From Elusimicrobiota bacterium (lineage in GTDB: Bacteria; Elusimicrobiota; Elusimicrobia; UBA1565), in NCBI GenBank assembly GCA_016212885.1, contig JACRDO010000132.1, positions 28,779 to 92,778 on the forward strand: a DNA stretch of 64,000 nt, given 5' to 3'. A program made the translations under genes and the position numbers. The notes beneath the pieces are model-generated. The model worked only from the letters and a program-made list of their open reading frames with translations, was not told the DNA's origin and did not search any database. Positions 1 through 64,000 of this stretch are shown piece by piece (positions within the stretch are counted from its first letter, which is position 1; the number at the start of each line of letters is the position of its first letter).

Positions 1-3000
1 GGCGGCCAAGGCGGCGATGACGACAGCGCGCTACAGCTTGGCCGCGGCCGCGCTCAGCGGCAAGGTCTATGCGGTGGGAGGAATGGGCGGCACGCAGAAG
101 GAGAACGAGGAGTACGACCCGGCCGCCAACACCTGGGCCTCGAAGGCTCTGATGACTACGGCCAGGAACAGCCTGGCCGCGGCCGCGGTCGGAGGCAAGG
201 TGTACGCGGTGGGCGGAACGGGCGGCACCGAAAAAGAGAACGAGGAGTACGACCCGAACGTCAACACCTGGGCGTCGAAGACCGCGATGACCACGGCCCG
301 CTCCGGCCTGGCCGCCGCGGCTGTGGGGGGGAAGATCTACGCGGTTGGAGGCTCCGGGCCCTCGGGAGCCAACGAGGAGTACGACCCCGCAACCAACGGC
401 TGGACATCCAAGACCGCGTTGACCATAGCCCGCTCCGGCTTGGCCGCGGCGGCTGTAGGGGGGAAGATTTACGCGGTTGGAGGGACCAACGGAGTCGTCT
501 TGTCCTCCGCCGCGGAGTATGATCCGGGAAGCAATACCTGGTCCGCGAGAGCTCAGATGCCCACGGCCCGTCAGCAGCTGGCTTTGGCGGCGACGGGAGG
601 CAAGCTGTACGCGCTGGGGGGCATAGGCGGCGCGAACAATGAGAACAAGGAGTACGACCCGGGCTTCTCGCAGAAATTCACCGGGCTGACCCCGAACACG
701 CTCTATACCTTCAAGGCCAGGGGCCGCAACGCGAGCGGGGCCGAAACCCCCGAAACTCCGGCGATCTCGACCTATACCTTGGCGCTGGCGCCCGGAGGGC
801 TCGTGGCCGCGTCCTCTTTCACGAATGTCGCCTCTACCGGGGTGCGGGTGAACTGGTCATCTGGGACCCCTGCGGGCTACAATCCAATCGGGACATTGTA
901 CCGGCTCGAGCTGGCCACGGCCGCGAGCTTCACGACCCTGGCGGGGTCTTCCCAGACCTACAACACCTACGCCGGCCTGACGGGGCTGACCCCAAGCACC
1001 AAGCCTTATTTCGCGCGGGTCGAGGCGATCAGCGGCGCAGGCATTCCCACCTCCTGGCTCAGCCTCGGCTCCCTGTCCTCAGGGACCCTGCAGGTCACGA
1101 TCAGCACTTTCGCCGGGACCGCGGGCAACTCCTACGCCATCGCTTGGGGAGACTACGACAACGACGGCAATCCGGACCTGGCCGTCGCGAACTATGGACT
1201 GAACATCCTGCTCCTGCGCAACAACGGAAACGGGACCTTCGCCCAGTCCACCATCCTTGCCACCGCGGGCAACTATACCGGCATTGCTTGGGGGGACACC
1301 GACAACGACGGCCTCCTGGACCTGGCCGTGGCCGTCAACGTGGGGGATGAATTCATCCTGCACAACGACGGCGGCGGGGCGTTCACCCCCAATACCCTGA
1401 CCGGCTCCGGCGGCAATTCCTACGCCGTCGCCTGGGGAGACTATGACAACGACGGCCGCCTGGACCTCGCGGTGGCCAACGACTTGGCCCAGGACGACTA
1501 TGTGGCGCGCAACAACGGCAACGGGACGTTCGCCATCGTCCCACTGACCCAGACGCTCGGCAATTCGAGGGGCATCGCCTGGGGGGATTACAACAACGAC
1601 GGCTACCTGGACCTGGCCATCGGCAACACGGACAAGGATGTCGTCATCGTGCGCAACAACAACGGCGTCAGCTTCTCGACCTTCGCCGTCACGGGCTCCG
1701 GCTTTGCCAATGGCGGCATAGCCTGGGGGGATTACGACAAGGACGGCTATCTGGACCTGGCCTTCGCGCTCAATACCGGCATCGTGGTCCTGCGCAACAA
1801 CGGCGGAGACGGCACGTTCGCCAAGAACACGATCTCGGCCCCCGGCAGCAACGCCGGCGTCGCCTGGACGGATTACAACGGCGACGGCAGGCTGGACCTG
1901 GCGGTCTCCCGCTCGGGCGGCCAGGCCCAGATCCTCCTGCGCAACGACGGCGGGGTGTCCTTTACGACTGTGACCTTCGCGGGGTCAGCGGGGGGCGCGG
2001 TTCGCGGGTTCTCCCTTGGGAACTTCGATTTGAGCGGGGGCCCGGATATCGCCCTGGCCAACGACGGCGGGAGCGACGAACTGCTGCTGCATAACGACGA
2101 CCAATTGGCCCATGCAGCCCCCGGCGCGCCCTCAGCCGGCTTCTCCGCGACGCTCCAGGAGTACAGTCTCTTTTCCAGCTCCGGAATCCTGGCCTTGAGC
2201 TGGGGCAACGGGACCGACGCGGAGACCTCGACAGCTGCTCTCCGGTACCTCCTCCGCATCGGGACCACGGTCGCCGGCAGCAGCACGACCTGCAAGATCC
2301 CGGCCAAGTTCGGGTTGGACGCGGGCGCAAGCGGCGGGTCCTTCCTCTATAGCACCAGGATATCCTCGGCTGCGGCCGGACTGCGCCTCATCCTGCAGAA
2401 GGAGACTACGGTTTATTGGGCCGTGATGACGCAGGACGGCGAGGGCCTGCGCAGCGCCGAGTCGGCCGAGCAGACGGCCTTTCTCGCCGCGCCTGGGCTT
2501 GTGACGGACCTGCGCGTGAGCGCGATCGTCTCCACGGGCCTTGGGGCGTCTTCCATGACCGTGACCCTGCAGTGGACCGCTCCCGGGGACAACGGCTACT
2601 CCGGGGCCATCACGAACGGCGCCTTCGAGATCCGCTGCTCCACGACAGAGGCCATCCTGAGCACCTCCGCCTACGCAGCTGCACAGGTCGCGGTCTCGCT
2701 GGCCACGTCGGTGGTCCCCGGCGCCCTGCAGACCCACAGCATCCCGTACCTGAACGCCGCGGCGACGCATTACTTCGCGCTCACCATGAAGGACGGCTTC
2801 GGGGCGCGTTCGGCCCTCTCCAACCCGGCGACGGCTCAGAGCTACGTCCTCCGGCTTCCAGCCAGCGCAGGGAACCTCTACGGGCTCGCCTGGGGGGATT
2901 ACGACGGCGACGGCCGGCCGGATATGGCCCTCTCGTACTACGGCGGGAGCGTGGTCCTCATGCATAACGACGGCAGCGGCGCCTTCACTCAGACGACCGT

Positions 3001-6000
3001 TCCGGGCACCTCGGGCAGCAATACGGGAGTCGCCTGGGGCGATTTCAACAGCGACGGACGGCTGGACCTCGCGGTGGCCGTGGACGGCTCAGACGAGTAC
3101 GTCCTGCGCAACAACGGCGACGGCACGTTCACCAATGTCCCGGTGACCGGCTCCGGCGGCAGGTCCTACGCGGTCGCCTGGGGGGATTACGACAACGACG
3201 GACTGCTGGACCTCGCGGTGGCCAACGAGACCGCTCAGGACGACCTTATCGCGCGCAACAACGGCAACGGGACCTTCACCCTCGTTCCTTTGACCCAGAC
3301 GATAGGCAACTCGAGGGGCGCGGCTTGGGGCGACTTCAACAACGACGGGTTCCTGGACCTGGCCATCGCCAACACGGATAAAGACGTGGTGCTCGCGCGC
3401 AACCTCGGCAACGGGACGTTCTCTACCGGCACCATCGGGGGCACGGGCGTCTCCACCGCGGCTGCGTGGGGAGACTACAACAACGACAATTATCTGGACC
3501 TGGCCGTGGCCAATTCCGACGGCGTCGCCCTCATGCGCAACAAAGGCGACGGCACGTTCGCCAAAGTCTGGATCGCAGGGACGGCCGGCAACAACGCAGG
3601 GCTCGCCTGGGCGGACTTCAACAACAACGGCTTCCTGGACCTCCTGGTGTCCCGCCCAGGAGGCTCGGCGCAGCTGCTGCTGCGCAACAACGGCGACGGG
3701 ACGTTTACGCAGACGCTTCTGCCCCTGCCCGGGAGCAACGTCGTCAACGTCTCCTGGGGCGATTTCGACGCTGACGGGGATTTGGACATCGCCGCCGGCA
3801 GCCGCGGCTGGATCGACGCGTTCATCTTCCGCAACGACGCGGCCCTGGCCCATAACGCCCCGGCTGCGCCGGTCTCCGGCTTCTCCGCCACGTTCCAGGA
3901 ATACGCCGCTTTTTCGAGCACAGGCGTGCTGACCCTGAGCTGGGGCGACGCCTCCGATGTGGAGACGCCGACCAGCGCGCTCAATTATCTCGTGCGCGCC
4001 GGCACGGTGGTCTCCGGCAGCAGCGCGACGCTCAAGATTCCCTTCAATTACGGCCTCGACGGCGCAGCGGGCGGGGGCTCCTTCCCCTACGGCACGAGGG
4101 TTTCCGCCCTCCAGCGCGGGCTAAAGTTCGCCGGCTTCAGCAAAGGAGCGACCATCTATTGGGCGGTCGCGGCCGAAGACGGAGAGGCCCTGCGCAGCGG
4201 CGAGTCCGCGGAGCAGACGGCGAATCTCACTCCGCCGGCAAGCGTCAACAACCTCGCGGCCGCGCAGGACGCCGCAGTCGAGACCTCCTCGGTTTCCTGG
4301 GTCAGGCTCACCTGGACGGTCCCGGGGGAGAACGGAACGAGCAATCCGCTTCTGCCCGGGGCCCGCTACGACCTCCGCTGGAGCACCGTCGCTCCCGTGG
4401 CCCTGGAGTCCGACTACAACAGGGCCCCGAACCAGAGCCTCATCCCTGCGGACGGGGAGAGCCCGGGCGCGACGCATACCCAGCTCCTAGCGGTGACTGC
4501 GGGCAAGACCTACTACTTCGCGATGACGACGCTGGACAGCTGCAATTCCCGCTCCGGCCTGTCGAACGCCGCGAACATCCCGATGACCGCCTGGCTCCAG
4601 GAAGTCATCACGGATGCGGCGCCGCCCGCGGCGCTCCAGGGCGACACTACGGCGTTCCTCAAGCTCCGCCTCTGGACCAACTTGGGCTCGCTGAGCTGGA
4701 CCAAGCTCCGCGTGCGCAAACTGGGGACCCTGCCGGACGCCGCGGTCAAGAATGTGGCGATCTACGGCGACGCGAATACCAACGGGATCTTCGACTCCGG
4801 GGACACGGCGGCGCTCTACAGCGGCGTGCCGGCCGTGTTCGCCTCCAGCGCCGTCACCCTGGCGGTCCAGACGGTGGGGCAGACGATCAGCAACTCGACC
4901 CGGACATATTTCCTGACCCTGCAGCTCGAGCCCTCCTATCTGCCGCAGGACGGCTCGACGGCGGCGCTCAAGCTCGACGGCGAGGCCTTCAGCGTCATAG
5001 GCGGCGGAGTGCTGGGGACGGACTTCCCGGGACTGCTGCTCGACGGGATAGACGACCGGGTTCGCGCGAGCGACTCGGCGGTCCTCGACCCCCCCAACCA
5101 GATCACGCTCGACGCCTGGGTTCGCACGACGGATCCCGGCCCCAACCGGTCCATCATCACCCATTCAAACGCCTCAGGCACCGACGGCTACCGGCTCTGG
5201 CTCAACGGCTCGACCTGCGGCGCAGGCGTTCCGACGCTCTTCATCGGCCCGAGCGTCCTCTGCGCCAACCGCGGCGGGAGCCCAGTCTCCATCGCAGACG
5301 ACCGCTGGCACCAGGTTTCGGCCGTGTACAGCATCGCCGGAGGACTCGGACAGCTGATGTTCATCGACGGGGAGATGCTCTCCACGGGGCCGGTGACGGG
5401 ATCGATAAGCGACTCCGCAAGCGAGCTCGGGGTCGGAGGCCCCAACAACTACGCCGGGAATTATCTCAACGGGAAGATCGACGAGGCGCGCATCTCGCAG
5501 ACCGCGCGCTACACGTCGTCCTTCATCCCTTGGCGCCGCAGCGACACGGACTACAACACGGTGCTCCAATACCATTTCGACGCGATGGACGGGACCGGCA
5601 CGGTGGTCACGGACGCCGCGGGGCAGGTGACGGGCATCCTGGACGGACAGGCCCGGGGCTACGGGCGGTCCACGGCGACGGTCGTCGTGGACGCGCAGGA
5701 CATGATGATGTCGAGCGCGACCAGCCTCCTGCCGGACACACTCTACCGGAACGCGGTCAACGTCCCGGTGCTGAAATTGCAGCTTTGGGCGAGTCAGGAC
5801 AACGTCATCATCAACCGCCTCTCGGTCGCGCAGACCGGCACAGGCGCATCCGCCGGAGTGGCGAACCTCCGCCTCTACCGCGACAACGGGGACGGATACT
5901 TTCAGCCCACGCTGGACCAAAGCCTCACGCTCGGGCAGGTCTTCTCCGTGAACAAGGCGACCTTCGACCTCCTAGGCGCCACACCGCCCGCGCCCCAGCA

Positions 6001-9000
6001 GGTCTGGTCCTCCACGAAGACCTACTTCGTCGTCTGGGACGTGACCGGCGGCGCGGAGACAGGGAAGAGCCTGGGCCTGGCGATCTCGACCGACGACTTC
6101 GTCCTGGCCGGCGCGACCGACGCCGTTTCGACCGCGGCCTTCCCGCTGCGCGCAAGTACGGTGCCCGTAGTGTCCGCCCGGGTCTACGTGACGCCCGAGA
6201 CCCCGCCGAGCGCTTGGGTCAACGTCTCCTCCCTCGTTTTCATAGGCGACTTCACGCTTGGGAACGTGGACCATTTCTATTATCTATTCGACCAAAACCC
6301 GGGGACCCAAATAAACGGCGGCGGGAGCGAGACGCTCTGGACCATCGGAAAAGCGACGGCTACGGCGACAGCGGACGGCAGCAGCTGGTATTTCCACGTG
6401 CGGGCCTTCGATTATCTGGGCCAGGGCGGGACCCAGACGGACTTCGGGCCGTACTTCGTGGACCGCACGCGGCCGACAGGGGCCTCGTTCGTCCACTTCA
6501 ACTCGACGGGCGGCGCGCTCGGTCAATCCCAGGTCAACGACCTGGCCCAGCCGGTGACGGCCCAGCTCAGCGTGCAGGACTCCGGCGCCGGGCTCAATGT
6601 CGTCGGCCCGGCCCCGCTCGCCCCCAGCCCCGGGACCGTCTCTCTCTGGCGCCTCGACGACACGAGCGGAGCCGTTTGGAAGGACTCCGGCCCCGCGAGC
6701 ATCAGCCTCTCCAGCGTGGGAGTGGTCTCGCGCGGCGCCGGCCGCTTCGGCTCAGGCGTGCTCCTGGCCGGGAGCGGGGATCTGCGCAGCGCCTCGCCTG
6801 CGGGCCTGCCGACAGGCGCCGTGCCCCGCGCCATAGAGGCTTGGATCAACCCGGTTTCGACCCAGGGGACATTGGGCCTCGTGAGCTGGGGCACCTCGGG
6901 CGCCGGCACGCTCATGCGGTTCTCCATGGTCTCCGGGCAGCTGGCCGCGGACATGGGCGGGATCACGGTTTCCGGAGGTCCCGTGCTCAGCACCGGGGTC
7001 TGGCAGCATGCGGCCTTCAGCTACGACGGCAGCGCCGCGCGCCTCTATCTCAACGGCGCGCTCGCAGCCAGCCAGAGCGTCGGCGCCCTGGCGACGGCGC
7101 TGGGGACGCTTTTTATCGGCGCGACCGAGTCCGGGGGGAGGTTCTGGGGCTCGATCGACGAGGTCCGCATCATGAACAGCGCCCTTGCCGATGGGCAGGT
7201 CTATGACGACTGCACCCGCGGCCACCCGTATTTCGTCGCCTTCTCCTCCTCCGCGGGCAGCTCCTGGCAGGTGGTCGTGGCCACGGGCGCAGGCGCGGGG
7301 GCCCGCGTCGGCTTGGACGGCGCCCATGGCTCGACGGGCCCGCAGACCCTCAAAGTCAAGGGGCTGCCCCTGAACGTCTCGACGAGCTCGGCCGCGGGCG
7401 CCCTCGCGACGAACCAGGTCATTTTCTACCAGACCGACAGGGCGGGGAACACGAATATTCTGGGCCCCTACGGCATCCTCGTGGATACGAACCCCCAGGT
7501 CGCTTATTCGACCCCGATCCTGCCCGGCGACGGCATGTATACCGGCGCCCGGCCATGGTTCGAATGGACCGGGCCGAGCACCGCGATCACGGCCGGCATG
7601 GGGGGCGCCAACGGCCTCGGGGGGAGCTTCTACCTGCAGGTCTCCTCGAACGACCCGACCTTCGCGGACCCCAATATCGTGCTCAGCATTTCGACGCCCG
7701 CCATCATGGGCGACAACACCCTGCCGAAGGTCTATGGGGTCTACCTCTCCACCCACTCGCTGGGCGAGGGAGCCACATACTATTGGCGCATACGCTCGAA
7801 GAGCTTCTTGGACGTCCTGGGCCCCTGGGGCCCCTGGAAGAGCTTCGTCGTGGACGCGAGCACGCCCGCCGCGGCCAACTACCGGATGTACAGCGCGACC
7901 GGCGGCGTGGTCCTGGAGGGCCAATACACGGACCTGATGCTGGGCGTGACGGCGCAGACGACGGTCACAGACAACCTGAGCGGCTTCTCAAAGAGCTTCC
8001 GCTTCGACCCTGCCGCCGGCACCGTGGCCCTGTGGCACTTCAGCGAGCGCGACGGCCTCGCGCCGAAGGACGCCAGCGGCAACAACAACACCGCCGCGCT
8101 CCTGGGCATCAGCGGCGGCCCGCCCGGCTACCGGACATCTCCATTCGGCGCAGGCCTTCGCTGCGGCGGATCCCACGTCTTCCGGACGTCGAACGCGCAG
8201 TTCGACTTCCCCGCGAACAGCAACATGACCTTCGAGGCGTGGGTGAACCCGGACGATGTCTCCGGCATCCAGGCCCTGGGCGGAGTGGGCAGCGTCACTT
8301 TCCCCGGGGGCAACTGGCTGCTGCGCATCAGCGACGGGAGGCTCTTCTTCTCGAACAACACCGGATTCATCAACAGTCCGGCCATGATGTCGGCGGGCGT
8401 CTGGCAGCACATCGCGATGACCCTGCGCGGGGCCAGGGTCGCCTTCTACATCAACGGGGTGCAGGTCGCGGCGGGCCTCTCTGGCTCCGGCGGAAACAGC
8501 GGCGGGCCTTCTGTCCAGCCGTTCACCCTGTGCGCCGCGGTCGACAACGACGGGGTCACCTATCAGTCTCCATATTCCGGCATGATCGACGAGGTCCGCG
8601 TCCTGAACTACGCCGCGGATCCGCTGCAGATCGCGGCCGACTACGCCGCGACCCTGTCGGGCATCTACGCCGTCGAGTACTCCACGACAGCTGGCGCGTC
8701 CTGGATCGTCGTGAGCGCCACGGCCCCTGCCTCCGGCTGGGCCCACCTGGAGCTGGGCGGGTCGGAAGGCAGCGTGGGCCCGGAGGCATGGTCCGTGCGC
8801 AACCTGCAGCTGGTGCACTCCACTTCCGCGGCCATCGGCTACCAGGCGACCAACCAGATACGCTTCAGCGTCCCGGACCGCGCGGGGAACACGCGCCTCA
8901 GCGGGCCCTACGCCGCGATCGTCGATACCACGGTCGCGGCCGCGGTCTCGACGCCCTCCTACCCGGCGAACGGCGCCTTCCTCACCCAGCAGCCCAATTT

Positions 9001-12000
9001 CCTCTGGAGCGGGCCGAGCACGAAGACAGCTTCCGGAATGGGCTTGGCGGCCTCCTATTTCCTCGAGGCCGCGGCCGATCCCGCCTTCGCCAGCCCGGTC
9101 ATCTCCATCTCCACGCCCGTGATCATTCAGAGCACCTTCGCGGCCGCGACGTTCGGAGCCTATCTCTCGACTTATACGCTGATGGATGCCACGACGTATT
9201 ATTGGCGGGTCCGCTCGCGCGATTTCCTCGGCCTGCTCTCGCCGCCCCTGAGCGTGTCCAGCTTCGTCACGGACCTGGGGGCGCCCGCGGGCTCCGCCTT
9301 CCGCAGCTTCAATTCGACCGGCGGCGCGACGGCGGAGGACCTCGTCAACAACCTGACCTCGAACGTCACGGCTTACGTCACCTTCCAGGACCCCGGCTCC
9401 GGGCTGAAGGTCTCCCCGGCCGCGGGCGCGATGCCCTTCGGCGTCATCTACTCGACGACCGGGGGCGCAGGCAATTCGGCCTGGGTCGATGGGGGCCGGA
9501 CAGCGGAAGGAGGCCTGCCGGAATCCTGGTGGGACCCCACGGTCGCCACGATCACGGCGCTGGCGACGTTCCAGAGCCGGCTCTACGCGGGCGCGGCGGG
9601 TCCCGGGAGGACGTTCGAATACGACGGGACCCAGTGGTCTCAGTCCGGAACGTTCCCCAGCGACGTCCTGACTCTGAAGGAGTTCCGGGGCAAGCTTTAC
9701 GCCGGGCTGTCCGGGGGCTCGGTCTACTCGTTCGATGGGATAAGCTGGAACTTGGCCGCGTCTCTTCCGGCGGCCCGGGTCAACGCCTTGGCGGAGCATA
9801 ACGGGCGGCTCTACGCCGCGACCGGAGCCGAGGGCCAGATTTTCGCGTTCGACCCGGACGCCGGCGGCTGGTATGAGGTCTTTCGGGCCACTGAGCCGGA
9901 GTTCTTCTCCCTTAAGTCCTACAATGGGCGGCTCTTCGCGGGAGCGGGCCCGGACATCTACTCCTTCGATGGGAGCACCTGGACCGTGACGAACTGGATC
10001 GGAGGGTCGGCCCGCGCCTTCGAGGTCTACCGGGGCCGCCTCTACGCGGGCACGAACATCTCCGGGTATATCTACGCCTATGACGGCAGCGTCTGGACGC
10101 GTCCCTTGGACATCAGCGAGGATTTCAACCGGGCTCTCGGCGTCTTCGGCGGCCGCCTCTACCTCGGCGCCAGCCTGCCGAGCAACGGCCGGATCTACAT
10201 GTACGACGGCAACACCGGCCCCGGCGGGCTGCTCGTCTATACCCTGCCGACCCCGGCCGACTCGATCTACGCCATCGCCAGCTACGGGAACCGGCTCTAC
10301 CTCGGCGGCACGAGCCCCTCCGGCGCGAAGGTCTACGTCTCCACGCCTCTGGCGGTCAGCCTCACGGGCTTAGACGGCGCCAAAACGCCGGAACAACTCA
10401 AGATCACGGGGCTTAATCCGATCCAGTCCGTCAACGCGAACATCTGCAATGGGAACTGGGCCTGCACGGCCACCAACCAGGTCCGCTTCACGGCTGCGGA
10501 CCAAGCGGGCAACATCGGCCAAGCTGGGCCCTTCGCGATCCTGGTCGATCCGTCGCTTTCGCCTCCCACGGCGCTCTATCCGCCTTCCGGCTCATTCGTC
10601 CGCTCCAGCAGCCCCACGTTCGTATGGGCGGAGTCGAGCGCGATGTCGATCCACAACGTGCAGGTCTCCAGCCAGGCGGCTTTCACGAACCTGAGCCTCG
10701 ACAGCATCGCGAACACGCCCGCCTACACTTCTCCGGTTGCGCTTGCGAACGCCACCACCTATTATTGGCAGGTGCGCAGCCGCAGCCCAAGCGGCATCTA
10801 CTCGGCCTTTTCGGCAGTCAACGCCTTCGTCATGGACCTCAGCCGGCCCACGACCTCGGTGTTCCTCCATTTCGGTTCGACCGGAGGCCCTCTCGCAGAG
10901 AGCCAGTTCGGGAATCTGGCCGCAGGGGTGACGGTCGAGATCACTCTCCAGGATATCGTCTCCGGCTTGGACCGCGGGCCGAGGCGCCAGCCGGTGAGCG
11001 GCGCCGCGGCGCTCTATCCCTTCGACGAGGGCTTCGGCATGTACGCCTCGGGTCTCGGCGGGGAATACCGCCTCGCCTTCAGCTCCGGCGCGTCGTGGGC
11101 TCCAGGCCTCATCAGCTCCGCGGTCTTGACCGGCGGAGCGACCTATCTCTACAACGCCTCTCCAAACTACAACCCGGCCTGGCCCGCGGTCGGCCTGCCG
11201 ATCGCGGGCGGGACGAGGACAATCGAGGCCTGGATCTACCCGCTGGACGGGCAAGGAGGCGGCATACTGCATTACAGCGACTTCCGGCTCCACATCAGCG
11301 GCAGCTGCTCCGGCCCCGTTCCCGGCAACAGCTATCTCTGCGTGAATGCAAGCCAGGGGGCCGCGTATACCTTCACCCCCAGCCAATGGCACCACGTCGC
11401 CTACACCTATGCCGGAGGGACGCATACCCTCTACGCCGACGGAATTTTGCTGGGCTCCTTCCAGCAGATGCTCAATACTCCGGGGGCCGGGCCGATCTTC
11501 GTCGGGACAGCGACCGACTGCGGCGCATTCCGCGGCCGCATCGACGAGCTGCGGATTCTCGCCAAGGCGCTCTCGGCCGCGGAGGTGGACTCGGGCTATC
11601 GGCTTTCGGGCGCCTTCCGCGTGTCCTACTCCTCCGACGGGGGCGCCAACTGGACGGTCGTGACCGCCACGGCGCCGGCCTGGGGCCCGCACCTGGTCTT
11701 GAGCGGCCCGCCGGGGAGCACGGCCCCGCAGACCCTGAGGCTCGAGAACTTCTCGCTGGCGCAATCGACGATCCTGGCGACCGGGGCGTACGGCACGAAC
11801 CAGGTGGTCTTCTCGGTCTCGGACCAGGCAGGCAACGAGGCGACGGCAGGCCCCTTCACTGTCCTGGTGCAGACGTCCGTTCCGCAGCCCATATTGACTT
11901 CCCTGACCCCGCGCTCGACGGAGTCCATCTTCGCGACCGCCATCGCGACCGACCCCCTGAGCGGAGTCATGGAATACCGCTTCGAGGCGTCCCCCAACAA

Positions 12001-15000
12001 GACCTTCGCCCCGCCGGTCTCCACCTCTCCATGGGTGGCGGTGTCGACCTATCTTCCCACGGCGCTGCTGGGCTGGGCGTCCGCTTCCTCCTACACCTTC
12101 ACCGGGCTCGCCAGCGCGACGACTTATTACGTCCGCGTCACGGTCCACGACAACTTGTCGAACCTCTCGCCTCCCTCGGATGTGGGGAAAGTGGCGGGTT
12201 TCGCGGTGGACGCCGCCACCTCGACCTACGGGAGCGTGTTCTTCTCCACCAAGAGCGTCGCGCCGGCTTCAGCCCTGCAGAATACCGACGTGGCGATGCT
12301 GAAGTTCATGCTCGCCACGCCCCTCGGCTCCAGCTCACAGTTCTACTCGCTGACCGTGCGCAAGACCGGCACGGCTCCGGATGCGGCGATGCAGAAAGCC
12401 CTCATCGCAATAGACAACAACGGCGACGGGATCTACACCAAGGGCGTGGACGCGGTGCTGGCCGAGGCGCCGTTCACGAACTCGGTGGCGACCCTCAGCC
12501 TGGCCGCGGCCGGCAACTCCGAGAATCTGGGGCCGGCCCTGAAGACGTTCTTCATCGCCTACCGGGTGACGACGGACGCCCAGCCCGGCCTCACCGTGGG
12601 AGTCGACAACATCACGGAGGCGGATTTCGGCCTCCAGTTCCCCTCGCGCGCGGAAGGCCCATTCCCCACCAATGTCCCGCTGATCCCGATCGCCGACGGG
12701 CCCAACGCGCTGACCGTGACGGCCTTCAACCTCGCCCCGGCCGAGGTCCAGCCCAACACCCTGAACGTCGCGCTCCTGCGCCTGAGCGCCGCGACGGACA
12801 CCGGCACGAGCATCATCTCGACCATGACGTGGCGGCTGCAGGCGAGCCAGCCCTTCAACCAGCTCACGGGCCTCACGCTCTGGCGCGACAAGAACGGCAA
12901 CGGGCTCTTCGAGCCGGGCATCGACGAGAGGGTGACCAGCGGCAACGACTCCTTCACGAACGGATACTCGACGATGGCCCTGACCACCCCGGAGATATCT
13001 TCGCGGACGGTGAAGACGTCCGCGGTCAACTACTTCCTGAGCGCGAACGTGAGCGCGAGCGCCCCGCAGGGGACGACCTTCAGGATCGCGCTGTCCACTC
13101 CGCCGGACGTGCGTCTGGAGAACCCGCTCGATACCGTAAGCTTCACGCAGATCCCCATCATCACGAGCAGCTGCACCATCATACAGAACAACATCGTCTG
13201 GATCTCGACCACGGATCTCTCGCCGGGAGCGTACGGCCAGACTTACTTCCAGGGGAACCTCTATTCGGTGCTTCGCGCGACGCTGAGCGTGGACATCGGT
13301 TTCGCGGAGATCAACCAGGTCACGATGGACCGGACCGGCGACGCGCAGCAGGACGACGTCCAGTACGTGGCGGTTTACAGGGACCAGAATCTCGACGGCG
13401 GACCCCTGAACCCGGTGGTGGATGTGTTTCTCGGCTCTGCGATGTTCGATCCTCTTAAGAAGGCCACCATCGATATCACCACGGCGACGGTCGCCGCGGG
13501 CGCGACGACGGTGTTCTTCATCGCCTATCAGATCAACCCCGCAGCCAGCCCCGGCCGCACGCTCGGCGGCTCCATGACGAACTCGAGCTACTTCCATACG
13601 TCCAATCCCGCGAGCGTCGTTTCGTCGGTCACGATGGATGGGAGCTCCCTCTTTGAGATCAAGACGGCCACCGCGCAGATCGAGGCGACGCAGAACCAGA
13701 TGAAGATCCCGCTCGCGCAGTCCGCGGCCCCCGGCGCGATCGACCAGGTGGCCAACGACATCGGGATGCTGCGCGTCGACATGGTTTCCGACCGCAACAA
13801 CTTCAACTGGCTGAGCCTCATCGTGCGGAGCATCGGAACCGCGCTGGATTCCGACGTCCGGAACGTGCGCGTATTCCGGGACGACGGAAACGGCCTCTTC
13901 TCGGCGTCCTCGGACACCGCCATCAGCGACATCTCCCAGACCTTCACCGGGGGCCAGGTCAACATCCCGCTCTCCATCCCGCAGGCCGTCACCGGCTCGA
14001 CGCAGACCTACTTCGTGACGCTCAGCCTCAACCCCTCGGCCGTGCCGGGAAGGACCGTGGGGGTGGTGATCCCCTCGACGGCGAGCTTCAATGTTAGCTC
14101 GCCGAACAAGGTCTCCAGCCAGACCGCGCTCGGGCCGTTCGCGGGCGGCCCGGTGGCGATCAACCAATTCGCGAACACCATCGCGGTCTCTACCCGCGGC
14201 ATCACGCCCCCGCTCGGCGCGGTCCCGGGGGCGAGGAACGTCGGCCTGCTCGATCTGACGCTCAAGACCAATGTCTCGAACGCGGGCTGGGCGGGACTCA
14301 AGATCGACCAGGCCGGGAGCGCGTCGGACTCGGACATCACCGAGGTGAAGGTCTACTACGACCTCAACAACAGCGGCTTCTTCGACCCCGCAAACACCCA
14401 GCAGTATCTCCTGGTCAGCTCCACCGGGCAGCGCTTCGGGCAGGTCCAGGCCGGCAGCGTGGACATCGTCTTCCCGAGCACCCCCTCGCTGGGCCCGGCC
14501 CCGCAGAGGTATTTCGTAGCCGTGGACCTCGCCGACGACGCGACGCCGGGCAAGACGGTGGCCCTGCGCGCCATCAGCAAGGACTACTTCGTTCCGGTGG
14601 CGCCCAACCAATTCGGTCCGGTGAGCTTCAACTCCCAGCCGCCTATGGACCAGGTCGAGATCAAGGCTCCGCCGGCGCTGATGTACGTCCTTGGAACCAG
14701 CTCCGCGCCGGCCGAAGTCGCGCAGGGCACCGCGAACGTCGTGATGGCGGCGCTGAAGGTCTGGATGTCGAGCTACACGGGGCAATGGACCCAGCTCAGC
14801 GTGGACCGCTCCGGCGCGGGCATCGACTCGGACATCAGCGGGGTCAAGCTGTTCTACGACACCAACGGCAACGGCCGGCTCGACGTCATGACGGACGAGC
14901 GGATCAGCACGGCGAGCTTCATCGGGGGCACGGCCGCCCTGATGTTCTCGACCCAGACGATCACGACCAGCTCGAGGACCTACTACCTGACCTACGACCT

Positions 15001-17077
15001 CTCCATGACCGCGGTCGGAGACCACGCCGTGGGGGCCGCCATCAACGCCCCCGGCCTGCTGGCCGTGGCCATGCCCAACAGCGTATCGAGCGACAACTTC
15101 CCGTTCGCGTCGGCCGCCTCGAGGGTCGTCACCACACGCGCGGACCTCTTCGTCGTGGGCCAGAACAAGGCGCCGGGCATGCTGATACAGGGCGCCACGA
15201 ACCAGGTGATGCTCAGCCTTCAACTGAGCACGACGGAGCATGCCATCCTCTGGAGCGGGCTCACCGTGCGCTCCTTGGGCACGGCCGCGGACTCGGACAT
15301 CAGCAGCGTGCACATATGGAAGGACGTCAACGCAGACGGCTTCCTGGAGGCGGACATGGACCAGGACATGACCTCCGGGCTCAACGGATTCCTGGGCGGG
15401 TCCGCGGTTGTAAGCCTGATCACCGCGCAGACGATCAGCATGGCTCCCATGCGCTACCTCGTGACGGTGGACGTGGCCAGCTGCGCCTCGCCCTCCGCGA
15501 GCTTCGGGCTTACGCTGGCAGCGACGAACGCCTTCTCCGTGAACGCCCCCAACACGGTCGTGGACTCAGGCTTCCCGATCTCGTCGGTCGTCGTCTCGCT
15601 CAAGAAGAGGGCGGAGCAGCTTCTCGTTTCGCCCTCGGACCTCGTGCCGGCGACCGGGATCAACCAGGGACTCGAGGCCTCCGTCGCCAAGCTCGCCTTG
15701 AGAGCCTCGCGCAACAAGGTGGGCTGGACCCAGGTGAGGCTCGCCCGGATCGGGACCCTCAGCGATTCGGACATCGAGGAGGTCCGCCTCTATCGCGACG
15801 AGGACGCTTCCGGGGCCCTCAGCCCCGCGGATATCCTCATCGGCGCCGGAACCTACAACTCGGGCTCGGCGTCCATCGTGTTCGCCCCCGCCTTCGTGCA
15901 GACGATCACCCTCTCGACCCAGACCTACCTCGTGTCCTACAAGATCAAGCCCTCGGCGACCGTCAATGCCGTCGTCGGGCTCACCGTGGCAGAGTTCACG
16001 GTCGACAACCCGGACAGCGTCTCGCTGACGGGCCTTCCGTTCTCGACTTCGCTCGCGAAGATCCTCGATTCCCGAACGCCGAGCCGGCCCGTCGTGACGG
16101 TGGCTGACGGCGCGTTCAGCAGCAAGTCCGAATACCTGCAGTTCAACTGGCAGTCGAGCGTAGTGCTCGGGTATCTGGCGGGCGCCTTCTACGCGATCGG
16201 AACCACCACGGGAGGGACCGACTTGACGAATGGCTTCAAGCCGATCCGGGTCTCTGAGCTCTCCGTCCGAGCGACGGGCTTTGTCTTGCAAGACCAAACG
16301 ATGTACTACGTCTCCGTGAAGACCCAGTCGAACGAAGGCTGGTTCAGCCCCGTAGGCACCTCGAACGGGGTCTTCATGGACTTCGTCATCCCGCCGACCC
16401 CCGCGGCCAAGATCCACCCCCCCGGGGAGAGCACGCTTCGGGTCAGCTGGGGCTCGGTGACCGGCGGGCTCTCGGGCATCGCCGGCTACCGCATCGAGTA
16501 CCGCCGGGCGCAGAGCCCCGTGTGGTACAACGCGAAGACCAAGCAGCCGATTTCTGAAACCGGAGTCTCGGCAGCCGGAATGGGCGGGAAGGGGCTGCGC
16601 GCCGCGGCTGTCTCGCCCGATGAGCTCGTCACCGGAGTCTCGTACCAGGCCACCGACATGCCAAGCGGAACATTGTACGTGCGCATGCGCGCGTTTTCAA
16701 CCGCGGGCCTGGCCAGCGCGCCGACCGACCCGGAGAAGGTCCAGATGGGGCCGCCGGGGACGGCGGCCATCAGCCAGATATCCTGCGCTCCCAACCCGTT
16801 CGACTCTCGAACAAAGCATGGGTGCATCGTGTACACCCTCAGCCAGGATGCCGACGTGACCATCAGCATCTTCAATGTCTTCGGCGGCCTAATTAAGACC
16901 ATGTCGTATTCGGCCGGGTCCGCCGGCGGGCAGAAGGGGACCACAGATATCACGGCCTGTCCGGTGTTCTGGGACGGGACCGACGAGTCGGGACAGAAGG
17001 TCTCCAAGGGCATCTATCTGGCGGTCATCCAGTCCGGCGGGGCCAAGGAAATCCTGAAGATCGGCGTCATCCACTAG
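1..17077 (+). CDS. Giant cell-surface repeat protein (adhesin-like), 5'-partial (>5686 aa). Domain order: Kelch repeats; FN3; two tandem FG-GAP + ASPIC/UnbV-like blocks each followed by FN3; four LamG (ConA-like lectin) domains; a YDG-type beta-propeller; about 12 tandem Ca-loop beta-sandwich repeats; FN3; T9SS-type / FlgD-Ig-like C-terminal sorting domain.
   Basis: Single uninterrupted ORF 17..17077 in frame 2. The first Met is inside a Kelch repeat unit (MTTARySLAAAA-GKVYAVGG recurs 5 times), so the gene continues upstream of the window. Recurrent AWGDYDNDGxLDLAV motifs (FG-GAP/VCBS-like), W(Q/H)HxAxTY..LY.NG motifs (LamG), a GRLYAG...IYxYDG propeller, and LGTxxDSDI...Y.D.N.NG.xD repeats. 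C-terminus is APNPF...WDGTDESGQKVSKGIYLAVIQ...KEILKIGVIH, typical of the T9SS CTD / FlgD Ig-like fold. Confidence 0.9.
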   Translation, partial: AAKAAMTTARYSLAAAALSGKVYAVGGMGGTQKENEEYDPAANTWASKALMTTARNSLAAAAVGGKVYAVGGTGGTEKENEEYDPNVNTWASKTAMTTARSGLAAAAVGGKIYAVGGSGPSGANEEYDPATNGWTSKTALTIARSGLAAAAVGGKIYAVGGTNGVVLSSAAEYDPGSNTWSARAQMPTARQQLALAATGGKLYALGGIGGANNENKEYDPGFSQKFTGLTPNTLYTFKARGRNASGAETPETPAISTYTLALAPGGLVAASSFTNVASTGVRVNWSSGTPAGYNPIGTLYRLELATAASFTTLAGSSQTYNTYAGLTGLTPSTKPYFARVEAISGAGIPTSWLSLGSLSSGTLQVTISTFAGTAGNSYAIAWGDYDNDGNPDLAVANYGLNILLLRNNGNGTFAQSTILATAGNYTGIAWGDTDNDGLLDLAVAVNVGDEFILHNDGGGAFTPNTLTGSGGNSYAVAWGDYDNDGRLDLAVANDLAQDDYVARNNGNGTFAIVPLTQTLGNSRGIAWGDYNNDGYLDLAIGNTDKDVVIVRNNNGVSFSTFAVTGSGFANGGIAWGDYDKDGYLDLAFALNTGIVVLRNNGGDGTFAKNTISAPGSNAGVAWTDYNGDGRLDLAVSRSGGQAQILLRNDGGVSFTTVTFAGSAGGAVRGFSLGNFDLSGGPDIALANDGGSDELLLHNDDQLAHAAPGAPSAGFSATLQEYSLFSSSGILALSWGNGTDAETSTAALRYLLRIGTTVAGSSTTCKIPAKFGLDAGASGGSFLYSTRISSAAAGLRLILQKETTVYWAVMTQDGEGLRSAESAEQTAFLAAPGLVTDLRVSAIVSTGLGASSMTVTLQWTAPGDNGYSGAITNGAFEIRCSTTEAILSTSAYAAAQVAVSLATSVVPGALQTHSIPYLNAAATHYFALTMKDGFGARSALSNPATAQSYVLRLPASAGNLYGLAWGDYDGDGRPDMALSYYGGSVVLMHNDGSGAFTQTTVPGTSGSNTGVAWGDFNSDGRLDLAVAVDGSDEYVLRNNGDGTFTNVPVTGSGGRSYAVAWGDYDNDGLLDLAVANETAQDDLIARNNGNGTFTLVPLTQTIGNSRGAAWGDFNNDGFLDLAIANTDKDVVLARNLGNGTFSTGTIGGTGVSTAAAWGDYNNDNYLDLAVANSDGVALMRNKGDGTFAKVWIAGTAGNNAGLAWADFNNNGFLDLLVSRPGGSAQLLLRNNGDGTFTQTLLPLPGSNVVNVSWGDFDADGDLDIAAGSRGWIDAFIFRNDAALAHNAPAAPVSGFSATFQEYAAFSSTGVLTLSWGDASDVETPTSALNYLVRAGTVVSGSSATLKIPFNYGLDGAAGGGSFPYGTRVSALQRGLKFAGFSKGATIYWAVAAEDGEALRSGESAEQTANLTPPASVNNLAAAQDAAVETSSVSWVRLTWTVPGENGTSNPLLPGARYDLRWSTVAPVALESDYNRAPNQSLIPADGESPGATHTQLLAVTAGKTYYFAMTTLDSCNSRSGLSNAANIPMTAWLQEVITDAAPPAALQGDTTAFLKLRLWTNLGSLSWTKLRVRKLGTLPDAAVKNVAIYGDANTNGIFDSGDTAALYSGVPAVFASSAVTLAVQTVGQTISNSTRTYFLTLQLEPSYLPQDGSTAALKLDGEAFSVIGGGVLGTDFPGLLLDGIDDRVRASDSAVLDPPNQITLDAWVRTTDPGPNRSIITHSNASGTDGYRLWLNGSTCGAGVPTLFIGPSVLCANRGGSPVSIADDRWHQVSAVYSIAGGLGQLMFIDGEMLSTGPVTGSISDSASELGVGGPNNYAGNYLNGKIDEARISQTARYTSSFIPWRRSDTDYNTVLQYHFDAMDGTGTVVTDAAGQVTGILDGQARGYGRSTATVVVDAQDMMMSSATSLLPDTLYRNAVNVPVLKLQLWASQDNVIINRLSVAQTGTGASAGVANLRLYRDNGDGYFQPTLDQSLTLGQVFSVNKATFDLLGATPPAPQQVWSSTKTYFVVWDVTGGAETGKSLGLAISTDDFVLAGATDAVSTAAFPLRASTVPVVSARVYVTPETPPSAWVNVSSLVFIGDFTLGNVDHFYYLFDQNPGTQINGGGSETLWTIGKATATATADGSSWYFHVRAFDYLGQGGTQTDFGPYFVDRTRPTGASFVHFNSTGGALGQSQVNDLAQPVTAQLSVQDSGAGLNVVGPAPLAPSPGTVSLWRLDDTSGAVWKDSGPASISLSSVGVVSRGAGRFGSGVLLAGSGDLRSASPAGLPTGAVPRAIEAWINPVSTQGTLGLVSWGTSGAGTLMRFSMVSGQLAADMGGITVSGGPVLSTGVWQHAAFSYDGSAARLYLNGALAASQSVGALATALGTLFIGATESGGRFWGSIDEVRIMNSALADGQVYDDCTRGHPYFVAFSSSAGSSWQVVVATGAGAGARVGLDGAHGSTGPQTLKVKGLPLNVSTSSAAGALATNQVIFYQTDRAGNTNILGPYGILVDTNPQVAYSTPILPGDGMYTGARPWFEWTGPSTAITAGMGGANGLGGSFYLQVSSNDPTFADPNIVLSISTPAIMGDNTLPKVYGVYLSTHSLGEGATYYWRIRSKSFLDVLGPWGPWKSFVVDASTPAAANYRMYSATGGVVLEGQYTDLMLGVTAQTTVTDNLSGFSKSFRFDPAAGTVALWHFSERDGLAPKDASGNNNTAALLGISGGPPGYRTSPFGAGLRCGGSHVFRTSNAQFDFPANSNMTFEAWVNPDDVSGIQALGGVGSVTFPGGNWLLRISDGRLFFSNNTGFINSPAMMSAGVWQHIAMTLRGARVAFYINGVQVAAGLSGSGGNSGGPSVQPFTLCAAVDNDGVTYQSPYSGMIDEVRVLNYAADPLQIAADYAATLSGIYAVEYSTTAGASWIVVSATAPASGWAHLELGGSEGSVGPEAWSVRNLQLVHSTSAAIGYQATNQIRFSVPDRAGNTRLSGPYAAIVDTTVAAAVSTPSYPANGAFLTQQPNFLWSGPSTKTASGMGLAASYFLEAAADPAFASPVISISTPVIIQSTFAAATFGAYLSTYTLMDATTYYWRVRSRDFLGLLSPPLSVSSFVTDLGAPAGSAFRSFNSTGGATAEDLVNNLTSNVTAYVTFQDPGSGLKVSPAAGAMPFGVIYSTTGGAGNSAWVDGGRTAEGGLPESWWDPTVATITALATFQSRLYAGAAGPGRTFEYDGTQWSQSGTFPSDVLTLKEFRGKLYAGLSGGSVYSFDGISWNLAASLPAARVNALAEHNGRLYAATGAEGQIFAFDPDAGGWYEVFRATEPEFFSLKSYNGRLFAGAGPDIYSFDGSTWTVTNWIGGSARAFEVYRGRLYAGTNISGYIYAYDGSVWTRPLDISEDFNRALGVFGGRLYLGASLPSNGRIYMYDGNTGPGGLLVYTLPTPADSIYAIASYGNRLYLGGTSPSGAKVYVSTPLAVSLTGLDGAKTPEQLKITGLNPIQSVNANICNGNWACTATNQVRFTAADQAGNIGQAGPFAILVDPSLSPPTALYPPSGSFVRSSSPTFVWAESSAMSIHNVQVSSQAAFTNLSLDSIANTPAYTSPVALANATTYYWQVRSRSPSGIYSAFSAVNAFVMDLSRPTTSVFLHFGSTGGPLAESQFGNLAAGVTVEITLQDIVSGLDRGPRRQPVSGAAALYPFDEGFGMYASGLGGEYRLAFSSGASWAPGLISSAVLTGGATYLYNASPNYNPAWPAVGLPIAGGTRTIEAWIYPLDGQGGGILHYSDFRLHISGSCSGPVPGNSYLCVNASQGAAYTFTPSQWHHVAYTYAGGTHTLYADGILLGSFQQMLNTPGAGPIFVGTATDCGAFRGRIDELRILAKALSAAEVDSGYRLSGAFRVSYSSDGGANWTVVTATAPAWGPHLVLSGPPGSTAPQTLRLENFSLAQSTILATGAYGTNQVVFSVSDQAGNEATAGPFTVLVQTSVPQPILTSLTPRSTESIFATAIATDPLSGVMEYRFEASPNKTFAPPVSTSPWVAVSTYLPTALLGWASASSYTFTGLASATTYYVRVTVHDNLSNLSPPSDVGKVAGFAVDAATSTYGSVFFSTKSVAPASALQNTDVAMLKFMLATPLGSSSQFYSLTVRKTGTAPDAAMQKALIAIDNNGDGIYTKGVDAVLAEAPFTNSVATLSLAAAGNSENLGPALKTFFIAYRVTTDAQPGLTVGVDNITEADFGLQFPSRAEGPFPTNVPLIPIADGPNALTVTAFNLAPAEVQPNTLNVALLRLSAATDTGTSIISTMTWRLQASQPFNQLTGLTLWRDKNGNGLFEPGIDERVTSGNDSFTNGYSTMALTTPEISSRTVKTSAVNYFLSANVSASAPQGTTFRIALSTPPDVRLENPLDTVSFTQIPIITSSCTIIQNNIVWISTTDLSPGAYGQTYFQGNLYSVLRATLSVDIGFAEINQVTMDRTGDAQQDDVQYVAVYRDQNLDGGPLNPVVDVFLGSAMFDPLKKATIDITTATVAAGATTVFFIAYQINPAASPGRTLGGSMTNSSYFHTSNPASVVSSVTMDGSSLFEIKTATAQIEATQNQMKIPLAQSAAPGAIDQVANDIGMLRVDMVSDRNNFNWLSLIVRSIGTALDSDVRNVRVFRDDGNGLFSASSDTAISDISQTFTGGQVNIPLSIPQAVTGSTQTYFVTLSLNPSAVPGRTVGVVIPSTASFNVSSPNKVSSQTALGPFAGGPVAINQFANTIAVSTRGITPPLGAVPGARNVGLLDLTLKTNVSNAGWAGLKIDQAGSASDSDITEVKVYYDLNNSGFFDPANTQQYLLVSSTGQRFGQVQAGSVDIVFPSTPSLGPAPQRYFVAVDLADDATPGKTVALRAISKDYFVPVAPNQFGPVSFNSQPPMDQVEIKAPPALMYVLGTSSAPAEVAQGTANVVMAALKVWMSSYTGQWTQLSVDRSGAGIDSDISGVKLFYDTNGNGRLDVMTDERISTASFIGGTAALMFSTQTITTSSRTYYLTYDLSMTAVGDHAVGAAINAPGLLAVAMPNSVSSDNFPFASAASRVVTTRADLFVVGQNKAPGMLIQGATNQVMLSLQLSTTEHAILWSGLTVRSLGTAADSDISSVHIWKDVNADGFLEADMDQDMTSGLNGFLGGSAVVSLITAQTISMAPMRYLVTVDVASCASPSASFGLTLAATNAFSVNAPNTVVDSGFPISSVVVSLKKRAEQLLVSPSDLVPATGINQGLEASVAKLALRASRNKVGWTQVRLARIGTLSDSDIEEVRLYRDEDASGALSPADILIGAGTYNSGSASIVFAPAFVQTITLSTQTYLVSYKIKPSATVNAVVGLTVAEFTVDNPDSVSLTGLPFSTSLAKILDSRTPSRPVVTVADGAFSSKSEYLQFNWQSSVVLGYLAGAFYAIGTTTGGTDLTNGFKPIRVSELSVRATGFVLQDQTMYYVSVKTQSNEGWFSPVGTSNGVFMDFVIPPTPAAKIHPPGESTLRVSWGSVTGGLSGIAGYRIEYRRAQSPVWYNAKTKQPISETGVSAAGMGGKGLRAAAVSPDELVTGVSYQATDMPSGTLYVRMRAFSTAGLASAPTDPEKVQMGPPGTAAISQISCAPNPFDSRTKHGCIVYTLSQDADVTISIFNVFGGLIKTMSYSAGSAGGQKGTTDITACPVFWDGTDESGQKVSKGIYLAVIQSGGAKEILKIGVIH
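1090..4600 (+). repeat. Internal tandem duplication inside the giant gene: two consecutive units of about 1.75 kb, each encoding about 10 FG-GAP repeats, an ASPIC/UnbV-like module and an FN3 domain.
   Basis: Near-colinear protein blocks. Example: AWGDYDNDGRLDLAVANDLAQDDYVARNNGNGTFAIVPLTQTLGNSRGIAWGDYNNDGYLDLAIGNTDKDVV compared with AWGDYDNDGLLDLAVANETAQDDLIARNNGNGTFTLVPLTQTIGNSRGAAWGDFNNDGFLDLAIANTDKDVV. The HNxxxAHxAPxAPxSGFSATxQEY...YWAV..DGEALRSxESAEQT module occurs at about nt 2090-2470 and again at about nt 3840-4210. Confidence 0.8.
12180..16060 (+). repeat. Array of about 12 tandem beta-sandwich repeats of about 110 aa inside the giant gene, each with a DxNxNGxxD calcium-binding-like loop (CARDB/Calx-like adhesin repeats).
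   Basis: Periodic recurrence of the motifs ...LS(V/L)xRSG(T/A)..DSDIxxVK(L/V)(F/Y)xDxNxNGxxD...TYY(L/V)T... Confidence 0.7.
16790..17077 (+). other. C-terminal sorting domain of the giant protein (T9SS type A CTD / FlgD Ig-like).
   Basis: Last ~95 aa: ISCAPNPFDSRTKHGCIVYTLSQDADVTISIFNVFGGLIKTMSYS...CPVFWDGTDESGQKVSKGIYLAVIQSGGAKEILKIGVIH. It carries the (Y/A)PNPF start, the WDGxDxxGxxVxxGxY core and a Lys-rich beta-strand end. Confidence 0.65.
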
Positions 17078-17168
17078 CACCCCTGAGAAGCGCTGAAATA
17101 TCCTGATTTTTTCGAGCCCCGGAATTCCGAAGTTTCCTCATGATTTCTTCGTGATTTAAGCCGATCCG

Positions 17169-17186
17169 CCGCTAAACTAATAGCGG
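17169..17186 (+). promoter_or_regulatory. Inverted repeat CCGCTA-aactaa-TAGCGG (6-bp stem, 6-nt loop) 10 nt upstream of the ATG of the PorV/PorQ-like gene. It overlaps the only purine-rich (GGGGA) candidate Shine-Dalgarno sequence and may control translation initiation.
   Basis: Read directly from the sequence ...tccgCCGCTAaactaaTAGCGGggacggactATG. It sits in a 118-bp AT-richer intergenic spacer after the giant gene. Confidence 0.3.
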
Positions 17187-17195
17187 GGACGGACT

Positions 17196-18773
17196 ATGTT
17201 CGCAAGGTTTATTCCATTGGCGCTTCTGGCTCTGGCGCTGCGGGCCTCGCCCGCGTGGGCCCAGGCGATCGGAGGCCAGCCCGGCGAGATATTCTCCTTC
17301 GGGGCCGGGGCCCGGGCGCTCGCCATGGGCTCGGCCTACACGGCCGTGGTCAACGACGTATCTTCGGTCTACTACAACCCCGCCGGGCTCGGGCTTCTGC
17401 CGGCGCGGGAGATCTCCCTCATGCGGGCGTTCCTCTACGGGGATGCGACCTACGACTACATCGCCTACGCGCAAAACAACCGCAAGAACGCCGGCGGCTG
17501 GGGCGCCGAGTTCATCCAGTTCAAGGTCGGCGGGGCGAGCGGGCGCGACCAGGACAACAACGAGACCGGGCAGTTCGGCTACTCTGAAAGAGCCTTCGGC
17601 CTCGCGGCAGCCTGGCGCGGGCTCCTGCACCCGCGGCTCTCCCTCGGCGCCAAGGTGAAGATGATGCAGCGCGGCTTCAGCGGCGCCGGCAACGCCGCCT
17701 CCGACAGGCTCTTTGGCATCGACTTCGGCGCGCAGATGGGGCCGTGGGTCGGCGAGCGCCTCATGCTCGGACTCATAGTGCAGAATGTGATGGGCTTCAA
17801 GCAGGGCGACACGGAGGATTCCCTCAAGCTGCTGCTGCGCCTCGGCGCGGCCTACAAGGTCATCGGGCCGCTCTCCGTCGCGGCCGATGTCTCCAACAAC
17901 AGGGAGTTCCGCGTGGGGACGGAGTACTCCATCGGGTTCCTGGCTCTCCGGGTCGGCCTCGCCCAGCAGGGCATGACCTTCGGCGGAGGGCTGCTCTTCA
18001 AGAACCGTTATTCCGTGGACCTGGCGATGCTCAACCATCCGACCCTCGGCATGTCGCAGAGGATCTCGCTCGGCTACCGGTTCGCCGGCGCCGCGGGCGC
18101 GGGCGAGAAGTCGAAGAAGATGCGGTTCTACGCCGAGGAGTTCCTCGCCAACGCCCAGGCCGAGCTGAAGAAGAGGAACTACCTCAAAGCCCTCAACGAC
18201 TTCTCCGCCGGCCTCGGCATCGACCCCAAGCGCGGGGCCGAGTGGCGCTCGAAGACCGACCGCCTGCGCCGGCTCCTCAAGCGGATGGGCCTCGAGGCCC
18301 ATCCGGAGGACAGCGCCACGCTCGCAGAGGACTCGCAGCCCGCCGTCGTAGCTTTCGCGGCCATAGAATCCTACATGGGCCGGGAGGAGGAGCGGGCGAT
18401 GACTCTGGCCCACGCGGCGGTCGGCCTGGATACCGCCAAGGGCGCCTTCGGACGGCTGCTCGACTCGCTGGCAGCGCTGACGGGACATGCGATCCAGCGC
18501 GACCAGCTCCTGCCGCCGCTGCGGCTGGCGGAGTTCAAGATGAAGCGGGCCATGGACGCCATCTATGCCCGCAGGTTCGAGGCGGCCGTGACCCTGCTTC
18601 GCGAAGCCCTCTGGCTCGACCCCGGCAACGTCATGGCCTGGACCCGGCTCGGCTCGGCCTTCTTCGCCTCCGGGGACCGCCCGAAGGCCGCGGAGGCGTA
18701 CCGAGAGGCGCTCCGGCTCAACCCGGCCGATGAGAAGCTGAGGCAGTTCGTCAGGTCCCAGGGGTTGGAGTAA
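17196..18773 (+). CDS. Outer-membrane PorV/PorQ-family-like beta-barrel protein with a C-terminal TPR repeat domain (525 aa).
   Basis: Signal peptide MFARFIPLALLALALRASPAWAQ. N-terminal hallmark GARALAMGSAYTAVVNDVSSVYYNPAGLG (the PorV/PorQ/FadL-like motif G.R.LAMGGAY.A..D.SA.YYNPAGL). Alternating beta-strand pattern to about residue 305. C-terminal ~220 aa is TPR-like (AWTRLGSAFFASGDRPKAAEAYREALRLNP). Lies directly 3' of a CTD-bearing giant protein. Confidence 0.6.
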   Translation: MFARFIPLALLALALRASPAWAQAIGGQPGEIFSFGAGARALAMGSAYTAVVNDVSSVYYNPAGLGLLPAREISLMRAFLYGDATYDYIAYAQNNRKNAGGWGAEFIQFKVGGASGRDQDNNETGQFGYSERAFGLAAAWRGLLHPRLSLGAKVKMMQRGFSGAGNAASDRLFGIDFGAQMGPWVGERLMLGLIVQNVMGFKQGDTEDSLKLLLRLGAAYKVIGPLSVAADVSNNREFRVGTEYSIGFLALRVGLAQQGMTFGGGLLFKNRYSVDLAMLNHPTLGMSQRISLGYRFAGAAGAGEKSKKMRFYAEEFLANAQAELKKRNYLKALNDFSAGLGIDPKRGAEWRSKTDRLRRLLKRMGLEAHPEDSATLAEDSQPAVVAFAAIESYMGREEERAMTLAHAAVGLDTAKGAFGRLLDSLAALTGHAIQRDQLLPPLRLAEFKMKRAMDAIYARRFEAAVTLLREALWLDPGNVMAWTRLGSAFFASGDRPKAAEAYREALRLNPADEKLRQFVRSQGLE

Positions 18774-18792
18774 CAAAAAGGCAATGAAAGCC

Positions 18793-18810
18793 CCGGCTTT
18801 TTCCTGCATA
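18793..18810 (+). terminator. Weak candidate intrinsic terminator or attenuator (short GC stem AAAGCC..GGCTTT followed by a T5 run) between the PorV-like gene and the histidine-kinase-FliG gene.
   Basis: gaAAGCCccGGCTTTTTcc, read from the sequence. The stem is short with a tight loop, so partial termination at most. Confidence 0.2.
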
Positions 18811-18811
18811 C

Positions 18812-21331
18812 TTGAGCGGTGACATGGACGCTGTCATCATCGTCCTGATCCCGGTGCTGTTCCTGACGCTGGCGGCCAGCATGCTGGTCGTCAGCCAGGT
18901 TTCCGGCTTCTTCCAGTCCAACAAGTACTCCCGCAAGCGCCAGCAGGACCGCATGGAGATCCAGCGGTTCATGGCCCAACTGGCCGGCGCGCAGAGCCAG
19001 GTCTTTGCGCGCAGCAAGGAGCTCGAGCGGCTCTCGGCGAACCTGCAGCTCAGCAACCAGGAGCTGGCCCGGCTCAACAGCATGAAGACGAAGTTCCTGT
19101 CGATGGTTGTCCACGATATGAGGACCCCGCTTGCCTCCATCAAGGGGTTCGGCGAAATGCTCAGCCGCCAGACGCTCCCGGCGCAGCAGACGAAGTATGT
19201 GAACTATATCGTCAGCGGCACGGACCAGATCAACCAGCTGATGGCCGACCTCACGGACCTCGCGGTCATCGAAGCAGGCAAGCTCAAAATGGAAAAGCAG
19301 CCATTCGCCTTGTCCGACATGGTCAATGACCTCGTGCCCGGGATTGGCCTGCAGGCGCAGAAGAAGGGCGTGATTTTCACGGCGCCGGAGCCGCCGCGGG
19401 GGATCACCGTAATCGGGGACAGCTTCCGTCTGCGCCAAGCGCTCCAGAACTTCCTCACCAACGCGGTCAAATTCACCCCCGCGGGGGGAAAAGTCGAGCT
19501 GAGGGTCAGCGTGGGCCCGCGGGGCGCGCTGTTCCAGGTCAAGGACACGGGCCCGGGCATCCACGCCTCCGAGCGCAAGCGCATCTTCGAGAAGTTTTAC
19601 CAGTCGCAGTTCGGGGACCCGAAGGCGCGCCAGAAGGGCTGGGGGCTCGGCCTCTCGATCGCGCAGGAGATCATCCGCTCGCACCAGGGGGAGATGGGGG
19701 TGGATTCCGCCGGGCTCGGCAAGGGCGCCACCTTCTGGTACCGCATCCCGCTCAAGCCCTCCAGGATGGCGGCCTACGCGCTCGCAAAGACCGCGGCGGC
19801 CGTCCTCCTGCTGGCCCTGCTCCTGCCGGGGGCCCGGGCCCAGCAGACGCTCCCGATCGAGGAGAAGGCGAAGTTCGAGAAATCCCTCGAGGACCGCGCC
19901 AACACGATCCTGCTCCACATCCTGGGGCCCAACCGCGGGCGTGTCGTAGTCGACGCCACGCTCGACTTCACCCGCATCGAGAAGTTCGACGTCAAGAGCG
20001 GAGCCGTATCGCCTGACCGGGAGACCCTCTACCTCTGGGAGAAGGTGGGAGCCCAATCGGGCGGCCAGGACCTGCTCCCGGGCATCCCGCCCCAGGAGCA
20101 GCTGCCGAACGCGAACCTGGCGCGCTCCTACGAGCGGCAAAACTCCTTCCCGACGGCCTTTATCAAGAGACTCAAGGTGACGGTTATCTTGGACGGCGCT
20201 GTCGGCGCCGACCAACGCAAGATCATCACGGATGCCCTGACGGAGGCTCTCGACCTCAAGAAAGATCGGGGAGTGGATGCAAACGGCTTCACGCTCAAAG
20301 ACGAAATGCTGATCGTTCCCGCCACCTTCGCCCCCGCATGGAAGACGGTCTGGTACACCCCGGAATCCGCAAGCCTCCTCTTCAAATACGCGCTCATCAG
20401 CCTGATGACGCTGATCACCCTCATCGTCGTCGCGGCCTGCTTCCTGAAGCTCGCGGAGGCGATGGACTCGATGGCGCAGGCGCAGGCCCATCAGCTCCAG
20501 ATGGACTTCGGCCAGCAGGGCGCCGACCTCGCCGGGAAGGAAGAGGAGGAGAAGAAGAAGAAGGAGGAGGAGGCCAAAGCCGAGAGCGCGGAGGCCGCCT
20601 CCACCAAGATCGTCTTCAACGTCAAGGTGGAGCAGATCGAGACGCTCATCGAGATGGTGCGCAGCCAGGACGCGGAGAACATCTCCCTCATCGCCGCGCA
20701 CCTCCCGCCCGACGTCAAGAAGGCGTTCCTGGCCAAGCTCCCGCCGAGCGTCTACAGCGAGGTGATCTTCTATCTCGGCCGCGTGCGCTTCATCGACCAG
20801 GAGGTTGTCTCCACCGTCAAGGACGAGCTGGAGCGGCGCCTGGAGAGCGCGGTCGGCGGCCGGTCGAACCTCCTCGGCATGATCGAGGCCTCGGACCTCA
20901 AGTCCAAGCGCGAGCTCCTCAAGCTGCTCGAGGAGCGCGACCCCGACCTTGCGCGGCAGCTGCGCGAGCAAATCCTGCTCTTCGAGGACCTCTCGGACCT
21001 CGAGGAGAAGGACTGGTCCTTGGTCTTCTCGGTCGTCACGCTCGAGGAATGGGCCTTCGCGCTCTACGATGCCCCGGAGGATCTGGTCGAGGCGCTCAAG
21101 AGCCAGATGCTTCCGAAGACCTGGGCCATCCTGTCCCAGATGATGCAGGTGGGCCGTCCCTCGGAAAGGGCCATCGAGGAGGCGCACGAGCGCATCGTCA
21201 ACTCGGTCTGGAAGCTGGTTCAGGACGGCCGCATCACCAACCCCATCACCCGCCGCATCGAGCGCATGGCCGCCCGGCCGAAGGAAGAGGGCCCTCCCCC
21301 CTTGGTCGAGGGCGCCGCGGAGCTGGGCTAG
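18812..21331 (+). CDS. Fusion protein (839 aa): N-terminal TM helix + sensor-less histidine kinase (HisKA + HATPase_c) - TM helix - ~180-aa periplasmic domain - TM helix - acidic/Lys-rich linker - FliG middle and C-terminal (motor torque) domains. Overall FliF-FliG-like topology.
   Basis: H-box SMVVHDMRTPLASIKGFGEML. N/G boxes FLTNAVKFTPAGGKVELRV...DTGPGI...GWGLGLSIAQEII. Hydrophobic helix AAAVLLLALLLPGARA. Periplasmic segment with KVTVILDGAVGADQRKIITDALTEAL. Second TM LLFKYALISLMTLITLIVVAACFL. EEEEKKKKEEEAKAE linker. FliG_M-like ENISLIAAHLPPDVKKAFLAKLPPSVYSEVIFYLGRV. FliG_C-like LLFEDLSDLEEKDWSLVFSVVTLEEWAFALYDAPEDLVEALKSQMLPKTWAILSQMMQVGRPSERAIEEAHERIVNSVWKLVQDGRI (compare FliG ...FEDI..LDDR.IQ..LREVD...LALALK....EL.EK...NMS.RA...L.ED.E.LGPVRLKDVEEAQQKIIN..R.LEE.GEI). 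No stop codon separates the kinase and FliG parts. The ATG at 18824 is an alternative start. Confidence 0.75.
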   Translation: MSGDMDAVIIVLIPVLFLTLAASMLVVSQVSGFFQSNKYSRKRQQDRMEIQRFMAQLAGAQSQVFARSKELERLSANLQLSNQELARLNSMKTKFLSMVVHDMRTPLASIKGFGEMLSRQTLPAQQTKYVNYIVSGTDQINQLMADLTDLAVIEAGKLKMEKQPFALSDMVNDLVPGIGLQAQKKGVIFTAPEPPRGITVIGDSFRLRQALQNFLTNAVKFTPAGGKVELRVSVGPRGALFQVKDTGPGIHASERKRIFEKFYQSQFGDPKARQKGWGLGLSIAQEIIRSHQGEMGVDSAGLGKGATFWYRIPLKPSRMAAYALAKTAAAVLLLALLLPGARAQQTLPIEEKAKFEKSLEDRANTILLHILGPNRGRVVVDATLDFTRIEKFDVKSGAVSPDRETLYLWEKVGAQSGGQDLLPGIPPQEQLPNANLARSYERQNSFPTAFIKRLKVTVILDGAVGADQRKIITDALTEALDLKKDRGVDANGFTLKDEMLIVPATFAPAWKTVWYTPESASLLFKYALISLMTLITLIVVAACFLKLAEAMDSMAQAQAHQLQMDFGQQGADLAGKEEEEKKKKEEEAKAESAEAASTKIVFNVKVEQIETLIEMVRSQDAENISLIAAHLPPDVKKAFLAKLPPSVYSEVIFYLGRVRFIDQEVVSTVKDELERRLESAVGGRSNLLGMIEASDLKSKRELLKLLEERDPDLARQLREQILLFEDLSDLEEKDWSLVFSVVTLEEWAFALYDAPEDLVEALKSQMLPKTWAILSQMMQVGRPSERAIEEAHERIVNSVWKLVQDGRITNPITRRIERMAARPKEEGPPPLVEGAAELG

Positions 21332-21334
21332 GCT

Positions 21335-22459
21335 ATGGCGGAGAAAGTCGACTTCCTTCTCGCCTCCCTGCGCGGCCAGCCACCGCCCGAGGCCCCGCCG
21401 TCCGTCGAGGCCCAGGCGGCTGCGGCCGCCTCGGAAGAGCAGCTCGCCCCTCTGCGCTCGAAGGTCGAGGAGCTCGAGCGCAAGCTCGCCGAGCTCTCGG
21501 CGCCGCCCGCCCCGCCGGAAGGCGCGGAGGCTCCGGCGGAGCCGCCCAAGCCGCCGACCGAACTGATGATGTTCCTGCACACGCGCATGGAGCTTCTCGA
21601 GCGCCGCCTGGAGCTCGCCCAGCAGGAGGCCCTGCGGGCCAACCTGGTCCTCCGCGAGCGCGAGGAAGCGCAGAAGAAGGCCCAGGGCGAGGTCGAGGAG
21701 CTCTTCCGCTCGATCCGCGAGCAGGAGCGCTCGGCCCGCTTCGACCGGAGGCTGCGCGAGCAGTACTCCGCGACCCACTCCCGCGTGGAGGAGCTGGAGG
21801 CCCGGCTGGCCATGGCCCAGCTGCGCATGGTCCCCGCCGACGAGGTTCTCCGGTCTATCGAGAGGGAGGAGGGCTTGGGCGAGCTCCGTTCCCGGCTGAA
21901 GGAGCAGCTTTCAAGGATGTCCGGGGGGGAGCCGTCCGTCGGCGCCCCGGCGCCGGCCCCGCCCCCAGCGCCTCCGGCAGGGGCCCCGGACCGGCCCGAG
22001 GGACCCGCACGGCCCGCGCAGGACGCCCCGTTCAACTATAGCGAGCTTCCGCCCCTTTCCATCGTGACGGCCAAGATCGCCGATCTTGAGCTTCGGCTCG
22101 CGGAGGCCGAGAAAGCCCGCGAGAAGGAGCGCCAAAGCCGCCTCCTCTGGGAGAACAACGTCCTTCAGGCGCTCCGGCAGTCCTCCGGCCGCTGGCAGAA
22201 AGCCGGCGGAGCCGGGCTTCTGGTGGAGGCGACTTTGGAGAGTATGGTAGAGTTGCTCAAGAAGAGGGACCTCCTCGCCGGGGAGACGGCTCAGATCCTG
22301 GACAGGCTCCGGTCCGAGCCGCCGGGCTCGGGGGAGGAGCCCCTCCTGCGGGCGCGGCTCGCGGAGCTGCGCAAGAGCATCGAAGAGCTCCAGGGCGAGC
22401 TCGACAAGAAGATGGCGATCGTCAACGCCTGGACCGAGCGGAATAAAGGCAAGGATTAA
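21335..22459 (+). CDS. Coiled-coil protein with Pro/Ala-rich low-complexity segments (374 aa). Possibly a FliH-like or scaffold component of the adjacent motor genes.
   Basis: ORF starts 3 nt after the FliG-fusion stop and ends 1 nt before motA (TAAATG). Heptad-rich segments (LRSKVEELERKLAELS, LELAQQEALRANLVLREREEAQKKAQGEVEEL, IADLELRLAEAEKAREKERQ). No recognizable catalytic motif. Confidence 0.5.
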   Translation: MAEKVDFLLASLRGQPPPEAPPSVEAQAAAAASEEQLAPLRSKVEELERKLAELSAPPAPPEGAEAPAEPPKPPTELMMFLHTRMELLERRLELAQQEALRANLVLREREEAQKKAQGEVEELFRSIREQERSARFDRRLREQYSATHSRVEELEARLAMAQLRMVPADEVLRSIEREEGLGELRSRLKEQLSRMSGGEPSVGAPAPAPPPAPPAGAPDRPEGPARPAQDAPFNYSELPPLSIVTAKIADLELRLAEAEKAREKERQSRLLWENNVLQALRQSSGRWQKAGGAGLLVEATLESMVELLKKRDLLAGETAQILDRLRSEPPGSGEEPLLRARLAELRKSIEELQGELDKKMAIVNAWTERNKGKD

Positions 22460-23197
22460 ATGGACATTACGACACTCTCCGGCATCGTCGGCGTCTTAGC
22501 CATGGTGCTCATCGGGGGCTTCACCGGCGAGCTCTCCGCGGTCTTCCTGAACGCGCACGGCATCGTGATCGTCTTCGGCGGGACCGCCGTCGCCATGCTC
22601 ATCAATACGCCGCTGCGCTATGTTCGGGAGACGCTCCTGGCGTTGGCGGAGCTCTTTCGGGGAGACCGCTTCAGCGACCCGGGCGAGCTGATCCCGGTGC
22701 TGGTGCGCCTTTCCGAGCAGGTCCAGGCGCACGGACTCGGGGCCCTGCGGGGCATCGACGAAAGGGCCGCGGGCGGCTTCCTCGGCCAGGCCGCCACCAC
22801 TGCGATGGAGTACAACAACCCCGACTTCGTCCGGCGCGTGCTGGAGACCGAGGTCAACAACAGGGTGGACCGGGCCAACGAGGTCATCAACGTGGTCCGC
22901 ACCATGGGCGTTGTCGCACCGATGTTCGGCCTGCTCGGCACCCTCATCGGCATCGTGCGGGTCATGGCCGTGCTCACCGACCCGGTGAAGGTCGCCCCGG
23001 CCATGGCTGTCGCCATCACCACGGCCTTCTACGGCATCGCCTTGGCCAACCTGGTGGCGGTCCCCATGGCCGGCAAGATGCGCTTCAGGCTGTGGGAGGA
23101 GATCAAGGTCCGGGCGATGGTCATTGAGGGCGTCATCGGCATGATGCAGGGCACGGTCCCCCTGGTGCTCGAGCGCCGCCTGCAGGCTTTCAAATAG
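22460..23197 (+). CDS. motA: MotA/PomA-family stator proton-channel subunit (MotA/TolQ/ExbB superfamily), 245 aa.
   Basis: Four-TM architecture with a large cytoplasmic loop between TM2 and TM3. C-terminal signature TTAFYGIALANLVAVPMAGKM. N-terminus MDITTLSGIVGVLAMVLIGG typical of MotA. Confidence 0.85.
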   Translation: MDITTLSGIVGVLAMVLIGGFTGELSAVFLNAHGIVIVFGGTAVAMLINTPLRYVRETLLALAELFRGDRFSDPGELIPVLVRLSEQVQAHGLGALRGIDERAAGGFLGQAATTAMEYNNPDFVRRVLETEVNNRVDRANEVINVVRTMGVVAPMFGLLGTLIGIVRVMAVLTDPVKVAPAMAVAITTAFYGIALANLVAVPMAGKMRFRLWEEIKVRAMVIEGVIGMMQGTVPLVLERRLQAFK

Positions 23198-23200
23198 ATC

Positions 23201-23881
23201 ATGGCCGTCTACCGCTTCAGGAAGGAGGAGCTCGAGGGACATCTCAACAGGAACGCCCTCTGGGCGATCGTCTACGGGGACATGATGAGCTACCTCATGA
23301 TCCTCTTCCTCCTCCTGCTCTCCACCGCGCTCATGAAGAACGTCAAGAAGGAGGATAGGCCGGAGGTCGAGAAGTCCCTCATGGAGATCCAGGTGGTCTT
23401 CGGCGGCAAGGTGGACAAGGCGTACGAGGAGAAGAGGTCGCGCGACGAGAAATTCTTCAAGATCTCCGAGGCGCTGAAGGGGATGCAGAGCGCCAACGTC
23501 AGCGTCATCGCCACCGAGAAGCTCGTCCGCGTGCAGCTCGGGGAGGGCGTTCTCTTCGACTCCGGCAGCGCGGAGCTCAAGGAGAGCGCCGCGCCGCTGC
23601 TGGAGCCTATCGCCAAGCAGATGCTCGTCCCCGACAACCAGATCCGCGTCGAAGGCCACACCGACACCGTCCCTATCCGAAAAGGCAAGTACAAGTCCAA
23701 CTGGGAGCTCTCCATGGCCCGCGCCTATTCGGTCGTCCGGACGCTCGAGGGGATGGGCGTCAAGCCGGAGCGGCTCTCCGGCATCGGCTACGGCGAGTAC
23801 CGCCCGGTCGCCGCCAACGACACCCCTGAGAACAAGGCCAAGAATCGCCGCATCGAGATCAACCTGCTGCGGTCGGAATAG
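23201..23881 (+). CDS. motB: MotB-family stator subunit with a C-terminal OmpA-like peptidoglycan-binding domain, 226 aa.
   Basis: Single TM helix carrying the conserved protonatable Asp (WAIVYGDMMSYLMILFLLLL). OmpA domain GHTDTVPI...NWELSMARAYSVVRTLEGMGVKPERLSGIGYGEYRPVAANDTPENKAKNRRIEI. Confidence 0.85.
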   Translation: MAVYRFRKEELEGHLNRNALWAIVYGDMMSYLMILFLLLLSTALMKNVKKEDRPEVEKSLMEIQVVFGGKVDKAYEEKRSRDEKFFKISEALKGMQSANVSVIATEKLVRVQLGEGVLFDSGSAELKESAAPLLEPIAKQMLVPDNQIRVEGHTDTVPIRKGKYKSNWELSMARAYSVVRTLEGMGVKPERLSGIGYGEYRPVAANDTPENKAKNRRIEINLLRSE

Positions 23882-23897
23882 TATAATCTGCCGGCCC

Positions 23898-24593
23898 GTG
23901 CGCGCGCTCATCCTAACGGCGGATAACGCCTTTGCCCTCAGGCTGACGGGCCTGCTGAGAGGCCTGGGCTTGTCTGTCGATGTCCTCCACAGCCTCTCCT
24001 CGGCCGCGGCCAGGACCCGCTGCGAGCTGGCGGTGGTGGATTGGGACGCGGTCCGCTCCGGGCCGGCCCAGGCCCTCCCGCGCCTGCGCGGCTTGGCGTG
24101 GAGGGTGGTCCTCCTGGCAGGGGCCGATGTCGTCTATGGGCCGCAGATGGCCGAAGCGCTCGCCTGGGGGGTCTGCGACGTCGTCTTGAAGACCCTCAAG
24201 GATCCGGCCCTGGCGGGCCGGATCGCGGCTCAGCTTAAGTCCCGGCGCTACTCGGCGATCGAGCCGCGAGGCTGCGGATTGCGGCTGGACAAGGCGGCCC
24301 GGCGGGTGTGGGCGCGCCGCGGACGCGGCTGGAAGGAGATCCCCGCCCTGCCGCCCAAGGAATTCGATCTCCTGTGCGCCTTCTTGGAGCACCCGGGGGC
24401 GGCGCTCCGGCGCGCGGCCCTCCTGGAGCGCTTCTGGCCCGGGAGATCCGGCGACGTCAACCCGGAGACCGTGGACCGGCACGTCCAGCGGCTCAGGCGC
24501 CGGCTCGGGGCCGTCGGGTGGCTGATCGTTTCGGTGCGCGGCGTCGGCTACCGCTTCAGTTTAGGAGAGAGTCCCCATGACAAACGCGGATGA
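23898..24593 (+). CDS. OmpR/PhoB-type winged-helix transcriptional regulator with an atypical (possibly pseudo-) receiver domain. GTG start.
   Basis: C-terminal Trans_reg_C motif LPPKEFDLLCAFLEHPGAALRRAALLERFWPG...VDRHVQRLRRRLG...VSVRGVGYRF. The N-terminal receiver-like fold keeps a candidate phospho-Asp (LAVVDWD) and a Lys (VVLKTLKD) but lacks the N-terminal acidic DD pair. Confidence 0.7.
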   Translation: MRALILTADNAFALRLTGLLRGLGLSVDVLHSLSSAAARTRCELAVVDWDAVRSGPAQALPRLRGLAWRVVLLAGADVVYGPQMAEALAWGVCDVVLKTLKDPALAGRIAAQLKSRRYSAIEPRGCGLRLDKAARRVWARRGRGWKEIPALPPKEFDLLCAFLEHPGAALRRAALLERFWPGRSGDVNPETVDRHVQRLRRRLGAVGWLIVSVRGVGYRFSLGESPHDKRG

Positions 24594-25938
24594 GACGAAG
24601 AAGGAGCTGGGCCTCAAGGAGTCGATCAAGATCCTTTTCCAGGCCTCCAAGGGCTTCTGGCTCGTGAACATGGTCAATTTCGGCGACGGCATCGCCTATT
24701 TCGGGATTCTGACCCTGCTCACGCTCTTTCTGGGCAAGGAGCGGCTCGGCATGAGCGATCATGCCGCCGGCCTGTCGGTCTCCGCGTTCACGGGCTTGGT
24801 CACCCTGTTCATGTTCGGCGGCGGGTTCATCTCGGACAAGCTCGGCGTGCGGCGGGCGCTCACCCTCTGCCTGATCCTCTGCTTGGGGGGCCGCGTGCTC
24901 CTCTCGGGCTCGCCGTCTTTCGGCGGCGGCGCGCACTTCGCGGCCTGGCTGGGCCTCCTCGTCCTCTCCTTCGGCGAGGGCGTCATCCAGCCGGCCCTCT
25001 ACGCGGGGGTCAAGGAATACACGGACTCCAGGACCGCGACCATGGGCTACGGCATACTCTATGCCATCATGAACCTCGGCATCGTAGCCGAGAACTTCAT
25101 CTCCCCTTTCGTGCGCACGGACAAGGAATTCATTCTCGGGGTCAAAGGCCTGGGCCTGGGCTTCGACGGGGTCTTCTGGATGTGCACCGGCATCACGCTG
25201 ATCATGCTCGCGGTGCACCTGGGCCTCTTCACCAAGAAGGTCGAGGAGACCGACCGGGTGGCCGTGGACGCGCCCAAGACCGAGGAGCCCCAGAAATCCC
25301 TCCTGGAGAAGATCCGGGAGCTCCCCTTCCTGGACCCGCGGTTCATGTTCTTCATCTTCATCCTCCTGCCGGTGCGCACCCTTTTCGCGCACCAGTTCCT
25401 GACCATGCCGGACTACGTGTTCCGGGCCTACGCGCCGGAGGTGAGCGCCAAGTTCGAGTGGATCGCCGGCTTGAATCCCTTCATCATCGTGATCTTCGTG
25501 CCGGCCATCGCGGCCATGACGCGCAAGGTCAACATCATCACCATGATGATCATCGGGACCAGCATCTCGGCCCTCACCACCTTCATCCTCGTGCCGGGGC
25601 CGGACCTGACGCGGCTGATCCTCTACACGCTCCTGTTCTCCCTGGGAGAGGCGGTCTGGTCCTCGCGCTTCCTGGAGTACGTGGCGGACCTGGCGCCGCA
25701 AGGCAAGGTGGGCGCCTACATGGGCCTGGCCGGCATCCCCTGGTTCCTGGCCAAGTTCACGACCGGCCTCTATTCCGGCCGGATGCTCGAGATCTTCGTC
25801 CCCAAGGGCGGGGCCCTGAACACGAGCACGCTTTGGCTGATCTACGCCCTCATCGCCTGCATCAGCCCGCTGGGCCTGCTGCTCGCCAGGAGCTGGCTCC
25901 TAGGCCACAAGAAAGCGATGTCTGGAGGCGCGTCATGA
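24577..25938 (+). CDS. Major facilitator superfamily (MFS) transporter, 453 aa.
   Basis: 12 predicted TM helices. Good RBS (AGGAGAGAG) 6 nt upstream of the ATG. MFS-like loop motif [13 protein letters not shown]. Overlaps the regulator stop by 17 nt. Confidence 0.8.
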
Positions 25939-26132
25939 CGGACTGCCCGAAGAAAGACGAGAACCTCAAGGACTGCAACTGCACCTATTCCTGCTCCAAG
26001 AAGGGGCGGTGCTGCGAATGCGTGGCCTACCACCGGAGCCAAGGCGAGTTCCCGGCCTGCTTCTTCACGGCCCAGGGCGAGCGGACCTACGACCGCTCCT
26101 TCGCCGCGCTGCAGAAGTACCATAGGAGCTAG
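25935..26132 (+). CDS. Small Cys-rich protein (65 aa), putative metal-binding, function unknown.
   Basis: ATG overlaps the MFS stop (ATGA). GGAGG RBS 7 nt upstream. Sequence [44 protein letters not shown] has 8 Cys in 41 residues (C-x9-C-x-C-x3-C-x4-CC-x-C-x12-C). Confidence 0.4.
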
Positions 26133-26138
26133 CCGAAG

Positions 26139-26612
26139 ATGAAGGGATTCTCCCTCCTCTGCGCGATCCTCTTGGCCGCGTCGGCTGGGGCGGGCGGATG
26201 GAAGGCCCGCCGGTTCGAGAGGACCTATGAGAATGGCCGGCTGAGGATCGAGGTCAAAGTCCCCGGGGACTGGAAGCTTAAGGAGAACCCATCCTCCCTC
26301 ATCTGGACAATGCCGGAGCGGGAGGGGGAGGCTTTCGCGATCCATTGGCTGAACCCGGACCGCATCTACGACGTCGAATCCATCTGCCGCTCCGGGATGT
26401 GCGTCGACGAGGCGGCCTTGAAGGACGCTTCGGGCTCCAGGATCCGGATCGCCAGGCCCACGCCGGAACGCCAAAGCGCCATGGGCCTCTCCAAGGATTT
26501 CCTTTTCGCGGAGCCAATCAATTCGAAGGACCGGATCACCCTCTGGTTCACCACGGACCATCTGCCCAGCGCGATGTTCAGGAAAGTCCTTTCCACGCTG
26601 AAACATCGCTGA
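26139..26612 (+). CDS. Secreted hypothetical protein (157 aa).
   Basis: Signal peptide MKGFSLLCAILLAASAGAGG. AGGAG RBS upstream. No recognizable domain. Confidence 0.5.
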   Translation: MKGFSLLCAILLAASAGAGGWKARRFERTYENGRLRIEVKVPGDWKLKENPSSLIWTMPEREGEAFAIHWLNPDRIYDVESICRSGMCVDEAALKDASGSRIRIARPTPERQSAMGLSKDFLFAEPINSKDRITLWFTTDHLPSAMFRKVLSTLKHR

Positions 26613-26648
26613 AACAGCGGCGGGCCATACCCTCGGATAGGCCGTCGG

Positions 26649-28004
26649 TCAGCCGAGCATCTCCACGAGGCGCCCGCTGAGGTAATGCGGCAGCGTCACC
26701 AGGGGAACCTTGCGCGGCGTCCCGGCGTTGGCGATTCTCGCCTCATGAGCGGCGTCGCGTCGCGGCGGCTCCTTGCTCATTTTGACGAGGCACCCCACTT
26801 CTCTCTCGAAGACGGCGCAGCTGTCGAGGGAGCGCGCGTCCCCCCGCGTGGATTTCACGTCGATCGCCGCGAACAGGGGCGACCTGAGGATGAATTCGAC
26901 CTGCGCCCCGCGGCTGGATTTCCAGTAAAAGAGATCGTCGCGCGTCGGCAGGGTCGCGATGATCTCGTTTCCGACCGCGGTCTCGTACTGGACGGCCAGA
27001 TGCGCGTCGGTGATCCTGCCGCGGAGGATGTCGGAGCCGTTGAGGAGATAGTTCAAGACGCCGGCGTCGAAGATGATGTATTTCGAGAGGTCGATTCCGG
27101 ACTCGTAGAGCCGGATCTTGTGCGCGACGCGCGCGCCGACCGTCTTGTTGACCAGCCGCTTCGCCTCTCCCCGGCTCGCGTGCCGCACCTGGAGCCGTGA
27201 GAACTTGAGGGTATCCATGGAGAGAAGCGCGAGCCTCCTGAGCACGTCCTCGTATTCGTAGAGCGCCGTCTTCTCGCCTAGGACGGACTTGACGTTCTCC
27301 TCGATCGAGCCGGCGAGGTCCGCAACGAGCTGCGGCAGGGTCTCTTTCCCGGGCGCGTCAATGAAGGCGTCGAGTATGCGCGGCATTCCGCCCAGCCTGA
27401 GGTAGAGGCCGAAGAGATCGTTTAGTTCCTGGTGGCGCATCTGCGAGCAGGTCCTATCCTCCAGCGAAATCCCATCGAGATAGGCCAGTTCCGGCTGCTT
27501 GCCGTAGGCGCGGAGGAACTCCCGGAAGGTGACTGGGTAGAGGTCGAGGTGCCGCTTTCGGCCTGTGGCGGCGTTCTTGACCGCGATGTTCTCCAGGTTC
27601 GAGCCGGTGTAGACGGCTTTGAGCCTGTCGGAGAGCCCCGCCATGGTCTGGATCGTCTCAAGCGAGACCGGATGCCTGTCCGCTTCGTCAATGAAGATGA
27701 TCGCGGGCGCGCTCAACCGCTCGATGGGGCCGAGGGTGAGGGAGATGTTGCGCAGGAGTTGAGAGGCATCCTCCGCGGCGCCGAAGAAATCGCGGCCGAA
27801 GTAGTCGACACCATCGATAATGCCGCGACGCTGCAAGGACAGGTTGATCCTGATCTGCGGGTGGCTTGCGAGGTCCTTGAGCGCATTGAGGACAAAAGAC
27901 GTCTTGCCGACCTGCCTTGCCCCCCTGACCACGAGGACCTGCGATTTCAGGCGCTTGACTGATTGAAGGAAGTCCTTCTTTTTGTTCGCTCGCTCGATCC
28001 ACAT
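26649..28004 (-). CDS. AAA-family ATPase with C-terminal DUF4143-type domain (451 aa).
   Basis: Walker A VVRGARQVGKTSF. Walker B-like IIFIDEADR. The overall layout resembles the AAA_14/DUF4143 'ATPase' family. Confidence 0.75.
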   Translation of the reverse strand: MWIERANKKKDFLQSVKRLKSQVLVVRGARQVGKTSFVLNALKDLASHPQIRINLSLQRRGIIDGVDYFGRDFFGAAEDASQLLRNISLTLGPIERLSAPAIIFIDEADRHPVSLETIQTMAGLSDRLKAVYTGSNLENIAVKNAATGRKRHLDLYPVTFREFLRAYGKQPELAYLDGISLEDRTCSQMRHQELNDLFGLYLRLGGMPRILDAFIDAPGKETLPQLVADLAGSIEENVKSVLGEKTALYEYEDVLRRLALLSMDTLKFSRLQVRHASRGEAKRLVNKTVGARVAHKIRLYESGIDLSKYIIFDAGVLNYLLNGSDILRGRITDAHLAVQYETAVGNEIIATLPTRDDLFYWKSSRGAQVEFILRSPLFAAIDVKSTRGDARSLDSCAVFEREVGCLVKMSKEPPRRDAAHEARIANAGTPRKVPLVTLPHYLSGRLVEMLG

Positions 28005-28179
28005 GCCGCAATTATACCATTATATGCGTCAGTTTGGGGGCATTATCGTCAAAAGTGACGTAACTATTGACATCATTGACTCGGGCCTGAATTCCCAATT
28101 CCGCGTAGGCCCAGAGGCCGAGCGCCGAAGGCCGAGCGGCCCCTGCCCGGCCCTGAAACTGCCGCCATAATATCAGGCG

Positions 28180-29028
28180 ATGACTCGTTCTCCGCCTTGG
28201 GCGCTCGCGCTGGCGTTGTTGCCGCTTTTTATGTCCGGGGCTCGTGCGCAGACCTTGGACCAGCTCCGGCGCATGGCGCCGGACTCCGGCGCTTTGACCG
28301 CCCCGGTCATCTCCGCGGAGGGGCCGGCGCTGGACAGCGTCCCTCCCAAGGCCTACCGTCCCCCTGTGCGGCCGCTCGGACAAGCCCAGCCGCCCGGGGT
28401 CCCGGACGCGACGGTGGCGCTCGCTGATGTCCGCAATCGGCACTGGAAGACGACGGACGGCTTCGGCGCGGGAGATGACCGGATCCATCTCAGCGCGCAT
28501 TTCGACCTGGAAGGGAACGCCTACCTGTCCGTGATGGCCGCCTCCTGGGAGCTGCCGTACTTCTACCTCTTCAAGCGCGGCATGAGCGGCTGCTGGGAGA
28601 GCCGCGGCGCGCGCTATCACATGCGCCTGGACGTGAGCATCTGGCGCGCGCGCACGAGCAACATCGTCGAGATCTACCGGGAAGGGGAGAATCATCCAAC
28701 GTATGCCGCCAGGATCATCGACATCCTCGCCAAGGCCTACGAGACCGGCAGGGAGATCCGGCTCGGGAAGAGGGCCTACCGGCTGTTCTATTCCTGCAGC
28801 GTGGACGGCTCCAAGACCCCGGCCGAGGCCGACACCCGGCGCATGGGCATCGCCCTAGTGGAGGATGTCGGCAAGCGGGGCGAGCACGATTTCAATCCCT
28901 ACATCTTCCCGGCCGCGGACATCGGGAAGGCGAAGCTCTCCCGCTATCAGCTCGCCAACGGGCAGACGGTCGGCTTGAAGCTCTCGCAGGACGGGGCGTC
29001 CCTTCTGATCTACGGCTTGAGCGATTAA
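28180..29028 (+). CDS. Secreted hypothetical protein (282 aa).
   Basis: Signal peptide MTRSPPWALALALLPLFMSGARAQ. No recognizable domain. Confidence 0.5.
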   Translation: MTRSPPWALALALLPLFMSGARAQTLDQLRRMAPDSGALTAPVISAEGPALDSVPPKAYRPPVRPLGQAQPPGVPDATVALADVRNRHWKTTDGFGAGDDRIHLSAHFDLEGNAYLSVMAASWELPYFYLFKRGMSGCWESRGARYHMRLDVSIWRARTSNIVEIYREGENHPTYAARIIDILAKAYETGREIRLGKRAYRLFYSCSVDGSKTPAEADTRRMGIALVEDVGKRGEHDFNPYIFPAADIGKAKLSRYQLANGQTVGLKLSQDGASLLIYGLSD

Positions 29029-30467
29029 CGATGGGCTCCCGTGCCCTTGATCTCGGGCGCCGTCTTGCGGTGCTCGGCGAACAGCATCGAGAGCTTCTGC
29101 ACGGCGGCCATGATCTTCTCGGGCTTGCTCCCGTCCCGGAAGGGGAGGACCCGGCCGCCCTCTTTGAGCACCCGGCCGCGCGCGACCACGGCATCGATCT
29201 CGCTGCCGTCCGCGGCCCAGATGATGTTCTCCATCAGGTTGTCCAAGCGCGTGGGCACCAGGTTGGGCCGTTCGAGCCCGAGCAGGATCCAATCGGCCCG
29301 GCGTCCCGGCTTGAGCTCGCCCTGATCCTGGCGCAGGATGCGGGCCGGCACGCTCGTGATCATCTCGAGCAGCTGCTGGGATCTTAGCACGGTCGCGTCC
29401 TGGCGCCTCGCCTTCTGGTACTGGGCGGCCAGCCGCGCCGCGGCGATGATGTTCTGGTTGTCGGCCGAGCCGGAGCCATCGGTGGAGATGGCCACCGGCA
29501 CCCCCGCCTCCAGCATCTCGATGACGGGAGGCATCCCTGAGCCCAGGATGGCGTTGGCCAGGGGGTTGTGGACCACCTTGGCGCCGGTCCTGGCCAGGAT
29601 ATCGACGTCGCGCGGCCCGCAGTTGACCTGGTGGGCGATCACGGTGTCCTGGTCGAGAACGCCGAGCGATTCCATGAACTCGACCTCGCTTAAGCCCGGC
29701 TCGATCTCCCGGGTGAACCAGCGCGTGGTCGTGGGCTCCTCCGCGCTGTGGATGTGGAAGAGCGTGCCGTGCTCGCGCGCCCATTTCTTAAGCGGGGCCA
29801 GCATCTTCCCGCTGTTGGAGAAGACCTGGTCCGGCCCCGGGCAGAAGCTGGTCCGCTTGAGCCCCTTGATCGAAAGGGCGTCGTCTAAACGCTTGAGCGC
29901 GTCCTTGGGCCGGTCCAGCACCTCTTTGACGTAGTGTCGGTCCTGAGCGCCGACCGCTACGATCATGGTGGTTCCGGCGGATTCGTTGGCTTGCGCGATC
30001 TCTTCGAGGTGGTACTTGTTGAAGTTGCAGTGGTGGACCATGCAGGCCGTGATGCCGTAGTGGATGTCGCAGAGCCGGGCCATCCGGTAGGTGATGAGTT
30101 GGGGGGAGTCGCCCAACTCCCGGCGGAGCCGGTCGTGCTCCTTGTTGATGAACCCGGTGAAGGGGTTGACCGCGTGGTCGAGCCAGGCGGTCAGGGGCTC
30201 GTCCTTGGCGATGCCGATGAGCGGCTGTTCGTGGTCGTGGCCGTGCGCCTTGACGAAGGCCGGCAGCAGGATGGCGTTGGGATAAGTCATGATCCGCAGG
30301 GAGGAGCCGTGCTTCTTCCTGGCCCGCTTCTCCGCTTCGGGAGAGTAGCGGCCGACCTCTTTTATCGTCTCGCCCTCGGAAAGGACGCAGCCGTCCTCGA
30401 TGCGCACCCCGCGGTCCGGCTCGGCCAGCGGCAGAAGGTATTTGGCGCGGCAGAAGATGGCGTTCAT
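29025..30467 (-). CDS. Amidohydrolase-superfamily metal-dependent deaminase/chlorohydrolase (MtaD/SsnA-like), 480 aa.
   Basis: Metal-ligand motifs HGHDH (N-terminal His pair), HIHSAEE, ISTDGSGSADN (the Asp of the TIM-barrel amidohydrolase fold). Confidence 0.8.
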   Translation of the reverse strand: MNAIFCRAKYLLPLAEPDRGVRIEDGCVLSEGETIKEVGRYSPEAEKRARKKHGSSLRIMTYPNAILLPAFVKAHGHDHEQPLIGIAKDEPLTAWLDHAVNPFTGFINKEHDRLRRELGDSPQLITYRMARLCDIHYGITACMVHHCNFNKYHLEEIAQANESAGTTMIVAVGAQDRHYVKEVLDRPKDALKRLDDALSIKGLKRTSFCPGPDQVFSNSGKMLAPLKKWAREHGTLFHIHSAEEPTTTRWFTREIEPGLSEVEFMESLGVLDQDTVIAHQVNCGPRDVDILARTGAKVVHNPLANAILGSGMPPVIEMLEAGVPVAISTDGSGSADNQNIIAAARLAAQYQKARRQDATVLRSQQLLEMITSVPARILRQDQGELKPGRRADWILLGLERPNLVPTRLDNLMENIIWAADGSEIDAVVARGRVLKEGGRVLPFRDGSKPEKIMAAVQKLSMLFAEHRKTAPEIKGTGAHR

Positions 30468-30526
30468 GGCGATATGATGGAAAATACTCTCGGCAGGGGC
30501 AAGCTGCGGCGGAGGTCCGGAAGCGT

Positions 30527-33160
30527 TCAGCGAGAGGCGGGCGCGGCGCTTCCAACGTACACGTGCATGATGGGCGACTTTGCGATCCTCCCAGCAGCGT
30601 CCTCAGCCTCGATGTAATAGTCGACCAGGACGTCGGAGCCGGGGCTCACGCGGGCGTGGGCCATGGGGGGAAGCTCCTTGATGCGGTCGCTCTGCGGAAG
30701 GTTGCCCCATTCCGCCTGCGCGATGGGGTCTTTGAGCTCCATCTTGGCCGAGTCCCAGCTCCCGTCGTAGCGCAGATTTTCGTCCAAAGGAGAGGTCCGG
30801 CCGTCCGTGGAAGCGCGCCACTTAAGTTCCACGCGCTTCAAGCCCGCCGCGGAGTAGACGAAGCCGTACGCGTCGAACTCTGGGCCGTAGGTGTGCGAGC
30901 GCCACCCGTAGACCTCGCCGCGGTTCTCGCCGCCCGGGTTCCACGGGAAGCGGGTCGGGCCCCAGATCGTCGGCGGGGCCTTGGGAGCCTGCTCTCCTAG
31001 GATGGCCTTCGCGGCTTCAAAAGCGGCTTTCGCCGCGAGCAGGGGGATCTGCACGAAGTCCTGCTCGGGCGAGTAGTAGACGTGGCCGGAATCGAATGCG
31101 CGAAGGACCGTTTGAATGGCCTTCTCCAGCGGGCCGGCGCTCGGGTCCGTATCGGCCTTCAGGACCTTGGCCATGTCCAGCTCCCAGCCCGGGGTCTTCG
31201 CCTTGAGAGCCGCTTCGCCTTGTAGGAGCCAATGCACCGCCATGGTGAGGAGCGCGTGGAACTGCAGCTTGAAGTTCCAGGCCGACGGGTCGAAAGCGGG
31301 CTTCGGGACCCCGACGGTCTTCATTGGGGGCCAGAGCCAGCGGCTGAGCTGGGGCGTGCCCCAGTCCGCGTTGGGCCAGGCGCCGGGCTCGACCCAGTCC
31401 AGGACGTCGTCCTGCGGCACCGGATAGCGGGTCAGGTACTCCTGGATGGTGCCGAAGTGGTGGCCGTTGGAGTCCATCCAATGCGCCAGCCTGGGCATGG
31501 CCTCCATGTAGCTGCTGTAGCCGCCGCCCCAGGCATTGTCCCCGTCCGTGTCGAGCCCCAGCACCAGGGGGCGCCCCTGCGCGGCGTACTTCGCGATGTC
31601 CTGAACGATCTCGTTCGGGAAATCCTGGTAGCCCGCGACGTAGGAGGGGCCGCCCGTCATGGGGAAGACGATGATCCGGTACTCCTTGCCGTCAGCCGGG
31701 TCCGTGTAGCGCAGCCAGTGGGGCAGGAGGGAATAGGGAAGGACGTCCTTGGTGTTGCGGCCGTCCTTGCCGGAGGTGTAGTAGTCCATCTGCTGAGGGG
31801 ACGCGTTCCTCTGGTCCGCCTTGTTGGGCGGGGGAAGGTTGGGCATGCCGCTTGCGTCATAGCCTTTGATGGCCCGGCTGATGTGGTGGCTGTCCACGAT
31901 CACGACTTGGACCCCGGCCTTGACCAAGGAGGGGACCATCTCGGGGCTGAAGCCGACCTCCGGGGGCCGGAAGATCTTCAGCTGGCCGGGCGCAGGCTCG
32001 CCCCAGAACTCCTTGTTCAGGAGCTCGTGGTACTTGACGTTCCAGCGGATCAAGGCATCGGCCGAAGCGCCCCAGGGAAGGAGTCCATAAAGGAAGTGGA
32101 AGCCGGTGAGCAGCATCTCCATGCGCGGGGCGCCGCTCTTGGTGCGCCAGTTGATGGCTTCCCGCCAGCGCGCGATCCAGCCGGTGCCCCAGAGCTTGCG
32201 CGCGATCTCCATCAAGGCCGGCGTAAACGAGATCGAGAGGCCCGCGGGGTTCTCCGCGGTCCAGCCCGTGCGGTTGAGGATCTCGCGCAAGGCTCCTACC
32301 GGGTGCTCGCCGTTGGCGGCCTTGATCTTGTCGTCGCTCGCCATGTCGCCGACGATATGGTCCCAGCTGCGGTAGGGATAGTGCAGATGGAGGATGCGGA
32401 CCCCGTAGGCTGAGCCGAACTGCGCGACGGCTTCGGCGACCCTGCTGTAGAGCGCCGCGACCTGCCGGCCGATGCTTTGGACCGCCGCGAAGGCCGTGCC
32501 GAGCAGGGAGGCGGCCGGGCGGGGGCTCAAAGGCTTCCCAGCGATCGGCGCGTTCCGGCGGAGCCGCCCTATATTATGGAAGGAAGGGGACAAGAAGCTC
32601 GGGGTCGCGCCTTCCGGCATGTCCGCTTCGACGGCTGGGATTGAGCCGCCGGCCTGGGGCTTCTCCGCGCCGAGGACAGCATCCATCACGGATTCGCCCG
32701 CTGTCCGGGCTTCTCCAGCTTCCATCTTCGAGACCCGCTCCCCTGCTGGGATATCCACCCCGTTGACCGCCAGCTTGCCGTCCTGACGGCTGACTTCTAG
32801 ACCCGCCGCGGCCAAGGGCTCGAGCTTGCCGGCTGGGAGCGCCGGCGCATGCGTGATGGCCGCTGCTTCGGCATGCGGGGCTTCGATCAGCGGCGAAACG
32901 AGCGGCGCGGCGGGACTTGCGCTCCGCGCGCTTGGGAGAGTCAGAGCCGGGAGGCTGGGGGAGCCCTTCGGGGCGATGTCCGCCGCATTGAGGCCTAGAT
33001 CGAGACCCGCCCCCGGGGACTGAGAGATCTTGACCGCGGCTGGGAGCGCGCCCGGCGAAGCGGCCCCTGCGGCGTTGAAGCCTACGGTTTGAGCCAAGGC
33101 TGAGCCGGGAGCGGCCCACGCCAGAGCCAGGGCCAGGATGGATGCCAATGATTTCCGCAT
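30527..33160 (-). CDS. Secreted glycoside hydrolase family 57-like protein, with a ~270-aa Ala/Pro/Ser-rich low-complexity region after the signal peptide.
   Basis: Signal peptide MRKSLASILALALAWAAPGSALA (internal Met chosen as start; the ORF track extends to 33283). GH57-like regions GQLKIF (compare GQLEIV), FSPEMVP (compare WxPEMA, nucleophile Glu), GLDTDGDNAWGG (compare HDDGEKFG, acid/base Asp). Confidence 0.5.
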   Translation of the reverse strand: MRKSLASILALALAWAAPGSALAQTVGFNAAGAASPGALPAAVKISQSPGAGLDLGLNAADIAPKGSPSLPALTLPSARSASPAAPLVSPLIEAPHAEAAAITHAPALPAGKLEPLAAAGLEVSRQDGKLAVNGVDIPAGERVSKMEAGEARTAGESVMDAVLGAEKPQAGGSIPAVEADMPEGATPSFLSPSFHNIGRLRRNAPIAGKPLSPRPAASLLGTAFAAVQSIGRQVAALYSRVAEAVAQFGSAYGVRILHLHYPYRSWDHIVGDMASDDKIKAANGEHPVGALREILNRTGWTAENPAGLSISFTPALMEIARKLWGTGWIARWREAINWRTKSGAPRMEMLLTGFHFLYGLLPWGASADALIRWNVKYHELLNKEFWGEPAPGQLKIFRPPEVGFSPEMVPSLVKAGVQVVIVDSHHISRAIKGYDASGMPNLPPPNKADQRNASPQQMDYYTSGKDGRNTKDVLPYSLLPHWLRYTDPADGKEYRIIVFPMTGGPSYVAGYQDFPNEIVQDIAKYAAQGRPLVLGLDTDGDNAWGGGYSSYMEAMPRLAHWMDSNGHHFGTIQEYLTRYPVPQDDVLDWVEPGAWPNADWGTPQLSRWLWPPMKTVGVPKPAFDPSAWNFKLQFHALLTMAVHWLLQGEAALKAKTPGWELDMAKVLKADTDPSAGPLEKAIQTVLRAFDSGHVYYSPEQDFVQIPLLAAKAAFEAAKAILGEQAPKAPPTIWGPTRFPWNPGGENRGEVYGWRSHTYGPEFDAYGFVYSAAGLKRVELKWRASTDGRTSPLDENLRYDGSWDSAKMELKDPIAQAEWGNLPQSDRIKELPPMAHARVSPGSDVLVDYYIEAEDAAGRIAKSPIMHVYVGSAAPASR

Positions 33161-33347
33161 CTGCGATGATAGGATAGCGCGGGCGGGGTTCGGGCGCCTG
33201 GGCCGTTCATCCGAATATCGGGGTTCTATTGGGCTAGATTCCGGTAGGACCAAAGACTTCGGCGTTTTGCCGTTTAGACCCAAGGTGTTTTCGCCCGCCG
33301 CGTGTACAATGGATTCTTGAAGGGGCCGACACCCGGAGGTGCGGGCA

Positions 33348-34217
33348 ATGCTGAGAACGATCCTCGCCGCGATGCTGGCCGCCGTGTGCGCGAAGGCGCA
33401 AGCTCAGGTCGTCGTTAGCGACGCGCAGTTCGCATCCGAGCTGGGCAAGGTCTTCGCCCAAAGCGTCTCCGCGGGCCGCTCCTTCGAGCAGGCCGCGCCG
33501 GTCCGGCTCCTCGACCGGGTGATGATCGCCATGTACGACGCGCCCGGCACGGGCGAGATGATCGTGCAGTGGCTCAGGGACAACAGGGCCGTCGTGGAGT
33601 TCAGCGACCTCGTCATGGAGGGCCGCAGCGCCCACGCCTGGCTCGGCGACTTCGTGCCGGAGCCCAGGAAGCCGGCGGTCTACATCACCCCGCTCCTGCT
33701 CAAGCCGCCCGTGTCCTACCGCCTGCTCGGCGCGCTCATCGCCAAGGAAGGCTCCGAGCTCATGCTCAAGGACTTCCCGGAATCGGCCGAGAAGCGCTAC
33801 ATCACGGCCAGCCGCATGGCCGAGACCTATTTCGAGCTGGGCGGCACGCGCATCGCCCTGCCGGACTTCGACGGGACCATCGATGAGGACGCCGCGGACA
33901 CGATCCGCATCTGGATCGAGAACGCCCCGGACTCAGGCGTGCAGGTCCTAAAAGAGCGCGGCTTCAAGACCCTCAAGGAAGCGCAGGCCGACCTGCTCTC
34001 GGAGGAGGCCCGCCTGGCGAACCTCCATCAGGCCATCGAGCAGATGATCTCCGTTCACGGGCCGGATGAGGAGTCGCTGCGCGCGGAGCTGGCTTGCGTG
34101 GAGAAGGAGTCGGCGCGGACCGCCCGCAAGCTGGACGCGGCCAAGAAGGCCGAGGACGAGTTCAAGCGGTTCAAGGAATACGAGACGGACTGGCTGATGT
34201 CGCACAGACCTTCCTAG
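33348..34217 (+). CDS. Secreted hypothetical protein (about 290 aa).
   Basis: GGAGG RBS 10 nt upstream of ATG 33348 (the ORF track uses GTG 33339). Signal peptide MLRTILAAMLAAVCAKAQAQ. C-terminal coiled-coil. Confidence 0.5.
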   Translation: MLRTILAAMLAAVCAKAQAQVVVSDAQFASELGKVFAQSVSAGRSFEQAAPVRLLDRVMIAMYDAPGTGEMIVQWLRDNRAVVEFSDLVMEGRSAHAWLGDFVPEPRKPAVYITPLLLKPPVSYRLLGALIAKEGSELMLKDFPESAEKRYITASRMAETYFELGGTRIALPDFDGTIDEDAADTIRIWIENAPDSGVQVLKERGFKTLKEAQADLLSEEARLANLHQAIEQMISVHGPDEESLRAELACVEKESARTARKLDAAKKAEDEFKRFKEYETDWLMSHRPS

Positions 34218-34222
34218 GAGTT

Positions 34223-34864
34223 CTACCGCTCCAAGAAGCCCGGCACCTCCCGGATGTCGTCTAGGACCGGGACACCGCTCCTCACCAGCCGGTGCTTGGC
34301 CTGATAGCCGCGCGCGATGAGCGCGCAGCCCACTCCCATGGCCCGCGCGGTCTCCAAGTCATGCACGGTATCGCCGATCAGGATGATCTTCTCCGGCTCT
34401 ATGCCGCAGGAGCGGATCCAGCTCGCGCCCAGCTCCACCTTGCTGCCGGCGTGGTAGTCCCCCAAGCCGAGGACCGGGTCGAAATAGTCCCGGATATTGA
34501 AATGGACCAGCGCTTTTTCGAGCATCTCGTGCTTGTAAGCCGATAGGATGCCCTGCTGAATTCCCTTGCCGCGGAGCGTCTCCAGAACGTCCGCGGCGCC
34601 CTCGTGGAGGCGGCCTTCGGCCCAGATGCGCTCATGGTAGAGCCCCGCCCATTCGTTCGCGGGGACGTCGAAAGGCTCCACGCTGAAGTCGAAGCCGATC
34701 TTCCGGTAGAACTCGATGACGGGGAAGTCGAAGTTCTCGAGGTAGTACTCCAGGGGGACCTCGGGCATGGAGCGGCGCCGGCGCATCGCGTTGAGGCACT
34801 CGAGGCAGAGCCGGGCGTCGTCGAGGAGCGTGCCGTTGAAGTCCCAGATGACGCGCCGGATCAC
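34223..34864 (-). CDS. HAD-superfamily hydrolase (phosphoglycolate phosphatase-like), about 213 aa.
   Basis: Motif I VIWDFNGTLLDD. Motif IV IGDTVHDLETARAMGV. GTG start overlapping the stop of the upstream GGDEF gene (GTGA). The Arg/Pro-rich upstream part of the 462-aa ORF is treated as non-coding. Confidence 0.75.
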   Translation of the reverse strand: MIRRVIWDFNGTLLDDARLCLECLNAMRRRRSMPEVPLEYYLENFDFPVIEFYRKIGFDFSVEPFDVPANEWAGLYHERIWAEGRLHEGAADVLETLRGKGIQQGILSAYKHEMLEKALVHFNIRDYFDPVLGLGDYHAGSKVELGASWIRSCGIEPEKIILIGDTVHDLETARAMGVGCALIARGYQAKHRLVRSGVPVLDDIREVPGFLER

Positions 34865-35826
34865 TTGTCGCCGCGGCGGTCGATGACGAAGCGGGAGCCC
34901 GGCCCGTCCTGCTGCTTGGCGAACTCCTTGAGCTCGGCGCAGATCTGGCTGACCTGACCGTAGGAGACCAGGCGCCTCTGGCGGTTGTGGCAGACGCCGA
35001 TCGCGATGGAGAGCAGGGGATGCTCGATGAGCCGGCCTTGGCGGTCGTTGGCCAGGATACCCCCGCGGGCGCGGTCTTCCTCCGGGTAGAAGGAAGGGGA
35101 GAGCCGGTCGAAGCCCTCGACCACGCGGCGGCAGAGGGCCTCCATGCTGTCCGGGTGGGTCACGATGATGAAGTCGTCGCCGCCGATGTGGCCGAGGAAG
35201 TCCGTCCCCGTCCCCGCTTCCCGGACCACCTCCACCAGCAGCTTGGCGGTCGCCCGAATGACGCGGTCCCCGGCGTCGTAGCCGTAGTGGTCGTTGTACG
35301 CCTTGAAGTCGTTGAGGTCGAGATAGAGCACGGCGAAGGGCCGAGCGGAGGCGACCGCTTCGGCGATGCGGTTTTCGATCATCACGTTGCCCGGCAGGCG
35401 GGTCAGGGGGTTCGCGTCGAGCCCCTGGCGCGTGCGGCGCAGGATCATGCGGATGCGGGCCAGCAGCTCGCCCAGGTTGAAGGGCTTGGTGAGGAAGTCG
35501 TCTGCGCCGCTTTCGAGGCCCTCGATGCGGTTCTCGACTTCCCGGCCAGCTGCCGAAAGGATGATGATGGGCAGGTGCTGGAACCCGGGGTCCGCCTTCA
35601 GCTCCCGGCACACGCTGAAGCCGTCCTTGAGCGGCATCCAGAGGTCCACGACGGCGATGTCGGGCACCTCGGCCCGGATGGCCGCCAAGGCCTGCTCGCC
35701 GTCCATGGCAATGCGCACCTCATAGCCTTCCTGCTCCAAGGCGCCTTTCATCAGCGCCAGCAGGTCCGGCTCATCATCGGCGACCAAGAGCCGCGCTTTC
35801 TTGACAGGAGAAGATTCGGGGCCCAC
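34861..35826 (-). CDS. Response-regulator receiver + GGDEF (diguanylate cyclase-like) protein with a noncanonical GGDDF active-site motif. PleD/WspR-like.
   Basis: Receiver ARLLVADDEPDLLALMKGALEQEGYEV...VDLWMPLKDGFSVCRELK. GGDEF domain FAVLYLDLNDFKAYNDHYGYDAGDRVIRATAKLL...GHIGGDDFIIV. Start placed at the in-frame GTG (VGPESSPVKKARLL). The ORF-track start at 36216 would run antisense through atpZ. Confidence 0.8.
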   Translation of the reverse strand: MGPESSPVKKARLLVADDEPDLLALMKGALEQEGYEVRIAMDGEQALAAIRAEVPDIAVVDLWMPLKDGFSVCRELKADPGFQHLPIIILSAAGREVENRIEGLESGADDFLTKPFNLGELLARIRMILRRTRQGLDANPLTRLPGNVMIENRIAEAVASARPFAVLYLDLNDFKAYNDHYGYDAGDRVIRATAKLLVEVVREAGTGTDFLGHIGGDDFIIVTHPDSMEALCRRVVEGFDRLSPSFYPEEDRARGGILANDRQGRLIEHPLLSIAIGVCHNRQRRLVSYGQVSQICAELKEFAKQQDGPGSRFVIDRRGDK

Positions 35827-35853
35827 GCGGGAAGGGTAGCATATTTGCTTAAA

Positions 35854-35883
35854 TTGACAGGCTTTTTCGGTTATTTGTAGAAT
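35854..35883 (+). promoter_or_regulatory. Sigma70-like promoter for the atp operon: TTGACA, 18-nt spacer, TAGAAT.
   Basis: aaaTTGACAggctttttcggttatttgTAGAATtg, read directly. Lies in the AT-richer gap between the divergent GGDEF gene and atpZ, about 20 nt upstream of the atpZ ATG. Confidence 0.5.
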
Positions 35884-35904
35884 TGTTTCGCTTTGTTTTT
35901 TGCC

Positions 35905-36129
35905 ATGAACGATGCCCGACAGCCGCCCCGCCGCAGCGCATGGACCGCTTTTGGGGCCGGAACCGAACTGGTCGTTTTCGCCCTGGCGGGTTTTTTCGCG
36001 GGCCGCTGGGCGGACAGCCGGTTCGGAACGCAGCCCTGGCTGCTTTTGGCGGGCACGCTTCTGGGCATCTGCCTTGGACTCTATCAGTTCATCCGAGAGA
36101 CGGTTATCGCTAAGGACCGCGCTCCGTAG
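35905..36129 (+). CDS. AtpZ/AtpI-like small membrane protein preceding the ATP synthase genes (about 74 aa).
   Basis: MNDARQPPRRSAWTAFGAGTELVVFALAGFFAGRWADSRFGTQPWLLLAGTLLGICLGLYQFIRE fits the AtpZ pattern (W..G.EL......G...D..FGT.PW..L....LG...G.Y..IR). The TTG at 35893 is an alternative start. Confidence 0.5.
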   Translation: MNDARQPPRRSAWTAFGAGTELVVFALAGFFAGRWADSRFGTQPWLLLAGTLLGICLGLYQFIRETVIAKDRAP

Positions 36130-36460
36130 CGCGGGCGAAGCGACAGCGGCGTCTTTGGCGGTAGCGGCCGCGCTGTGGGCCGCGCTGCCCCGCGGGGCCG
36201 CCGGCCAGGCGCTCATGGGACTGGGCGCGGCATGGGCCGTCTCGGCGGCCTGCGTGGCCGCGCTATTGGCCGCGCAGGGCCGTTCGATGAAGACGTTCCT
36301 GTGGGTCTACGGCGGGGGATTGGCCGCGCGCGCCTTTGTCCTCGCCGGACTGATGGCCGCGGTGTGGGGCCTGCCCAGCGGCGCCCAGGCCGCGCGGCTT
36401 CTGGCGTATGTCTTTGGCGTGCTGTTCCTGTTGCTGCTCGAGATCAGGCATCTGAGATGA
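36070..36460 (+). CDS. AtpI-like ATP synthase accessory membrane protein. Start uncertain.
   Basis: Reading frame ending at the ATGA overlap with atpB. Hydrophobic helices AASLAVAAALWAAL, AAWAVSAACVAALLAA, LAARAFVLAGLMAAVWGL, LLAYVFGVLFLLLL. No in-frame ATG before the first helix. Candidate TTG/ATG starts at 36070, 36155 or later. Confidence 0.4.
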
Positions 36461-37221
36461 ACTTCGAGGAAGTCGTCGGCCACCATCTGCTCGACCACGC
36501 GATCGGGCCCTTCGCCGCGGTCGGGGGGATCCGCTTCGGCTTGAGCAAGCACCTGCTGATGATGTGGATCAACGGCAGCCTGCTCCTCGTCGGGATCTCC
36601 TGGCTCTCCCGCGGCCGGTCCAAGGCGGCGCAGCTCGCCCGCATGGCCGTGGAGATGGTCGTCCTCTTCATCCGCGACGACATCGTCGAGCCCATCCTCG
36701 GGCATGCCGGCCGCCCGTACCTGCATTATTTCCTGACGCTGTTCTTCTTCATCCTCCTCTGCAACCTCGCGGGCCTGGTGCCCTACGGGGCCACGGCGAC
36801 CGGCAACATCGCCGTGACAGCTGCCCTGGCGAGCTGCACCTTCGCTCTGATCGTGCTCGGCGGCATCCGCGAGCAGGGGCTCTCCGGCTTCCTCAAGCAC
36901 ATCGTCCCGGGCGGGCTGCCCTGGTGGATCCTGCCGATCATGTTCGTCGTCGAGATTTCGGGGCTTTTCGCGAAGTGCTTCGCCCTCACGATCCGTCTTT
37001 TTGCGAACATGATCGCCGGCCACATCGTGGCCCTGGGGTTTCTGTCCCTGATCTTCACCTTCGGGGCCGCCAGCCGGCTGGCCGGGCTCGCCGCGGCGCC
37101 CTTTTCAGTGGCCGTGGTGGTGTTCGTCAACGCGCTGGAGGTGCTCGTCTGCCTTCTGCAGGCTTACATCTTCACGATGCTGACGGCAGTTTTCGTAGGC
37201 GGGGCTCTGCACCCGCACTGA
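36457..37221 (+). CDS. atpB: F0F1 ATP synthase subunit a.
   Basis: Conserved C-terminal region ILPIMFVVEISGLFAKCFALTIRLFANMIAGHIVAL including the essential Arg. Multi-TM. Start MNFEEVVGHHLLDH chosen inside the longer ORF-track ORF. Confidence 0.9.
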   Translation: MNFEEVVGHHLLDHAIGPFAAVGGIRFGLSKHLLMMWINGSLLLVGISWLSRGRSKAAQLARMAVEMVVLFIRDDIVEPILGHAGRPYLHYFLTLFFFILLCNLAGLVPYGATATGNIAVTAALASCTFALIVLGGIREQGLSGFLKHIVPGGLPWWILPIMFVVEISGLFAKCFALTIRLFANMIAGHIVALGFLSLIFTFGAASRLAGLAAAPFSVAVVVFVNALEVLVCLLQAYIFTMLTAVFVGGALHPH

Positions 37222-37277
37222 CAAAGCGGCCCCGTGAGCGTGAGGCGGCGGGCCGGAGGCCGCAAACGGAGGGTAGA

Positions 37278-37568
37278 ATGCTGAACATCGGACTTGGCTA
37301 CATAGGCGTCGGGATCGCCATAGGGGCGGGCCTTTTCGGCGCCGCGGCGGGCATCGGGAAGCTGGCGAGCGCGGCTCTTGAGGGGACGGCCCGGCAGCCG
37401 GAGGCGACGGGTTCGCTCCAGACCATGATGATCATCGCGGCCGCGCTGATCGAAGGGCTCGGGCTCTTTGCGCTCGTCATCGCCTTCCTGGCGGTCAATA
37501 CGCTCAACAAGAGCCTGCAGACAGGAGCGACGGCGGCGCCGGCGGCGGTGGAGGCGGGCCCGCGCTGA
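37278..37568 (+). CDS. atpE: F0F1 ATP synthase subunit c.
   Basis: GLGYIGVGIAIGAGLFGAAAGIGKLASAALEGTARQPEATGSLQTMMIIAAALIEGLGLFALVIAFL. Hairpin with the conserved carboxylate (E in AALIEG). GGAGGG RBS upstream of the ATG. A-rich C-terminal extension. Confidence 0.9.
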   Translation: MLNIGLGYIGVGIAIGAGLFGAAAGIGKLASAALEGTARQPEATGSLQTMMIIAAALIEGLGLFALVIAFLAVNTLNKSLQTGATAAPAAVEAGPR

Positions 37569-37578
37569 GCGGCGAACG

Positions 37579-38103
37579 ATGGAGACTCTGCTGAGCCCGG
37601 ATCCGGGCCTGTATATCTGGACCATCGTCAGCTTCCTCGTCCTGGTGGGCCTGCTGAAGGCTTTCGCCTGGGGCCCGCTCCTGCGCGCGGTGGAGGAGCG
37701 GGAGTCCGCCATGCGCTCCGAGCGCGAGAAGGCGGAGGCCGCGCGGCGGGAGGCGGAGGGCATCCAGCGCAGTCTCGCCGAGCAGCTCAAGGGCGTCGAC
37801 GCGCAGGCCCAGGAGATCCTCTCTAAGGCCGCTCGCGAAGGAGAGGCTCTGCGCGAGCGGCTCAAGAAGGACGCCGAGGAGGAGTCCAAGCGGCTCCTCG
37901 AGAGATCGCGCGAGCAGCTCGTGGAGGAGAAGGCGCGCCTCGTCGTCGAGCTGCGCGGGGAGGTCGCCGCGCTCTCCGTCCAGGCGGCGGAGCGGCTCCT
38001 CAAGAAGAGCTTAGACCCCGGCGTCAAGAAGGAAGCGCTCTCGGAGTTCCTCGGCCAGCTCGACGCGCGGGGCGGCGGCAAGGGCCCCGGAGGCGGCGCT
38101 TGA
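37579..38103 (+). CDS. atpF: F0F1 ATP synthase subunit b.
   Basis: N-terminal TM helix IWTIVSFLVLVGLLKAFAWGPL followed by a long charged helix (REAEGIQRSLAEQLKGVDAQAQEIL...). Confidence 0.85.
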   Translation: METLLSPDPGLYIWTIVSFLVLVGLLKAFAWGPLLRAVEERESAMRSEREKAEAARREAEGIQRSLAEQLKGVDAQAQEILSKAAREGEALRERLKKDAEEESKRLLERSREQLVEEKARLVVELRGEVAALSVQAAERLLKKSLDPGVKKEALSEFLGQLDARGGGKGPGGGA

Positions 38104-38636
38104 ATCTGTCCGAGCGCGTCCTCGCGCGGCGCTATGCCGCGGCGTTCGTCCTGGCGGCCTCGGCCGCTGAGGAAGGCGCCGAGACGGCCGTCTTGGAGCT
38201 GGAGCGGGCGGGAGGGGCGCTGCGCGGGGAGATGTCCCTGTTCCGCCATCCGCGGCTTTCCGCGGGCGAGAAGAAGGCCCTGCTCGCGAAGGCCGTGGGA
38301 AAATCCGCTTCCAGGACGGCGCTCCGCTTCTTGGAGATCCTCGTAGACAAGAAGCGCTTCGGCCTGCTGCCGCTGATCGTCCTAGACGCCGGCAAGGTCT
38401 TAGACGAGAGCAAGGGCCTGCTCCGGGCGCTTGCCCGCTCGGCGCAGCCCCTGACGCCGCAGGAAGCGGAGGCGCTGAAGGCCCGCCTGAGCCGGTTCAG
38501 CGGCAAGCTCGTGGAGCTCGACGCCCAAGTCGACGAGAGCCTGCTGGCCGGCGTGTCCGTGCGGCTCGGCGACTGGGTGCTCGACGGGAGCCTGCGGGGG
38601 CGCCTGCGCCGGATGGGAGATTATTTGACGGCATAA
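38100..38636 (+). CDS. atpH: F0F1 ATP synthase subunit delta (OSCP). TTG start overlapping the atpF stop.
   Basis: Size (178 aa), its position between atpF and atpA, and the C-terminal [16 protein letters not shown]-like sequence. Confidence 0.8.
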
Positions 38637-38641
38637 AACCC

Positions 38642-40156
38642 ATGGCTATACGACCAGAAGAGATCACCGGCGTCATCAAGGACCGGATTTCGGGCTACGA
38701 GGGCGCGGCCGACATCGCGGAGGAAGGGTTCGTCCTCCAGGTCGGCGACGGCATCGCCCGCGTCTACGGGCTGGAGAACGCGATGGCGGGGGAGCTGCTG
38801 GAGTTCCCGCACGGCGTCTTCGGGATGGCGCTCAACCTCGAGAAGGAGAACGTGGGCTGCGTGCTCTTCGGCCGCGGCGAGCTCATCGGCGAGGGCGACC
38901 CGGTGCGCCGGACGGGACGCATCATGCAGGTCCCGGTCGGAGAGGCCCTCGTCGGCCGGGTCGTGGACCCGCTCGGCCAGCCGATCGACGGGAGGGGCCC
39001 GATCAAGGCTTCGGGCACCCGGCCGGTCGAGGTCATCGCCCCGGGCGTGGTCGCGCGAGCGCCGGTCAGCTTCCCCCTGCAGACGGGCCTGAAGGCCATC
39101 GACTCCATGATCCCCATCGGCCGGGGCCAGCGGGAGCTGATCATCGGCGACCGGCAGACCGGAAAGACCGCGATCGTCATCGACGCGATCATCAACCAGA
39201 AGAATGCGCCCAAGCGCCCGGTCTGCATCTACGTCGCCGTGGGACAGAAGCAGTCCACGGTCGCGGGGGTCGTCAAGACGCTGGAGGAGTTCGGCGCGAT
39301 GGAGTACACCATCGTCGTCAGCGCGACGGCCTCGGACGCGGCCCCCCTGCTCTACCTCGCCCCGTATTCCGGCTGCGCCATGGGAGAGGAGTTCCTCTGG
39401 GCGGGCAAGGACGTGCTGGTCGTCTACGACGACCTCTCCAAGCACGCGCAGGCCTATCGCCAGCTCTCCCTGCTGCTGCGCCGGCCGCCGGGCCGCGAGG
39501 CGTATCCCGGCGACGTCTTCTACCTGCACTCGAGGCTTCTGGAGCGCGCCTGCAGGCTCTCGGATGAGAACGGCGGTGGCTCCCTGACTGCCCTGCCGAT
39601 CATCGAGACGCAGGCCGGGGACGTCTCCGCGTACATCCCGACCAACGTCATCTCGATCACGGACGGGCAGATCTACCTGGAGTCGAGCCTCTTCTACAGC
39701 GGCATCCGCCCGGCGCTGAACATCGGGATCTCGGTCTCCCGCGTGGGCGGCGCGGCCCAGATCAAGGCGGTCCGCCAGGTGGCGGGCAAGCTCAGGCTGG
39801 ACCTCGCGCAGTACAACGAGCTGGCGGCCTTCGCACAGTTCGGCTCGGACCTCGACAAGACCTCCCAGCAGCAGATCGCCCGCGGCCAGCGGATGGTCGA
39901 GCTGCTCAAGCAGGACCAGTATCGGCCGATGCCGGTGGAGGAGCAGGCGGCGTGCCTCTTCGCGGGCGTCAGCGGCTTCATCGACGACCTCCCGGTCGAG
40001 TCGATCCGCCGCTTCGAGGCCGGGTTCCTCAAGGCCCTGGCGCAGCGCCGGCCGGGCCTCCTGCGGGAGATCGCCGAGAAGCAGATCCTAGACGACGACT
40101 TGAAGGCCGGGCTCACGGAAGCCTGCTCCGAATTCCGGAAGGAGTTCAAGCCATGA
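38642..40156 (+). CDS. atpA: F0F1 ATP synthase subunit alpha.
   Basis: 504 aa. Walker [19 protein letters not shown]. Typical alpha-subunit N-terminus [16 protein letters not shown]. Confidence 0.95.
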
Positions 40157-40593
40157 AGACAGCGTTGTTGGCGGCGTCGTTGGCGGTTTCGCTTGCCTTG
40201 CCCGCGGCCGCGCAGGAAGCCGTTCCGATGGGGCAGGTCATCAATCTGAGCCTCGTGGAGGCCCTCGTCGCCGTCGAGCATGCGGACCTGTCCGGCATCT
40301 TCGGCTTCGTGCCGGAGGAGGCGGCCGGCTTCGCGCTGGCCGACTTCCTGATGCGCGACCACAAATCCCTCAAGCGCTTCATCCAGAAGTGCGAGAAGGA
40401 CTACAAGCAGGCTCATGGCACCAGCCTTTGGGACAAGCAGGTCCTGCTCCACCTCGTCACCATCAACGCGTCCGGAGCGGCGCCGATGGGCGTGAAGCGG
40501 ATCCCGGCGAAGCTGATGGACAGGGTCAATACGCTGAGCCTGGTGGATGGACTGCCCCTGGAGGTCGTGGTGCAGCGTCGCGGAGGGAAGTAG
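40153..40593 (+). CDS. Small secreted hypothetical protein (146 aa) inserted between atpA and atpG.
   Basis: ATG overlaps the atpA stop (ATGA). Signal peptide [21 protein letters not shown]. No recognizable domain. Confidence 0.5.
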
Positions 40594-41519
40594 TGAAGCG
40601 CGCCCTGGTCACCGGCGCGGCCGGCTTCATCGGGTCGAACCTCGCGCTCGAGCTGGAGCGCTTGGGCTGGCAAGTGGCGGCGCTCGACGACTTCAGCTCC
40701 GGGCACTTCGAGAACCTCCGGGGCTTCACCGGAGAGGTCATCGCCGCGGACGTCTCCCGCCCCCAGGACTGGGAGGGCCGGGTCGGGCGGGTCTGCGCCG
40801 TCTTCCACCAGGCGGCGATCACGGACACGACCGTCAGCGACCCGATGCGGATGATGCGGGTCAACGTGGAGGGCTTTCGCGACGTCCTCGGCTTCGCGCT
40901 GAGGGCCAGGGCCCGCTCCGTCGTCTACGCCTCCTCCGCCGGGGTCTACGGCCCCGGCCCCTGCCCGATGCGCGAGACCCAGGCGCCGAATCCCTTGAAC
41001 ATCTACGGATTCTCGAAGACGGCGATGGAGCGGGTCGCGGCCGGCTTCGCCGCGGCGCACCGCGGCGTGCAGGTGACCGGGCTGCGGTATTTCAACGTCT
41101 ACGGGCCGCGGGAGGCCCACAAGAAGAAGGCCGCGAGCATGATCTGGCAGCTTTATGAGCAGATGCGCCGGGGGCGGCGGCCCCGCATCTTCAAGCGCGG
41201 GGAGCAGTACCGGGACCAGATCTACGTCCGCGACATCGTGAGCGCGAATCTGAAGGCCCTGGCAGCCGGGAAGAACGGCGTCTTCAACGTCTGCACCGGG
41301 CGGGGGACGGACTTCAATACCATCGTCAAGGCGCTCAACGGCGTCTTGGGGACATCCCGGCAGCCCGAGTATTTCGACAACCCGTACCCGTTCTACCAGG
41401 ACCAGACCCTCGGGGACCCGGCGGCCGCGAAGAAAGCCCTGGGATTCGCCGCCCGCTGGAGCTTTTCGGAAGGCGTGAAGGACTACCTTGGAGGCCGCGC
41501 GGCCAAATGGCTTCCCTAA
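40593..41519 (+). CDS. hldD: ADP-L-glycero-D-manno-heptose 6-epimerase-like NAD(P)-dependent epimerase (HldD/RfaD family). GTG start.
   Basis: Rossmann motif VTGAAGFIGSNL. Catalytic YxxxK (NIYGFSK). HldD-specific regions RYFNVYGPREAHKKKAASM and YQDQTLGDPAAAKKALGF...EGVKDY. Confidence 0.7.
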   Translation: MKRALVTGAAGFIGSNLALELERLGWQVAALDDFSSGHFENLRGFTGEVIAADVSRPQDWEGRVGRVCAVFHQAAITDTTVSDPMRMMRVNVEGFRDVLGFALRARARSVVYASSAGVYGPGPCPMRETQAPNPLNIYGFSKTAMERVAAGFAAAHRGVQVTGLRYFNVYGPREAHKKKAASMIWQLYEQMRRGRRPRIFKRGEQYRDQIYVRDIVSANLKALAAGKNGVFNVCTGRGTDFNTIVKALNGVLGTSRQPEYFDNPYPFYQDQTLGDPAAAKKALGFAARWSFSEGVKDYLGGRAAKWLP

Positions 41520-42487
41520 GGGAGATCCGGCGCAAGATCAAGTCGGTGCGGTCCACCGAGCAGATCACCAAGGCGATGAAGATGATCGCGGCCGCCCGGA
41601 TGCGCCGCGCGCAGGCTTCGATCCTCGCTTCGCGCCCCTTCGCGGAGAAGATGGAGGAGGTCGTCTGTGGCCTCGCGGCCCTGGAGCGGGAGTCGCTCGA
41701 TCACCCGTTCTTCAAGCCCGCGTCGGCCGCCACCATGGCCTCGGAGGCGGGCCGCCCCTCGACGGCATCCCGAAGCGGCATTCCCTCGCCGGAAGGCTCG
41801 GTCACACTTCCTCGGGTTGGCCCTCGGTCGCCCGCGGCCCGTCCGGATTGCGGGGCCGGCCTCATCCTTGTGGCGGCCGACAAGGGCCTCTGCGGGGCCT
41901 TCAACGCGAACACCCTGCGCTCGGCCGTGGAGTGGATACGGGGCCGGCAGGAACGACCGGTCCGCCTGGCGGCCGTCGGCCGCAAGGCCCGCGATTTCGC
42001 CCTGCGCCTCCAAGGGGCTTCGATCGTCTACGAGATGGCCGGCATCTTCCCGAAGGTGTCCTTCGCCCACGCCGAGCTCCTCGGGCAGGCCGTCATCTCG
42101 GCCTATCTGGAAGGCCGGGTCTGCTCCGTCACGGCGATCTACAACGAGTTCCGTTCGGTGGTGTCCCAGAGGGTCGTCAAGCAGGAGCTGCTGCCGATCC
42201 CCATCCACAAGGAGAACGTGCGGGCCATGGATTTCAGGTTCGAGCCGGAGCGGCGCCGGGTGCTGGCCGCCCTGCTCCCGCGCTACCTGAAAGCCCAGCT
42301 CTACCGGATCCTGCTGGAGTCGCAGGCCGCGGAGCTGGCCGCCCGGATGAACGCGATGGACGCGGCGTCCAAGAACGCCGGGGAGCTGATCGATTCTCTG
42401 ACCTTGTCGCTCAATAGGACGCGGCAGAGCCTTATCACGAGGGAGATCGCCGAGCTGGTCGGCGGCGCGGAGGCCTTGGCCGCATAG
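41507..42487 (+). CDS. atpG: F0F1 ATP synthase subunit gamma, carrying a ~45-aa Pro/Ser/Ala-rich insertion before the DKGLCGAFN motif.
   Basis: N-terminus MASLREIRRKIKSVRSTEQITKAMKMIAAARMRRAQ. Motif DKGLCGAFNAN. C-terminus LSLNRTRQSLITREIAELVGGAEA. GGAGG RBS upstream. Overlaps hldD by 13 nt. Confidence 0.85.
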   Translation: MASLREIRRKIKSVRSTEQITKAMKMIAAARMRRAQASILASRPFAEKMEEVVCGLAALERESLDHPFFKPASAATMASEAGRPSTASRSGIPSPEGSVTLPRVGPRSPAARPDCGAGLILVAADKGLCGAFNANTLRSAVEWIRGRQERPVRLAAVGRKARDFALRLQGASIVYEMAGIFPKVSFAHAELLGQAVISAYLEGRVCSVTAIYNEFRSVVSQRVVKQELLPIPIHKENVRAMDFRFEPERRRVLAALLPRYLKAQLYRILLESQAAELAARMNAMDAASKNAGELIDSLTLSLNRTRQSLITREIAELVGGAEALAA

Positions 42488-42509
42488 ATCGGCGGATCTT
42501 GGGAGACAA

Positions 42510-44716
<2,207 letters not shown>

Positions 44717-44720
<4 letters not shown>

Positions 44721-46006
44721 CGCCCCAAACATCCGAAATGCGCATCGTCGCAGCGTTAGCCGCGCTCCTCCTCCTGCCCCGCGCCGCGCAGGGAGCCGAG
44801 GGCGCGTCCTGCGCCGTCATCCGCGGCCTGGCCGGAAGCCTTAAACCGGAGTGGAAGCCTTCGACGCCCAACCCGATCAACTGCTTCTTCCGCGGCGGGG
44901 AATCCTCCAACTACGTCCTGCCCACCCAGCCCTCGGCTTCAGCCGAGGTCCACATCATCAGCGTCCGGGAGGGGCGTTTCGGCGGCGAAGAAGCGGCGAA
45001 GGCGCGCGGCGCTACGGGCTCGGTCCGCGTGGTCCTGCATAAGACCCGCAAGCCTGCCATCCTGGTCTTGAACGCTCAGAAGCCCACCCGTTGGGAGCTG
45101 ACCGTCACGCAGGAGGCCGAGCTTCGGATGATCATCCTCCAGGGCCGGGGAGAGCAGGCCCTCAAAGGCGCGCCCAGCGGCATCCCCGTGCAAAGAAGGG
45201 CCGCGGAACAGGCGTGCGCGTTCGCCGAGCAATGGGAGGCGTTTGCGCAGGCCGATCCTCGGGCCGCCGCGGCGCGCGGGAAGCTGAACTCCGACTTCCG
45301 GGCCATGGCGCAGGGAATCCGCTGCCTGACCGGGCTTCGGGAAGCGTCGTTCCAGGGCTGCGGCTTGGGGCTTGTCTTCGAGGTGCCCCACTATCACCCG
45401 GACGCCAAGGGGCTGGACGCGGACGAGATCGCGCCCGTCTGTCCGGGCGGCCTTTCCTCTCCGGAAACCTCGGCCGCCGCGCCCCAGGCTTCAGAATCGC
45501 CGGAGGGCGCCGCTGTGCAGGCGAGGGCTCCGGAGGGCCCGAAGTCGCCCAAGAGAGAGGGGCCCGAAGCGGAAATAGAGAACAAGACGCAAAAGCCGAA
45601 AAAGCCCCAGGAGACCCTCTCCTCTTCCCCCGGCATCCCGATGCGGGACTATATCTCCGTGCGGGCCGAAGCCATCCTCATGAAGGGGGACAGGACCCTG
45701 CTCACCCATGACGCGGTGCCGGACCTCGTGCTCGTCCTGGAAAGGGGGGACGCGAGGCTGCGCTCCCGGGCCGCGGACGCCCTGGGACAGCTCGGAGCGG
45801 AGGGCGCGGACGCCGTGGCCGCGCTCATGCGGACCCTGGCGAAGGACGAGAGCCCCCGCGCACGTTCGAGCGCGGCCCTGGCGCTCGGGAACATCGGTCC
45901 CGCGGCGAAGGAAGCCGTTCCCCTCCTCAAGCGCGCGGCCAAGAGCAGGAACCCGGACCTACGCCTGAGCGCCAAGACGGCGCTCGAGCGGCTCGGGGCC
46001 GATTAA
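44717..46006 (+). CDS. Secreted hypothetical protein with C-terminal HEAT/PBS-lyase-like repeats (429 aa).
   Basis: Signal peptide MRIVAALAALLLLPRAAQGAEG. Repeats ...LRSRAADALGQLGAEGADAV...ARSSAALALGNIGPAAKEAVPLL... Confidence 0.5.
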
Positions 46007-46902
46007 TCCTTCCCGACGATCTCCAGGAAGCGCGGATCATCCCGCAGGGAATCGAACTCGAGCGCTTTGCGCGCCTCGGCCATATAGGCCTTGTCGAGCT
46101 TGATCGCGGCGCGGATGTCCTCCAGGGCCTCGTCGAAGCGCCCGAGCGCCGCGAGCAGGATCGCGTGATGATATCGGCCGGAGGCGTACTCGGGGTCCAT
46201 CCGCGCGGCTATTGCGAGCTCCGCCTCGCCGGCTTCGGGGTCCGAGGCCTTGCCGTAGAGCAGGACCCCGTTGGCGGCGTGCCCCTCGGCGCGCCGGCGC
46301 CGGGCATTGGTGTTGCGCAGCCGGATGAGCGCGAAGCGGTAGAGGGCCGTCTCCGGGCCGCCGCGCGTCTTGAAGACGAGCAGGGAGCAGGTGATGAGGG
46401 GATGGTAATGCACGCGGGAGAGGCGGAAGGAGGCCGGCGGCCAGTCCGGAGAGCCGGCGGCCTTGAAGGACGGCGTTGTCGTAAGGAGCTCGACAAGGCC
46501 TGGCTGCGACCCCATGGCCCCCTCGCGGACGTCCTCCACGTAGCCTTTGATGGAATAGTCCTTCGCGAGAGCCTCTGAGACCTGCTGGGCCTGCTGGCTG
46601 CTCCAGAACTCATCCTTGCGGGAATTGAGGATCCAGTCAGCTTCGGGCCGGACCGCGCCCGCCGGGATCGTCAATGTCCCGAACTGCCAGGACTTCGGCT
46701 CCCCTAGCATCGTCTTCCCGAAAGGGGGGTAGCTCACCTTGCTCACAGCGGCCGAGCAGGACGGCCCCCAGCCGATGAACGAGAACTCGTCGTGGGCCTG
46801 CTGGCGCTGGATCGTGGTCGCGCCGCCGATAACCTTGACGTGGGCCGCGCGGGCCGGCGAAGCCGGAATGAAAAAGAGGAAGGCGATCATCCATTGGGAC
46901 AT
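46003..46902 (-). CDS. Secreted hypothetical protein with C-terminal TPR-like repeats (299 aa).
   Basis: N-terminal hydrophobic signal MSQWMIAFLFFIPASPARAAH. TPR-like YHHAILLAALGRFDEALEDIRAAIKLD. Confidence 0.5.
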   Translation of the reverse strand: MSQWMIAFLFFIPASPARAAHVKVIGGATTIQRQQAHDEFSFIGWGPSCSAAVSKVSYPPFGKTMLGEPKSWQFGTLTIPAGAVRPEADWILNSRKDEFWSSQQAQQVSEALAKDYSIKGYVEDVREGAMGSQPGLVELLTTTPSFKAAGSPDWPPASFRLSRVHYHPLITCSLLVFKTRGGPETALYRFALIRLRNTNARRRRAEGHAANGVLLYGKASDPEAGEAELAIAARMDPEYASGRYHHAILLAALGRFDEALEDIRAAIKLDKAYMAEARKALEFDSLRDDPRFLEIVGKD

Positions 46903-46938
46903 GGGACCGTTCCAGTATATCGGCTCGATGAAGGGTTG

Positions 46939-46989
46939 TCCAGGCCTGGGCCGCCGAAAACGATATAGGCCCTAGGGCCCAGGCCTGAA
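46939..46989. promoter_or_regulatory. Candidate operator in the divergent intergenic region: 12-bp perfect palindrome GGCCCTAGGGCC (46968-46979) flanked by the direct repeat CCAGGCCTG (46940-46948 and 46979-46987).
   Basis: Read directly from ...tCCAGGCCTGggccgccgaaaacgatataGGCCCTAGGGCCCAGGCCTGaat... between the divergent TPR-protein and nuclease genes. Confidence 0.3.
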
Positions 46990-47043
46990 TAGTCCTATGG
47001 CCCAGCCCAAAGGGGGCCTATTGCATTATACTCATGCAGACCC

Positions 47044-48219
47044 GTGATTGAGAGACGAAATAAGATTTTCTTCATAGCAGGCCTGGGGCTCCTCTTCTCC
47101 CCGGCCTTCTCGTTTGCCTCGGATTCCCTGATCTCCCTGGAAGTCCTGGGGACCCTCCAGCAGGGCCTCATCACGGCTGTCCGCGAGCGCTCCGGCAGGC
47201 GCGAAGAGATCGCGGGCCGTGCGGTCGCCTCCGCCTCCCGGATCACCCTCAACAAGGACTACATCCACGTCCTGGACGGAGATACCCTTTTCTACGGCCC
47301 CAAGAGGGGCAGGAAGCTGAACGTGCGCATCCTTGGCATCGACACCCCGGAGGTCCATCACTACGCGGCCGGCAAGTTCGAGGACCAGGAGTACGGGCAG
47401 AAGGTGAAAGAGTATGTGCGCGGGGTCATCTACCGCGCCGACAAAGTCGAAGCCCTGCTCTGCGGTGAGGACATCTACGACCGGACACTGGCACACATCT
47501 ACGTGGACGGCCGTCTTCTTTCCGTGAAGGTCTTGAAGAAGGGCTACGCCTACGAGACGATCACATATTACGGAGACAACGGGCAGCCCGAGCTCGCCTC
47601 TGAGATCCTCGAGGCGGCGAAGACCGGCCCGAGGCCGCCTTTCGAGAACCCCTACCGGTGGCGCAAGAGGATGTGGTCCGAGGAGAAGGAGCAGGCGGAA
47701 CTCCGCAAGGACCTCGCGACCCCCCGCATCCCGGTCGACAAGTCGCAGATGTTCTTCCAGGACGGCGACACCGTCTACTTCGGAAAGGAGGAAGTCCGCA
47801 TCCTCGGCGTGGACACCCCTGAGATCGCCCATCCGGAGCACGACAAGCCAGAGGGGCAGGAGTACGGGCCTGAAGCCGCTGAGTTCACCAAGCAGGCCCT
47901 GCTCGGGGCGAAGAAGGTCGAGTACATCCTCGGCCCCGGCAGCACCTATGGGCGGTCATTGGCGCACGTGTTCGTGGACGGCGAGCTCTTGTCCCTGCGC
48001 CTCATCCAGGCCCGCCTCGCCTACGAGACGGTTTCCAGGTACGGGGCCGGCGGCTTCCCCGGCTACGCCCGCCAGCTCTTGGACGCTTTCCATTCCGTTG
48101 AGACCCCGCCGTTCCAGAACCCGCAGTACTGGCGCTGGGAGCATTGGGGCCAGCCCAAGCCGGAGCCCGTCGACGCGGAGATCGCGCCCCCAGCGCTTCG
48201 GAGCCTGCTCGCTTATTGA
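47044..48219 (+). CDS. Secreted nuclease with two tandem SNase (staphylococcal/micrococcal nuclease-like) domains (391 aa).
   Basis: Signal peptide-like N-terminus IERRNKIFFIAGLGLLFSPAFSFA. Two copies of the SNase core: DGDTLFYGP...VRILGIDTPEV...GQKVKEYV...DRTLAHIYVDGRLLSVKVLKKGYAY, and DGDTVYFGKEEVRILGVDTPEI...GPEAAEFTKQAL...GRSLAHVFVDGELLSLRLIQARLAYE. Confidence 0.8.
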   Translation: MIERRNKIFFIAGLGLLFSPAFSFASDSLISLEVLGTLQQGLITAVRERSGRREEIAGRAVASASRITLNKDYIHVLDGDTLFYGPKRGRKLNVRILGIDTPEVHHYAAGKFEDQEYGQKVKEYVRGVIYRADKVEALLCGEDIYDRTLAHIYVDGRLLSVKVLKKGYAYETITYYGDNGQPELASEILEAAKTGPRPPFENPYRWRKRMWSEEKEQAELRKDLATPRIPVDKSQMFFQDGDTVYFGKEEVRILGVDTPEIAHPEHDKPEGQEYGPEAAEFTKQALLGAKKVEYILGPGSTYGRSLAHVFVDGELLSLRLIQARLAYETVSRYGAGGFPGYARQLLDAFHSVETPPFQNPQYWRWEHWGQPKPEPVDAEIAPPALRSLLAY

Positions 48220-48225
48220 TTGCGC

Positions 48226-49518
48226 CTATTTCCCTTTAGCCAGCATGCTGGGATAAACCAGCATGCAGGTGGGCCACCAGTCCCACGTGGCGCGCTTCTG
48301 GCCGTTGATGACGAAGCTGCTCTTGAGGTTCTCATGCACGGCGCTGATGGCGGTGATCCCTGCCGCTTGAACCGCTCGCAGCTCCTGGGGCTCGGTCTTC
48401 CCGTTGCGGTTGTCGTCCACCCAGACCATCAGCCCCTCGAGCTCCTTGCCTTCGACCACGCCGTTTTGGTCCTTGTCGTAGCGCAGGCCGAGCTTCTGGT
48501 AGCCGTCCACGAACCCGATCGGGTTGCCGAAGAGCTCGTTGCCGCCCTTGACCCCCCCGTCCTTCACCGGCGCCGCAAGCAGGCCGTCGTTGCGGCCGAT
48601 CCATTCGGAGATCTCCTTGAAGCCGTCGCCGTTGATGTCGAAGGCCAGGGCCTTGCTCTTGTTGAAGCGGGCCGGATGGGGCAGCCACTGCCCCTGGTCC
48701 ACGTCCGGCTTGCCGTTGTCGTCCAAGTCCAGGATGATGGGGGAGGTCATCATCCAGCCCACGATCTCGTACGATGCTCCGTCGATGTTGATCGCCGCGC
48801 CGCCGCTGAACACCTTGCTGAGGTCGCCCGAGCCCCAGGGGTTGCCCAGGTAGGAGAGGCCGGGGATCCCGCCTCCGAAATAGAGCGCCCAGCTGTCCAG
48901 CTTTCCCAGCACGTTGCCGGCCTCGTCGATGACGTCCGTGGTCCCGCCGGTATGGGCCTGATGGAAGGCCTCGGCGCTGGGCGGCCAGGTCTTCACGGCG
49001 TCCGCATATTCGCGGTAGTTGGCCAGGCTCTCCTCCGTGGTCCGGAACCGGCTGTCATTGTACACCCCGGCGATGTGCCGCTCCACGTACGGCATGAGGA
49101 GGTCCACGAGGCCCGCGACGGTCGGCCAGGAGATGTAGAGGCTTCCGTTGAGGAAGACCCGGCCCTTGGTCAAGGTGATCGTCTTGCTGGAGGAGACCGC
49201 TGCCCCGCTGCAGTTGATGCCCCGGAGGGTGTAGGTGATCTTCCCTTTGCCGGACGGCTTGATTTGGATGCTCTCGCCCGCCACCTCCCCGATCCCGTCG
49301 ATGGCGAGGTTGGCGACGTTGTCTGCGACCCAGGTCAGGGTGATCAGATCCTCGGTCCGGGCCGTGTTGGGCCCCTGGAGCAAGAGCCTGGACGAGGGAC
49401 ATTCCACGACGCCGACTTTCACGCTGCGCTTCGATGACTGCGAAACGGCCGACAGATGCAGCAGGCACAGGGCGCCAACGGCCAAGATCACCGGTACGAC
49501 AAGACGCAGATATTTCAT
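48226..49518 (-). CDS. Secreted protein with multiple EF-hand/dockerin-like calcium-binding loops (430 aa).
   Basis: Strong RBS (AAGGAG). Signal peptide MKYLRLVVPVILAVGALCLL. Loops DLDDNGKPD, DINGDGFKE, DKDQNGVVEGKELE, DDNRNGKTEPQEL (Dx[DN]xNGxxxxxE pattern). Confidence 0.6.
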   Translation of the reverse strand: MKYLRLVVPVILAVGALCLLHLSAVSQSSKRSVKVGVVECPSSRLLLQGPNTARTEDLITLTWVADNVANLAIDGIGEVAGESIQIKPSGKGKITYTLRGINCSGAAVSSSKTITLTKGRVFLNGSLYISWPTVAGLVDLLMPYVERHIAGVYNDSRFRTTEESLANYREYADAVKTWPPSAEAFHQAHTGGTTDVIDEAGNVLGKLDSWALYFGGGIPGLSYLGNPWGSGDLSKVFSGGAAINIDGASYEIVGWMMTSPIILDLDDNGKPDVDQGQWLPHPARFNKSKALAFDINGDGFKEISEWIGRNDGLLAAPVKDGGVKGGNELFGNPIGFVDGYQKLGLRYDKDQNGVVEGKELEGLMVWVDDNRNGKTEPQELRAVQAAGITAISAVHENLKSSFVINGQKRATWDWWPTCMLVYPSMLAKGK

Positions 49519-49642
49519 GCTTTCTCCTTGAGCGGTGAATCTATTATATTTACGTGCGGGCGGCGAAAGAGTTACTGGGAATGTTTATATGGGCGCGTTT
49601 TCTATATATCATTGGCTTCTGACTCCCGCGATGGAGGTTTCC

Positions 49643-50218
49643 ATGGGGATCCGAACGGCTTTGCTTGCGGCGATGCTGTCCCTCCCGGCTTCGGCGCGGG
49701 CGCAGAGCGGGGAGGAGAAGCTCCCGCCGCTGGATCTCCCCGAGATGCTTGGAGTCTGGAGCGGCCAGCAGATGTGCACGAGCGGGAGCGCGGGCCTGCG
49801 CGTCTCGATTTCCACGACCTCCAAGGGCTTCCTCATCGAGTACGCCATCCGGCAGCGCATGAAGGGGAGCAGGGCGCTCCAGACCGCCAAGGGAAGGGTC
49901 CCGGCCTTTCCAGTTGCGAAGAAGCCGGGGGTCTATTCCCTGCAGTTCGAGCTGCCGTCCTGGACCATCTTCAGGCTCCCCAAGGTGCCTGCCAGCCTGC
50001 GCTTCGACCCTAAGAAGGAGTCGGTCTCCGGCCAGCTGGAGCTGGGAATGCTGGGCCCATTGGCCAGCGGCGGGGGGAGCGGCCGCCTGAGCGAGAAGCG
50101 CGGCAAGCTCTCCTACAAGCTCTCTTCCTCCATGGGTCCTCTGAGGGATATCTGCACCGGGACACTCAGGCGCGAGAAGCGGGCGGCGAAGCAGAAGAAC
50201 CCCGCCCCCGCCGAATAG
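49643..50218 (+). CDS. Secreted hypothetical protein (about 191 aa).
   Basis: GGAGG RBS 5 nt upstream of the internal ATG. Signal peptide MGIRTALLAAMLSLPASARAQ. No recognizable domain. Confidence 0.45.
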   Translation: MGIRTALLAAMLSLPASARAQSGEEKLPPLDLPEMLGVWSGQQMCTSGSAGLRVSISTTSKGFLIEYAIRQRMKGSRALQTAKGRVPAFPVAKKPGVYSLQFELPSWTIFRLPKVPASLRFDPKKESVSGQLELGMLGPLASGGGSGRLSEKRGKLSYKLSSSMGPLRDICTGTLRREKRAAKQKNPAPAE

Positions 50219-50489
50219 CTTAGGGTCTCGGGATCGATGCAGGCGCGTCGCGGAAGTCAGAGAGGCGCTCCGGCTCGATGGAGACGCGCGGAGCGTTCGA
50301 GCCGGGGGTGAGCCTGCGGGGGCCCGTCAGGATGAACGAGGGGCCGATGACGAGGGCCACGAATAGGATCACGATCCAGTAGACCGACCATTTCCCGTTC
50401 ATACGGATAGCATAGCGCTTGCGGGCAGGGTTTGGATGGGCCTTCCAGCGCCCATCCGGCTGGAAATCGGCCCAAGCGGCAATGGGCCA

Positions 50490-52610
50490 CTAGGCCAGGT
50501 CGATGGTCCTGAGGTTCTTCTCATAGCGCCGGTACAGCTTGCGGTTGAGCGGGAGGTTCTCTTCAGCCAGCAGCTTTGGGTCCTTGCTGAGGAGCTCTTC
50601 GGCGTCCTCCCGCGCACCGGCCAGGAGGTCGCAGTCGCGCAGGAGGTCCGCGGTTTTCAGCGAGATGTCCCCGTGCTGCTCGACTCCGAGGATCTCGCCC
50701 GGGCCCCGGAGCTTGAGGTCCTCCTCGCTGATGCGGAAGCCGTCGGTCGTTTCGCAGAGGGTCGCGATGCGGTGGCGGGCTTGGGGGGTGGAGGGGTCCG
50801 CGATCAGGAAGCAGCGCGACTCGGCCGCGCCGCGGCCGATGCGGCCCCGCAGCTGGTGGAGGCTTGCCAGGCCGAAGCGGTCCGCGTTCTGGACGATCAT
50901 GACCGTCGCGTTTGGCACGTCCACGCCCACCTCGATGACCGGCGTGGCCACGAGCACGTTGCAGCGGCCTTTGGCGAACTCCTCCATGGCCCCGACCTTC
51001 TTCTTGGGCGGCATGCGGCCGTGGACTAAGGCCACCTTGAACTCCGGGAACACCCGGGTCTTGATGCGCTCGTACTCCAGCATGGCCGCCTTGAGGTCGA
51101 GCTTGGCGGACTCCTCGATGATGGGGTAGACGATGTAGACCTGGCGCCCGGCCGCGGCCTCGCGGCGGGCCGCTTCGAAGGCTTCCTGCTCCTGGACGTG
51201 GTTCGTGGAGGGGTAGCGTCGGCCGGGGGGCATCTCGTCGATGGTGGATACGTCGAGGTCCCCGTAGAGGGCCAGGCTCAAGGTCCTGGGGATGGGGGTG
51301 GCTGTCATGAGGAGGAGGTCTAAAGGCGGGCCCTTGCGCCGCAGGGTGGTCCTCTGCCGGACTCCGAAGCGGTGCTGCTCGTCGATGACCGCCAGCCGCA
51401 GGTTCTTGAAGAGGACGTCGCCCTCGAGCAGGGCGTGGGTGCCGATGACGATGTCCGCCTCCCCGGAGCGCACCCGCTCCAGCGCCTGCTTGCGCTCCTT
51501 GGCCGCGATGCGCGAGCTCAAGAGCTCCATGCGCACCGGCAGGCCTTTGAGGAACTGGTTGAATGTCCAGAGGTGCTGCTCGGCGAGGATCTCGGTCGGG
51601 GCCATGAAGGCTCCCTGGTAGCCGTTCTCCACCGCAAGCAGGAGGGCCGCCAGGGCCACGACGGTCTTCCCCGAGCCCACGTCGCCCTGCAGGAGGCGCG
51701 TCATGGGGTTGGGGCCGCGCATGTCCTCGAAAATCTCGTTGATCACCCGCTTCTGGGCCGGGGTGAACTCGAAGCCGAGCCGGGCCTTGAGCGGGGTGAG
51801 CAGGGTCCGCTTGATCTCATAGCCGTAGGCTTTCAAGAGGGCCTTGGTCTGCCGGCGCTTGAAGGTCCAGGCCAGCTCGAGCAGGAGCAGCTCCTCGTAG
51901 GCCAGGCGGCGGCGCGCCTCCTCCAGCTCGGGATCGGAGCGCGGGAAATGGGCCGCGGGGAGGGCCTGAGGCAGGGCGAGGAGCCGGCGCTTCTGGAGCA
52001 GGCTGAGCGGCAGGACCTCGCGCAGCTGCGAGGCGCCCGCGTTCAAGGCGCCGGCCATTGCCTCGCGCATGCGCCTCTGGGTCAGCCCCTCCGTGAGAGG
52101 GTAAAGAGGGGTGATGCGGTCCACGTGCAGGGAGGCCTTGGGATCGGAGAAGAGGTAGTACTCCTCCACCCGGATCTTGCGGCTGCGCAATAGCCCCGGC
52201 TCGGCGCGGCCCACGATCCAGACGTCCGCGCCGGGGACCATGTCCTTCTTGATCCCAGCGAACACGTCGTAGGTGCGGCTGCGCCGCTTGAACCAGAGCG
52301 CCTCGATGTATTCCGGGCTGTCGTGCGGCTTGAGCGTGGCGATGAAGAGGAGCAGGTGCATCCCGGCGCGGATCTCCCCTGCCTTCATGACGCGGCCGCG
52401 CACGACCACGGGGCCGGTCACGGCCCCCGGGAAGGAGCCATCCTCCGGGCCCTGCTCGAAGGGGGTCGGCCTGCGGTTCTCCCAGGCGCGGGGCAGGTGG
52501 TGGAGGAGATCGCCCAGGGTGGCGATCCCAAGGCGGCTCAAGAGCTGGGCTCGCTTGGGGCCGATCCCCTTGAGGAACTGGACCGGGTTGTCGAGCGCGT
52601 TCTCCGGCAT
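50490..52610 (-). CDS. recG: ATP-dependent DNA helicase RecG.
   Basis: 706 aa. Wedge/OB N-terminal region. Walker A DVGSGKT. DEAH-like box AVIDEQHRFGV. Helicase C motifs. TRG-like C-terminus. Confidence 0.9.
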   Translation of the reverse strand: MPENALDNPVQFLKGIGPKRAQLLSRLGIATLGDLLHHLPRAWENRRPTPFEQGPEDGSFPGAVTGPVVVRGRVMKAGEIRAGMHLLLFIATLKPHDSPEYIEALWFKRRSRTYDVFAGIKKDMVPGADVWIVGRAEPGLLRSRKIRVEEYYLFSDPKASLHVDRITPLYPLTEGLTQRRMREAMAGALNAGASQLREVLPLSLLQKRRLLALPQALPAAHFPRSDPELEEARRRLAYEELLLLELAWTFKRRQTKALLKAYGYEIKRTLLTPLKARLGFEFTPAQKRVINEIFEDMRGPNPMTRLLQGDVGSGKTVVALAALLLAVENGYQGAFMAPTEILAEQHLWTFNQFLKGLPVRMELLSSRIAAKERKQALERVRSGEADIVIGTHALLEGDVLFKNLRLAVIDEQHRFGVRQRTTLRRKGPPLDLLLMTATPIPRTLSLALYGDLDVSTIDEMPPGRRYPSTNHVQEQEAFEAARREAAAGRQVYIVYPIIEESAKLDLKAAMLEYERIKTRVFPEFKVALVHGRMPPKKKVGAMEEFAKGRCNVLVATPVIEVGVDVPNATVMIVQNADRFGLASLHQLRGRIGRGAAESRCFLIADPSTPQARHRIATLCETTDGFRISEEDLKLRGPGEILGVEQHGDISLKTADLLRDCDLLAGAREDAEELLSKDPKLLAEENLPLNRKLYRRYEKNLRTIDLA

Positions 52611-52687
52611 GGCGGCTCATTGAAGCAAAGAAGGGTTTGCTGCGGCAATGGATTCCCCTGAGCCAAAACTGTTATCATGGCTCCACT

Positions 52688-52882
52688 ATGGCCTATCGGT
52701 GCGCGATCTGCGAGAAAAGGCCGGTTTCAGGCTTCAGCTACAGCCATTCAAATAGGGCGACCAAGCGCGTCTTCCGGCCGAATTTGCAGAAGCAGAGGGT
52801 GGTCCTTTGCGGCCGCACCCGGACCGTCTACGTCTGCTCCAACTGCATCAGATCCGGAAAGACAGTCCGTCCGAGCCGCTAG
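52688..52882 (+). CDS. rpmB: 50S ribosomal protein L28.
   Basis: MAYRCAICEKRPVSGFSYSHSNRATKRVFRPNLQKQRV matches the L28 signature (C..C.K.P..G...SHSN..TKR.F.PNLQ). Confidence 0.85.
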   Translation: MAYRCAICEKRPVSGFSYSHSNRATKRVFRPNLQKQRVVLCGRTRTVYVCSNCIRSGKTVRPSR

Positions 52883-52893
52883 GCCCCCGGCTG

Positions 52894-54567
52894 ATGGCTG
52901 TCCCGCGCTGGGCGCCTGCGGCTCTGCTATTGGCCTGCGCGGCGGCGGCGCTCTGCCTGCCGGTCCTCAATCCCGACGTCTTCTGGCACCTCAGCGCAGG
53001 GCGCTGGATGCTCGAGCATCGGGCTTTTCCGCATGCGGACTGGCTCTCCTTCACCATGGCGGGACGCCCATGGGTGGACTTCGAGTGGCTCACCCAACTG
53101 CTCTTCTACGCGGCCTTCTCCCTGGGCGGCTTGGGCGGGCTCTGGGCCCTGAAGCTCCTCGTCTTCACGGCCGGCGCGGCCCTGCTCTGGCCCTCCCTCG
53201 GCCTCTATGGGACCTCCGCCTCCGGCCGGGCCGTGGGCATGCTCGCCTGGGTGCTGGGCATCTCCACGGCGAACGACTTGAGGCCGGAGAACTTCTCGCT
53301 CGTCTTCTTCCTGGCTCTTTGGTTCTATCTTGAAAGGAGGAGGCTTAAGGGTCCGTCCTTGCACAAGGGCGCTTACGAGGTCATTGCTGTCGCGGCCTTT
53401 TTCGCGCTCTGGGCGAACCTGCACGCCGGCTTCGTCTACGGCTTGATCCTGCTTGGGATTTGCGCGCTGGCGGACTTCGCCAAACGCCGCGCATTGGGCC
53501 TGCCGGCTCTTCTGCCCATTGCAGCGGCCGCGGCCCTGCTCAATCCTTATGGGCCTGCGGTCTACCGCGTGCTCTGGGAGCATTACGGCGCGCTGGCGGA
53601 GCTCAAAACCTACATCTTTGAGTGGCAGGATCCCACGCTTCAGGCCTCCTGGCTCTGGCCGTTCTGGGCCATCCTGCTGAGCGCCTATCTCAGCGTCCTC
53701 GCGCGCTATCTCAAGTCGCGCGACGTACCGGCCGAGCATCTGGCCTGCATCTTCCTCTTCGGCCTTTCCGCCTCGGCGCACGCCAGGACGAGCGTGTATT
53801 TCCTCTCGATCGCGGTGCCGGTCACAGCGGCTGCGCTGAAGGGGCTGGCCGCAGGCAAGCCGCGCAGGCTCCTGCTCGGCGCAGCTGCCGCCTTTGAGCT
53901 GGCCTTCTTCGCTTGGAAAGTCGCGCCGGAACTCGCCCGCTTCGATGTGTTCCAGGAGCACTACGTCCCGGCTGGGCTCACGCGCTTCTTGGAAGGCGAG
54001 CGCGGGACCCTTGGAGGCAAGAGGGTCTTCAACCCCTGGCACTGGGGCGGGTATCTGGGATTCAAGCTCCATCCGGACATCCGAGTCTTCGTGGACGGGC
54101 GCTACCTCTTCCATGGCCTGCTCCCGCGCATGTACGCGGCTACGCGCACGCCGGAGGACTACCGCGTCTTCCTGGACAGCTACGGCATCGACATCGCTGT
54201 TTTGGAGAGGACACGCCAGCTCATTGCGATGCCGGCCGCGCTCAAGGGCGGGGGAAAGGGCATGCTCTGGCGGCCGTTCTACCTCTTCTTCCTTCCGAAG
54301 AAGGACTGGGCCCTGGTCTACTGGGACAGCCAGGCCATGGCCTTTGTCCACCGCTCAACCGTGCCTGAGCAGTGGCTCAAGACCCACGAATTTACAGCGT
54401 TCCGGCCGGAGGATCTCAAGGCCGCGCAGGAACTGCTCCACGAAGGCCTGCTCCCCAAGGGCCGGCTCGCCGCTGAAGTCGAACGTTTCGCCGCTCTCAG
54501 TCCCGACCCGGCGGATGCCGCCGCGTCCAGAGCCTGGCTCAAGGCTTTGACTGAGGGGCAGCCATGA
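52894..54567 (+). CDS. Polytopic membrane protein, putative GT-C-fold glycosyltransferase (paralog 1 of a tandem pair).
   Basis: Many TM helices. Conserved first periplasmic loop FWHLSAGRWMLEHRAFPHADWLSFTMAGRPWVDFEWL. C-terminal soluble domain (DGRYLFHGL...). Confidence 0.5.
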   Translation: MAVPRWAPAALLLACAAAALCLPVLNPDVFWHLSAGRWMLEHRAFPHADWLSFTMAGRPWVDFEWLTQLLFYAAFSLGGLGGLWALKLLVFTAGAALLWPSLGLYGTSASGRAVGMLAWVLGISTANDLRPENFSLVFFLALWFYLERRRLKGPSLHKGAYEVIAVAAFFALWANLHAGFVYGLILLGICALADFAKRRALGLPALLPIAAAAALLNPYGPAVYRVLWEHYGALAELKTYIFEWQDPTLQASWLWPFWAILLSAYLSVLARYLKSRDVPAEHLACIFLFGLSASAHARTSVYFLSIAVPVTAAALKGLAAGKPRRLLLGAAAAFELAFFAWKVAPELARFDVFQEHYVPAGLTRFLEGERGTLGGKRVFNPWHWGGYLGFKLHPDIRVFVDGRYLFHGLLPRMYAATRTPEDYRVFLDSYGIDIAVLERTRQLIAMPAALKGGGKGMLWRPFYLFFLPKKDWALVYWDSQAMAFVHRSTVPEQWLKTHEFTAFRPEDLKAAQELLHEGLLPKGRLAAEVERFAALSPDPADAAASRAWLKALTEGQP

Positions 54568-56192
54568 GGAAATACGGCTGGCAAGTCGTCGGGGCGGGTG
54601 TCGCGGCTTTGGTCGCCCTGTTCCCGATCGGGGACCCGGACCTCTGGTGGCACCTCTCAGCCGCCCGCTTCATCCTGGACCATGCGGCCCTGCCGCATGC
54701 CGACTGGCTCTCATATACGCTGGCCGGGCAAGCCTGGGCCGACTTCGAGTGGCTCGCCGAGGTATTCTTCTACGCGGTCTATCGAATAGGCGGCTTGCCG
54801 GCCCTGTGGGCCCTCAAGGCCGCGCTCTTCTCGCTCGCGGCCGCGCTCGTGTGGGCTCTGCTCAAGCGCATGGGCTTCGACCGCGCCTCTTGCGCGGCCG
54901 GGGCCGCGGCCTGGGCCGTGTGCCTGATCCCGCGCTCGGAGATCCGAATCGAGCTGTTCTCGAACAGCGCTTTCGCGGCCCTGCTGATCGCGGTCCACTG
55001 GATCCGAGCCGGCCCGTTCGGCCAAAAGGAGCAAGCTCCGCGAAAGGCCCTGCTGGCCGTCGCAGCAGGCTTCGCGCTATGGGCGAACCTGCACGCGGGA
55101 TTCGCCGCTGGGCTCCTGCTCCTGGGCCTTCACGCGGCGGGGGATCAGCTGGACTCCATGCGCGCAGCGGCCCCCCAAGCCGGTCCGCGGGCGGCTTTCT
55201 TCACAGCGGCGGCTCTGGCAGGGCTCGCTGGAACGGTATTGAACCCCTACGGATTCGGGATTCATTCCGCCTTGTGGGCCCATGCCGCGGACAGCTCGAA
55301 GATCGCGGGGCTCATCCAGGAGTGGGGAAGCCTGCGCGTGGGCCGGTCGGTCCACTGGCCGGCCTTCCTGCTCCTGATCGCGACAGGGACGGCATTCATA
55401 AAGAGCCGGCGCAAAGGGCCGCTGCAGGCCGGGCCTTGGCTCGCCGCGGCCGTGTTCGGCCTGCTCTGCCTGCGCCACGCGCGCCTCATCCCGTATTTCG
55501 CGACCGCGGCCATCCCGCTGGCCTTGGGGCTTCTGGAGGATCTCAAGCCCGAGTTCGCGGCCCGGGCCTGCGCAGGGGTCGCCCTCGCCTGCGCGGTCTT
55601 CGCGGCGGATCAGGCCGTCGGCGCCGGGCTGTTGCGAAACACTTGGCAGGACCGCTTCGTTCCGCGCGAAGCGGCGGCCTTCCTTGATAAGCATCCTGAC
55701 CTGCTCGAACGGAGGATGTACCATGCCTGGGGCTGGGGGGGATATCTGGGGTTCAGGTTCGCTCCGAAGCTGAAGGTCTTCCAGGATGGGCGCTACATCT
55801 TCCATCCGCTGTTCTCCGAGGCGGCGGAAGCCGCGCGCGAGCCGGGTACTTGGCGGGAGTTCTTGGCTAAGTACGGAGTGGAAGCGGCGGTGGTGGAGAA
55901 CCTGCCGTTCAGAGTCAAGATGCCGCGCATCTATCCGGACGGGACCAGCCGGGACTTCATGAGGCCGTACTATGCGGCGTTTTTCCCTAAGGAGGCGTGG
56001 GCGCTGCTGCACTTCGACGAGAAGGCGCTGGTGCTGGCGCGGCGCTCAGGGTTCAAGCCCGCTGAGCTGGAGCCGTTGGAGTACCGGCTATTGAGGCCGG
56101 GGGACGAGGAGGCGCTGGAGGACGCGCTCAAGAGGGGGGAGGTGGATCTGAAGCGGCTCGAGGACGAGAGGAGACGGCATGGGGGGGGGTAG
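54564..56192 (+). CDS. Polytopic membrane protein, putative GT-C-fold glycosyltransferase (paralog 2). ATGA overlap with paralog 1.
   Basis: Same architecture and loop motif as paralog 1: LWWHLSAARFILDHAALPHADWLSYTLAGQAWADFEWL. C-terminal DGRYIFHPL. Confidence 0.5.
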   Translation: MRKYGWQVVGAGVAALVALFPIGDPDLWWHLSAARFILDHAALPHADWLSYTLAGQAWADFEWLAEVFFYAVYRIGGLPALWALKAALFSLAAALVWALLKRMGFDRASCAAGAAAWAVCLIPRSEIRIELFSNSAFAALLIAVHWIRAGPFGQKEQAPRKALLAVAAGFALWANLHAGFAAGLLLLGLHAAGDQLDSMRAAAPQAGPRAAFFTAAALAGLAGTVLNPYGFGIHSALWAHAADSSKIAGLIQEWGSLRVGRSVHWPAFLLLIATGTAFIKSRRKGPLQAGPWLAAAVFGLLCLRHARLIPYFATAAIPLALGLLEDLKPEFAARACAGVALACAVFAADQAVGAGLLRNTWQDRFVPREAAAFLDKHPDLLERRMYHAWGWGGYLGFRFAPKLKVFQDGRYIFHPLFSEAAEAAREPGTWREFLAKYGVEAAVVENLPFRVKMPRIYPDGTSRDFMRPYYAAFFPKEAWALLHFDEKALVLARRSGFKPAELEPLEYRLLRPGDEEALEDALKRGEVDLKRLEDERRRHGGG

Positions 56193-56239
56193 GATTTGGA
56201 CGGGGCCAATTATCCCCTTTGGCTCTGTTGTTCTGCCAC

Positions 56240-56396
56240 TGAAAGGGAATCGTTCGCGGTTGCGTTTGACCGTTTTGTTGAGATTGAAGGTCTCCACGCC
56301 ATAAAGCACAGCTAGGTCGCGGTCCAGCATGACCTTATGTCCCCGGATGAGATAGATTCGCCGCTCGATGTGCTCGATGGGTATCAGAGAGTCCAT
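56240..56396 (-). pseudogene. Remnant of an ORF6N/KilA-N-type (phage anti-repressor-like) gene. Only the first ~50 codons are intact.
   Basis: MDSLIPIEHIERRIYLIRGHKVMLDRDLAVLYGVETFNLNKTVKRNRERFP matches the ORF6N N-terminal motif (IRGQKVMLD.DLA.LYGVET..LNQAVKRN.ERFP). Homology is then lost and the frame runs antisense into the upstream membrane-protein gene. Confidence 0.35.
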
Positions 56397-56449
56397 ATGC
56401 CTAATAATACGAGTGAGGACGGAAAAAGTTCCGCGCGACGGTGAAGGCG

Positions 56450-56935
56450 TTATCCCGCCGGCTTGTCGCCGGAAGGCTGGGCCGGGGCCGGCTGTGCGGG
56501 GGTAGCGGCCGCCTGCTTGGGCTTGGGCGAGCGCGCCTCGATGAGGGCGAGGGTCCGGGCTTTGAGATCAGGGTCCTTCTCTAGCAGGCTGGAGAAAGCT
56601 TCCTGCGGGATTACGAAGATCAGGGACTCGGGCGCCGAGCCCTTGATCGTGGCCCCCGCGGTGGTGAACTCCAGGATGGAGCGCTCGCCGAAGATGTCGC
56701 CCGAGCCGAGCTCGGCCGCCTTGACCCATTCCTTGTTCTTGTCCGGGCGGACGAAGACCGCGACCTTGCCGGTCGCGATCACGTGCAGGCCCTCGACCGT
56801 GACTCCCTTGAAGATGACGGTCTGGCCCTGCTTGACATGCTTCTGCTGAACGGCCTGGGCGAGGGCCCGGGCCCCCTCCTGCGTCAGCCCCTGCAGGAAG
56901 GGGACGTGGTTCTGCAGGAATTCGGTAATGGTCAT
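56450..56935 (-). CDS. Cyclic-nucleotide-binding domain protein (161 aa).
   Basis: cNMP-binding beta-roll: KQGQTVIFKGVTVEGLHVIATGKVAV...ELGSGDIFGERSILE. Confidence 0.8.
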   Translation of the reverse strand: MTITEFLQNHVPFLQGLTQEGARALAQAVQQKHVKQGQTVIFKGVTVEGLHVIATGKVAVFVRPDKNKEWVKAAELGSGDIFGERSILEFTTAGATIKGSAPESLIFVIPQEAFSSLLEKDPDLKARTLALIEARSPKPKQAAATPAQPAPAQPSGDKPAG

Positions 56936-56949
56936 GGAGCTTGTCTATT

Positions 56950-58377
56950 CTACGCGACGATGCCCTTCTCCCGCAAGTAGCTGCGGATCTTCGATCTCGC
57001 CCGCGCCGTCTTGACGAGCCTCAGCCAGTCCCTCTTCGGGACCGAGCCCTTGCGCGTGAGAATCTCGCAGATGTCGCCGGACTTGAGCTCGTAGTCGAGC
57101 GAGACCATCTTGTTGTTGACTTTCGCGCCCACGCAGGCCATGCCGATGTCCGTGTGCACGGCGAAGGCGAAGTCGAGCGGCATCGAGCCGGCCGGCAGGG
57201 CCTTGACCTCGCCCATCGGGGTGAAGATGAAGACCTGGTGGAGCTCCAGGTCGGTCTTGAGGCTCTCGAGGAACTCCCTGGGGCTCTTTAAGTCCTGCAG
57301 CCACTCCAGCCACTGCCTCAGCCAGTTGAGCTTCTCTTCCAGGTGCGCGTCGGTGGCGTGCTCGCCGCTCTTGTAGCGCCAGTGCGCGGCGATGCCGTAT
57401 TCCGCGGTCCGGTGCATCTCCTCGGTGCGCAGCTGGACCTCCACCAGCTCGCCGCCCGGGCCGACGACCGTGGTGTGCAGGCTCTGATAGAGGTTGATCT
57501 TCGGGATGGAGATGTAGTCCGTGAAGGAGCCCGCCACGGGCTTGAACTCCGAGTGGATGAGCCCGAGCAGGGCGTAGCAGTTGGCCACCGTGTCGGTGAG
57601 GATGCGCACGCCGAGGGAGTCCTGGATTTCGGGGTAGGGCTTCTTCTGGCGCTGCATCTTCGAATAAATGGAGTAGAGGCTCTTTGAGCGGGCGAGGATT
57701 CGGTGGGGGAGGCCGGACGCCTCGATCTTCCTGCCGAGGACCGCCTTGAAGTTCGAGAGCGTCTTCTCCCGGCTGCTGGTCAGGGCGTGCACCTCGCGCT
57801 CGAGCTCCGCGTGCTCCTGCGGATGGAGGTGCTTGAAAGCCAGGTCCTCGAGCTCGCTCTTAAGCTGGAACATCCCAAGGCGCTGCGCGAGCGGGGCGTA
57901 GAGCGTTAAGGTCTCGTGGGCGATGCGCTGCCGGCGCACCTCCTCGAGGAAATTCAGGGTGCGCATGTTGTTGAGGCGGTCGGCCAGCTTGATGATGATG
58001 ACCCGGATGTCCTGGGCCGTCGCCAGCAGCATCCTCCGCCAGTTGGCGGCCTGCGCTTCGTCGCGCGAGGTGAACTTCAGGGTGTCCAGCTTCGTCACCC
58101 CCTCGACGAGCTGGGTAATCTCGACGCCGAACTCCTTCTTCATCTGGGCCGCGGTGACCGGTGTGTCCTCGATGACGTCGTGCAGGAGCCCAGCGCAGAC
58201 CGTGGGCAGGTCCAGCTTGAACTCCAGCAGGGTCCGCGCGACGGCCTCGCAATGCACGAAGTAGTCCTCTCCGGAGGCCCGCGCCTGGGAGGCGTGGGCC
58301 GATTCCGAGAACTCGAAGGCCTTCTCCAGGATGGAGGCGTCCAAGTGCGGGGAGTACTCTAGAAAGCGCGCCTTCAT
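56950..58377 (-). CDS. Short RelA/SpoT-homolog (p)ppGpp synthetase/hydrolase (HD + synthetase + TGS domains, no ACT domain), about 475 aa.
   Basis: HD motif LLHDVIEDT. Synthetase region DSLGVRILTDTVANCYALLGLIHSEF...RTEEMHRTAEYGIAAHWRYK. TGS IFTPMGEVKALPAGSMPLDFAFAVHTDIG. Start at the internal ATG (MKARFLEY). The upstream part of the 627-aa ORF is Arg/Gly-rich and overlaps the ZIP gene. Confidence 0.85.
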   Translation of the reverse strand: MKARFLEYSPHLDASILEKAFEFSESAHASQARASGEDYFVHCEAVARTLLEFKLDLPTVCAGLLHDVIEDTPVTAAQMKKEFGVEITQLVEGVTKLDTLKFTSRDEAQAANWRRMLLATAQDIRVIIIKLADRLNNMRTLNFLEEVRRQRIAHETLTLYAPLAQRLGMFQLKSELEDLAFKHLHPQEHAELEREVHALTSSREKTLSNFKAVLGRKIEASGLPHRILARSKSLYSIYSKMQRQKKPYPEIQDSLGVRILTDTVANCYALLGLIHSEFKPVAGSFTDYISIPKINLYQSLHTTVVGPGGELVEVQLRTEEMHRTAEYGIAAHWRYKSGEHATDAHLEEKLNWLRQWLEWLQDLKSPREFLESLKTDLELHQVFIFTPMGEVKALPAGSMPLDFAFAVHTDIGMACVGAKVNNKMVSLDYELKSGDICEILTRKGSVPKRDWLRLVKTARARSKIRSYLREKGIVA

Positions 58378-58388
58378 CTCTTCGGAGG

Positions 58389-59111
58389 TCACAGCCAGCC
58401 CCGCATCGCGGCGATAGCCGCGGCCCCCGCGATGAAGAAGGCCAGGCTCCAGGGGTCCTTCTTCTTGTGGGTCCGGGCGAAGGCCGCGGAGGCCGCGATG
58501 TAGAGCAGGGAGCCGCCCGAGAAGGCCAGCAAGGCCGCGGTGAGCCCCGGCGCCAGGCCCCGCAGGCCGAGGAAGCTGAGGGCGCTTCCCAAGGGGGTGG
58601 CCAGGGTGATGATCGCAAGCGACGCGAGCACCGAGCCGCGCGGGTAGCCGCCCTCCTCCAGGAGCGAGGTCAGCGTGAAGCCGTCGGCCAGCTTGTGGAG
58701 GAGCAGCGCGACCCCTCCGGCCGTGCCGAGCGCCTGTCCGGCCGCGAACGCCGCGCTGAGGTTGAAACCGTCGAGAAAGGAGTGCAGGAACAGCGCAGCC
58801 AGGGCCCAGGGACCCAGGCGATGGGCGTGGCACTCATCGACGAACTCGCAGCAGGTGTCGGGGATCGAGGCGCTTTCGATCGCGAAGAGGGCGAGGAAGG
58901 CGGCCAAGGCTCCCACGCCGGCCAGGGTCTCGTTGAGGCGCGCGGCCTCCGGCAGGATGCCTACCAGCGCCACGCTGAGCAGGATGCCGGAGCGCAGGGC
59001 GAACATCCGGCCGATGGCCGCGCGCGAGAGCGCGCTGCGGACCGCCGGGACGAGCCCTCCGAGCAGGGTCATCCCCACGGCCGCGCAGTTGAACGCCGTC
59101 AGGCGGGTCAC
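58389..59111 (-). CDS. ZIP-family (ZupT-like) divalent metal transporter.
   Basis: LLHSFLDGFNLSAAFAAG and LLHKLADGFTLTSLL metal-binding TM motifs. GTG start overlapping the stop of the upstream ABC transporter gene (GTGA). Confidence 0.75.
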   Translation of the reverse strand: MTRLTAFNCAAVGMTLLGGLVPAVRSALSRAAIGRMFALRSGILLSVALVGILPEAARLNETLAGVGALAAFLALFAIESASIPDTCCEFVDECHAHRLGPWALAALFLHSFLDGFNLSAAFAAGQALGTAGGVALLLHKLADGFTLTSLLEEGGYPRGSVLASLAIITLATPLGSALSFLGLRGLAPGLTAALLAFSGGSLLYIAASAAFARTHKKKDPWSLAFFIAGAAAIAAMRGWL

Positions 59112-60868
59112 GAAGCGGGAGCGACCGGGTCCGGGCGCTGCGGGGGTTCCGCCTTCTGGATCTCGTAGAGGCGCCGGTAGACCCCGTCGCGCTCGATGAG
59201 CTGGGCGTGCGTGCCGCACTCCGCGACGGTTCCTTCCCGGAGGACGTAGATGCGGTCAGCTGAGCGCACGGTCGAGAGCCGGTGGGCGATCACGAGCGTC
59301 GTGCGCCCCTCCATCAGCCGCTCCAGGGCCGATTGGACCTCACCCTCGCTTGTGGAGTCGAGGTTGCTCGTGGCCTCATCGAGCACCAGGAGGGAGGGGT
59401 TCTTGAGAACCGCGCGGGCGATGGCGAGGCGCTGGCGCTGGCCCCCCGAGAGCTTCATGCCCCTGTCCCCGAGCTGGGTCTGGTAGCCCTGCGGCAGCGA
59501 CTCGATAAAGTCGTGGGCGTCGGCGATGCGGCAGGCCCGGGCCACATCCTCCGGGCTCGCGGAGCGCCGGCCGATGGCCACGTTCTGGAAGACCGTTTCG
59601 TTGAAGAGCACCGTCTCCTGGGTGACCAGGCCGACCTGGCCGCGCACGGACCGCAGGTCGAGCTCGCGCAGGTCCGCGTTGTCGAGGAGGATGCGGCCTC
59701 CCGCGGGGTCGTAGAGCCGCAGCAGCAAATAGACCAGGGTCGATTTCCCGGACCCGGAGGGGCCGACGATCGCCACGCGCTCGCCGCGGTGGACCTCGAT
59801 GGCCACGTCCCGGAGCGCGTGCTGCTCGCGCGAGGGATAGCGGAAGCTGACTCGGTCGAAGCGGATCAGGGATTTGAGACCCGTGAATGGCGCGGAGTCC
59901 GGACGCTCCAGGACCGTGGGGCGCTCGTCTAGGAGCTGGAACATCCTCTCCCCGGAGGCCAGCCCGCGCTGGAGCTCGGAGTTGAGGCGGGCGAGGTTCT
60001 TGGTCGGGGAGTAGGCCGCGAAGAAGGCGGCGAGGAAGGCGAAGAAATCGCCGGTGGTCATCCGGCCGACGATGATCTCCCGCCCGCCGTAGTAGAGCAG
60101 GACCGAGAGGATCAGGGCCCCGCAGAGCTCCATCAGGGGGCCGGAGAGCGCGGTCGCGCGGAGGTAGCGCATCGTCTGGACGAAGAAGGAGAGATTCTCC
60201 CCGCGGAACTTCTCGACGGCGCCTTCCTCGTAGTTGAACGCCTTGATGAGCAGCATGCCCTGCAGGCTCTCCTGGAAGCGGTGGTAGATTTGCCCCATGA
60301 TGACCTGGCTCTGCATGCTGGAGTCGCGCATCTTCCGGCCCAGGATCACGAGCGCCACTGAGGCGACCGGGATGGAAAGGAGGGCGATGAAGGCGAAGCG
60401 CCAGTTGAGGTAGAAGAGCACGGTCATGAGGGCGAAAATCGTCAGGGTGTCGCGGATGAGGTAGAGGGGCAGGAACTGCAGGGAGGACTGGACGTTGCTC
60501 AAATCGTTGGTGACCCGCGCGAGGACCTCGGCGGATTTGTTCTCCGCATAGTAGTCGAGGGAGAGGGTGTGGAGGTGGCGGAAGAGCTCCTCGCGCAGGG
60601 TCTGGGTCGCGCGCTGGCCGATCCAGCTCATGAGGTAGTTCTGCACGTAGCCCGCGGCGGTCTTCAGCGCGATCAAGGCCGGGACCCCGACGATCGCCAG
60701 CCAGAGCCACCGGAAGTCCTTGGAGATGAGGGCCTGGTCGATGATGGGCTTGAGCAGGTAGACAGTGGCGCCGTTGACCGCGGCTACGACGACCATCGCG
60801 GCCGCGGCCTGGATGAAGCGCAGCCGGTAGGGCCGCACGTAGGGGAGCAGGCGCCGGGCGACGTTCAT
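59108..60868 (-). CDS. msbA: ABC transporter, fused permease/ATPase, MsbA-like (lipid A flippase family), 586 aa.
   Basis: Six-TM N-terminal domain. Walker A GPSGSGKST. ABC signature LSGGQRQR. Walker B LLVLDEATS. H-loop IAHRLST. Immediately downstream of lpxB. Start at the internal MNVARRLLPYV, not at 62221. Confidence 0.8.
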   Translation of the reverse strand: MNVARRLLPYVRPYRLRFIQAAAAMVVVAAVNGATVYLLKPIIDQALISKDFRWLWLAIVGVPALIALKTAAGYVQNYLMSWIGQRATQTLREELFRHLHTLSLDYYAENKSAEVLARVTNDLSNVQSSLQFLPLYLIRDTLTIFALMTVLFYLNWRFAFIALLSIPVASVALVILGRKMRDSSMQSQVIMGQIYHRFQESLQGMLLIKAFNYEEGAVEKFRGENLSFFVQTMRYLRATALSGPLMELCGALILSVLLYYGGREIIVGRMTTGDFFAFLAAFFAAYSPTKNLARLNSELQRGLASGERMFQLLDERPTVLERPDSAPFTGLKSLIRFDRVSFRYPSREQHALRDVAIEVHRGERVAIVGPSGSGKSTLVYLLLRLYDPAGGRILLDNADLRELDLRSVRGQVGLVTQETVLFNETVFQNVAIGRRSASPEDVARACRIADAHDFIESLPQGYQTQLGDRGMKLSGGQRQRLAIARAVLKNPSLLVLDEATSNLDSTSEGEVQSALERLMEGRTTLVIAHRLSTVRSADRIYVLREGTVAECGTHAQLIERDGVYRRLYEIQKAEPPQRPDPVAPAS

Positions 60869-62019
60869 GCGCGAACCTCCTCGCGGCGGCGCGAGGCTTC
60901 CGAAAGCAGGATGTCCGCGGCGCGGCCGGTGGCGCCCGGTCCCCCGAGCTTCCTGCGCAGGGACAAGAGGTCCTTGCGCAGGGCGCAAAGGCGTCTTTGG
61001 TCCGCGAGCATGGTGAGCGCCGCCCGCGCGATCTTCTCCGGCGTCGCGTCGCGCTGGATGAGCTCCGGGACCATGTCCCGGCCGGCCAGGATGTTCGCCA
61101 TCGCGATATGCTTGACGCGGATCATGGCCCGGGCGAGCGCGTAGGTCGGCCAGGAATGCCGGTAAAACACGACCATCGGGACCCCGAGCAAGGCGTTCTC
61201 CACCGTCGCCGTGCCCGAAGAGGTAAGGGCGAAGTCGAGCTGAGCGCGCTCCGCGTAGTCGGCTTCCCGCACCAGGCGCATGCGGCGGCGCGAGGAGGAC
61301 ATCCACTGGGCGATCAAGTCCCGGTACGCGGCGTCGGGTGCCTGGGCGGTCGCGAAGACCGAGAACTCCGCCTCCGGGCGCTCCTGGAGGATGATCGACG
61401 CGGCGCAGAGCAGGATCGGCAGGTGCCGCTCGATCTCCGAGGGGCGGCTGCCCGGCAGGAGGCCGATGCGCAGCCGGTCCCCCTCCCGCATCGGGGCCCC
61501 CGGGCTGGGCAGCATGTCCAGCAGGGGATGTCCCACCCAGGCGACCGGCACGCCGGCCTCGCGGTAGAGCTTCTCCTCGAAGGGGAAGATGACGAGCATT
61601 CGGTCCACCAAGCGCTGGATGGTGCGCAGGCGGCCCGGCCGGGTCGCCCAGACCTGGGGGCTGATGTAGTAGAACGCCGGCACGCCGGACCCTTTCGCGG
61701 CCGCGAGGACATGGCGGTGGAAGCCGTAGTAGTCGATGCAGACCGCGGCGTCGGGGCGCTCCAGGCGCATCAAGGTCGCCAGGTCCGCGTGCAGGCGGAT
61801 GAGGGTGGGCACGCGCCGGAGCGGCTCGATGAAGCCGGTGATGCCCAGGCCGGCCAAGTCGAAGAGGAACTCGCAGCCGGTCTGGGCCGCGGCGCGCTTC
61901 ATCTGCGCGCCTCCGACCGCGTCCACGCGCAGCGAGGGCTCGCGGGCCTTCAGGGCGCGGATCAGCAGGGCGCCGTAGTTGTCGCCGGAAGGGTCCCCGG
62001 CGCAGATCAGGAAGCGCAA
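60865..62019 (-). CDS. lpxB: Lipid-A-disaccharide synthase.
   Basis: MRFLICAGDPSGDNYGALLIRALK N-terminus and GT-B layout typical of LpxB. ATGA overlap with msbA. Confidence 0.85.
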   Translation of the reverse strand: MRFLICAGDPSGDNYGALLIRALKAREPSLRVDAVGGAQMKRAAAQTGCEFLFDLAGLGITGFIEPLRRVPTLIRLHADLATLMRLERPDAAVCIDYYGFHRHVLAAAKGSGVPAFYYISPQVWATRPGRLRTIQRLVDRMLVIFPFEEKLYREAGVPVAWVGHPLLDMLPSPGAPMREGDRLRIGLLPGSRPSEIERHLPILLCAASIILQERPEAEFSVFATAQAPDAAYRDLIAQWMSSSRRRMRLVREADYAERAQLDFALTSSGTATVENALLGVPMVVFYRHSWPTYALARAMIRVKHIAMANILAGRDMVPELIQRDATPEKIARAALTMLADQRRLCALRKDLLSLRRKLGGPGATGRAADILLSEASRRREEVRA

Positions 62020-62022
62020 AGC

Positions 62023-63063
62023 TCAGCCTCCGAGCACGGACTTCGATACCGACTGCGCGATCTTGCCGAGGTCCCCGACCCAATTGGGGAGGAATGCGCG
62101 CGACTGCTGATGGCCCGCGAGCTCGTACTTCTCGAGCTCGTCGGTGATCTGGAGCGCGAGCCTGAGGGCTTCCATTCCGTGCTCGCCGGAAGGCCAGGGC
62201 TTGCGCCCGTGGCGGATGCACTCGATGAAGTGGTCGATCTCGCTGCGCAGGGGCTCCATCTTCGGCAGCTTCGGCTCATGCACCTCGACGTCCGCCAGGG
62301 TCCGGATGACCGGGACTTTTTTCCGGCAGACCTTCAGGGACGCGTTCGCGTAGTCCAAGGAGATATAGCTGCTCTCCTGGAAGATGCGGACCTTCCGGCA
62401 GCGCTTGAGCGATATCCGGCTGGCCGTGAGGTCCGCGATGCAGCCGGCCTTGAACCTCACCCGGACGTTGGCGATGTCCTCGTGCTTGGAGAACAGGCTC
62501 GCGCCGACGGCTTCCAGGCTCTCGATCTCCGAGCCCACGAGGGTGAGCAGGATGTCGAGGTCGTGGATCATCAGGTCCATGACGACGCCGATGTCCGAGA
62601 CGCGGGGATCGTAGGGGCCGAGACGCTCGACGCTCACGAAGCGCGGGTGGCGGATGTACTCGATGGCCTTGAGCACGGCCGGATTGAAGCGCTCGACGTG
62701 GCCGACCTGCAGAACGGTGCCGCTCTTCTCGGAGACGGCCAGCAGCTCCTTGGCCTGCTCGACGTCGGCGGCGAGGGGCTTCTCGATGAGGCAGTGGATG
62801 CCTTTCTGCATCGCGGCCAGGCCCACCTCGTGATGCTTGTCGGTGGGGACCGCGACGACGGCGGCGTCGATGCGGTCGAGAATCTGGCGGTAGTCGCGGT
62901 AGGCCAGCGCCCCGGTCCTCCAGGCGAGGACCTGGGCCCGCCAGACGTTGGGATCGCAGACCCCGACGAGCTCCGCATCGGGGTGGCGGCCGATGATGCG
63001 TGCGTGATGGGCGCCGATGCGGCCTGCGCCGATGACGGCGAACCGGAGTTTGTTGGGCTTCAT
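62023..63063 (-). CDS. Gfo/Idh/MocA-family NAD-dependent oxidoreductase (candidate GnnA-like UDP-GlcNAc 3-dehydrogenase in the lipid A cluster).
   Basis: Rossmann N-terminus MKPNKLRFAVIGAGRIGAHHAR. EKP motif (LIEKPLAAD). Sits between lpxB and lpxI. Start at the internal ATG 63063, not 63444. Confidence 0.75.
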   Translation of the reverse strand: MKPNKLRFAVIGAGRIGAHHARIIGRHPDAELVGVCDPNVWRAQVLAWRTGALAYRDYRQILDRIDAAVVAVPTDKHHEVGLAAMQKGIHCLIEKPLAADVEQAKELLAVSEKSGTVLQVGHVERFNPAVLKAIEYIRHPRFVSVERLGPYDPRVSDIGVVMDLMIHDLDILLTLVGSEIESLEAVGASLFSKHEDIANVRVRFKAGCIADLTASRISLKRCRKVRIFQESSYISLDYANASLKVCRKKVPVIRTLADVEVHEPKLPKMEPLRSEIDHFIECIRHGRKPWPSGEHGMEALRLALQITDELEKYELAGHQQSRAFLPNWVGDLGKIAQSVSKSVLGG

Positions 63064-63911
63064 TTTCGCTGCCCCTTCGCAACGGATTCTTCCGAAACGA
63101 CGATGACGGCGAGGCCCAGGGCGTCCGCGCGGCGGATGAATTCGTCTTTGTCGAAGACCAGCGTCTTGCCGGCCTCCAGCGCCAGGACCGAGGCGCCGGC
63201 CTTCTCCAGGGTCGGCAGGGTATCGAGGCCGAGGACCGGCAGGTCGAAGCGGAAATCCTGGCAGGGCTTGGCGACTTTGACGACGACGAGCCTCGGCTTG
63301 CGTCCGTGGCTGCGGGCGATCTCGCCCGCGCGCGCGACAGCGGAATCCGTCCCCTCCATCGCCTCGACGGCGACGATGGCTCCGCCCTGCGCGACCACGG
63401 CCTGCCCGATGTCGAAGCCGGCCACGGCTTTGGCCGCCCGCCAACCCAGCTCGACGTCCGCAAGCTCTTCCTTCGTGGGGGCCCGGCGCGAGAGGACCCC
63501 CTCGGATGGCATGAGATGGGTCAGATAGGCCGAGGAGGACAGCAGTTCGATGCCCTCCTTGGAGAATTCATCCGCCACCGCGGAAAGGATGGTGTCGGGC
63601 CGCCGGTCCTTCAAGCCGGCGAACAGCTTCAAAGCCCGGAGGTCGGGCATCAGGCCGCCGAAGACGGAGGCGTGCTGGACCTTGCCCGCCATGACGGCTT
63701 TGCGGACCCCGTGTTCCTTGAAGTAGCGCAGGGGGGCCTCGATCTGGCCGAGCTTGAAGTACTGGATCTTGAACACCTTCGGCTCAAGGGCCGGATCCGT
63801 CACGCCGGGGATGGCCAGCGCGACGACCTCGACGCCTTTGCGGCGGGCCTCCTCCGCCACCAGGACGGGAAATCGGCCGGAGCCGGCGATGAGGCCGAGG
63901 CGTTCAGCCAT
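63060..63911 (-). CDS. lpxI: UDP-2,3-diacylglucosamine pyrophosphatase LpxI (DUF1009 family).
   Basis: N-terminus MAERLGLIAGSGRFPVLVAEEARRKG. C-terminal GQAVVAQGGAIVAVEAMEGTD motif characteristic of LpxI. Confidence 0.75.
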   Translation of the reverse strand: MAERLGLIAGSGRFPVLVAEEARRKGVEVVALAIPGVTDPALEPKVFKIQYFKLGQIEAPLRYFKEHGVRKAVMAGKVQHASVFGGLMPDLRALKLFAGLKDRRPDTILSAVADEFSKEGIELLSSSAYLTHLMPSEGVLSRRAPTKEELADVELGWRAAKAVAGFDIGQAVVAQGGAIVAVEAMEGTDSAVARAGEIARSHGRKPRLVVVKVAKPCQDFRFDLPVLGLDTLPTLEKAGASVLALEAGKTLVFDKDEFIRRADALGLAVIVVSEESVAKGQRK

Positions 63912-64000
63912 CTAGAGGGTGACCTCCTCTTCGGCCAAGGCGCCGGTCTCCGCGCGCATGATGCCGCGCTTGCCCGCGCCCTCGATGAAGGCGACCAGCT
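63912..64000 (-). CDS. 3'-end of a gene running off the window. Possibly lpxA (acyltransferase C-terminal helical region).
   Basis: Translates to ...LVAFIEGAGKRGIMRAETGALAEEEVTL*. The ..FIEgs.RGI.. ending resembles LpxA C-termini, and the gene lies in an lpx cluster. Confidence 0.3.
   Translation of the reverse strand, partial: LVAFIEGAGKRGIMRAETGALAEEEVTL

Follow-up and report, generated by a model that had tools for sequence, protein, structure and literature searches.

A conserved Elusimicrobiota gene module that may join flagellar motor parts to a PorV-family barrel and a giant surface protein

Described systems related to the module

To our knowledge, FliG and the FliF S-ring have been described only as parts of the flagellum, and a full-text literature search agrees. 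The module treated here lies in a 64-kb stretch of DNA from an Elusimicrobiota MAG (the window). It shares with the flagellar basal body the RBM3/collar region of FliF, the FliG_M and FliG_C domains, the Gly-Gly and MFXF-type hinges, a rotor facing the cytoplasm, and a MotA/PomA-type stator with the MotB aspartate, plug and peptidoglycan-binding domain. Unlike in the basal body, a covalent fusion stands in place of RBM1/2, FliG_N and the C-terminal tail of FliF, which are absent. The module is without FliM/FliN and the EHPQR motif, and the charges of the torque helix and of MotA are replaced. It also has a kinase fused to the rotor and neighbours that encode a CTD adhesin and a PorV-family protein, with no axial or export genes alongside. 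In Salmonella, engineered FliF-FliG fusions reportedly give working, rotating motors, among them a deletion fusion without FliG_N. These fusions and that of Vibrio (PDB 8z4d) likewise place the M-ring protein and FliG in one polypeptide, but they are laboratory constructs in complete flagella, whereas the fusion of the module is natural, reduced, kinase-bearing and has no flagellar genes nearby.

The second point of comparison is the T9SS and the gliding machinery of Bacteroidota. There, as is predicted for the module, a giant repetitive adhesin ends in a T9SS-type CTD, the gene of a PorV/PorP-family barrel follows directly, and a proton-driven, stator-family motor of the inner membrane has a dedicated two-component system attached. 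The holding of PorU/PorZ by PorV/PorQ and the pairing of SprF with SprB resemble the arrangement of barrel and adhesin proposed below. In contrast to the T9SS, the motor of the module is FliF-FliG with MotAB rather than GldLM/PorLM, the barrel has a TPR extension, genes for SprA, PorK/N, PorU and PorZ are absent from the module, the phylum lies outside the FCB group, and the scores of the CTD (TIGR04183) and the barrel (PorV_fam) fall just under the curated cut-offs. The Agl-Glt system of Myxococcus (AglRQS, CglB) is similar in concept only: an inner-membrane proton motor is coupled via the periplasm to barrels and an adhesin. Its motor is TolQR-like rather than MotAB, it is without a FliG-like rotor, and its envelope proteins are unrelated.

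A few Elusimicrobiota genomes carry a complete flagellar set, while most free-living members have motAB and fliG without flagellar structural genes, in a role called "enigmatic" (bioRxiv 10.1101/2022.07.08.499144). These orphan genes are probably the same as those of the module; the remark is made at the KEGG level and mentions neither the FliF-FliG-kinase fusion nor the operon, nor any link with genes for PorV-like and CTD proteins. The literature search found no description of a FliF-FliG-kinase/MotAB/PorV-adhesin system and no paper on a T9SS in Elusimicrobiota; the arrangement is apparently undescribed, as the first-pass annotation of this DNA had proposed.

Organization of the locus

Positions 1 to 24593 of the window contain seven co-directional genes on the + strand, spaced by at most 118 nt (gaps of 118, 38, 3, 0, 3 and 16 nt in gene order). 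The first-pass annotation had counted nine genes; its strand, order and spacing hold, and Pfam and NCBIfam matches bear out the gene content that it gave in this order. An eighth gene (24577 to 25938, + strand) encodes an MFS transporter (Pfam MFS_1, E 3e-23) and overlaps the regulator gene by 17 nt. It may be co-transcribed with the module, and its membership in the system is uncertain; the order of regulator and transporter is the same in two related loci (L001, L009) and differs in more distant ones.

Housekeeping genes surround the module, whose chromosomal place is the same in relatives. A scan of about 30 other ORFs between 24.6 and 64 kb detected no flagellar or T9SS families. Genes for the export apparatus, rod, hook and filament are absent from the 64-kb window, and also from ±10 kb around the relatives; FliM and FliN are not encoded in the window. 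This agrees with the initial reading, which had also listed FlhA/B as missing. PorL/PorM (GldL/GldM) have no match in module or window, where the only stator-family genes are of MotA/MotB type, and SprA/Sov, PorK/PorN and PorU/PorZ genes are absent from the 64 kb.

Surface protein and PorV-family barrel

The first gene (2 to 17077, + strand) covers 5,691 residues, the C-terminal part of a giant surface protein. Because the frame is already open at base 2 and its first residues lie in the middle of a Kelch repeat, the gene is cut by the start of the window; on another assembly of the same locus (L044) the product is called at 7,028 aa. Pfam domains include a Kelch propeller, at least 13 FG-GAP repeats, several LamG domains, fn3/Ig domains and GEVED. 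The last ~95 aa (about 16790 to 17074) form a probable T9SS-type CTD, matching Pfam FlgD_ig (30.8 bits, cut-off 27), the CTD of PorU (E 1.2e-8) and also PorZ, with Por_Secre_tail (TIGR04183) at 18.3 bits, below its cut-off of 23. The description of this product as a CTD-bearing surface protein is supported by FlgD_ig and PorU, with TIGR04183 just short of its threshold and the gene incomplete in the window. This CTD best matches those of PorU and PorZ, which are not cleaved off and remain attached to PorV and PorQ. It is 41-67% identical across type-1 loci, better conserved than the body of the protein. In most type-2 loci, the large proteins encoded upstream are without a recognisable CTD. 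Small CTD-only proteins accompany many loci.

The second gene (17196 to 18773, + strand) encodes a protein of 525 aa with a signal peptide, a predicted PorV/PorQ-family β-barrel (residues ~30-300) and a C-terminal helical/TPR domain (~300-525), which should be periplasmic. NCBIfam PorV_fam covers it over profile positions 7-326 of 326 (E 1.3e-22), and PorV2, PorQ, Pfam UPF0164 and TPR also match. The proposed identity, a PorV/PorQ-like outer-membrane protein with TPR repeats, is supported by this full-length coverage and by the repeats; its score of 80.8 bits is just under the PorV_fam cut-off of 90, which orthologues pass (146 bits in L020, 105 bits in L040).

The kinase-FliF-FliG fusion

The third gene (18812 to 21331, + strand) encodes 839 aa if read from a TTG. 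The database copy has 835 aa and starts at the ATG at 18824, which is likely the true start. The N-terminal half consists of TM1 (~6-30), a cytoplasmic histidine kinase (HisKA 91-156 with H101, E 1.3e-16; HATPase_c 202-315, E 2.6e-25; both past the Pfam cut-offs) and TM2 (~320-342). A periplasmic FliF RBM3/collar domain (343-518) follows, then TM3 (~519-545) and a charged linker. The C-terminal part comprises FliG_M (611-681; E 2.2e-8, 34.6 bits, cut-off 25), a Gly-Gly hinge (682-683) and FliG_C (706-809; E 2.2e-16, 60.5 bits, cut-off 23.3). YscJ_FliF_C matches weakly, below its cut-off (E 1.8e-3); profile searches against the PDB retrieve FliG (E 5e-27) and Salmonella FliF (E 1.6e-4). HMM and PDB-profile matches therefore agree with the first-pass annotation that kinase, FliF-like segment and FliG middle and C-terminal domains share one polypeptide, and Pfam places FliG_C where it had been expected, at residues ~700-810.

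The topology alternates across the inner membrane, with the kinase in the cytoplasm, RBM3 in the periplasm and FliG again in the cytoplasm, each separated from the next by a TM helix; homologues without the kinase begin with a signal peptide. The kinase boxes are conserved in the family (H101, N-box 217, G1 245, G2 276). The kinase is without a sensor domain and has only a highly conserved TM helix, which persists when the kinase is a separate gene. The single ring-building domain, ~175 aa between two TM helices, matches the RBM3/collar region of FliF, and the fusion is without RBM1/2 and the C-terminal tail of FliF. A conserved insertion, modelled with low confidence (397-437), occupies the position of the FliF β-collar and is associated with invariant W409, LPG422-424 and Y440. 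The β-collar of FliF folds only in the ring. FliG_N, the domain that binds the C-terminal tail of FliF in flagella, gave no match in the fusion; FliG_M follows TM3 via the charged linker in the same polypeptide. The Gly-Gly linker of FliG is invariant, and LLFED preserves the "MFXF" hinge. The FliM-binding motif EHPQR is not kept: 33 sequences have (E/Q)-D-P-x, with R160 changed to S, N or H. FliG_N, this motif and RBM1/2 are the parts by which FliG docks in a flagellum.

Coiled-coil protein and regulator

The fourth gene (21335 to 22459, + strand) encodes a cytoplasmic coiled-coil protein of 374 aa, without TM segment or signal peptide, consisting of a ~90-residue helix (76-164), a Pro/Ala-rich linker and three C-terminal helices (AF2 model, pLDDT 78.7). 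It has no Pfam match and no significant fold match in the PDB. Its homologues (n = 37) all belong to Elusimicrobiota where an organism name is given, and the gene keeps its position in related loci; the family is specific to the module.

The seventh gene (23898 to 24593, + strand) encodes an OmpR/PhoB-type winged-helix regulator (Trans_reg_C, E 2.5e-18). The winged helix of the OmpR-like regulator annotated earlier is thereby confirmed, and its receiver is not: the receiver-like N-terminal half is degenerate, with no Pfam Response_reg match. Among orthologues the phospho-acceptor aspartate is mostly kept, while the acidic pocket and the equivalents of T83 and K105 are lost. The regulator adjoins the module in most type-1 loci and, judged from sequence, is a possible partner of the kinase. 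In two other loci (L002, L003) canonical stand-alone receivers adjoin the module, and the window has a canonical receiver-GGDEF gene at a distance of 10 kb (34861 to 36216).

Stator and proposed rotor-stator interface

The fifth gene (22460 to 23197, + strand) encodes a MotA/PomA-type stator subunit with four TM segments and the channel prolines P154 and P202. It matches Pfam MotA_N and MotA_ExbB (E 4.4e-22), MotA/PomA structures in the PDB over the full length (E 2e-32) and NCBIfam PomA (147 bits, versus E 6e-8 for TolQ). The sixth gene (23201 to 23881, + strand) encodes a MotB-type subunit with a TM segment containing the channel aspartate D27 ("YGDMM"), a plug and an OmpA-like peptidoglycan-binding domain (Pfam MotB_plug, E 4e-8; OmpA, E 6e-22; NCBIfam MotD/MotB/MotS). 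Profile and PDB matches, channel aspartate and plug agree on the MotA and MotB identities first assigned, and by these sequence criteria the stator is of the flagellar type.

The proposed contact surfaces have diverged. Positions in the torque helix follow E. coli FliG, with the numbering cross-checked against the 1lkv alignment. In 33 sequences, K264 is replaced by W or Y and D289 by M, T or S, R297 is variable, D288 is Q in 31, and R281 is K in 28, the sole conservative change. The cytoplasmic loop of MotA (SEQVQAHGLGALR) has a basic residue where E. coli has E98: 15 sequences carry R there, another 15 carry K and 3 carry Q (E98 to K/R in 30 of 33). At position 90, 18 sequences have R, 11 have Q and 4 have H. 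The charges of the canonical rotor-stator contact are thus not conserved, and a family-specific conserved pattern is found instead, with FliG "KTWxxxEQ" and MotA "AEQx(Q/R)xxGxxAL(R/K)" conserved on the proposed contact surfaces. Some positions co-vary, in two or three independent lineages only: R at MotA 90 occurs with an acidic FliG 280 and Q with Pro, and Q at MotA 98 accompanies the loss of K281 in FliG. Torque may or may not pass through the altered pattern.

Conservation in Elusimicrobiota

The module is kept in all 32 Elusimicrobiota species-representative loci recovered. The set consists of the PorV-family protein with TPR, kinase, FliF-FliG, coiled-coil protein, MotA and MotB, and occurs in three gene orders, including fused and split kinase; the conservation in relatives that the first-pass annotation had proposed to check is present at the level of the gene set. 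A PorV-like gene is found in 26 of 27 loci with upstream sequence (the exception is on a contig that ends too early), the kinase in 27 of 28, and MotA and MotB each in all 24 loci with enough downstream sequence. In some family members (P0076-78, L040) the kinase is neither fused nor adjacent. Reading frames are intact across the family at 37-100% identity, which indicates purifying selection, not decay.

Deep paralogues of the rotor protein score ~130-200 bits. In L040, the neighbours are a 17,141-aa protein, a small CTD protein and a PorV_fam gene with TPR. In L042, they are a T9SS type A/B sorting-domain protein, with TIGR04183 (type A) and TIGR04131 (type B) both above cut-off, a PorV/PorP-like gene with TPR and a kinase. 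Because no motAB genes are seen within 10 kb in L040 or on the 9-kb contig of L042, the rotor protein may also work without a dedicated stator.

A proposed machine and its alternatives

The module may encode an envelope-spanning machine that is conserved in Elusimicrobiota and, though assembled from parts of the flagellar motor, is not a flagellum; it would be coupled to a PorV-anchored adhesin. We regard this proposal, which builds on the observed domain identities, folds and topology and on a gene set conserved across the phylum, as evenly balanced between right and wrong. The RBM3/collar domain of the fusion would assemble an inner-membrane ring like the flagellar S-ring, in which each subunit would present a single FliG middle/C-terminal unit to the cytoplasm. 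Peptidoglycan-anchored units of MotA5B2 type would pass protons via the conserved MotB aspartate and push the FliG_C helix, so that the ring would turn or take a force load. On the periplasmic side, the collar would engage the TPR domain of the PorV-family barrel, which in turn would hold the T9SS-type CTD of the 7,028-aa adhesin. Motor work could serve to move or deploy the adhesin or to put it under tension, with a gliding-like translocation over surfaces as the result. The sensor-less membrane kinase, fused to or beside the rotor, would inform response regulators of the motor's state. A bolder version, which we put forward tentatively and hold to be more doubtful, is a fourth kind of surface machine, in which a FliF-FliG ring without export gate or axial structure, turned by MotAB, drives the adhesin through a PorV-TPR "shaft" with a load-sensing kinase, so that bacteria lacking both flagella and GldLM would glide or translocate adhesins. 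Otherwise the module may be a relic of a stage at which the core of MS-ring, FliG and stator worked without type III secretion, which would bear on the evolution of the flagellar motor.

An unlikely alternative is that FliF-FliG/MotAB takes the role of PorLM/GldLM and energises the export of CTD-bearing proteins across the outer membrane or their attachment there, the PorV-like protein being a shuttle, with no later movement of the adhesin. The CTD and PorV-family parts adjoin the motor genes, small CTD-only proteins occur at many loci, and the T9SS itself combines a stator-superfamily motor with the dedicated PorXY two-component system, as described in PMC10951265. However, the module has no translocon-like gene, and its rotor has just a short periplasmic part, unlike GldM/PorM, which extends across the periplasm. 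A CTD search, in which 86 candidates were scored, gave only the small CTD-only proteins and neither enzymes nor other cargo, which argues, weakly, against a general secretion route.

Somewhat less likely still is a mechanosensory device instead of an engine for motility or export, in which PMF or load on the adhesin/PorV-like/TPR link alters stator engagement and the kinase directs its output to genes or c-di-GMP. The conserved TM helix of the sensor-less kinase, kept even in split genes, would fit this role, as would the frequency of the kinase (27 of 28 loci), the adjacent regulators and the receiver-GGDEF gene 10 kb off. Against it stand P0076-78 and L040, without fused or adjacent kinase, and the full stator with plug and peptidoglycan anchor together with the FliG hinge motifs, which suggest real mechanical work. 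Sensing of this kind is compatible with the proposed adhesin-coupled machine and does not exclude it.

Every motor part is homologous to flagellar proteins and complete flagellar sets exist in a few Elusimicrobiota (bioRxiv 10.1101/2022.07.08.499144), as would be expected of divergent fliF, fliG and motAB genes that belong to a true flagellum encoded elsewhere, or are decaying remnants of a lost one, and lie beside adhesin genes by chance. This reading is very improbable, given that FliG_N, the FliF C-terminal tail, RBM1/2 and the EHPQR motif are all missing, that the linkage of PorV-like, kinase and coiled-coil genes extends over 32 species, rearranged orders and deep paralogues, and that frames are intact at 37-100% identity. 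A Zorya-like anti-phage defence, suggested by the match of MotB to ZorB models (PADLOC, E 7e-25), is effectively refuted by missing ZorA, ZorC, ZorD and ZorE, since that match reflects generic MotB/OmpA homology, MotA is short, flagellar-type and without a ZorA match or the long ZorA tail, and the locus has housekeeping genes around it and keeps its chromosomal place in relatives.

Implications

If the proposed adhesin-coupled machine is correct, the torque generator of the flagellum would be able to work on its own, as an engine with another kind of output. For structural biology and biophysics, the fusion would offer a minimal rotor that occurs in nature and, as the charges differ, a test case for the rewiring of rotor-stator interfaces. 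The module would also bear on separable origins of the flagellar motor and the export apparatus, and CTD/PorV-type surface anchoring would extend beyond Bacteroidota and the FCB group. For the phylum, it would provide a concrete candidate for the function of the "enigmatic" motAB and fliG of non-flagellated Elusimicrobiota, including magnetotactic members.

Organization of the gene row

The giant adhesin gene, open from base 2 of the window (2..17077, + strand), is followed on the same strand by the genes for a PorV-like protein with TPR repeats (17196-18773), a kinase::FliF::FliG fusion (18812-21331), a coiled-coil protein (21335-22459), MotA (22460-23197), MotB (23201-23881) and an OmpR-type regulator that adjoins motB (23898-24593). 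Successive gaps across the row measure 118, 38, 3, 0, 3 and 16 nt, as expected from the first-pass annotation, which had described same-strand genes at most 118 nt apart; of the nine genes that it placed in positions 1-24593, seven are counted here. The giant ORF opens partway through a Kelch repeat, and its N-terminus is therefore cut by the window start. On another assembly of this locus (Logan contig SRR12113407_15668, L044 positions 1-8254) the gene call gives a product of 7,028 aa. An MFS transporter gene (24577-25938, + strand) overlaps the regulator gene by 17 nt, and the same succession occurs in two relative loci, L001 and L009. This overlap and shared order suggest possible co-transcription of the transporter gene with the module in this clade. 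A scan for promoters and terminators over 16.9-26.7 kb gave nothing exceeding shuffled expectation.

The window has a GC content of 66%. Its remaining genes include housekeeping genes (ATP synthase, RecG, RelA/SpoT, an MsbA-like ABC exporter, LpxB, LpxI), a set that marks a diderm chromosome. None of the further window ORFs scanned matched a flagellar or T9SS family, in line with the first-pass annotation, which had listed no FliM/N, FlhA/B, rod, hook or filament genes. Large ORFs with coding-like GC3 and without a Pfam or NCBIfam match at E ≤ 1e-3 lie at 30527-33283 (-), 48226-49518 (-), 52807-54567 (+) and 54564-56192 (+).

The kinase-FliF-FliG fusion protein

In Pfam searches of the fusion protein (839 aa), HisKA, HATPase_c, FliG_M and FliG_C score above their cut-offs and YscJ_FliF_C scores weakly, which confirms that a kinase and the middle and C-terminal domains of FliG share one polypeptide. 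Hydropathy predicts three TM segments, by which residues 343-518 would be periplasmic and both the kinase and FliG cytoplasmic. Salmonella FliF is reached by sequence profile alone (E 1.6e-4). Foldseek searches with an AlphaFold2 model of residues 320-839 (33 homologues, mean pLDDT 77.8) recover FliG (E 8e-10) and S-ring structures of the FliF RBM3/collar (E ~1e-4), with other ring-building-motif proteins ranking below FliF (PrgK 9.0, SpoIIIAH 8.4, EscJ 8.3). A strongly conserved insertion of low model confidence (residues 397-437) lies at the site of the FliF beta-collar, a structure that is ordered solely in the assembled ring. The protein is a kinase and a minimal FliF (RBM3/collar only) joined directly to FliG_MC; FliF RBM1/2, the FliF tail and FliG_N are absent from it, and FliG_M does not retain the FliM-binding EHPQR motif. 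FliG keeps an invariant Gly-Gly linker and, in the form LLFED, the MFXF-type hinge. The kinase lacks a sensor domain; what it has is a conserved TM helix, retained even where the kinase is unfused. Identity is 100% between the fusion protein and HY922_12930, a hypothetical protein from an Elusimicrobia MAG.

The stator, its proposed contact with FliG, and the regulator

MotA aligns end to end with solved MotA/PomA chains (E 2e-32) and is remote from TolQ/ExbB, and MotB carries the channel Asp (D27), a plug and an OmpA-like domain. For the rotor-stator interface, 33 family members were aligned with E. coli sequences cross-checked against PDB chains 1lkv and 9luc. The classic FliG charges are lost (K264 becomes W/Y, D288 becomes Q in 31/33 and D289 becomes M/T/S), the sole conservative FliG change being R281 to K (28/33). 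On the MotA side, E98 is replaced by K/R in 30 of the 33, and position 90 is R, Q or H. Instead, the family conserves its own patterns, "KTWxxxEQ" in FliG and "AEQx(Q/R)xxGxxAL(R/K)" in MotA. The two surfaces also co-vary: R at MotA 90 pairs with an acidic residue at FliG 280 in all 16 type-2 loci and in L003, Q at MotA 90 pairs with Pro at FliG 280 (12/12), and Q at MotA 98 pairs with loss of FliG K281 (3/3). This co-variation, drawn from few independent lineages, fits a FliG-MotA contact that has been rewired yet maintained. Candidate pairings proposed are MotA K/R98 with FliG E287, MotA E87 with FliG K281, and MotA R90 with FliG D/E280. Charge complementarity between MotA 98 (K/R) and FliG 281 (K) was rejected, both being basic.

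The last gene, OmpR-like in the first-pass annotation, has an OmpR-type DNA-binding domain and a degenerate receiver half. Its orthologues mostly keep the phospho-acceptor Asp but no longer have the acidic pocket or the Thr and Lys of canonical receivers. The regulator may be phosphorylation-independent, or may not be the partner of the kinase. About 10 kb downstream (34861-36216, - strand), and at the same relative position in L001, lies a response regulator combining a canonical receiver (E 1e-27) with GGDEF; it could be a candidate c-di-GMP output for the orphan kinase. For the coiled-coil protein, Pfam, NCBIfam, a homologue search and a Foldseek search of its AF2 model against the PDB yielded no more than generic coiled-coil similarity (best E 0.1).

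The surface components

The giant protein contains Kelch, at least 13 FG-GAP, LamG, fn3/Ig and GEVED domains (Pfam). Its last ~95 residues match Pfam FlgD_ig at 30.8 bits (cut-off 27) and, in NCBIfam, the CTD of PorU (E 1.2e-8) and also that of PorZ, and Por_Secre_tail reaches 18.3 bits, under its cut-off of 23. The CTD thus best matches the uncleaved CTDs of PorU and PorZ, which remain bound to PorV and PorQ. The same CTD ends the giant ORF in every type-1 locus (41-67% identity). Some loci additionally have a small CTD-only gene between the giant and PorV-like genes, encoding 100-190 aa with a signal peptide and a CTD (L003 8040-8432, L005 7982-8386, L007 7956-8387, L017 468-878, L040 7869-8348, L042 1134-1535). 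A CTD search for other cargo returned small CTD-only proteins alone (83, among 86 candidates scored), which is weak evidence; their few named sources are Elusimicrobia/Elusimicrobiota, Endomicrobiales and one Margulisiibacteria.

The neighboring 525-aa protein has a signal peptide, a full-length match to the PorV/PorQ family model and C-terminal TPR repeats. This agrees with its description as a PorV/PorQ-like outer-membrane protein with TPR repeats, but the score remains under the model's cut-off (E 1.3e-22, 80.8 bits against 90). Since the termini of PorV-type barrels are periplasmic, the TPR extension should be periplasmic as well. The succession of a giant adhesin gene and a PorP/PorV-family partner mirrors sprB-sprF of gliding Bacteroidota.

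Relatives and distribution

One genome from each GTDB species was scanned with a single peptide pattern, which gave 32 Elusimicrobiota loci; their ORFs were classed by BLAST against the window proteins. Three gene orders occur: giant, PorV-like, kinase::FliF::FliG, coiled-coil, MotA, MotB and usually the regulator; the same order with an unfused kinase gene alongside; and PorV-like, kinase, MotA, FliF::FliG, coiled-coil, MotB. The PorV-like gene is present in 26 of the 27 loci with sufficient upstream sequence (the one without it is a truncated contig), MotA and MotB each in 24/24 with sufficient downstream sequence, and the kinase in 27/28. The anticipated synteny is largely kept, except that the regulator is only usual in the first order and that most type-2 loci have no recognisable CTD protein directly upstream. 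Two loci of deep paralogues repeat the arrangement. L040 encodes a protein of 17,141 aa, a small CTD protein, a PorV_fam protein with TPR (105 bits, over the cut-off), FliF-FliG and long coiled-coil proteins. In L042, a protein that scores above the cut-offs of both T9SS sorting-domain models is accompanied by a PorV/PorP-like protein with TPR, a kinase and FliF-FliG. That the genes have stayed linked despite fusion, fission, reordering and deep paralogy argues strongly for a joint function. In L024 two FliF-FliG genes stand in tandem (5714-7414 and 9008-10903), and in L002 a FlgO/CsgG-like lipoprotein gene (16339-17190) directly follows motB.

Close relatives of the fusion protein form ~80 clusters, where named all Elusimicrobiota bar one partial NC10-labelled entry. 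An exhaustive profile search yielded 153 clusters (50% identity) of full-length FliF-like plus FliG proteins at E ≤ 1e-30; the 1.84 billion proteins searched carry no taxonomy, and the distribution was judged from named sequences. Named distant homologues are again from Elusimicrobiota, apart from Thermoprotei-binned and NC10-labelled entries. The former is a FliF-FliG homologue (P0265, RLE71917.1) on a contig of 4.9 kb whose bin is labelled as a Thermoprotei archaeon, the latter the partial copy mentioned above (P0003), labelled candidate division NC10. Both assignments are probably binning errors, and the module is likely restricted to the phylum.

Proposed mechanism and alternatives

That the module is a real, non-flagellar functional unit is very likely. 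Its parts would form a motor coupled to the adhesin: the RBM3/collar domains would assemble in the inner membrane into a ring resembling the S-ring, with FliG as a crown underneath, and peptidoglycan-anchored MotAB units would push FliG_C by proton flow. With no rod present, the collar would contact the TPR domain that the PorV-like barrel is predicted to extend into the periplasm, the barrel would grip the CTD of the giant adhesin, and the adhesin would be moved or put under tension by the work of the motor. The kinase, having a conserved TM helix and no sensor domain, may sense the machine itself. Taken as a whole, this reading has about an even chance of being right. Counting against it are the changed torque residues, the marginal scores of the window CTD and PorV-like protein, the coiled-coil protein with its merely generic matches, the lack of a recognisable CTD protein directly upstream at most type-2 loci, and the absence of motAB from the vicinity of some deep paralogues.

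Alternatively, the module could energise secretion or attachment, which appears rather unlikely. Somewhat less likely still is a mechanosensory device serving as input for the kinase, which is partly compatible with the adhesin-coupled motor. Ordinary or remnant flagellar genes are very improbable. The fusion protein lacks everything that docks FliG and FliF in a flagellum, while the domain that forms the ring, the one that faces the stator and the FliG hinges are kept. This anatomy points the same way as the preprint on magnetotactic Elusimicrobiota, which reports complete flagellar sets for only a few genomes of the phylum and, in most free-living members, motAB and fliG homologues of enigmatic role despite missing flagellar structural genes (Uzun et al., bioRxiv 10.1101/2022.07.08.499144). 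A Zorya-like defence system was rejected by a PADLOC scan.

A full-text literature search found no account of the fusion protein, the operon, or a FliG/FliF-MotAB module tied to CTD/PorV genes; the only earlier mention is a passing KEGG-level remark in Uzun et al. (bioRxiv 10.1101/2022.07.08.499144), and the Elusimicrobia preprint of Meheust et al. has nothing on motility. The arrangement appears undescribed, as first supposed. Because it borrows parts from both the flagellum and the T9SS and departs from each in tested membership features, the module, which would couple a predicted rotor-stator motor to a giant adhesin, is rated as a novel type of system that combines known part families and has a predicted function.

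Follow-up and report, generated by a model that had tools for sequence, protein, structure and literature searches.

A PorV-family outer-membrane barrel fused to a TPR domain and linked to flagellar-type motor genes in Elusimicrobiota

What is the role of an outer-membrane barrel with a tetratricopeptide tail whose gene lies between that of a giant surface protein and a set of motor-like genes? A locus in the genome of an Elusimicrobiota bacterium raises this question, and we analyzed it within a 64-kb stretch of contig DNA, referred to below as the window (Table 1). A preliminary description of the locus had pointed out that known PorV/PorQ proteins are stand-alone barrels, and it considered both the TPR fusion and the placement of the gene atypical.

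Table 1. Genes and domains of the barrel-TPR locus, in window coordinates
Feature	Position	Strand	Details
Giant secreted surface protein, presumed cargo/adhesin	2..17077	+	5' end beyond the left edge of the window
Beta-sandwich C-terminal domain (CTD) of the giant protein	16793..17074	+	terminus ...WDGTDESGQKVSKGIYLAVIQSGGAKEILKIGVIH-COOH
Focal barrel-TPR ORF	17196-18773	+	525 aa; ATG start; Shine-Dalgarno GGGGA ~8 nt upstream
Predicted signal peptide of the focal protein	17196..17264	+	residues 1-23, AWA/QA; read off the sequence
PorV/PorQ-family domain	17265..18083	+	residues 24-296; N-terminal plug motif, then 14-stranded beta-barrel
C-terminal TPR domain	18114..18758	+	residues 307-521; 12 helices
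Kinase-FliF-FliG fusion	18812..21331	+	three TM segments; cytoplasmic HisKA+HATPase_c, residues ~84-316; periplasmic FliF RBM3-like, ~345-525; cytoplasmic FliG_M+FliG_C, ~611-809
Coiled-coil Pro-rich cytoplasmic protein	21335..22459	+	374 aa; no family match
MotA/PomA-type stator A subunit	22460..23197	+	4 TM
MotB/MotD-type stator B subunit	23201..23881	+	plug and OmpA-like peptidoglycan-binding domain
OmpR-type regulator (Trans_reg_C)	23898..24593	+	divergent receiver-like N-terminus

A PorV-family barrel with a C-terminal TPR domain

The focal open reading frame is genuine; its GC3 is 0.91, compared with 0.66 for an overlapping antisense shadow frame of 545 aa. The NCBI model of the protein (P0001, 518 aa) starts seven codons further downstream. 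By inspection, the N-terminus, MFARFIPLALLALALRASPAWA followed by QA, resembles a Sec signal peptide, and beyond it we recovered the PorV/PorQ-type signature reported in the preliminary description, with the plug motif GAGARALAMGSA...YYNPAGLG at the beginning of the domain and the invariant F296 at the end of the barrel. Profile searches covered the families that had been named there. The NCBIfam profile PorV_fam (NF033709) gave 80.8 bits, slightly under its curated cutoff of 90 bits (E 1.3e-22, profile positions 7-326 of 326), and Pfam UPF0164 gave 27.7 bits (gathering score 21.4). All 32 aligned members of the family match NF033709 (best E 2e-46), two relatives of the focal protein (P0094 and P0119) have been named 'PorV/PorQ family protein' by NCBI, and in a comparison of the family profile with solved structures the sole non-TPR match was PorV (6h3i_F, E 3.3e-10). 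The family carries the N-terminal PorV/PorQ motif G.GAR...MG.A....D....Y.NPAGL together with the barrel-core residues. In agreement with the barrel expected over residues 25-305, the AF2 model of the focal protein (pLDDT 88.8) contains an N-terminal plug segment and 14 beta-strands, the barrel occupying residues ~30-296.

More specific assignments were not obtained. The focal protein scores 19.4 bits against the PorV equivalog NF033710 (cutoff 250) and 49.7 bits against the PorQ equivalog NF033711 (cutoff 220), it has no Pfam or NCBIfam match to PorP/SprF at E<=1, and it does not reach the 29.7-bit Pfam cutoff of FadL/OMPP1/TodX (PF03349). A FadL-type transporter of hydrophobic small molecules, bearing its TPR tail by chance and surrounded by functionally unrelated genes, is a disfavoured reading that we regard as very improbable.

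The C-terminal ~220 aa, which had been called TPR-like, indeed form a TPR domain, with a helical-hairpin fold in which TPR_1, TPR_2 and TPR_16 each score above the Pfam cutoffs. Its most conserved element is helix 10 (AWTRLGSAFFA, residues 479-491), which belongs to the last repeat pair. Since the domain comes after strand 14 of an even-stranded barrel, the standard outer-membrane topology rule places it, on the model, in the periplasm. We conclude that the focal protein consists of a PorV-family 14-stranded barrel and a C-terminal TPR domain. Similarly, in BcsC, PgaA and PelB an outer-membrane barrel and a periplasmic TPR region that reaches toward an inner-membrane machine are parts of the same polypeptide; however, these proteins have the reverse order (TPR N-terminal, barrel C-terminal) and another barrel type, and they serve polysaccharide export. 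No sequence match of the focal protein to such TPR-porin exporters was found in Pfam or NCBIfam.

Multiple alignment separates the residues common to the wider family from those specific to the fused proteins. In particular, R40, G45, Y59, N61-L65, G151, K155, D176, G178, G217, G241, E243, R252, G254, G263 and D275 are 87-100% common to 62 stand-alone relatives, whereas only the fused family has invariant extracellular tips, L2 and L4 (R117, 100% vs 34%; T206, 100% vs 27%). On genomic grounds, namely the CTD-bearing gene directly upstream and these invariant tips, the barrel is a predicted binder of the cargo CTD at the cell surface.

The giant upstream protein and its C-terminal domain

Directly upstream, where a CTD-bearing giant gene had been proposed, we found a frame encoding more than 5,686 aa inside the window, which continues upstream, as no stop codon occurs before position 17. 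The protein contains Kelch, 13 FG-GAP, Laminin_G_3 (LamG) and fn3/Ig-like domains, and a complete giant homologue in locus L003 carries a Sec signal peptide. Its 94-aa CTD, which is of T9SS-like type, matches FlgD_ig with 34 bits (gathering score 27) and, below threshold, Por_Secre_tail (19.9 bits) and CHU_C (17.2 bits); matches to the C-termini of PorU and PorZ are weak. In a homology search with this domain, which gave six short matches, the closest homologues have precomputed PF18962 assignments. The terminal motif K[IV]GV[IV][HR]-COOH was detected in 15 ORFs; each of them precedes a fused barrel-TPR gene, and stand-alone loci have none, so that the KIGVIH tail is specific to the CTDs beside fused barrels.

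No SprA/Sov-like translocon, PorU-like sortase, PorZ or PorK/L/M/N is encoded within the 64-kb window. For the outer-membrane passage of a protein of >5,600 aa, the window offers no translocon gene.

PorV and PorP-like proteins are CTD-binding 14-stranded barrels of the FadL family, sprB adjoins sprF, and the TPR-bearing PorE binds PorP (PMC9143113). Compared with the T9SS outer-membrane shuttle PorV of F. johnsoniae (6H3I) and with PorQ, the focal protein differs in its C-terminal TPR domain, in its own invariant extracellular loop motifs and in its Elusimicrobiota host, and its window lacks SprA, PorU and PorZ. The SprB-SprF and PorP-PorE-PG1035 systems of type-B CTD anchoring (PMC9143113) likewise have a giant repetitive adhesin gene with that of its cognate 14-stranded FadL-family barrel directly behind it, and likewise combine the barrel with a periplasmic TPR element (PorE) and a link to a proton-driven motor. 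However, in PorE the TPR resides on a separate lipoprotein and not in cis, and the motor of these systems is GldLM/PorLM, in place of the flagellar-type FliG/MotAB found here. PorW, which joins translocon and motor-driven ring (PMC8754138), offers a functional likeness only: the focal protein would likewise be a periplasmic adaptor from outer-membrane cargo handling to the motor apparatus, but PorW is a separate and much larger lipoprotein.

Rotor and stator components encoded downstream

The motor-like genes that had been noticed downstream encode a FliF/FliG fusion as well as MotA and MotB. The fusion gene probably starts at the ATG at position 18824 (NCBI model, 835 aa). Its periplasmic domain matches YscJ_FliF_C with 24.5 bits (cutoff 23.8), and a Foldseek search with the model of the protein retrieved FliF RBM3/S-ring structures and FliG_MC. 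The stator A subunit aligns end to end with solved flagellar MotA (116 bits), and the MotA_ExbB, MotA_N, MotB_plug and OmpA matches are all above cutoff.

With the flagellar MS-ring/C-ring and MotAB the cluster thus has in common the RBM3-like domain, FliG_M/C with its Gly-Gly hinge, MotA, and MotB with plug and OmpA domains. Differences are equally evident. The flagellum uses separate FliF and FliG, whereas here a single small protein unites them, often together with a histidine kinase. FliG_N and RBM1/2 are absent from it, the FliM-binding EHPQ is replaced by QDAE, and true FliGs score only ~50 bits, as against at least 255 bits among members of the rotor-protein family. The torque-helix charges have also diverged: in the clade of the window the FliG helix reads KTW...SQMM (canonical KR...DE) and the MotA segment VQAHGLGALR (canonical ARREGVLALE). 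The canonical rotor-stator charges are not kept in this clade, and classical torque generation is therefore not to be assumed. No other flagellar genes occur in the window; FliM/FliN and the genes for export gate, rod, hook and filament are missing from the cluster.

The coiled-coil protein encoded between rotor and stator is kept in the closer clusters, and elsewhere its length ranges from 246 to 1,012 aa. The OmpR-type regulator, an uncertain member of the system, may act as partner to the fused kinase; response regulators also adjoin the cluster in loci L003 and L004. The genes of the cluster are 0-38 nt apart and all its ORFs are intact, with GC3 ~0.9. A promoter/terminator scan of positions 16900-26300 gave no signal above chance.

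Distribution and gene neighbourhood of the family

The barrel-TPR fusion is a conserved Elusimicrobiota family. The best 150 matches of an exhaustive search include about 70 full-length clusters at 50% identity, and the fusion is kept full-length down to about 25-30% identity. For the synteny survey we collected 86 loci and restricted the motor count to those whose sequence extends 7.5 kb or more downstream. Motor genes are present in 17/17 fused loci of this kind, with both MotA and MotB in 15 of them, whereas MotA occurs in only 3/39 stand-alone loci of other phyla (Fisher p=6e-9), and two of these three, L036 and L037, are by inspection divergent fused forms. The order giant protein, barrel-TPR, FliG-like gene was found in all six contigs inspected, and MotA/MotB in all four inspected contigs having called genes that far downstream. 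At least two paralogous copies of the cluster exist within one MAG (L006 and L007). In L003 the cluster also includes a FlgO/CsgG-like lipoprotein, and in L005 it includes FlbD.

The upstream side is more variable. In most lineages the fused barrel directly follows a giant gene, a linkage found in about 15/26 loci. In a divergent subfamily (L014, L016, L018-L023), however, the motor genes persist while the 10 kb upstream contain no giant gene, so that linkage to the cargo is less general than linkage to the motor. This difference would speak for an explanation in which the barrel-TPR protein acts mainly as a stator/motor scaffold, anchored in the outer membrane, with the TPR recruiting and positioning either the rotor ring or the MotB stators and the giant protein only loosely related. 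The TPR proteins PflA and PflB do so in Campylobacter-type flagellar motors. The scaffold role also accords with the conservation of the last repeat pair, as expected for a conserved periplasmic partner, and with the flagellar outer-ring/stator accessories (FlgO/CsgG-like lipoprotein and FlbD) in some clusters. Nevertheless, it leaves unexplained the extracellular hairpin tips invariant specifically in the fused family, the restriction of the KIGVIH subtype to CTDs beside fused barrels, and the output of the motor, and we consider it improbable.

These data divide the earlier claim of an atypical placement into two parts. The CTD gene upstream is not unusual, since 20/55 stand-alone relatives from other phyla have a CTD-like domain encoded just ahead of the barrel gene and the sprB-sprF pair is arranged in the same way; the motor genes are. 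Similarly, the statement that known PorV/PorQ proteins stand alone holds for the characterised proteins of Bacteroidota but not for uncultivated phyla, where PorV-family barrels with C-terminal TPR, OmpA or Ig-type (FlgD_ig) extensions recur. As the CTD-then-barrel order is common in the wider family and periplasmic extensions are also found elsewhere, the novelty lies in the motor linkage and not in the fusion. Truly atypical is the strict co-occurrence of the TPR-fused subfamily with the FliF/FliG-fusion rotor and MotAB.

In the literature searched, neither a PorV-TPR/FliG/MotAB cluster nor a T9SS in Elusimicrobia is described, and a paper on MotAB evolution does not mention Elusimicrobia (PMC12505986). 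Free-living Elusimicrobiota mostly lack flagellar structural genes, yet they possess motAB, flbD and fliG sets that have not been explained (bioRxiv 10.1101/2022.07.08.499144). This reported absence would suit functionless remnants of a decaying flagellum, and the match of MotB to ZorB models (up to 86 bits) would suit an anti-phage module like Zorya with its MotAB-like ZorAB. We disfavour these explanations as extremely improbable. MotB scores higher against flagellar MotD (155 bits), and the ORFs are intact with high GC3; the same architecture persists across deeply diverged members, and paralogous copies coexist in one MAG, which argues for selection rather than decay. Zorya defence was rejected: MotA has no match to ZorA (PADLOC), ZorC and ZorD are absent, and the similarity of ZorB to MotB is only generic.

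Possible function of the cluster

We give about even odds to a conserved envelope machine, specific to Elusimicrobiota, whose outer-membrane subunit would be the focal protein, with the barrel holding the adhesin CTD and the TPR coupling it to the motor. In such a machine the barrel would bind the CTD of the giant protein at the surface through the invariant hairpin tips GRDxxN and G.T.D.L, and the adhesin would be held non-covalently, by analogy with SprF-SprB, PorP-PG1035 and PorV with its cargo. The TPR would hang in the periplasm, its conserved last repeats docking on the RBM3 ring or on the periplasmic domain of MotB, and would provide in cis what, in Bacteroidota, PorE or PorW provide in trans. 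The FliF/FliG ring would be turned by protons flowing through MotAB, the work being passed on to the barrel-adhesin unit, possibly under control of the fused kinase. The most likely output would be an adhesin moved or tensioned along the surface, resulting in gliding-type motility or surface attachment dynamics; this would be akin to SprB-SprF/PorP-PorE/PorW gliding, though with flagellar components. Genomic evidence and structure prediction support this machine, the CTD-barrel and TPR-motor contacts being putative. A point against the coupling is length, since a normal periplasm plus cell wall may be more than the ~220-aa TPR and the RBM ring together can bridge.

Alternatively, the FliF/FliG-MotAB motor could drive the giant protein through the outer membrane, just as PorLM/GldLM power the T9SS. 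The barrel-TPR protein would then be a receptor or shuttle, whose TPR captures unfolded or CTD-bearing cargo and whose barrel receives it at the surface. However, the cluster has no translocon-sized barrel, folded domains do not fit through a barrel of 14 strands, and the motor genes remain in the subfamily without an adjacent giant gene. We therefore hold a secretion engine to be rather unlikely, although it is compatible with the adhesin-coupling machine and both could be true. We tentatively propose, with less than even confidence, that non-flagellated free-living Elusimicrobiota have a rotary envelope machine not described before, in which a minimal motor of flagellar origin would be coupled by the TPR to a CTD-anchored giant adhesin and would propel or secrete it.

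Implications

On a conservative reading, the analysis defines a sizeable protein family that has so far been annotated only as 'tetratricopeptide repeat protein', and it provides a testable context for the several motAB/fliG/flbD sets, of enigmatic role, in mostly non-flagellated free-living Elusimicrobiota (bioRxiv 10.1101/2022.07.08.499144). If the coupling is true, flagellar rotor and stator parts would be at work outside the flagellum, which would bear on the origin of the flagellar motor and on the modularity of 5:2 ion-driven motors; the cluster would show, in extant cells, a flagellar rotor/stator at work without export apparatus, rod, hook or filament. The T9SS logic of CTD cargo plus FadL-type barrel would then reach beyond Bacteroidota, into a phylum without a described T9SS, and the hybrid of flagellar and T9SS parts would represent a third, independently assembled route to adhesin-based gliding or secretion. 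It would also hint at how ultra-small groundwater bacteria may handle adhesins of 2,000-16,000 aa.

PorV-like barrel fused to a TPR domain

The preliminary description of the barrel-TPR gene, as a PorV/PorQ-type protein with a signal peptide and a TPR-like C-terminal part, proved essentially right. Behind the signal peptide (AWA-QA), residues ~30-296 cover the whole NCBIfam profile NF033709 (PorV/PorQ family) at 80.8 bits (E 1.3e-22), slightly below the cutoff of 90 bits, and the protein exceeds the gathering score of Pfam UPF0164. A profile of 32 family members matched the solved PorV chain 6h3i_F (E 3.3e-10) as its sole non-TPR match in PDB, and all 32 match the PorV_fam, PorQ and PorVQ2 models (best E 2e-46). 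Structure prediction bears out the barrel: the AlphaFold model from the 32-member alignment (pLDDT 88.8, pTM 0.73) has an N-terminal plug segment, 14 beta-strands (residues 72-295) and 12 helices (residues 307-521), and the C-terminal part exceeds the cutoffs of TPR_1, TPR_2 and TPR_16. The TPR domain comes after the last of an even number of barrel strands (strand 14), which by the usual topology of outer-membrane proteins should put it in the periplasm. Canonical T9SS PorV and PorQ were ruled out by equivalog scores far under cutoff, and the protein fits best into the PorV/PorQ family in the broad sense, as a member with a TPR extension. An Elusimicrobia MAG encodes an identical protein, annotated merely as 'tetratricopeptide repeat protein'.

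The GC3 value is 0.91 in this gene vs 0.66 in the overlapping antisense 545-aa ORF, which is a shadow ORF. The table lists the shadow ORFs (GC3 0.60-0.66, GC1 0.84-0.90) together with the real genes at their sites; such ORFs are typical of genomes with high GC, here 66.6% over the window.

Features of the window around the barrel-TPR gene
Feature	Position	Strand	Remarks
Giant gene	runs off left end of window		>5,686 aa within window; upstream of barrel-TPR
Barrel-TPR	17196-18773	+	525 aa; ATG start, GGGGA ribosome-binding site ~8 nt upstream
Shadow ORF	17172-18809	-	opposite barrel-TPR
Rotor fusion protein	18812-21331	+	839 aa; three TM segments
Coiled-coil, Pro-rich protein			374 aa; second downstream gene
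MotA/PomA-type stator subunit	22460-23197	+	
MotB/MotD-type stator subunit			downstream of MotA; plug + OmpA domain
OmpR-type regulator	23898-24593	+	fifth downstream gene; then MFS transporter
AAA_14/DUF4143 ATPase	26649-28004	-	
Shadow ORF	26685-27200	+	at ATPase gene
Shadow ORF	27432-27962	+	at ATPase gene
Probable secreted protein	30527-33283	-	918 aa
Probable secreted protein	33339-34217	+	292 aa

Full-length barrel-TPR proteins (about 500-545 aa) are kept in hundreds of clusters, to about 30% identity, and when 1.84 billion representatives were searched exhaustively by HMM, ~70 end-to-end matches stood among the best 150. In a set with a single genome for each species, almost all full-length matches bear the label Elusimicrobia or Elusimicrobiota, and the barrel alone is matched in Zixibacteria, WOR-3, Poribacteria, Latescibacteria, Krumholzibacteria, FCPU426, Aerophobetes, Cloacimonadota, KSB1, Ignavibacteria, Saganbacteria and others. 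Barrel-core residues are common to fused and stand-alone relatives; the tips of the long extracellular hairpins, L2 (G116-R117-D118..N121) and L4 (G204.T206.D208.L210) are invariant in the fused family only. TPR helix 10 (AWTRLGSAYFA) is much better conserved than the remaining helices (0.80 vs about 0.5).

One MAG has two or more complete clusters that are paralogous (L006, L007; both GCA_016196755.1, JACPXC01), with barrel-TPR proteins 40% and 55% identical to that of the window, and another MAG (L003, L058; JACQBA01) encodes both fused and stand-alone barrels. Two fused barrel-TPR/motor clusters (L012, L036) lie in CAYFRM01, a MAG with the label 'uncultured Clostridia bacterium'. Clostridia are not expected to have an outer-membrane barrel, so the genome is probably Elusimicrobiota-like and either wrongly labelled or wrongly binned.

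The fusion had also been considered atypical, a view that did not hold. PorV-family barrels of other uncultivated phyla carry C-terminal periplasmic domains, as TPR (L027; L032, Saganbacteria; L044, Zixibacteria), OmpA-like peptidoglycan-binding (L060 and L070, Cloacimonadota) or FlgD_ig (L034, WOR-3) extensions, and fusion as such is therefore a recurring theme. Neither FliG nor MotAB was found near these six extended barrels, and what is distinctive is the combination of this TPR subfamily with its motor. The extensions, which include a TPR array of 929 aa among shorter ones, resemble PorP-PorE-like pairings made in cis.

Giant upstream protein

The giant protein contains Kelch, 13 FG-GAP, Laminin_G_3 and fn3/Ig-like domains, and it closes with a CTD-like beta-sandwich of ~95 aa that has an above-cutoff FlgD_ig match (34 bits), sub-threshold Por_Secre_tail and CHU_C matches and weak matches to PorU and PorZ C-termini; precomputed PF18962 matches exist for its closest homologues. 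The upstream giant proteins have in common a CTD with the terminus K[IV]GV[IV][HR]-COOH; 15 ORFs carry this motif, each of them preceding a fused barrel, and it was seen nowhere else in the loci examined. One cargo homologue that is complete begins with a Sec signal peptide. The L002 cargo, called as 16,036 aa (L002 1-9725; JGI 3300024263 Ga0209978_10000025), ends in ...RKIGVVR and has no Pfam matches on record. Some clusters have small CTD-only genes (about 90-145 aa) between the giant and barrel-TPR genes (L004 9604-9999, L007 ~9630-9938), and similar stand-alone mini-proteins occur in metagenomes (P0198-P0203); conceivably they act as a cap or a competitor, or are gene fragments.

Conserved linkage to motor genes

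The location between a CTD gene and motor-like genes, as first described, was confirmed; a CTD neighbour is not in itself atypical: of 55 stand-alone relatives from other phyla, 20 have a CTD-like domain encoded immediately before them, and sprB-sprF is a known case (PMC9143113). The order giant protein, barrel-TPR, FliG-like protein is found in all six contigs of relatives at 31-47% identity (giant proteins of 2,250, 4,082+, 6,438, 6,886, 6,920 and 16,036 aa), followed in long enough contigs by an unknown protein, MotA and MotB; the kinase is variously fused, separate or absent. FlbD directly precedes MotA in one locus (L005 16698-16913), and a FlgO/CsgG-like lipoprotein follows MotB in another (L003 17906-18757). 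Among 86 loci, with fused loci counted only if they had at least 7.5 kb downstream, motor genes accompany 17/17 fused barrels (MotA and MotB together in 15), whereas MotA occurs in 3/39 stand-alone loci, two of them divergent fused forms (Fisher p = 6e-9). In a more divergent subfamily (L014, L016, L018-L023) the motor genes persist, and the nearest 10 kb contain no giant gene.

In the window, five genes follow barrel-TPR with gaps of 38, 3, 0, 3 and 16 nt. The first encodes a protein with a HisKA/HATPase_c kinase in the cytoplasm, a periplasmic domain passing the YscJ_FliF_C cutoff, and FliG_M and FliG_C, again cytoplasmic; its model matches FliG_MC structures (E~1e-9) and the FliF RBM3/S-ring (E~1e-4, TM-target ~0.5). 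This single polypeptide naturally fuses a histidine kinase to a mini-FliF, whose one RBM3-like periplasmic domain lies between two TM helices, and to the middle and C-terminal domains of FliG. Such proteins make up a family of their own in Elusimicrobiota, without FliG_N (72 clusters at >=255 bits vs about 50 bits for true FliGs).

Compared with T. maritima FliG, the Gly-Gly hinge is retained, QDAE replaces the FliM-binding EHPQ, and the torque-helix charges KR...DE...R are changed to KTW...SQMM. Similarly, the canonical charged motif of MotA that faces the rotor, ARREGVLALE in a solved MotA, is VQAHGLGALR in the window's clade, and among the MotA genes of L003-L023 more distant clusters keep AKKEGFLALQ-like motifs, also AHKQGILQLE; the changes may reflect co-ordinated interface divergence. 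MotA gave no ZorA-type match, and the 374-aa protein no family match. Both rotor and stator have a flagellar origin, yet they do not make up a flagellum.

The OmpR-type regulator may be the partner of the rotor-fused kinase; its N-terminal half is receiver-like (LAVVDWDAV), with no Pfam Response_reg match even at E<=10. The remaining window genes are housekeeping. Two probable secreted proteins, whose N-termini resemble signal peptides, gave no match in Pfam.

Possible mechanism

From the observed architecture, homology, predicted folds and synteny we infer how the parts could be coupled. The barrel would hold the CTD of the giant protein at the surface via its invariant extracellular tips, as PorV, PorQ and PorP/SprF barrels hold CTD partners (PMC9143113). 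The periplasmic TPR domain would be an in-cis adaptor docking onto the RBM3 ring or MotB, whereas PorE/PorW supply the adaptor in trans (PMC9143113, PMC8754138). A pure stator-scaffold role for barrel-TPR is improbable. MotAB-driven rotation of the FliF/FliG ring would then do work on the barrel-adhesin unit, with adhesin movement (gliding-like), secretion or tensioning as candidate outputs; the variant in which the motor is a secretion engine seems rather unlikely, though less so than the scaffold. We give the coupled anchor about an even chance. Its weaknesses are the diverged rotor-stator charges, the subfamily without an adjacent giant gene and the lack of a translocon in view, and the periplasmic distance may be too great for the TPR domain and RBM ring to span.

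According to Uzun et al. (bioRxiv 10.1101/2022.07.08.499144), most free-living Elusimicrobiota lack flagellar structural genes, yet have numerous motAB, flbD and fliG homologues of 'enigmatic' role. No description of the barrel-TPR/FliG/MotAB cluster was found in the literature searched, and a system that pairs a rotor and stator of flagellar type with a cargo and an anchor resembling those of the T9SS appears undescribed. This barrel-TPR motor system merits experimental follow-up.

Follow-up and report, generated by a model that had tools for sequence, protein, structure and literature searches.

What does a histidine kinase do at the head of a protein that continues, without a stop codon, into segments resembling the flagellar rotor components FliF and FliG, and is the join between them real? 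These questions are raised by a locus in 64 kb of DNA from an uncultured Elusimicrobia bacterium, the whole of which is referred to here as the window. A preliminary description, made from the sequence alone, had read the product as a kinase built into a flagellar-type motor. No published description of a kinase–rotor fusion system was found, nor was any cultured organism that carries one.

Architecture of the fusion

The features assigned to the fusion gene were as follows.

18812..21331, + strand: kinase–rotor fusion (histidine kinase, FliF RBM3, FliG M + C); uninterrupted ORF of 839 aa with a TTG start
18824..18913, + strand: TM1 of the kinase, residues ~5-34
19082..19756, + strand: kinase core, HisKA/DHp plus HATPase_c (Pfam), with phospho-acceptor H101
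19766..19837, + strand: TM2, counterpart of FliF TM1, residues 319-342, ~3 residues past the end of the catalytic domain
19838..20365, + strand: periplasmic FliF RBM3/beta-collar-like ring-building domain, residues 343-518
20366..20476, + strand: TM3, counterpart of FliF TM2, residues 519-555
20627..20854, + strand: FliG middle (ARM_M) domain, FliG_M at residues 611-681
20861..21274, + strand: FliG C-terminal domain with the torque helix (residues 766-783), FliG_C at residues 706-809

The protein thus reads, in order, TM1, a coiled coil, HisKA and HATPase_c, TM2, a 176-aa periplasmic RBM3/collar domain, TM3, a linker, FliG_M and FliG_C, with HATPase_c ending at nt 19756 and TM2 starting at nt 19766; the NCBI annotation places the start at the ATG at 18824 rather than the TTG at 18812, giving 835 aa. 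Hydrophobic segments at residues 1-34, 319-342 and 519-555 agreed with the topology first proposed, in which one N-terminal TM helix is followed by two more bracketing a domain of ~180 aa, and the fusion is accordingly predicted from its sequence to be a three-pass inner-membrane protein with the kinase tethered to the membrane at both ends.

The fusion was retained in at least 46 full-length Elusimicrobia orthologues of about 37–78% identity (43–78% when measured over the whole protein), and because of this conservation a missed stop or frameshift is excluded and the original claim of a single polypeptide free of internal stops stands. The idea that an assembly or sequencing error had merged two genes, one for an ordinary kinase and one FliF/FliG-like, could draw on relatives in which the two are truly separate; however, the 46 orthologues, assembled independently from different samples and studies, hold one frame across the junction, while the GC3 of the fusion ORF (0.91) was like that of neighbouring genes and the GC content at each codon position was even along its length. 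An artefact is effectively refuted by the fused orthologues, and its probability is negligible.

The kinase and its candidate partners

Both catalytic regions of the kinase scored well above their Pfam cut-offs, HisKA at residues 91-156 (E = 1.3e-16; 60.8 bits versus 26.9) and HATPase_c at residues 202-315 (E = 2.6e-25; 89.5 bits versus 26.4). An alignment of 47 sequences demonstrated that H101 in the motif VVHDMRTPL was invariant, as expected of the H-box of a HisKA-type (class I) kinase, as were N217, D245, G247, G276, G278 and G280 of the N, G1 and G2 boxes. Judged by these residues, the fused HisKA-type kinase should be catalytically intact. Only TM1 and the coiled coil precede HisKA, in line with the initial observation that the kinase has no extracytoplasmic sensor domain. 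TM1 was modelled (full-length model) as part of a single unbroken helix running into DHp (residues 4-119), and carries P14 in 47/47, S28 in 44/47 and Q29 in 38/47 sequences.

A minimal N-terminal TM segment passing directly into the DHp helix, with no periplasmic sensor and with the signal presumably supplied by a partner membrane protein, is also characteristic of intramembrane-sensing kinases of the LiaS/BceS-like type. Unlike those, the present kinase has as its partner a flagellar-type ring subunit within the same polypeptide, and a further TM helix comes immediately after its catalytic domain. The FlgS/FlgR flagellar checkpoint two-component system of Campylobacter jejuni (PMC3760246, PMC7064773) provides a second parallel, FlgS being likewise a kinase without an extracytoplasmic sensor that is linked to FliF/FliG: it is in physical association with the FliF/FliG multimer and responds to it (PMC3760246, PMC7064773), FliF/FliG multimerisation being what it senses (PMC3760246). 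However, FlgS is soluble, is made as a separate protein and passes its signal to a sigma-54 activator of the flagellar hierarchy, whereas the present kinase is membrane-anchored, is either joined covalently to the ring subunit or made from a gene overlapping that of the subunit, and occurs in a non-flagellar context. By analogy with FlgS, it is plausible that the fused kinase reads or controls the state of the rotor.

Candidate partners for phosphotransfer were encoded at two positions in the window.

23898..24593, + strand: OmpR-family DNA-binding regulator with a degenerate receiver (Trans_reg_C, 2.5e-18); ends the operon
34861..36216, - strand: response regulator–GGDEF protein, a bona fide response regulator about 11 kb from the module

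The OmpR-like protein gave no Response_reg match in Pfam, and among its orthologues the Asp was retained in most while the acidic pocket, Thr and Lys were not conserved; it is an uncertain candidate for the output regulator of the kinase. The GGDEF protein is, by virtue of position alone, a weak alternative candidate: in about nine Elusimicrobia loci its gene lay no more than a few kb from the module, and it also adjoins a conserved ATP synthase operon.

The FliF-like and FliG-like segments

When the window protein was scanned with the Pfam model YscJ_FliF_C, residues 369-487 matched below the cut-off (E = 0.0018; 19.2 bits versus 23.8). PF08345 matched 44 of the 47 orthologues (best E = 1.1e-9), and a family profile matched FliF chains in the PDB (6scn, residues 241-439; 9yh6, E = 6e-6). 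Foldseek comparison of the AlphaFold model of residues 343-520 (pLDDT 78) returned FliF RBM3/collar domains as all of its top 18 matches (E = 4e-7 to 2e-5; probability 1.0). Profiles and model together indicate that the weak match of the window protein is genuine, and the FliF-like membrane segment previously proposed, with its TM pair at residues 319-342 and 519-555, is borne out. RBM1 and RBM2, which in flagella form the inner M-ring and house the export gate, were absent, the 176-aa periplasmic segment being wholly taken up by RBM3.

Both FliG domains exceeded their Pfam cut-offs (FliG_M, E = 2.2e-8, 34.6 bits versus 25; FliG_C, E = 2.2e-16, 60.5 bits versus 23.3), were modelled with pLDDT ~90 in the full-length model, and were recovered by the family profile in T. 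maritima FliG_MC (1lkv; E = 5.6e-24), so that the presence of FliG M and C is confirmed. Between TM3 and FliG_M there was just a disordered linker of ~50 residues, low in complexity and rich in acidic residues and lysine, that extends to about residue 600 (residues 566-596 having pLDDT < 50 in the full-length model). Against full-length FliG (3hjl) the profile covered only residues ~107-326, and PF14842, applied as a test for FliG_N, matched in 7/47 orthologues, in which it is assumed to fall on the homologous ARM_M repeat. With alignments that begin near FliG residue 107 and a disordered linker preceding FliG_M, the suggestion that FliG_N is lacking and has given way to direct fusion also holds, and these sequence comparisons support the view that the covalent link stands in for the contact between the FliF tail and FliG_N.

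At the FliM-binding site, EHPQ was replaced by a family motif, (Q/E)-D-(P/A)-E-N, the positions reading (Q/E)(D/E)(P/A)(E/A) over the 47 sequences, while the R of EHPQR was retained as R/K in 47/47. The Gly-Gly hinge (G682-G683) was invariant, in distant subfamilies as well. In the torque helix of the window clade, K769 (at the R281 position) and W771 were conserved, and Q/M occupied the positions of EcD288/D289.

The stator and its predicted interface with the rotor

The remaining genes of the operon lie on either side of the fusion, in the order giant surface protein, barrel plus TPR protein, fusion, coiled-coil protein, MotA, MotB and OmpR-like regulator.

17..17077, + strand: giant secreted/surface protein, > 5686 aa, its 5' end beyond the window
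17196..18773, + strand: outer-membrane barrel of the PorV/PorQ (FadL-like) type with C-terminal TPR; 525 aa, signal peptide
21335..22459, + strand: cytoplasmic coiled-coil, proline-rich protein, function unassigned; 374 aa
22460..23197, + strand: MotA/PomA-like stator A subunit, flagellar type; 245 aa
23201..23881, + strand: MotB-like stator B subunit, flagellar type; 226 aa, with plug, channel Asp and OmpA-type PG-binding domain

MotA matched MotA_ExbB (4.4e-22) and MotA_N in Pfam and a PomA model (4.7e-43), aligned over its full length to solved MotA/PomA (E = 2e-32), and had the four TM segments, MotA_N and PomA-like torque loop of the 'FIT' stator class (PMC12505986). MotB matched MotB_plug (4.2e-8; 33.1 bits versus 24) and OmpA (5.8e-22; 78.3 bits) in Pfam, and its channel Asp, within YGD[ML]MSYLMI, was invariant among 19 orthologues. 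By sequence, therefore, this is a flagellar-type stator and apparently a functional one. MotAB homologues also operate outside flagella in Zorya, and MotB did match ZorB models (E ~1e-25), a match attributable to generic MotB/OmpA homology; but PADLOC gave MotA no ZorA match, the protein has no long ZorA tail and aligns end-to-end with flagellar MotA, equivalents of ZorC/D are lacking, and the module occupies a chromosomal neighbourhood of conserved synteny, beside housekeeping genes, rather than a defence island. That the module serves anti-phage defence, of the Zorya type or any other, is hardly credible.

In the window clade MotA has Q in place of R90 and R in place of E98, and so does not keep the conserved R90/E98 equivalents, while MotA of distant subfamilies keeps K/R and E/Q there. 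Across subfamilies (48 loci), charge classes at the positions of EcMotA R90/E98 co-varied with those of the EcFliG D288 region: there was no clash in pair 1 and one in pair 2, and the opposite-charge pair occurred in both orientations, a pattern that favours a contact between rotor and stator. The complementarity score was 50 versus 16 +/- 6 for shuffled partners, none of 2000 shuffles reaching 50, in a comparison that ignores kinship, and the co-variation may represent perhaps two or three events only. Because the canonical interface charges are absent in the window clade, it is not certain that torque would arise there by the textbook mechanism.

Putative surface-protein partners and the flagellar comparison

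The giant protein contained Kelch, FG-GAP, LamG, fn3 and GEVED domains, and its last ~100 aa (nt 16628-17074) resembled T9SS C-terminal sorting domains, matching the PorU tail (E = 2e-9), FlgD_ig above the cut-off (3.5e-7) and TIGR04183 below it (E = 7e-4; 19.5 bits versus 23). Upstream of the module, its C-terminal ~400 aa were conserved both in Elusimicrobia loci and in the distant loci L030 and L032. The barrel plus TPR protein matched NF033709 PorV_fam below the cut-off (E = 1.3e-22; 80.8 bits versus 90) together with TPR_1/2 and UPF0164 (Pfam); a homologue immediately precedes the rotor gene in almost every Elusimicrobia locus and in 37/40 distant ones, the homology being full-length in L030, L031 and L032. 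A counterpart of the coiled-coil protein, which matched nothing in Pfam or the PDB and lacks both TM segments and a signal peptide, always followed the rotor gene, with lengths in relatives of 374 to 1855 aa.

Several of these features recall the T9SS and gliding machinery, in which GldLM/PorLM is, as predicted for the present motor, a proton-driven member of the MotAB superfamily: the operon encodes a FadL-like barrel resembling the PorV/PorQ/PorP type and, as with SprB, a repetitive surface protein of very large size whose C-terminal domain is T9SS-like, while the neighbours of one relative (L036) matched CHU_C and PorP_SprF above the cut-offs (30.3 bits versus 22.3 for the latter). By way of contrast, the motor of the operon comprises true MotA/MotB and a predicted FliF/FliG ring instead of GldL/GldM; the window ORFs scanned with Pfam and NCBIfam gave no match to GldL/GldM, GldK/GldN, SprA/Sov or PorU, nor was PorZ seen there; the sorting-domain (TIGR04183) and PorV matches fall below curated cut-offs; and the host organisms lie outside the Fibrobacteres-Chlorobi-Bacteroidetes group.

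Resemblance to the flagellar core is likewise partial, the canonical interface charges being altered in the window clade. The RBM3/collar fold between two TM helices is homologous to that of FliF, the FliG middle and C-terminal domains and their Gly-Gly hinge are retained, the stator pairs a MotA carrying MotA_N and a PomA-like loop with a MotB that has plug, channel Asp and OmpA domain, and the covalent FliF–FliG link mimics engineered fusions that are functional and for which structures have been solved (PDB 8z4d). With these hallmarks, and with FlgS-type kinases known to monitor flagellar rings, the fusion might be taken for a divergent but true MS-ring/C-ring rotor, with its other flagellar genes located at a different place in the genome. 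Against this stand the missing domains that would house an export gate, the periplasmic part of 176 aa only and the unconserved EHPQ motif. Furthermore, neither FliM/FliN nor any gene of the export apparatus, rod, hook or filament turned up in Pfam and NCBIfam scans of the 64 kb window, no further flagellar gene was present in about 30 related loci of 20 kb, and the conserved partners are instead the PorV-like barrel and giant proteins bearing a C-terminal domain, alongside the kinase. Cultured Elusimicrobia have been described as non-motile. Since RBM1/2, FliG_N, the FliM-binding motif and neighbouring axial and export genes are all lacking, the machine is not regarded as a flagellum; a flagellar rotor is decidedly improbable, and the flagellar-motor framing of the preliminary description has been abandoned in view of an operon in which MotA/MotB accompany a barrel and a giant protein whose tail is T9SS-like.

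Distribution of the module and possible role of the kinase

Kinase and rotor are separable. In three loci (L002, L003 and L024) the kinase is encoded on its own by a gene that overlaps the rotor gene by 4 nt, and in others (L014, L018-L021 and L023) the order is kinase, MotA, rotor. A kinase-less FliF–FliG core with the same neighbours was found in Ca. Saganbacteria, Nitrospirota and many metagenome lineages, so that with Elusimicrobiota the core spans at least three phyla; MotA/MotB were within the flank in 16/26 distant loci only. The FliF–FliG fusion is a trait of a broad multi-phylum family, to which the kinase is an Elusimicrobia addition.

These observations bear on a reading in which the whole assembly is a signalling device: the FliF/FliG ring with MotAB would sense proton-motive force or envelope state without performing external mechanical work, stator engagement deforming FliG and the TM helices and thereby switching the kinase to control how the giant adhesin and nearby genes are expressed. 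Such a role would suit a kinase with no other sensor domain, an unusually conserved TM1, a catalytic domain within ~3 residues of TM2 and an operon that terminates in a regulator gene; moreover, no periplasm-spanning shaft that would carry ring rotation to the outer membrane is evident, which also weighs against the mechanical machine favoured below. However, a multi-subunit ring with stators would be a costly sensor, and most of the wider family comprises rotor, MotAB, barrel and giant protein without a kinase, the core function therefore being independent of signalling. A pure signalling device is considered unlikely, while retaining more weight than the flagellar and defence readings.

The explanation favoured here, with a confidence somewhat better than even, is a non-flagellar, proton-driven rotor–stator machine tied to the giant surface protein and equipped with a hard-wired kinase sensor. 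FliF S-rings are 33-34-mers, and by analogy many copies of the fusion may assemble through RBM3 into a ring, which would present FliG_C to proton-driven stators of the MotA5B2 type, encoded by the MotA and MotB genes downstream of the rotor gene, so that proton-motive force could push or rotate the ring. Because the barrel and the giant protein with its T9SS-like tail are co-encoded with the motor, the motor would energise surface-protein handling, supplying mechanical energy to export, anchor or move the giant protein in the manner of GldLM. The kinase, as with FlgS in Campylobacter, would most likely be a checkpoint or load sensor of ring assembly or motor state: assembly of the ring or engagement of the stators could bring or twist adjacent DHp/CA domains into an active arrangement, and the active kinase would then transfer phosphate to a response regulator. 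Taken as a whole, the operon suggests an envelope machine, not previously described, that is driven by ions and carries its own sensor.

Integrity of the fusion gene

The ORF listing placed an uninterrupted reading frame with a TTG start at 18812-21331 (+), the 839 aa product of which is identical to the NCBI protein 'HY922_12930 [Elusimicrobia bacterium]' (P0001); the NCBI start is the ATG at 18824, with a GGTGA lying 4 bases upstream of that ATG. The codon-position GC of the ORF (0.64/0.39/0.91) agrees with that of the adjoining genes in a window of ~66% GC from an Elusimicrobia metagenome-assembled genome (MAG). The preliminary description had read this gene as a histidine kinase continuous with a FliF-like membrane segment and the FliG middle and C-terminal domains, and the combination of ORF, Pfam and hydropathy analysis recovered all of these elements where it had placed them.

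Segments of the fusion protein
Residues 1-34: membrane segment (TM1, hydropathy)
Residues 91-156: HisKA (Pfam)
Residues 202-315: HATPase_c (Pfam)
Residues 319-342: membrane segment (TM2, hydropathy)
Residues 369-487: YscJ_FliF_C (Pfam, sub-threshold)
Residues 519-555: membrane segment (TM3, hydropathy)
Residues 611-681: FliG_M (Pfam)
Residues 706-809: FliG_C (Pfam)

As the kinase and FliG parts are cytoplasmic, the intervening segment 343-518 (176 aa) is placed in the periplasm.

A missed stop codon or frameshift, which would split the ORF into an ordinary kinase and a separate FliF/FliG-like gene, was the alternative to a genuine single reading frame. With residues 325-839 as the query, 58 close relatives were retrieved, almost without exception from Elusimicrobia MAGs of many different studies, and the 46 that were full-length (808-876 aa) preserved the same HisKA-HATPase_c-(FliF)-FliG_M-FliG_C order at identities of 37-74% over residues 325-839 and 43-78% over the whole protein. 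Since such an error cannot recur across independent assemblies, a sequencing artefact was ruled out and the fusion accepted as genuine. The two parts also occur as separate genes with a 4-nt overlap, a kinase of 323-327 aa and a rotor part of 537 aa, in the protein P0034 and its relatives (loci L002, L003 and L024), while in a divergent clade (L014, L018-L021, L023) the gene order is kinase, MotA, rotor. Such a pattern of fusion and fission is classic evidence that the kinase and rotor parts work together.

The FliF-like and FliG-like parts

The periplasmic segment carries the ring-building RBM3 fold of FliF. The Pfam family PF08345 matched 44 of 47 orthologs (best E 1.1e-9), and the family profile matched PDB FliF chains, including residues 241-439 of Salmonella FliF. 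A model of residues 343-520 (pLDDT 78, core >90) gave Foldseek matches of which the best 18 were all to the FliF RBM3/beta-collar (S-ring) at E values of 4e-7 to 2e-5 and a probability of 1.0, with PrgK and SpoIIIAG ranking after them. Homology to canonical FliF is thus clear, but the 176 aa of the segment leave no room for either RBM1 or RBM2, and because both are missing the protein fails as a canonical FliF.

Equivalent analysis of the C-terminal part matched the family profile to FliG_MC of T. maritima (E 5.6e-24) and established the Gly-Gly hinge (G682, G683) as invariant. FliG_N, as had been suspected from the outset, is missing: the alignment begins at around FliG residue 107, and the AlphaFold model places only a disordered, low-complexity linker of ~50 residues between TM3 and FliG_M. 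A hidden FliG_N was considered in view of FliG_N Pfam matches in 7 of 47 orthologs, and rejected given the predicted length and disorder of that linker. In place of the FliM-binding motif EHPQ the family has its own (Q/E)-D-(P/A)-E-N, the Arg of EHPQR being retained as R/K. Despite its clear homology to canonical FliG, the protein therefore fails as one, because FliG_N, the EHPQ motif and a FliM/N context are all missing. A different natural switch-protein fusion, from an unrelated family, was recorded in the 610-aa Spirochaetia protein P0065, which combines FliG_M, FliM and FliG_C Pfam domains.

The kinase part

The kinase is intact, all of its catalytic residues (H101, N217, D245, G247, G276, G278 and G280) being invariant in 47 sequences. 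No PAS, HAMP or periplasmic sensor domain was detected in the kinase part of the fusion protein. In the full-length AlphaFold model (mean pLDDT 77), residues 4-119 form a single unbroken helix that spans TM1 and a coiled coil and continues into the DHp domain, and conservation within TM1 is unusually high (P14 in 47/47, S28 in 44/47 and Q29 in 38/47 sequences); these features follow the pattern of an intramembrane-sensing kinase. Since only ~3 residues separate the end of the catalytic domain from TM2, the membrane anchors the kinase on either side.

A comparable sensor-less kinase, FlgS of C. jejuni, co-precipitates with and is activated by multimerised FliF/FliG (PMC3760246). The association of FlgS with FliF/FliG is non-covalent, whereas in the present protein it is hard-wired by covalent fusion.

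The operon and its surroundings

The fusion gene lies within a non-flagellar operon-like module of seven genes that share one orientation and are spaced 0-119 nt apart.

Genes of the module, in order
17-17077: giant surface protein, >5686 aa, extending past the window start, its true length lying beyond the window
PorV/PorQ-like barrel protein, 525 aa, with TPR at the C-terminus
18812-21331 (+): fusion protein
21335-22459: coiled-coil protein, 374 aa, proline-rich
MotA, 245 aa
MotB, 226 aa
23898-24593: OmpR-family regulator, atypical, with no Pfam match for a receiver domain

In the giant protein, Kelch repeats, 13+ FG-GAP repeats, fn3 and GEVED domains and several LamG domains are accompanied by a FlgD_ig/T9SS-like tail. 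The last ~100 aa of the protein resemble the C-terminal sorting domains of type IX secretion (T9SS) cargo, including the tails of PorU (E 2e-9) and PorZ, and scored 19.5 bits against TIGR04183, below its cut-off of 23. The barrel protein matched PorV_fam at E 1.3e-22, its score of 80.8 bits falling short of the cut-off of 90.

MotA aligned end to end with solved flagellar MotA/PomA structures (E 2e-32), PomA being the best-matching model, and MotB exhibited a plug above the gathering cut-off, an OmpA domain and the invariant channel Asp, the channel thus being intact. By the criteria of PMC12505986, the sequences place the pair among flagellar-type stators and not with the generic ExbBD/TolQR-like kind.

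The coiled-coil protein has no Pfam, NCBIfam or PDB match, and neither a TM segment nor a signal peptide was detected in it; a PADLOC match to LmuB was dismissed as coiled-coil noise. Counterparts are present in the relatives' loci L001 (12502-14550), L065 (9911-12160), L036 (9941-13270) and L042 (9766-15333). In every case the rotor gene is followed by a gene for a cytoplasmic protein of 374-1855 aa, with a proline-rich N-terminus and coiled coils, that belongs to no database family. This protein may bind the conserved FliG_M surface as a partner.

The adjacent OmpR-like protein was not accepted as the cognate regulator of the kinase, its receiver being degenerate: the phospho-acceptor Asp is present in most orthologs, but conservation does not extend to the acidic pocket, Thr and Lys positions. 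It is thus an atypical regulator, possibly a phosphorylation-independent one. Zorya and other defence systems were rejected by a PADLOC scan of the operon, the lack of a ZorA match indicating that the operon is not Zorya.

Other window ORFs scanned code for an MFS transporter, an amidohydrolase, an RR-GGDEF protein, F-type ATP synthase, RecG, RelA/SpoT and LpxB, and no flagellar or T9SS core genes were found among them. Two additional genes break up the F-type ATP synthase operon (36175-44275): one for an NAD-dependent epimerase (40389-41519) and one for a PilZ protein (c-di-GMP receptor; 42510-42857), the latter separating the gamma from the beta subunit gene. The RR-GGDEF gene (34861-36216, -) lies just upstream of this operon, and the RR-GGDEF/HEAT/ATP-synthase arrangement recurs in relatives L002 and L003. 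Four large ORFs with coding-like codon bias lack a significant Pfam match: 30527-33283 (-), 52807-54567 (+), 54564-56192 (+) and 48226-49518 (-).

Co-variation at the canonical rotor-stator interface positions

In the window clade, MotA (VQxxG..ALR) has Q at the position of E. coli R90 and R at that of E98, and hence lacks the textbook charge at both, while FliG (MLPKTWAIL(E/S)QM) has Q/M at the positions of D288/D289. Co-variation was assessed in 48 distinct loci drawn from all subfamilies. K/R at the MotA R90 position coincided with an acidic residue at the FliG D288 position in 26 of the 48 loci, both positions were uncharged in 17, and no clash was recorded. For the second pair, E at the MotA E98 position is matched by K/R at the adjacent FliG residue in 13 loci, and R/K at that MotA position by E in FliG in 12 loci, with a clash in one locus. 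The resultant complementarity score of 50 compared with 16 +/- 6 for shuffled partners (0/2000 reached it), the shuffle ignoring phylogeny, so that a handful of events may account for the co-variation. Even so, a conserved physical contact would be expected to leave just such a reciprocal exchange of charges precisely at the canonical MotA-FliG interface. The fusion protein plus MotAB were rated, from their sequences, as kin of the flagellar-type ion-driven rotor-stator.

Distribution of the module and kinase-less relatives

A scan of species-representative genomes detected 26 loci, all from Elusimicrobia except for one contig (L029, 1-9455) binned as 'uncultured Curvibacter sp.', which carries a fragment of an Elusimicrobia-type kinase/FliF gene (82% identity) and is probably mis-binned. 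On contigs of sufficient length the recurring set comprised the giant-protein C-terminal region, barrel+TPR protein, kinase, rotor, coiled-coil protein, MotA and MotB. A profile run against 1.84 billion representatives yielded 124 clusters below E 1e-30, which split into at least eight subfamilies; many have lengths of 470-700 aa and cover RBM3, TM and FliG_MC, the kinase being absent. A word-indexed search with a divergent family profile returned 10 proteins, with little new beyond the protein P0218.

Representative loci beyond Elusimicrobia-type modules
L030, Ca. Saganbacteria: FlgD_ig-tailed protein, barrel+TPR, fusion, MotA, LysM protein
L031, metagenome: TPR protein, fusion, MotA, MotB
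L032, metagenome: 9602-aa giant protein, TPR protein, fusion
L033, Nitrospirota: fusion, MotA, MotB, MotB, TPR protein

In L030-L032, the barrel+TPR and giant-tail proteins proved genuinely homologous to their window counterparts. In L030 the place of MotB is taken by a 173-aa LysM protein (5271-5792); L033, assigned to Nitrospirota from a PyrD 94% identical to that of a named MAG, has tandem MotB paralogs (12238-13571, n=2).

The largest distant subfamily, A5 (L034-L111; e.g. L065, 7911-9833), has an extra TPR domain at the C-terminus and more canonical interface residues (MotA 'AKKEGFLALE', FliG '..LLKEEME'). A metagenome scan with A5 gave 78 loci, the sampled loci L036, L042 and L065 having GC contents of 41%, 55% and 67%. 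Among loci with sufficient flank, a barrel+TPR homolog lay immediately upstream of the rotor gene in 37/40, a giant-tail homolog was present in 16/32, and MotA plus MotB were located within 8 kb downstream in 16/26. In L036 the genes downstream of the fusion gene (9941-17199) encode an unknown protein of 1109 aa and a soluble, kinase-like HATPase_c protein of 319 aa, together with two proteins whose Pfam matches exceed the cut-offs: one of 550 aa that carries a CHU_C domain for T9SS sorting, and a PorP/SprF protein with a coiled coil and LysM.

These recurring neighbourhoods define a core of FliF/FliG fusion, MotAB and outer-membrane barrel/TPR protein, usually accompanied by a giant CTD-bearing protein, and its tight linkage to barrel and giant surface proteins extends over more than one phylum. 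As judged from the loci recovered, the core spans several phyla and the covalent kinase is an Elusimicrobia elaboration.

A possible envelope machine

The favoured reading is that the fusion subunits would assemble into a ring, that MotAB would turn or push it, and that the work would be spent on the giant surface protein, a motor role functionally like that of GldLM in T9SS and gliding. By analogy with C. jejuni FlgS (PMC3760246), the kinase would then sense ring assembly or motor state. The proposed machine has no obvious periplasmic shaft. It shares the cargo-tail and barrel theme with T9SS, but not the defining core genes of that system, and no T9SS translocon was seen among the window ORFs scanned. 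We advance only tentatively, and with slightly less than even confidence, the proposal that the fusion protein is the signalling-equipped form of a new class of envelope machine widespread across phyla, in which a flagellum-free FliF RBM3-FliG_MC ring plus MotAB supplies the power to export, anchor or move giant surface proteins by way of PorV/PorP-like outer-membrane barrels. If so, it would constitute a second, independent drive for a T9SS-like or gliding-like process; alternatively, it may be a rotor-stator relic or offshoot with a bearing on the origin of the flagellar motor. No description of the module was found in the literature searched, including a paper on MotAB evolution and a giant-genes preprint, and neither that preprint nor an Elusimicrobia genomics paper mentions Mot or FliG genes.

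The fusion protein would offer a compact target for cryo-EM, with a predicted ring, rotor and kinase within a single chain. To our knowledge, FliG-MotA torque generation has hitherto been held specific to flagella. If FliF/FliG and a flagellar-type MotAB can operate where export apparatus, rod and filament are all missing, the rotor-stator core would be self-standing and redeployable. This bears directly on an old question of flagellar motor evolution, whether the rotor-stator pair predates the type III export core or existed independently of it. The kinase fusion would likewise serve as a natural 'Rosetta stone' for the notion that kinases sense the assembly of a motor ring, or its mechanical state, which has so far been based on the non-covalent FlgS-FliF/FliG association. 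For the handling of giant surface proteins in diderm bacteria, the module suggests a new energy route, parallel to that provided by GldLM in type IX secretion.
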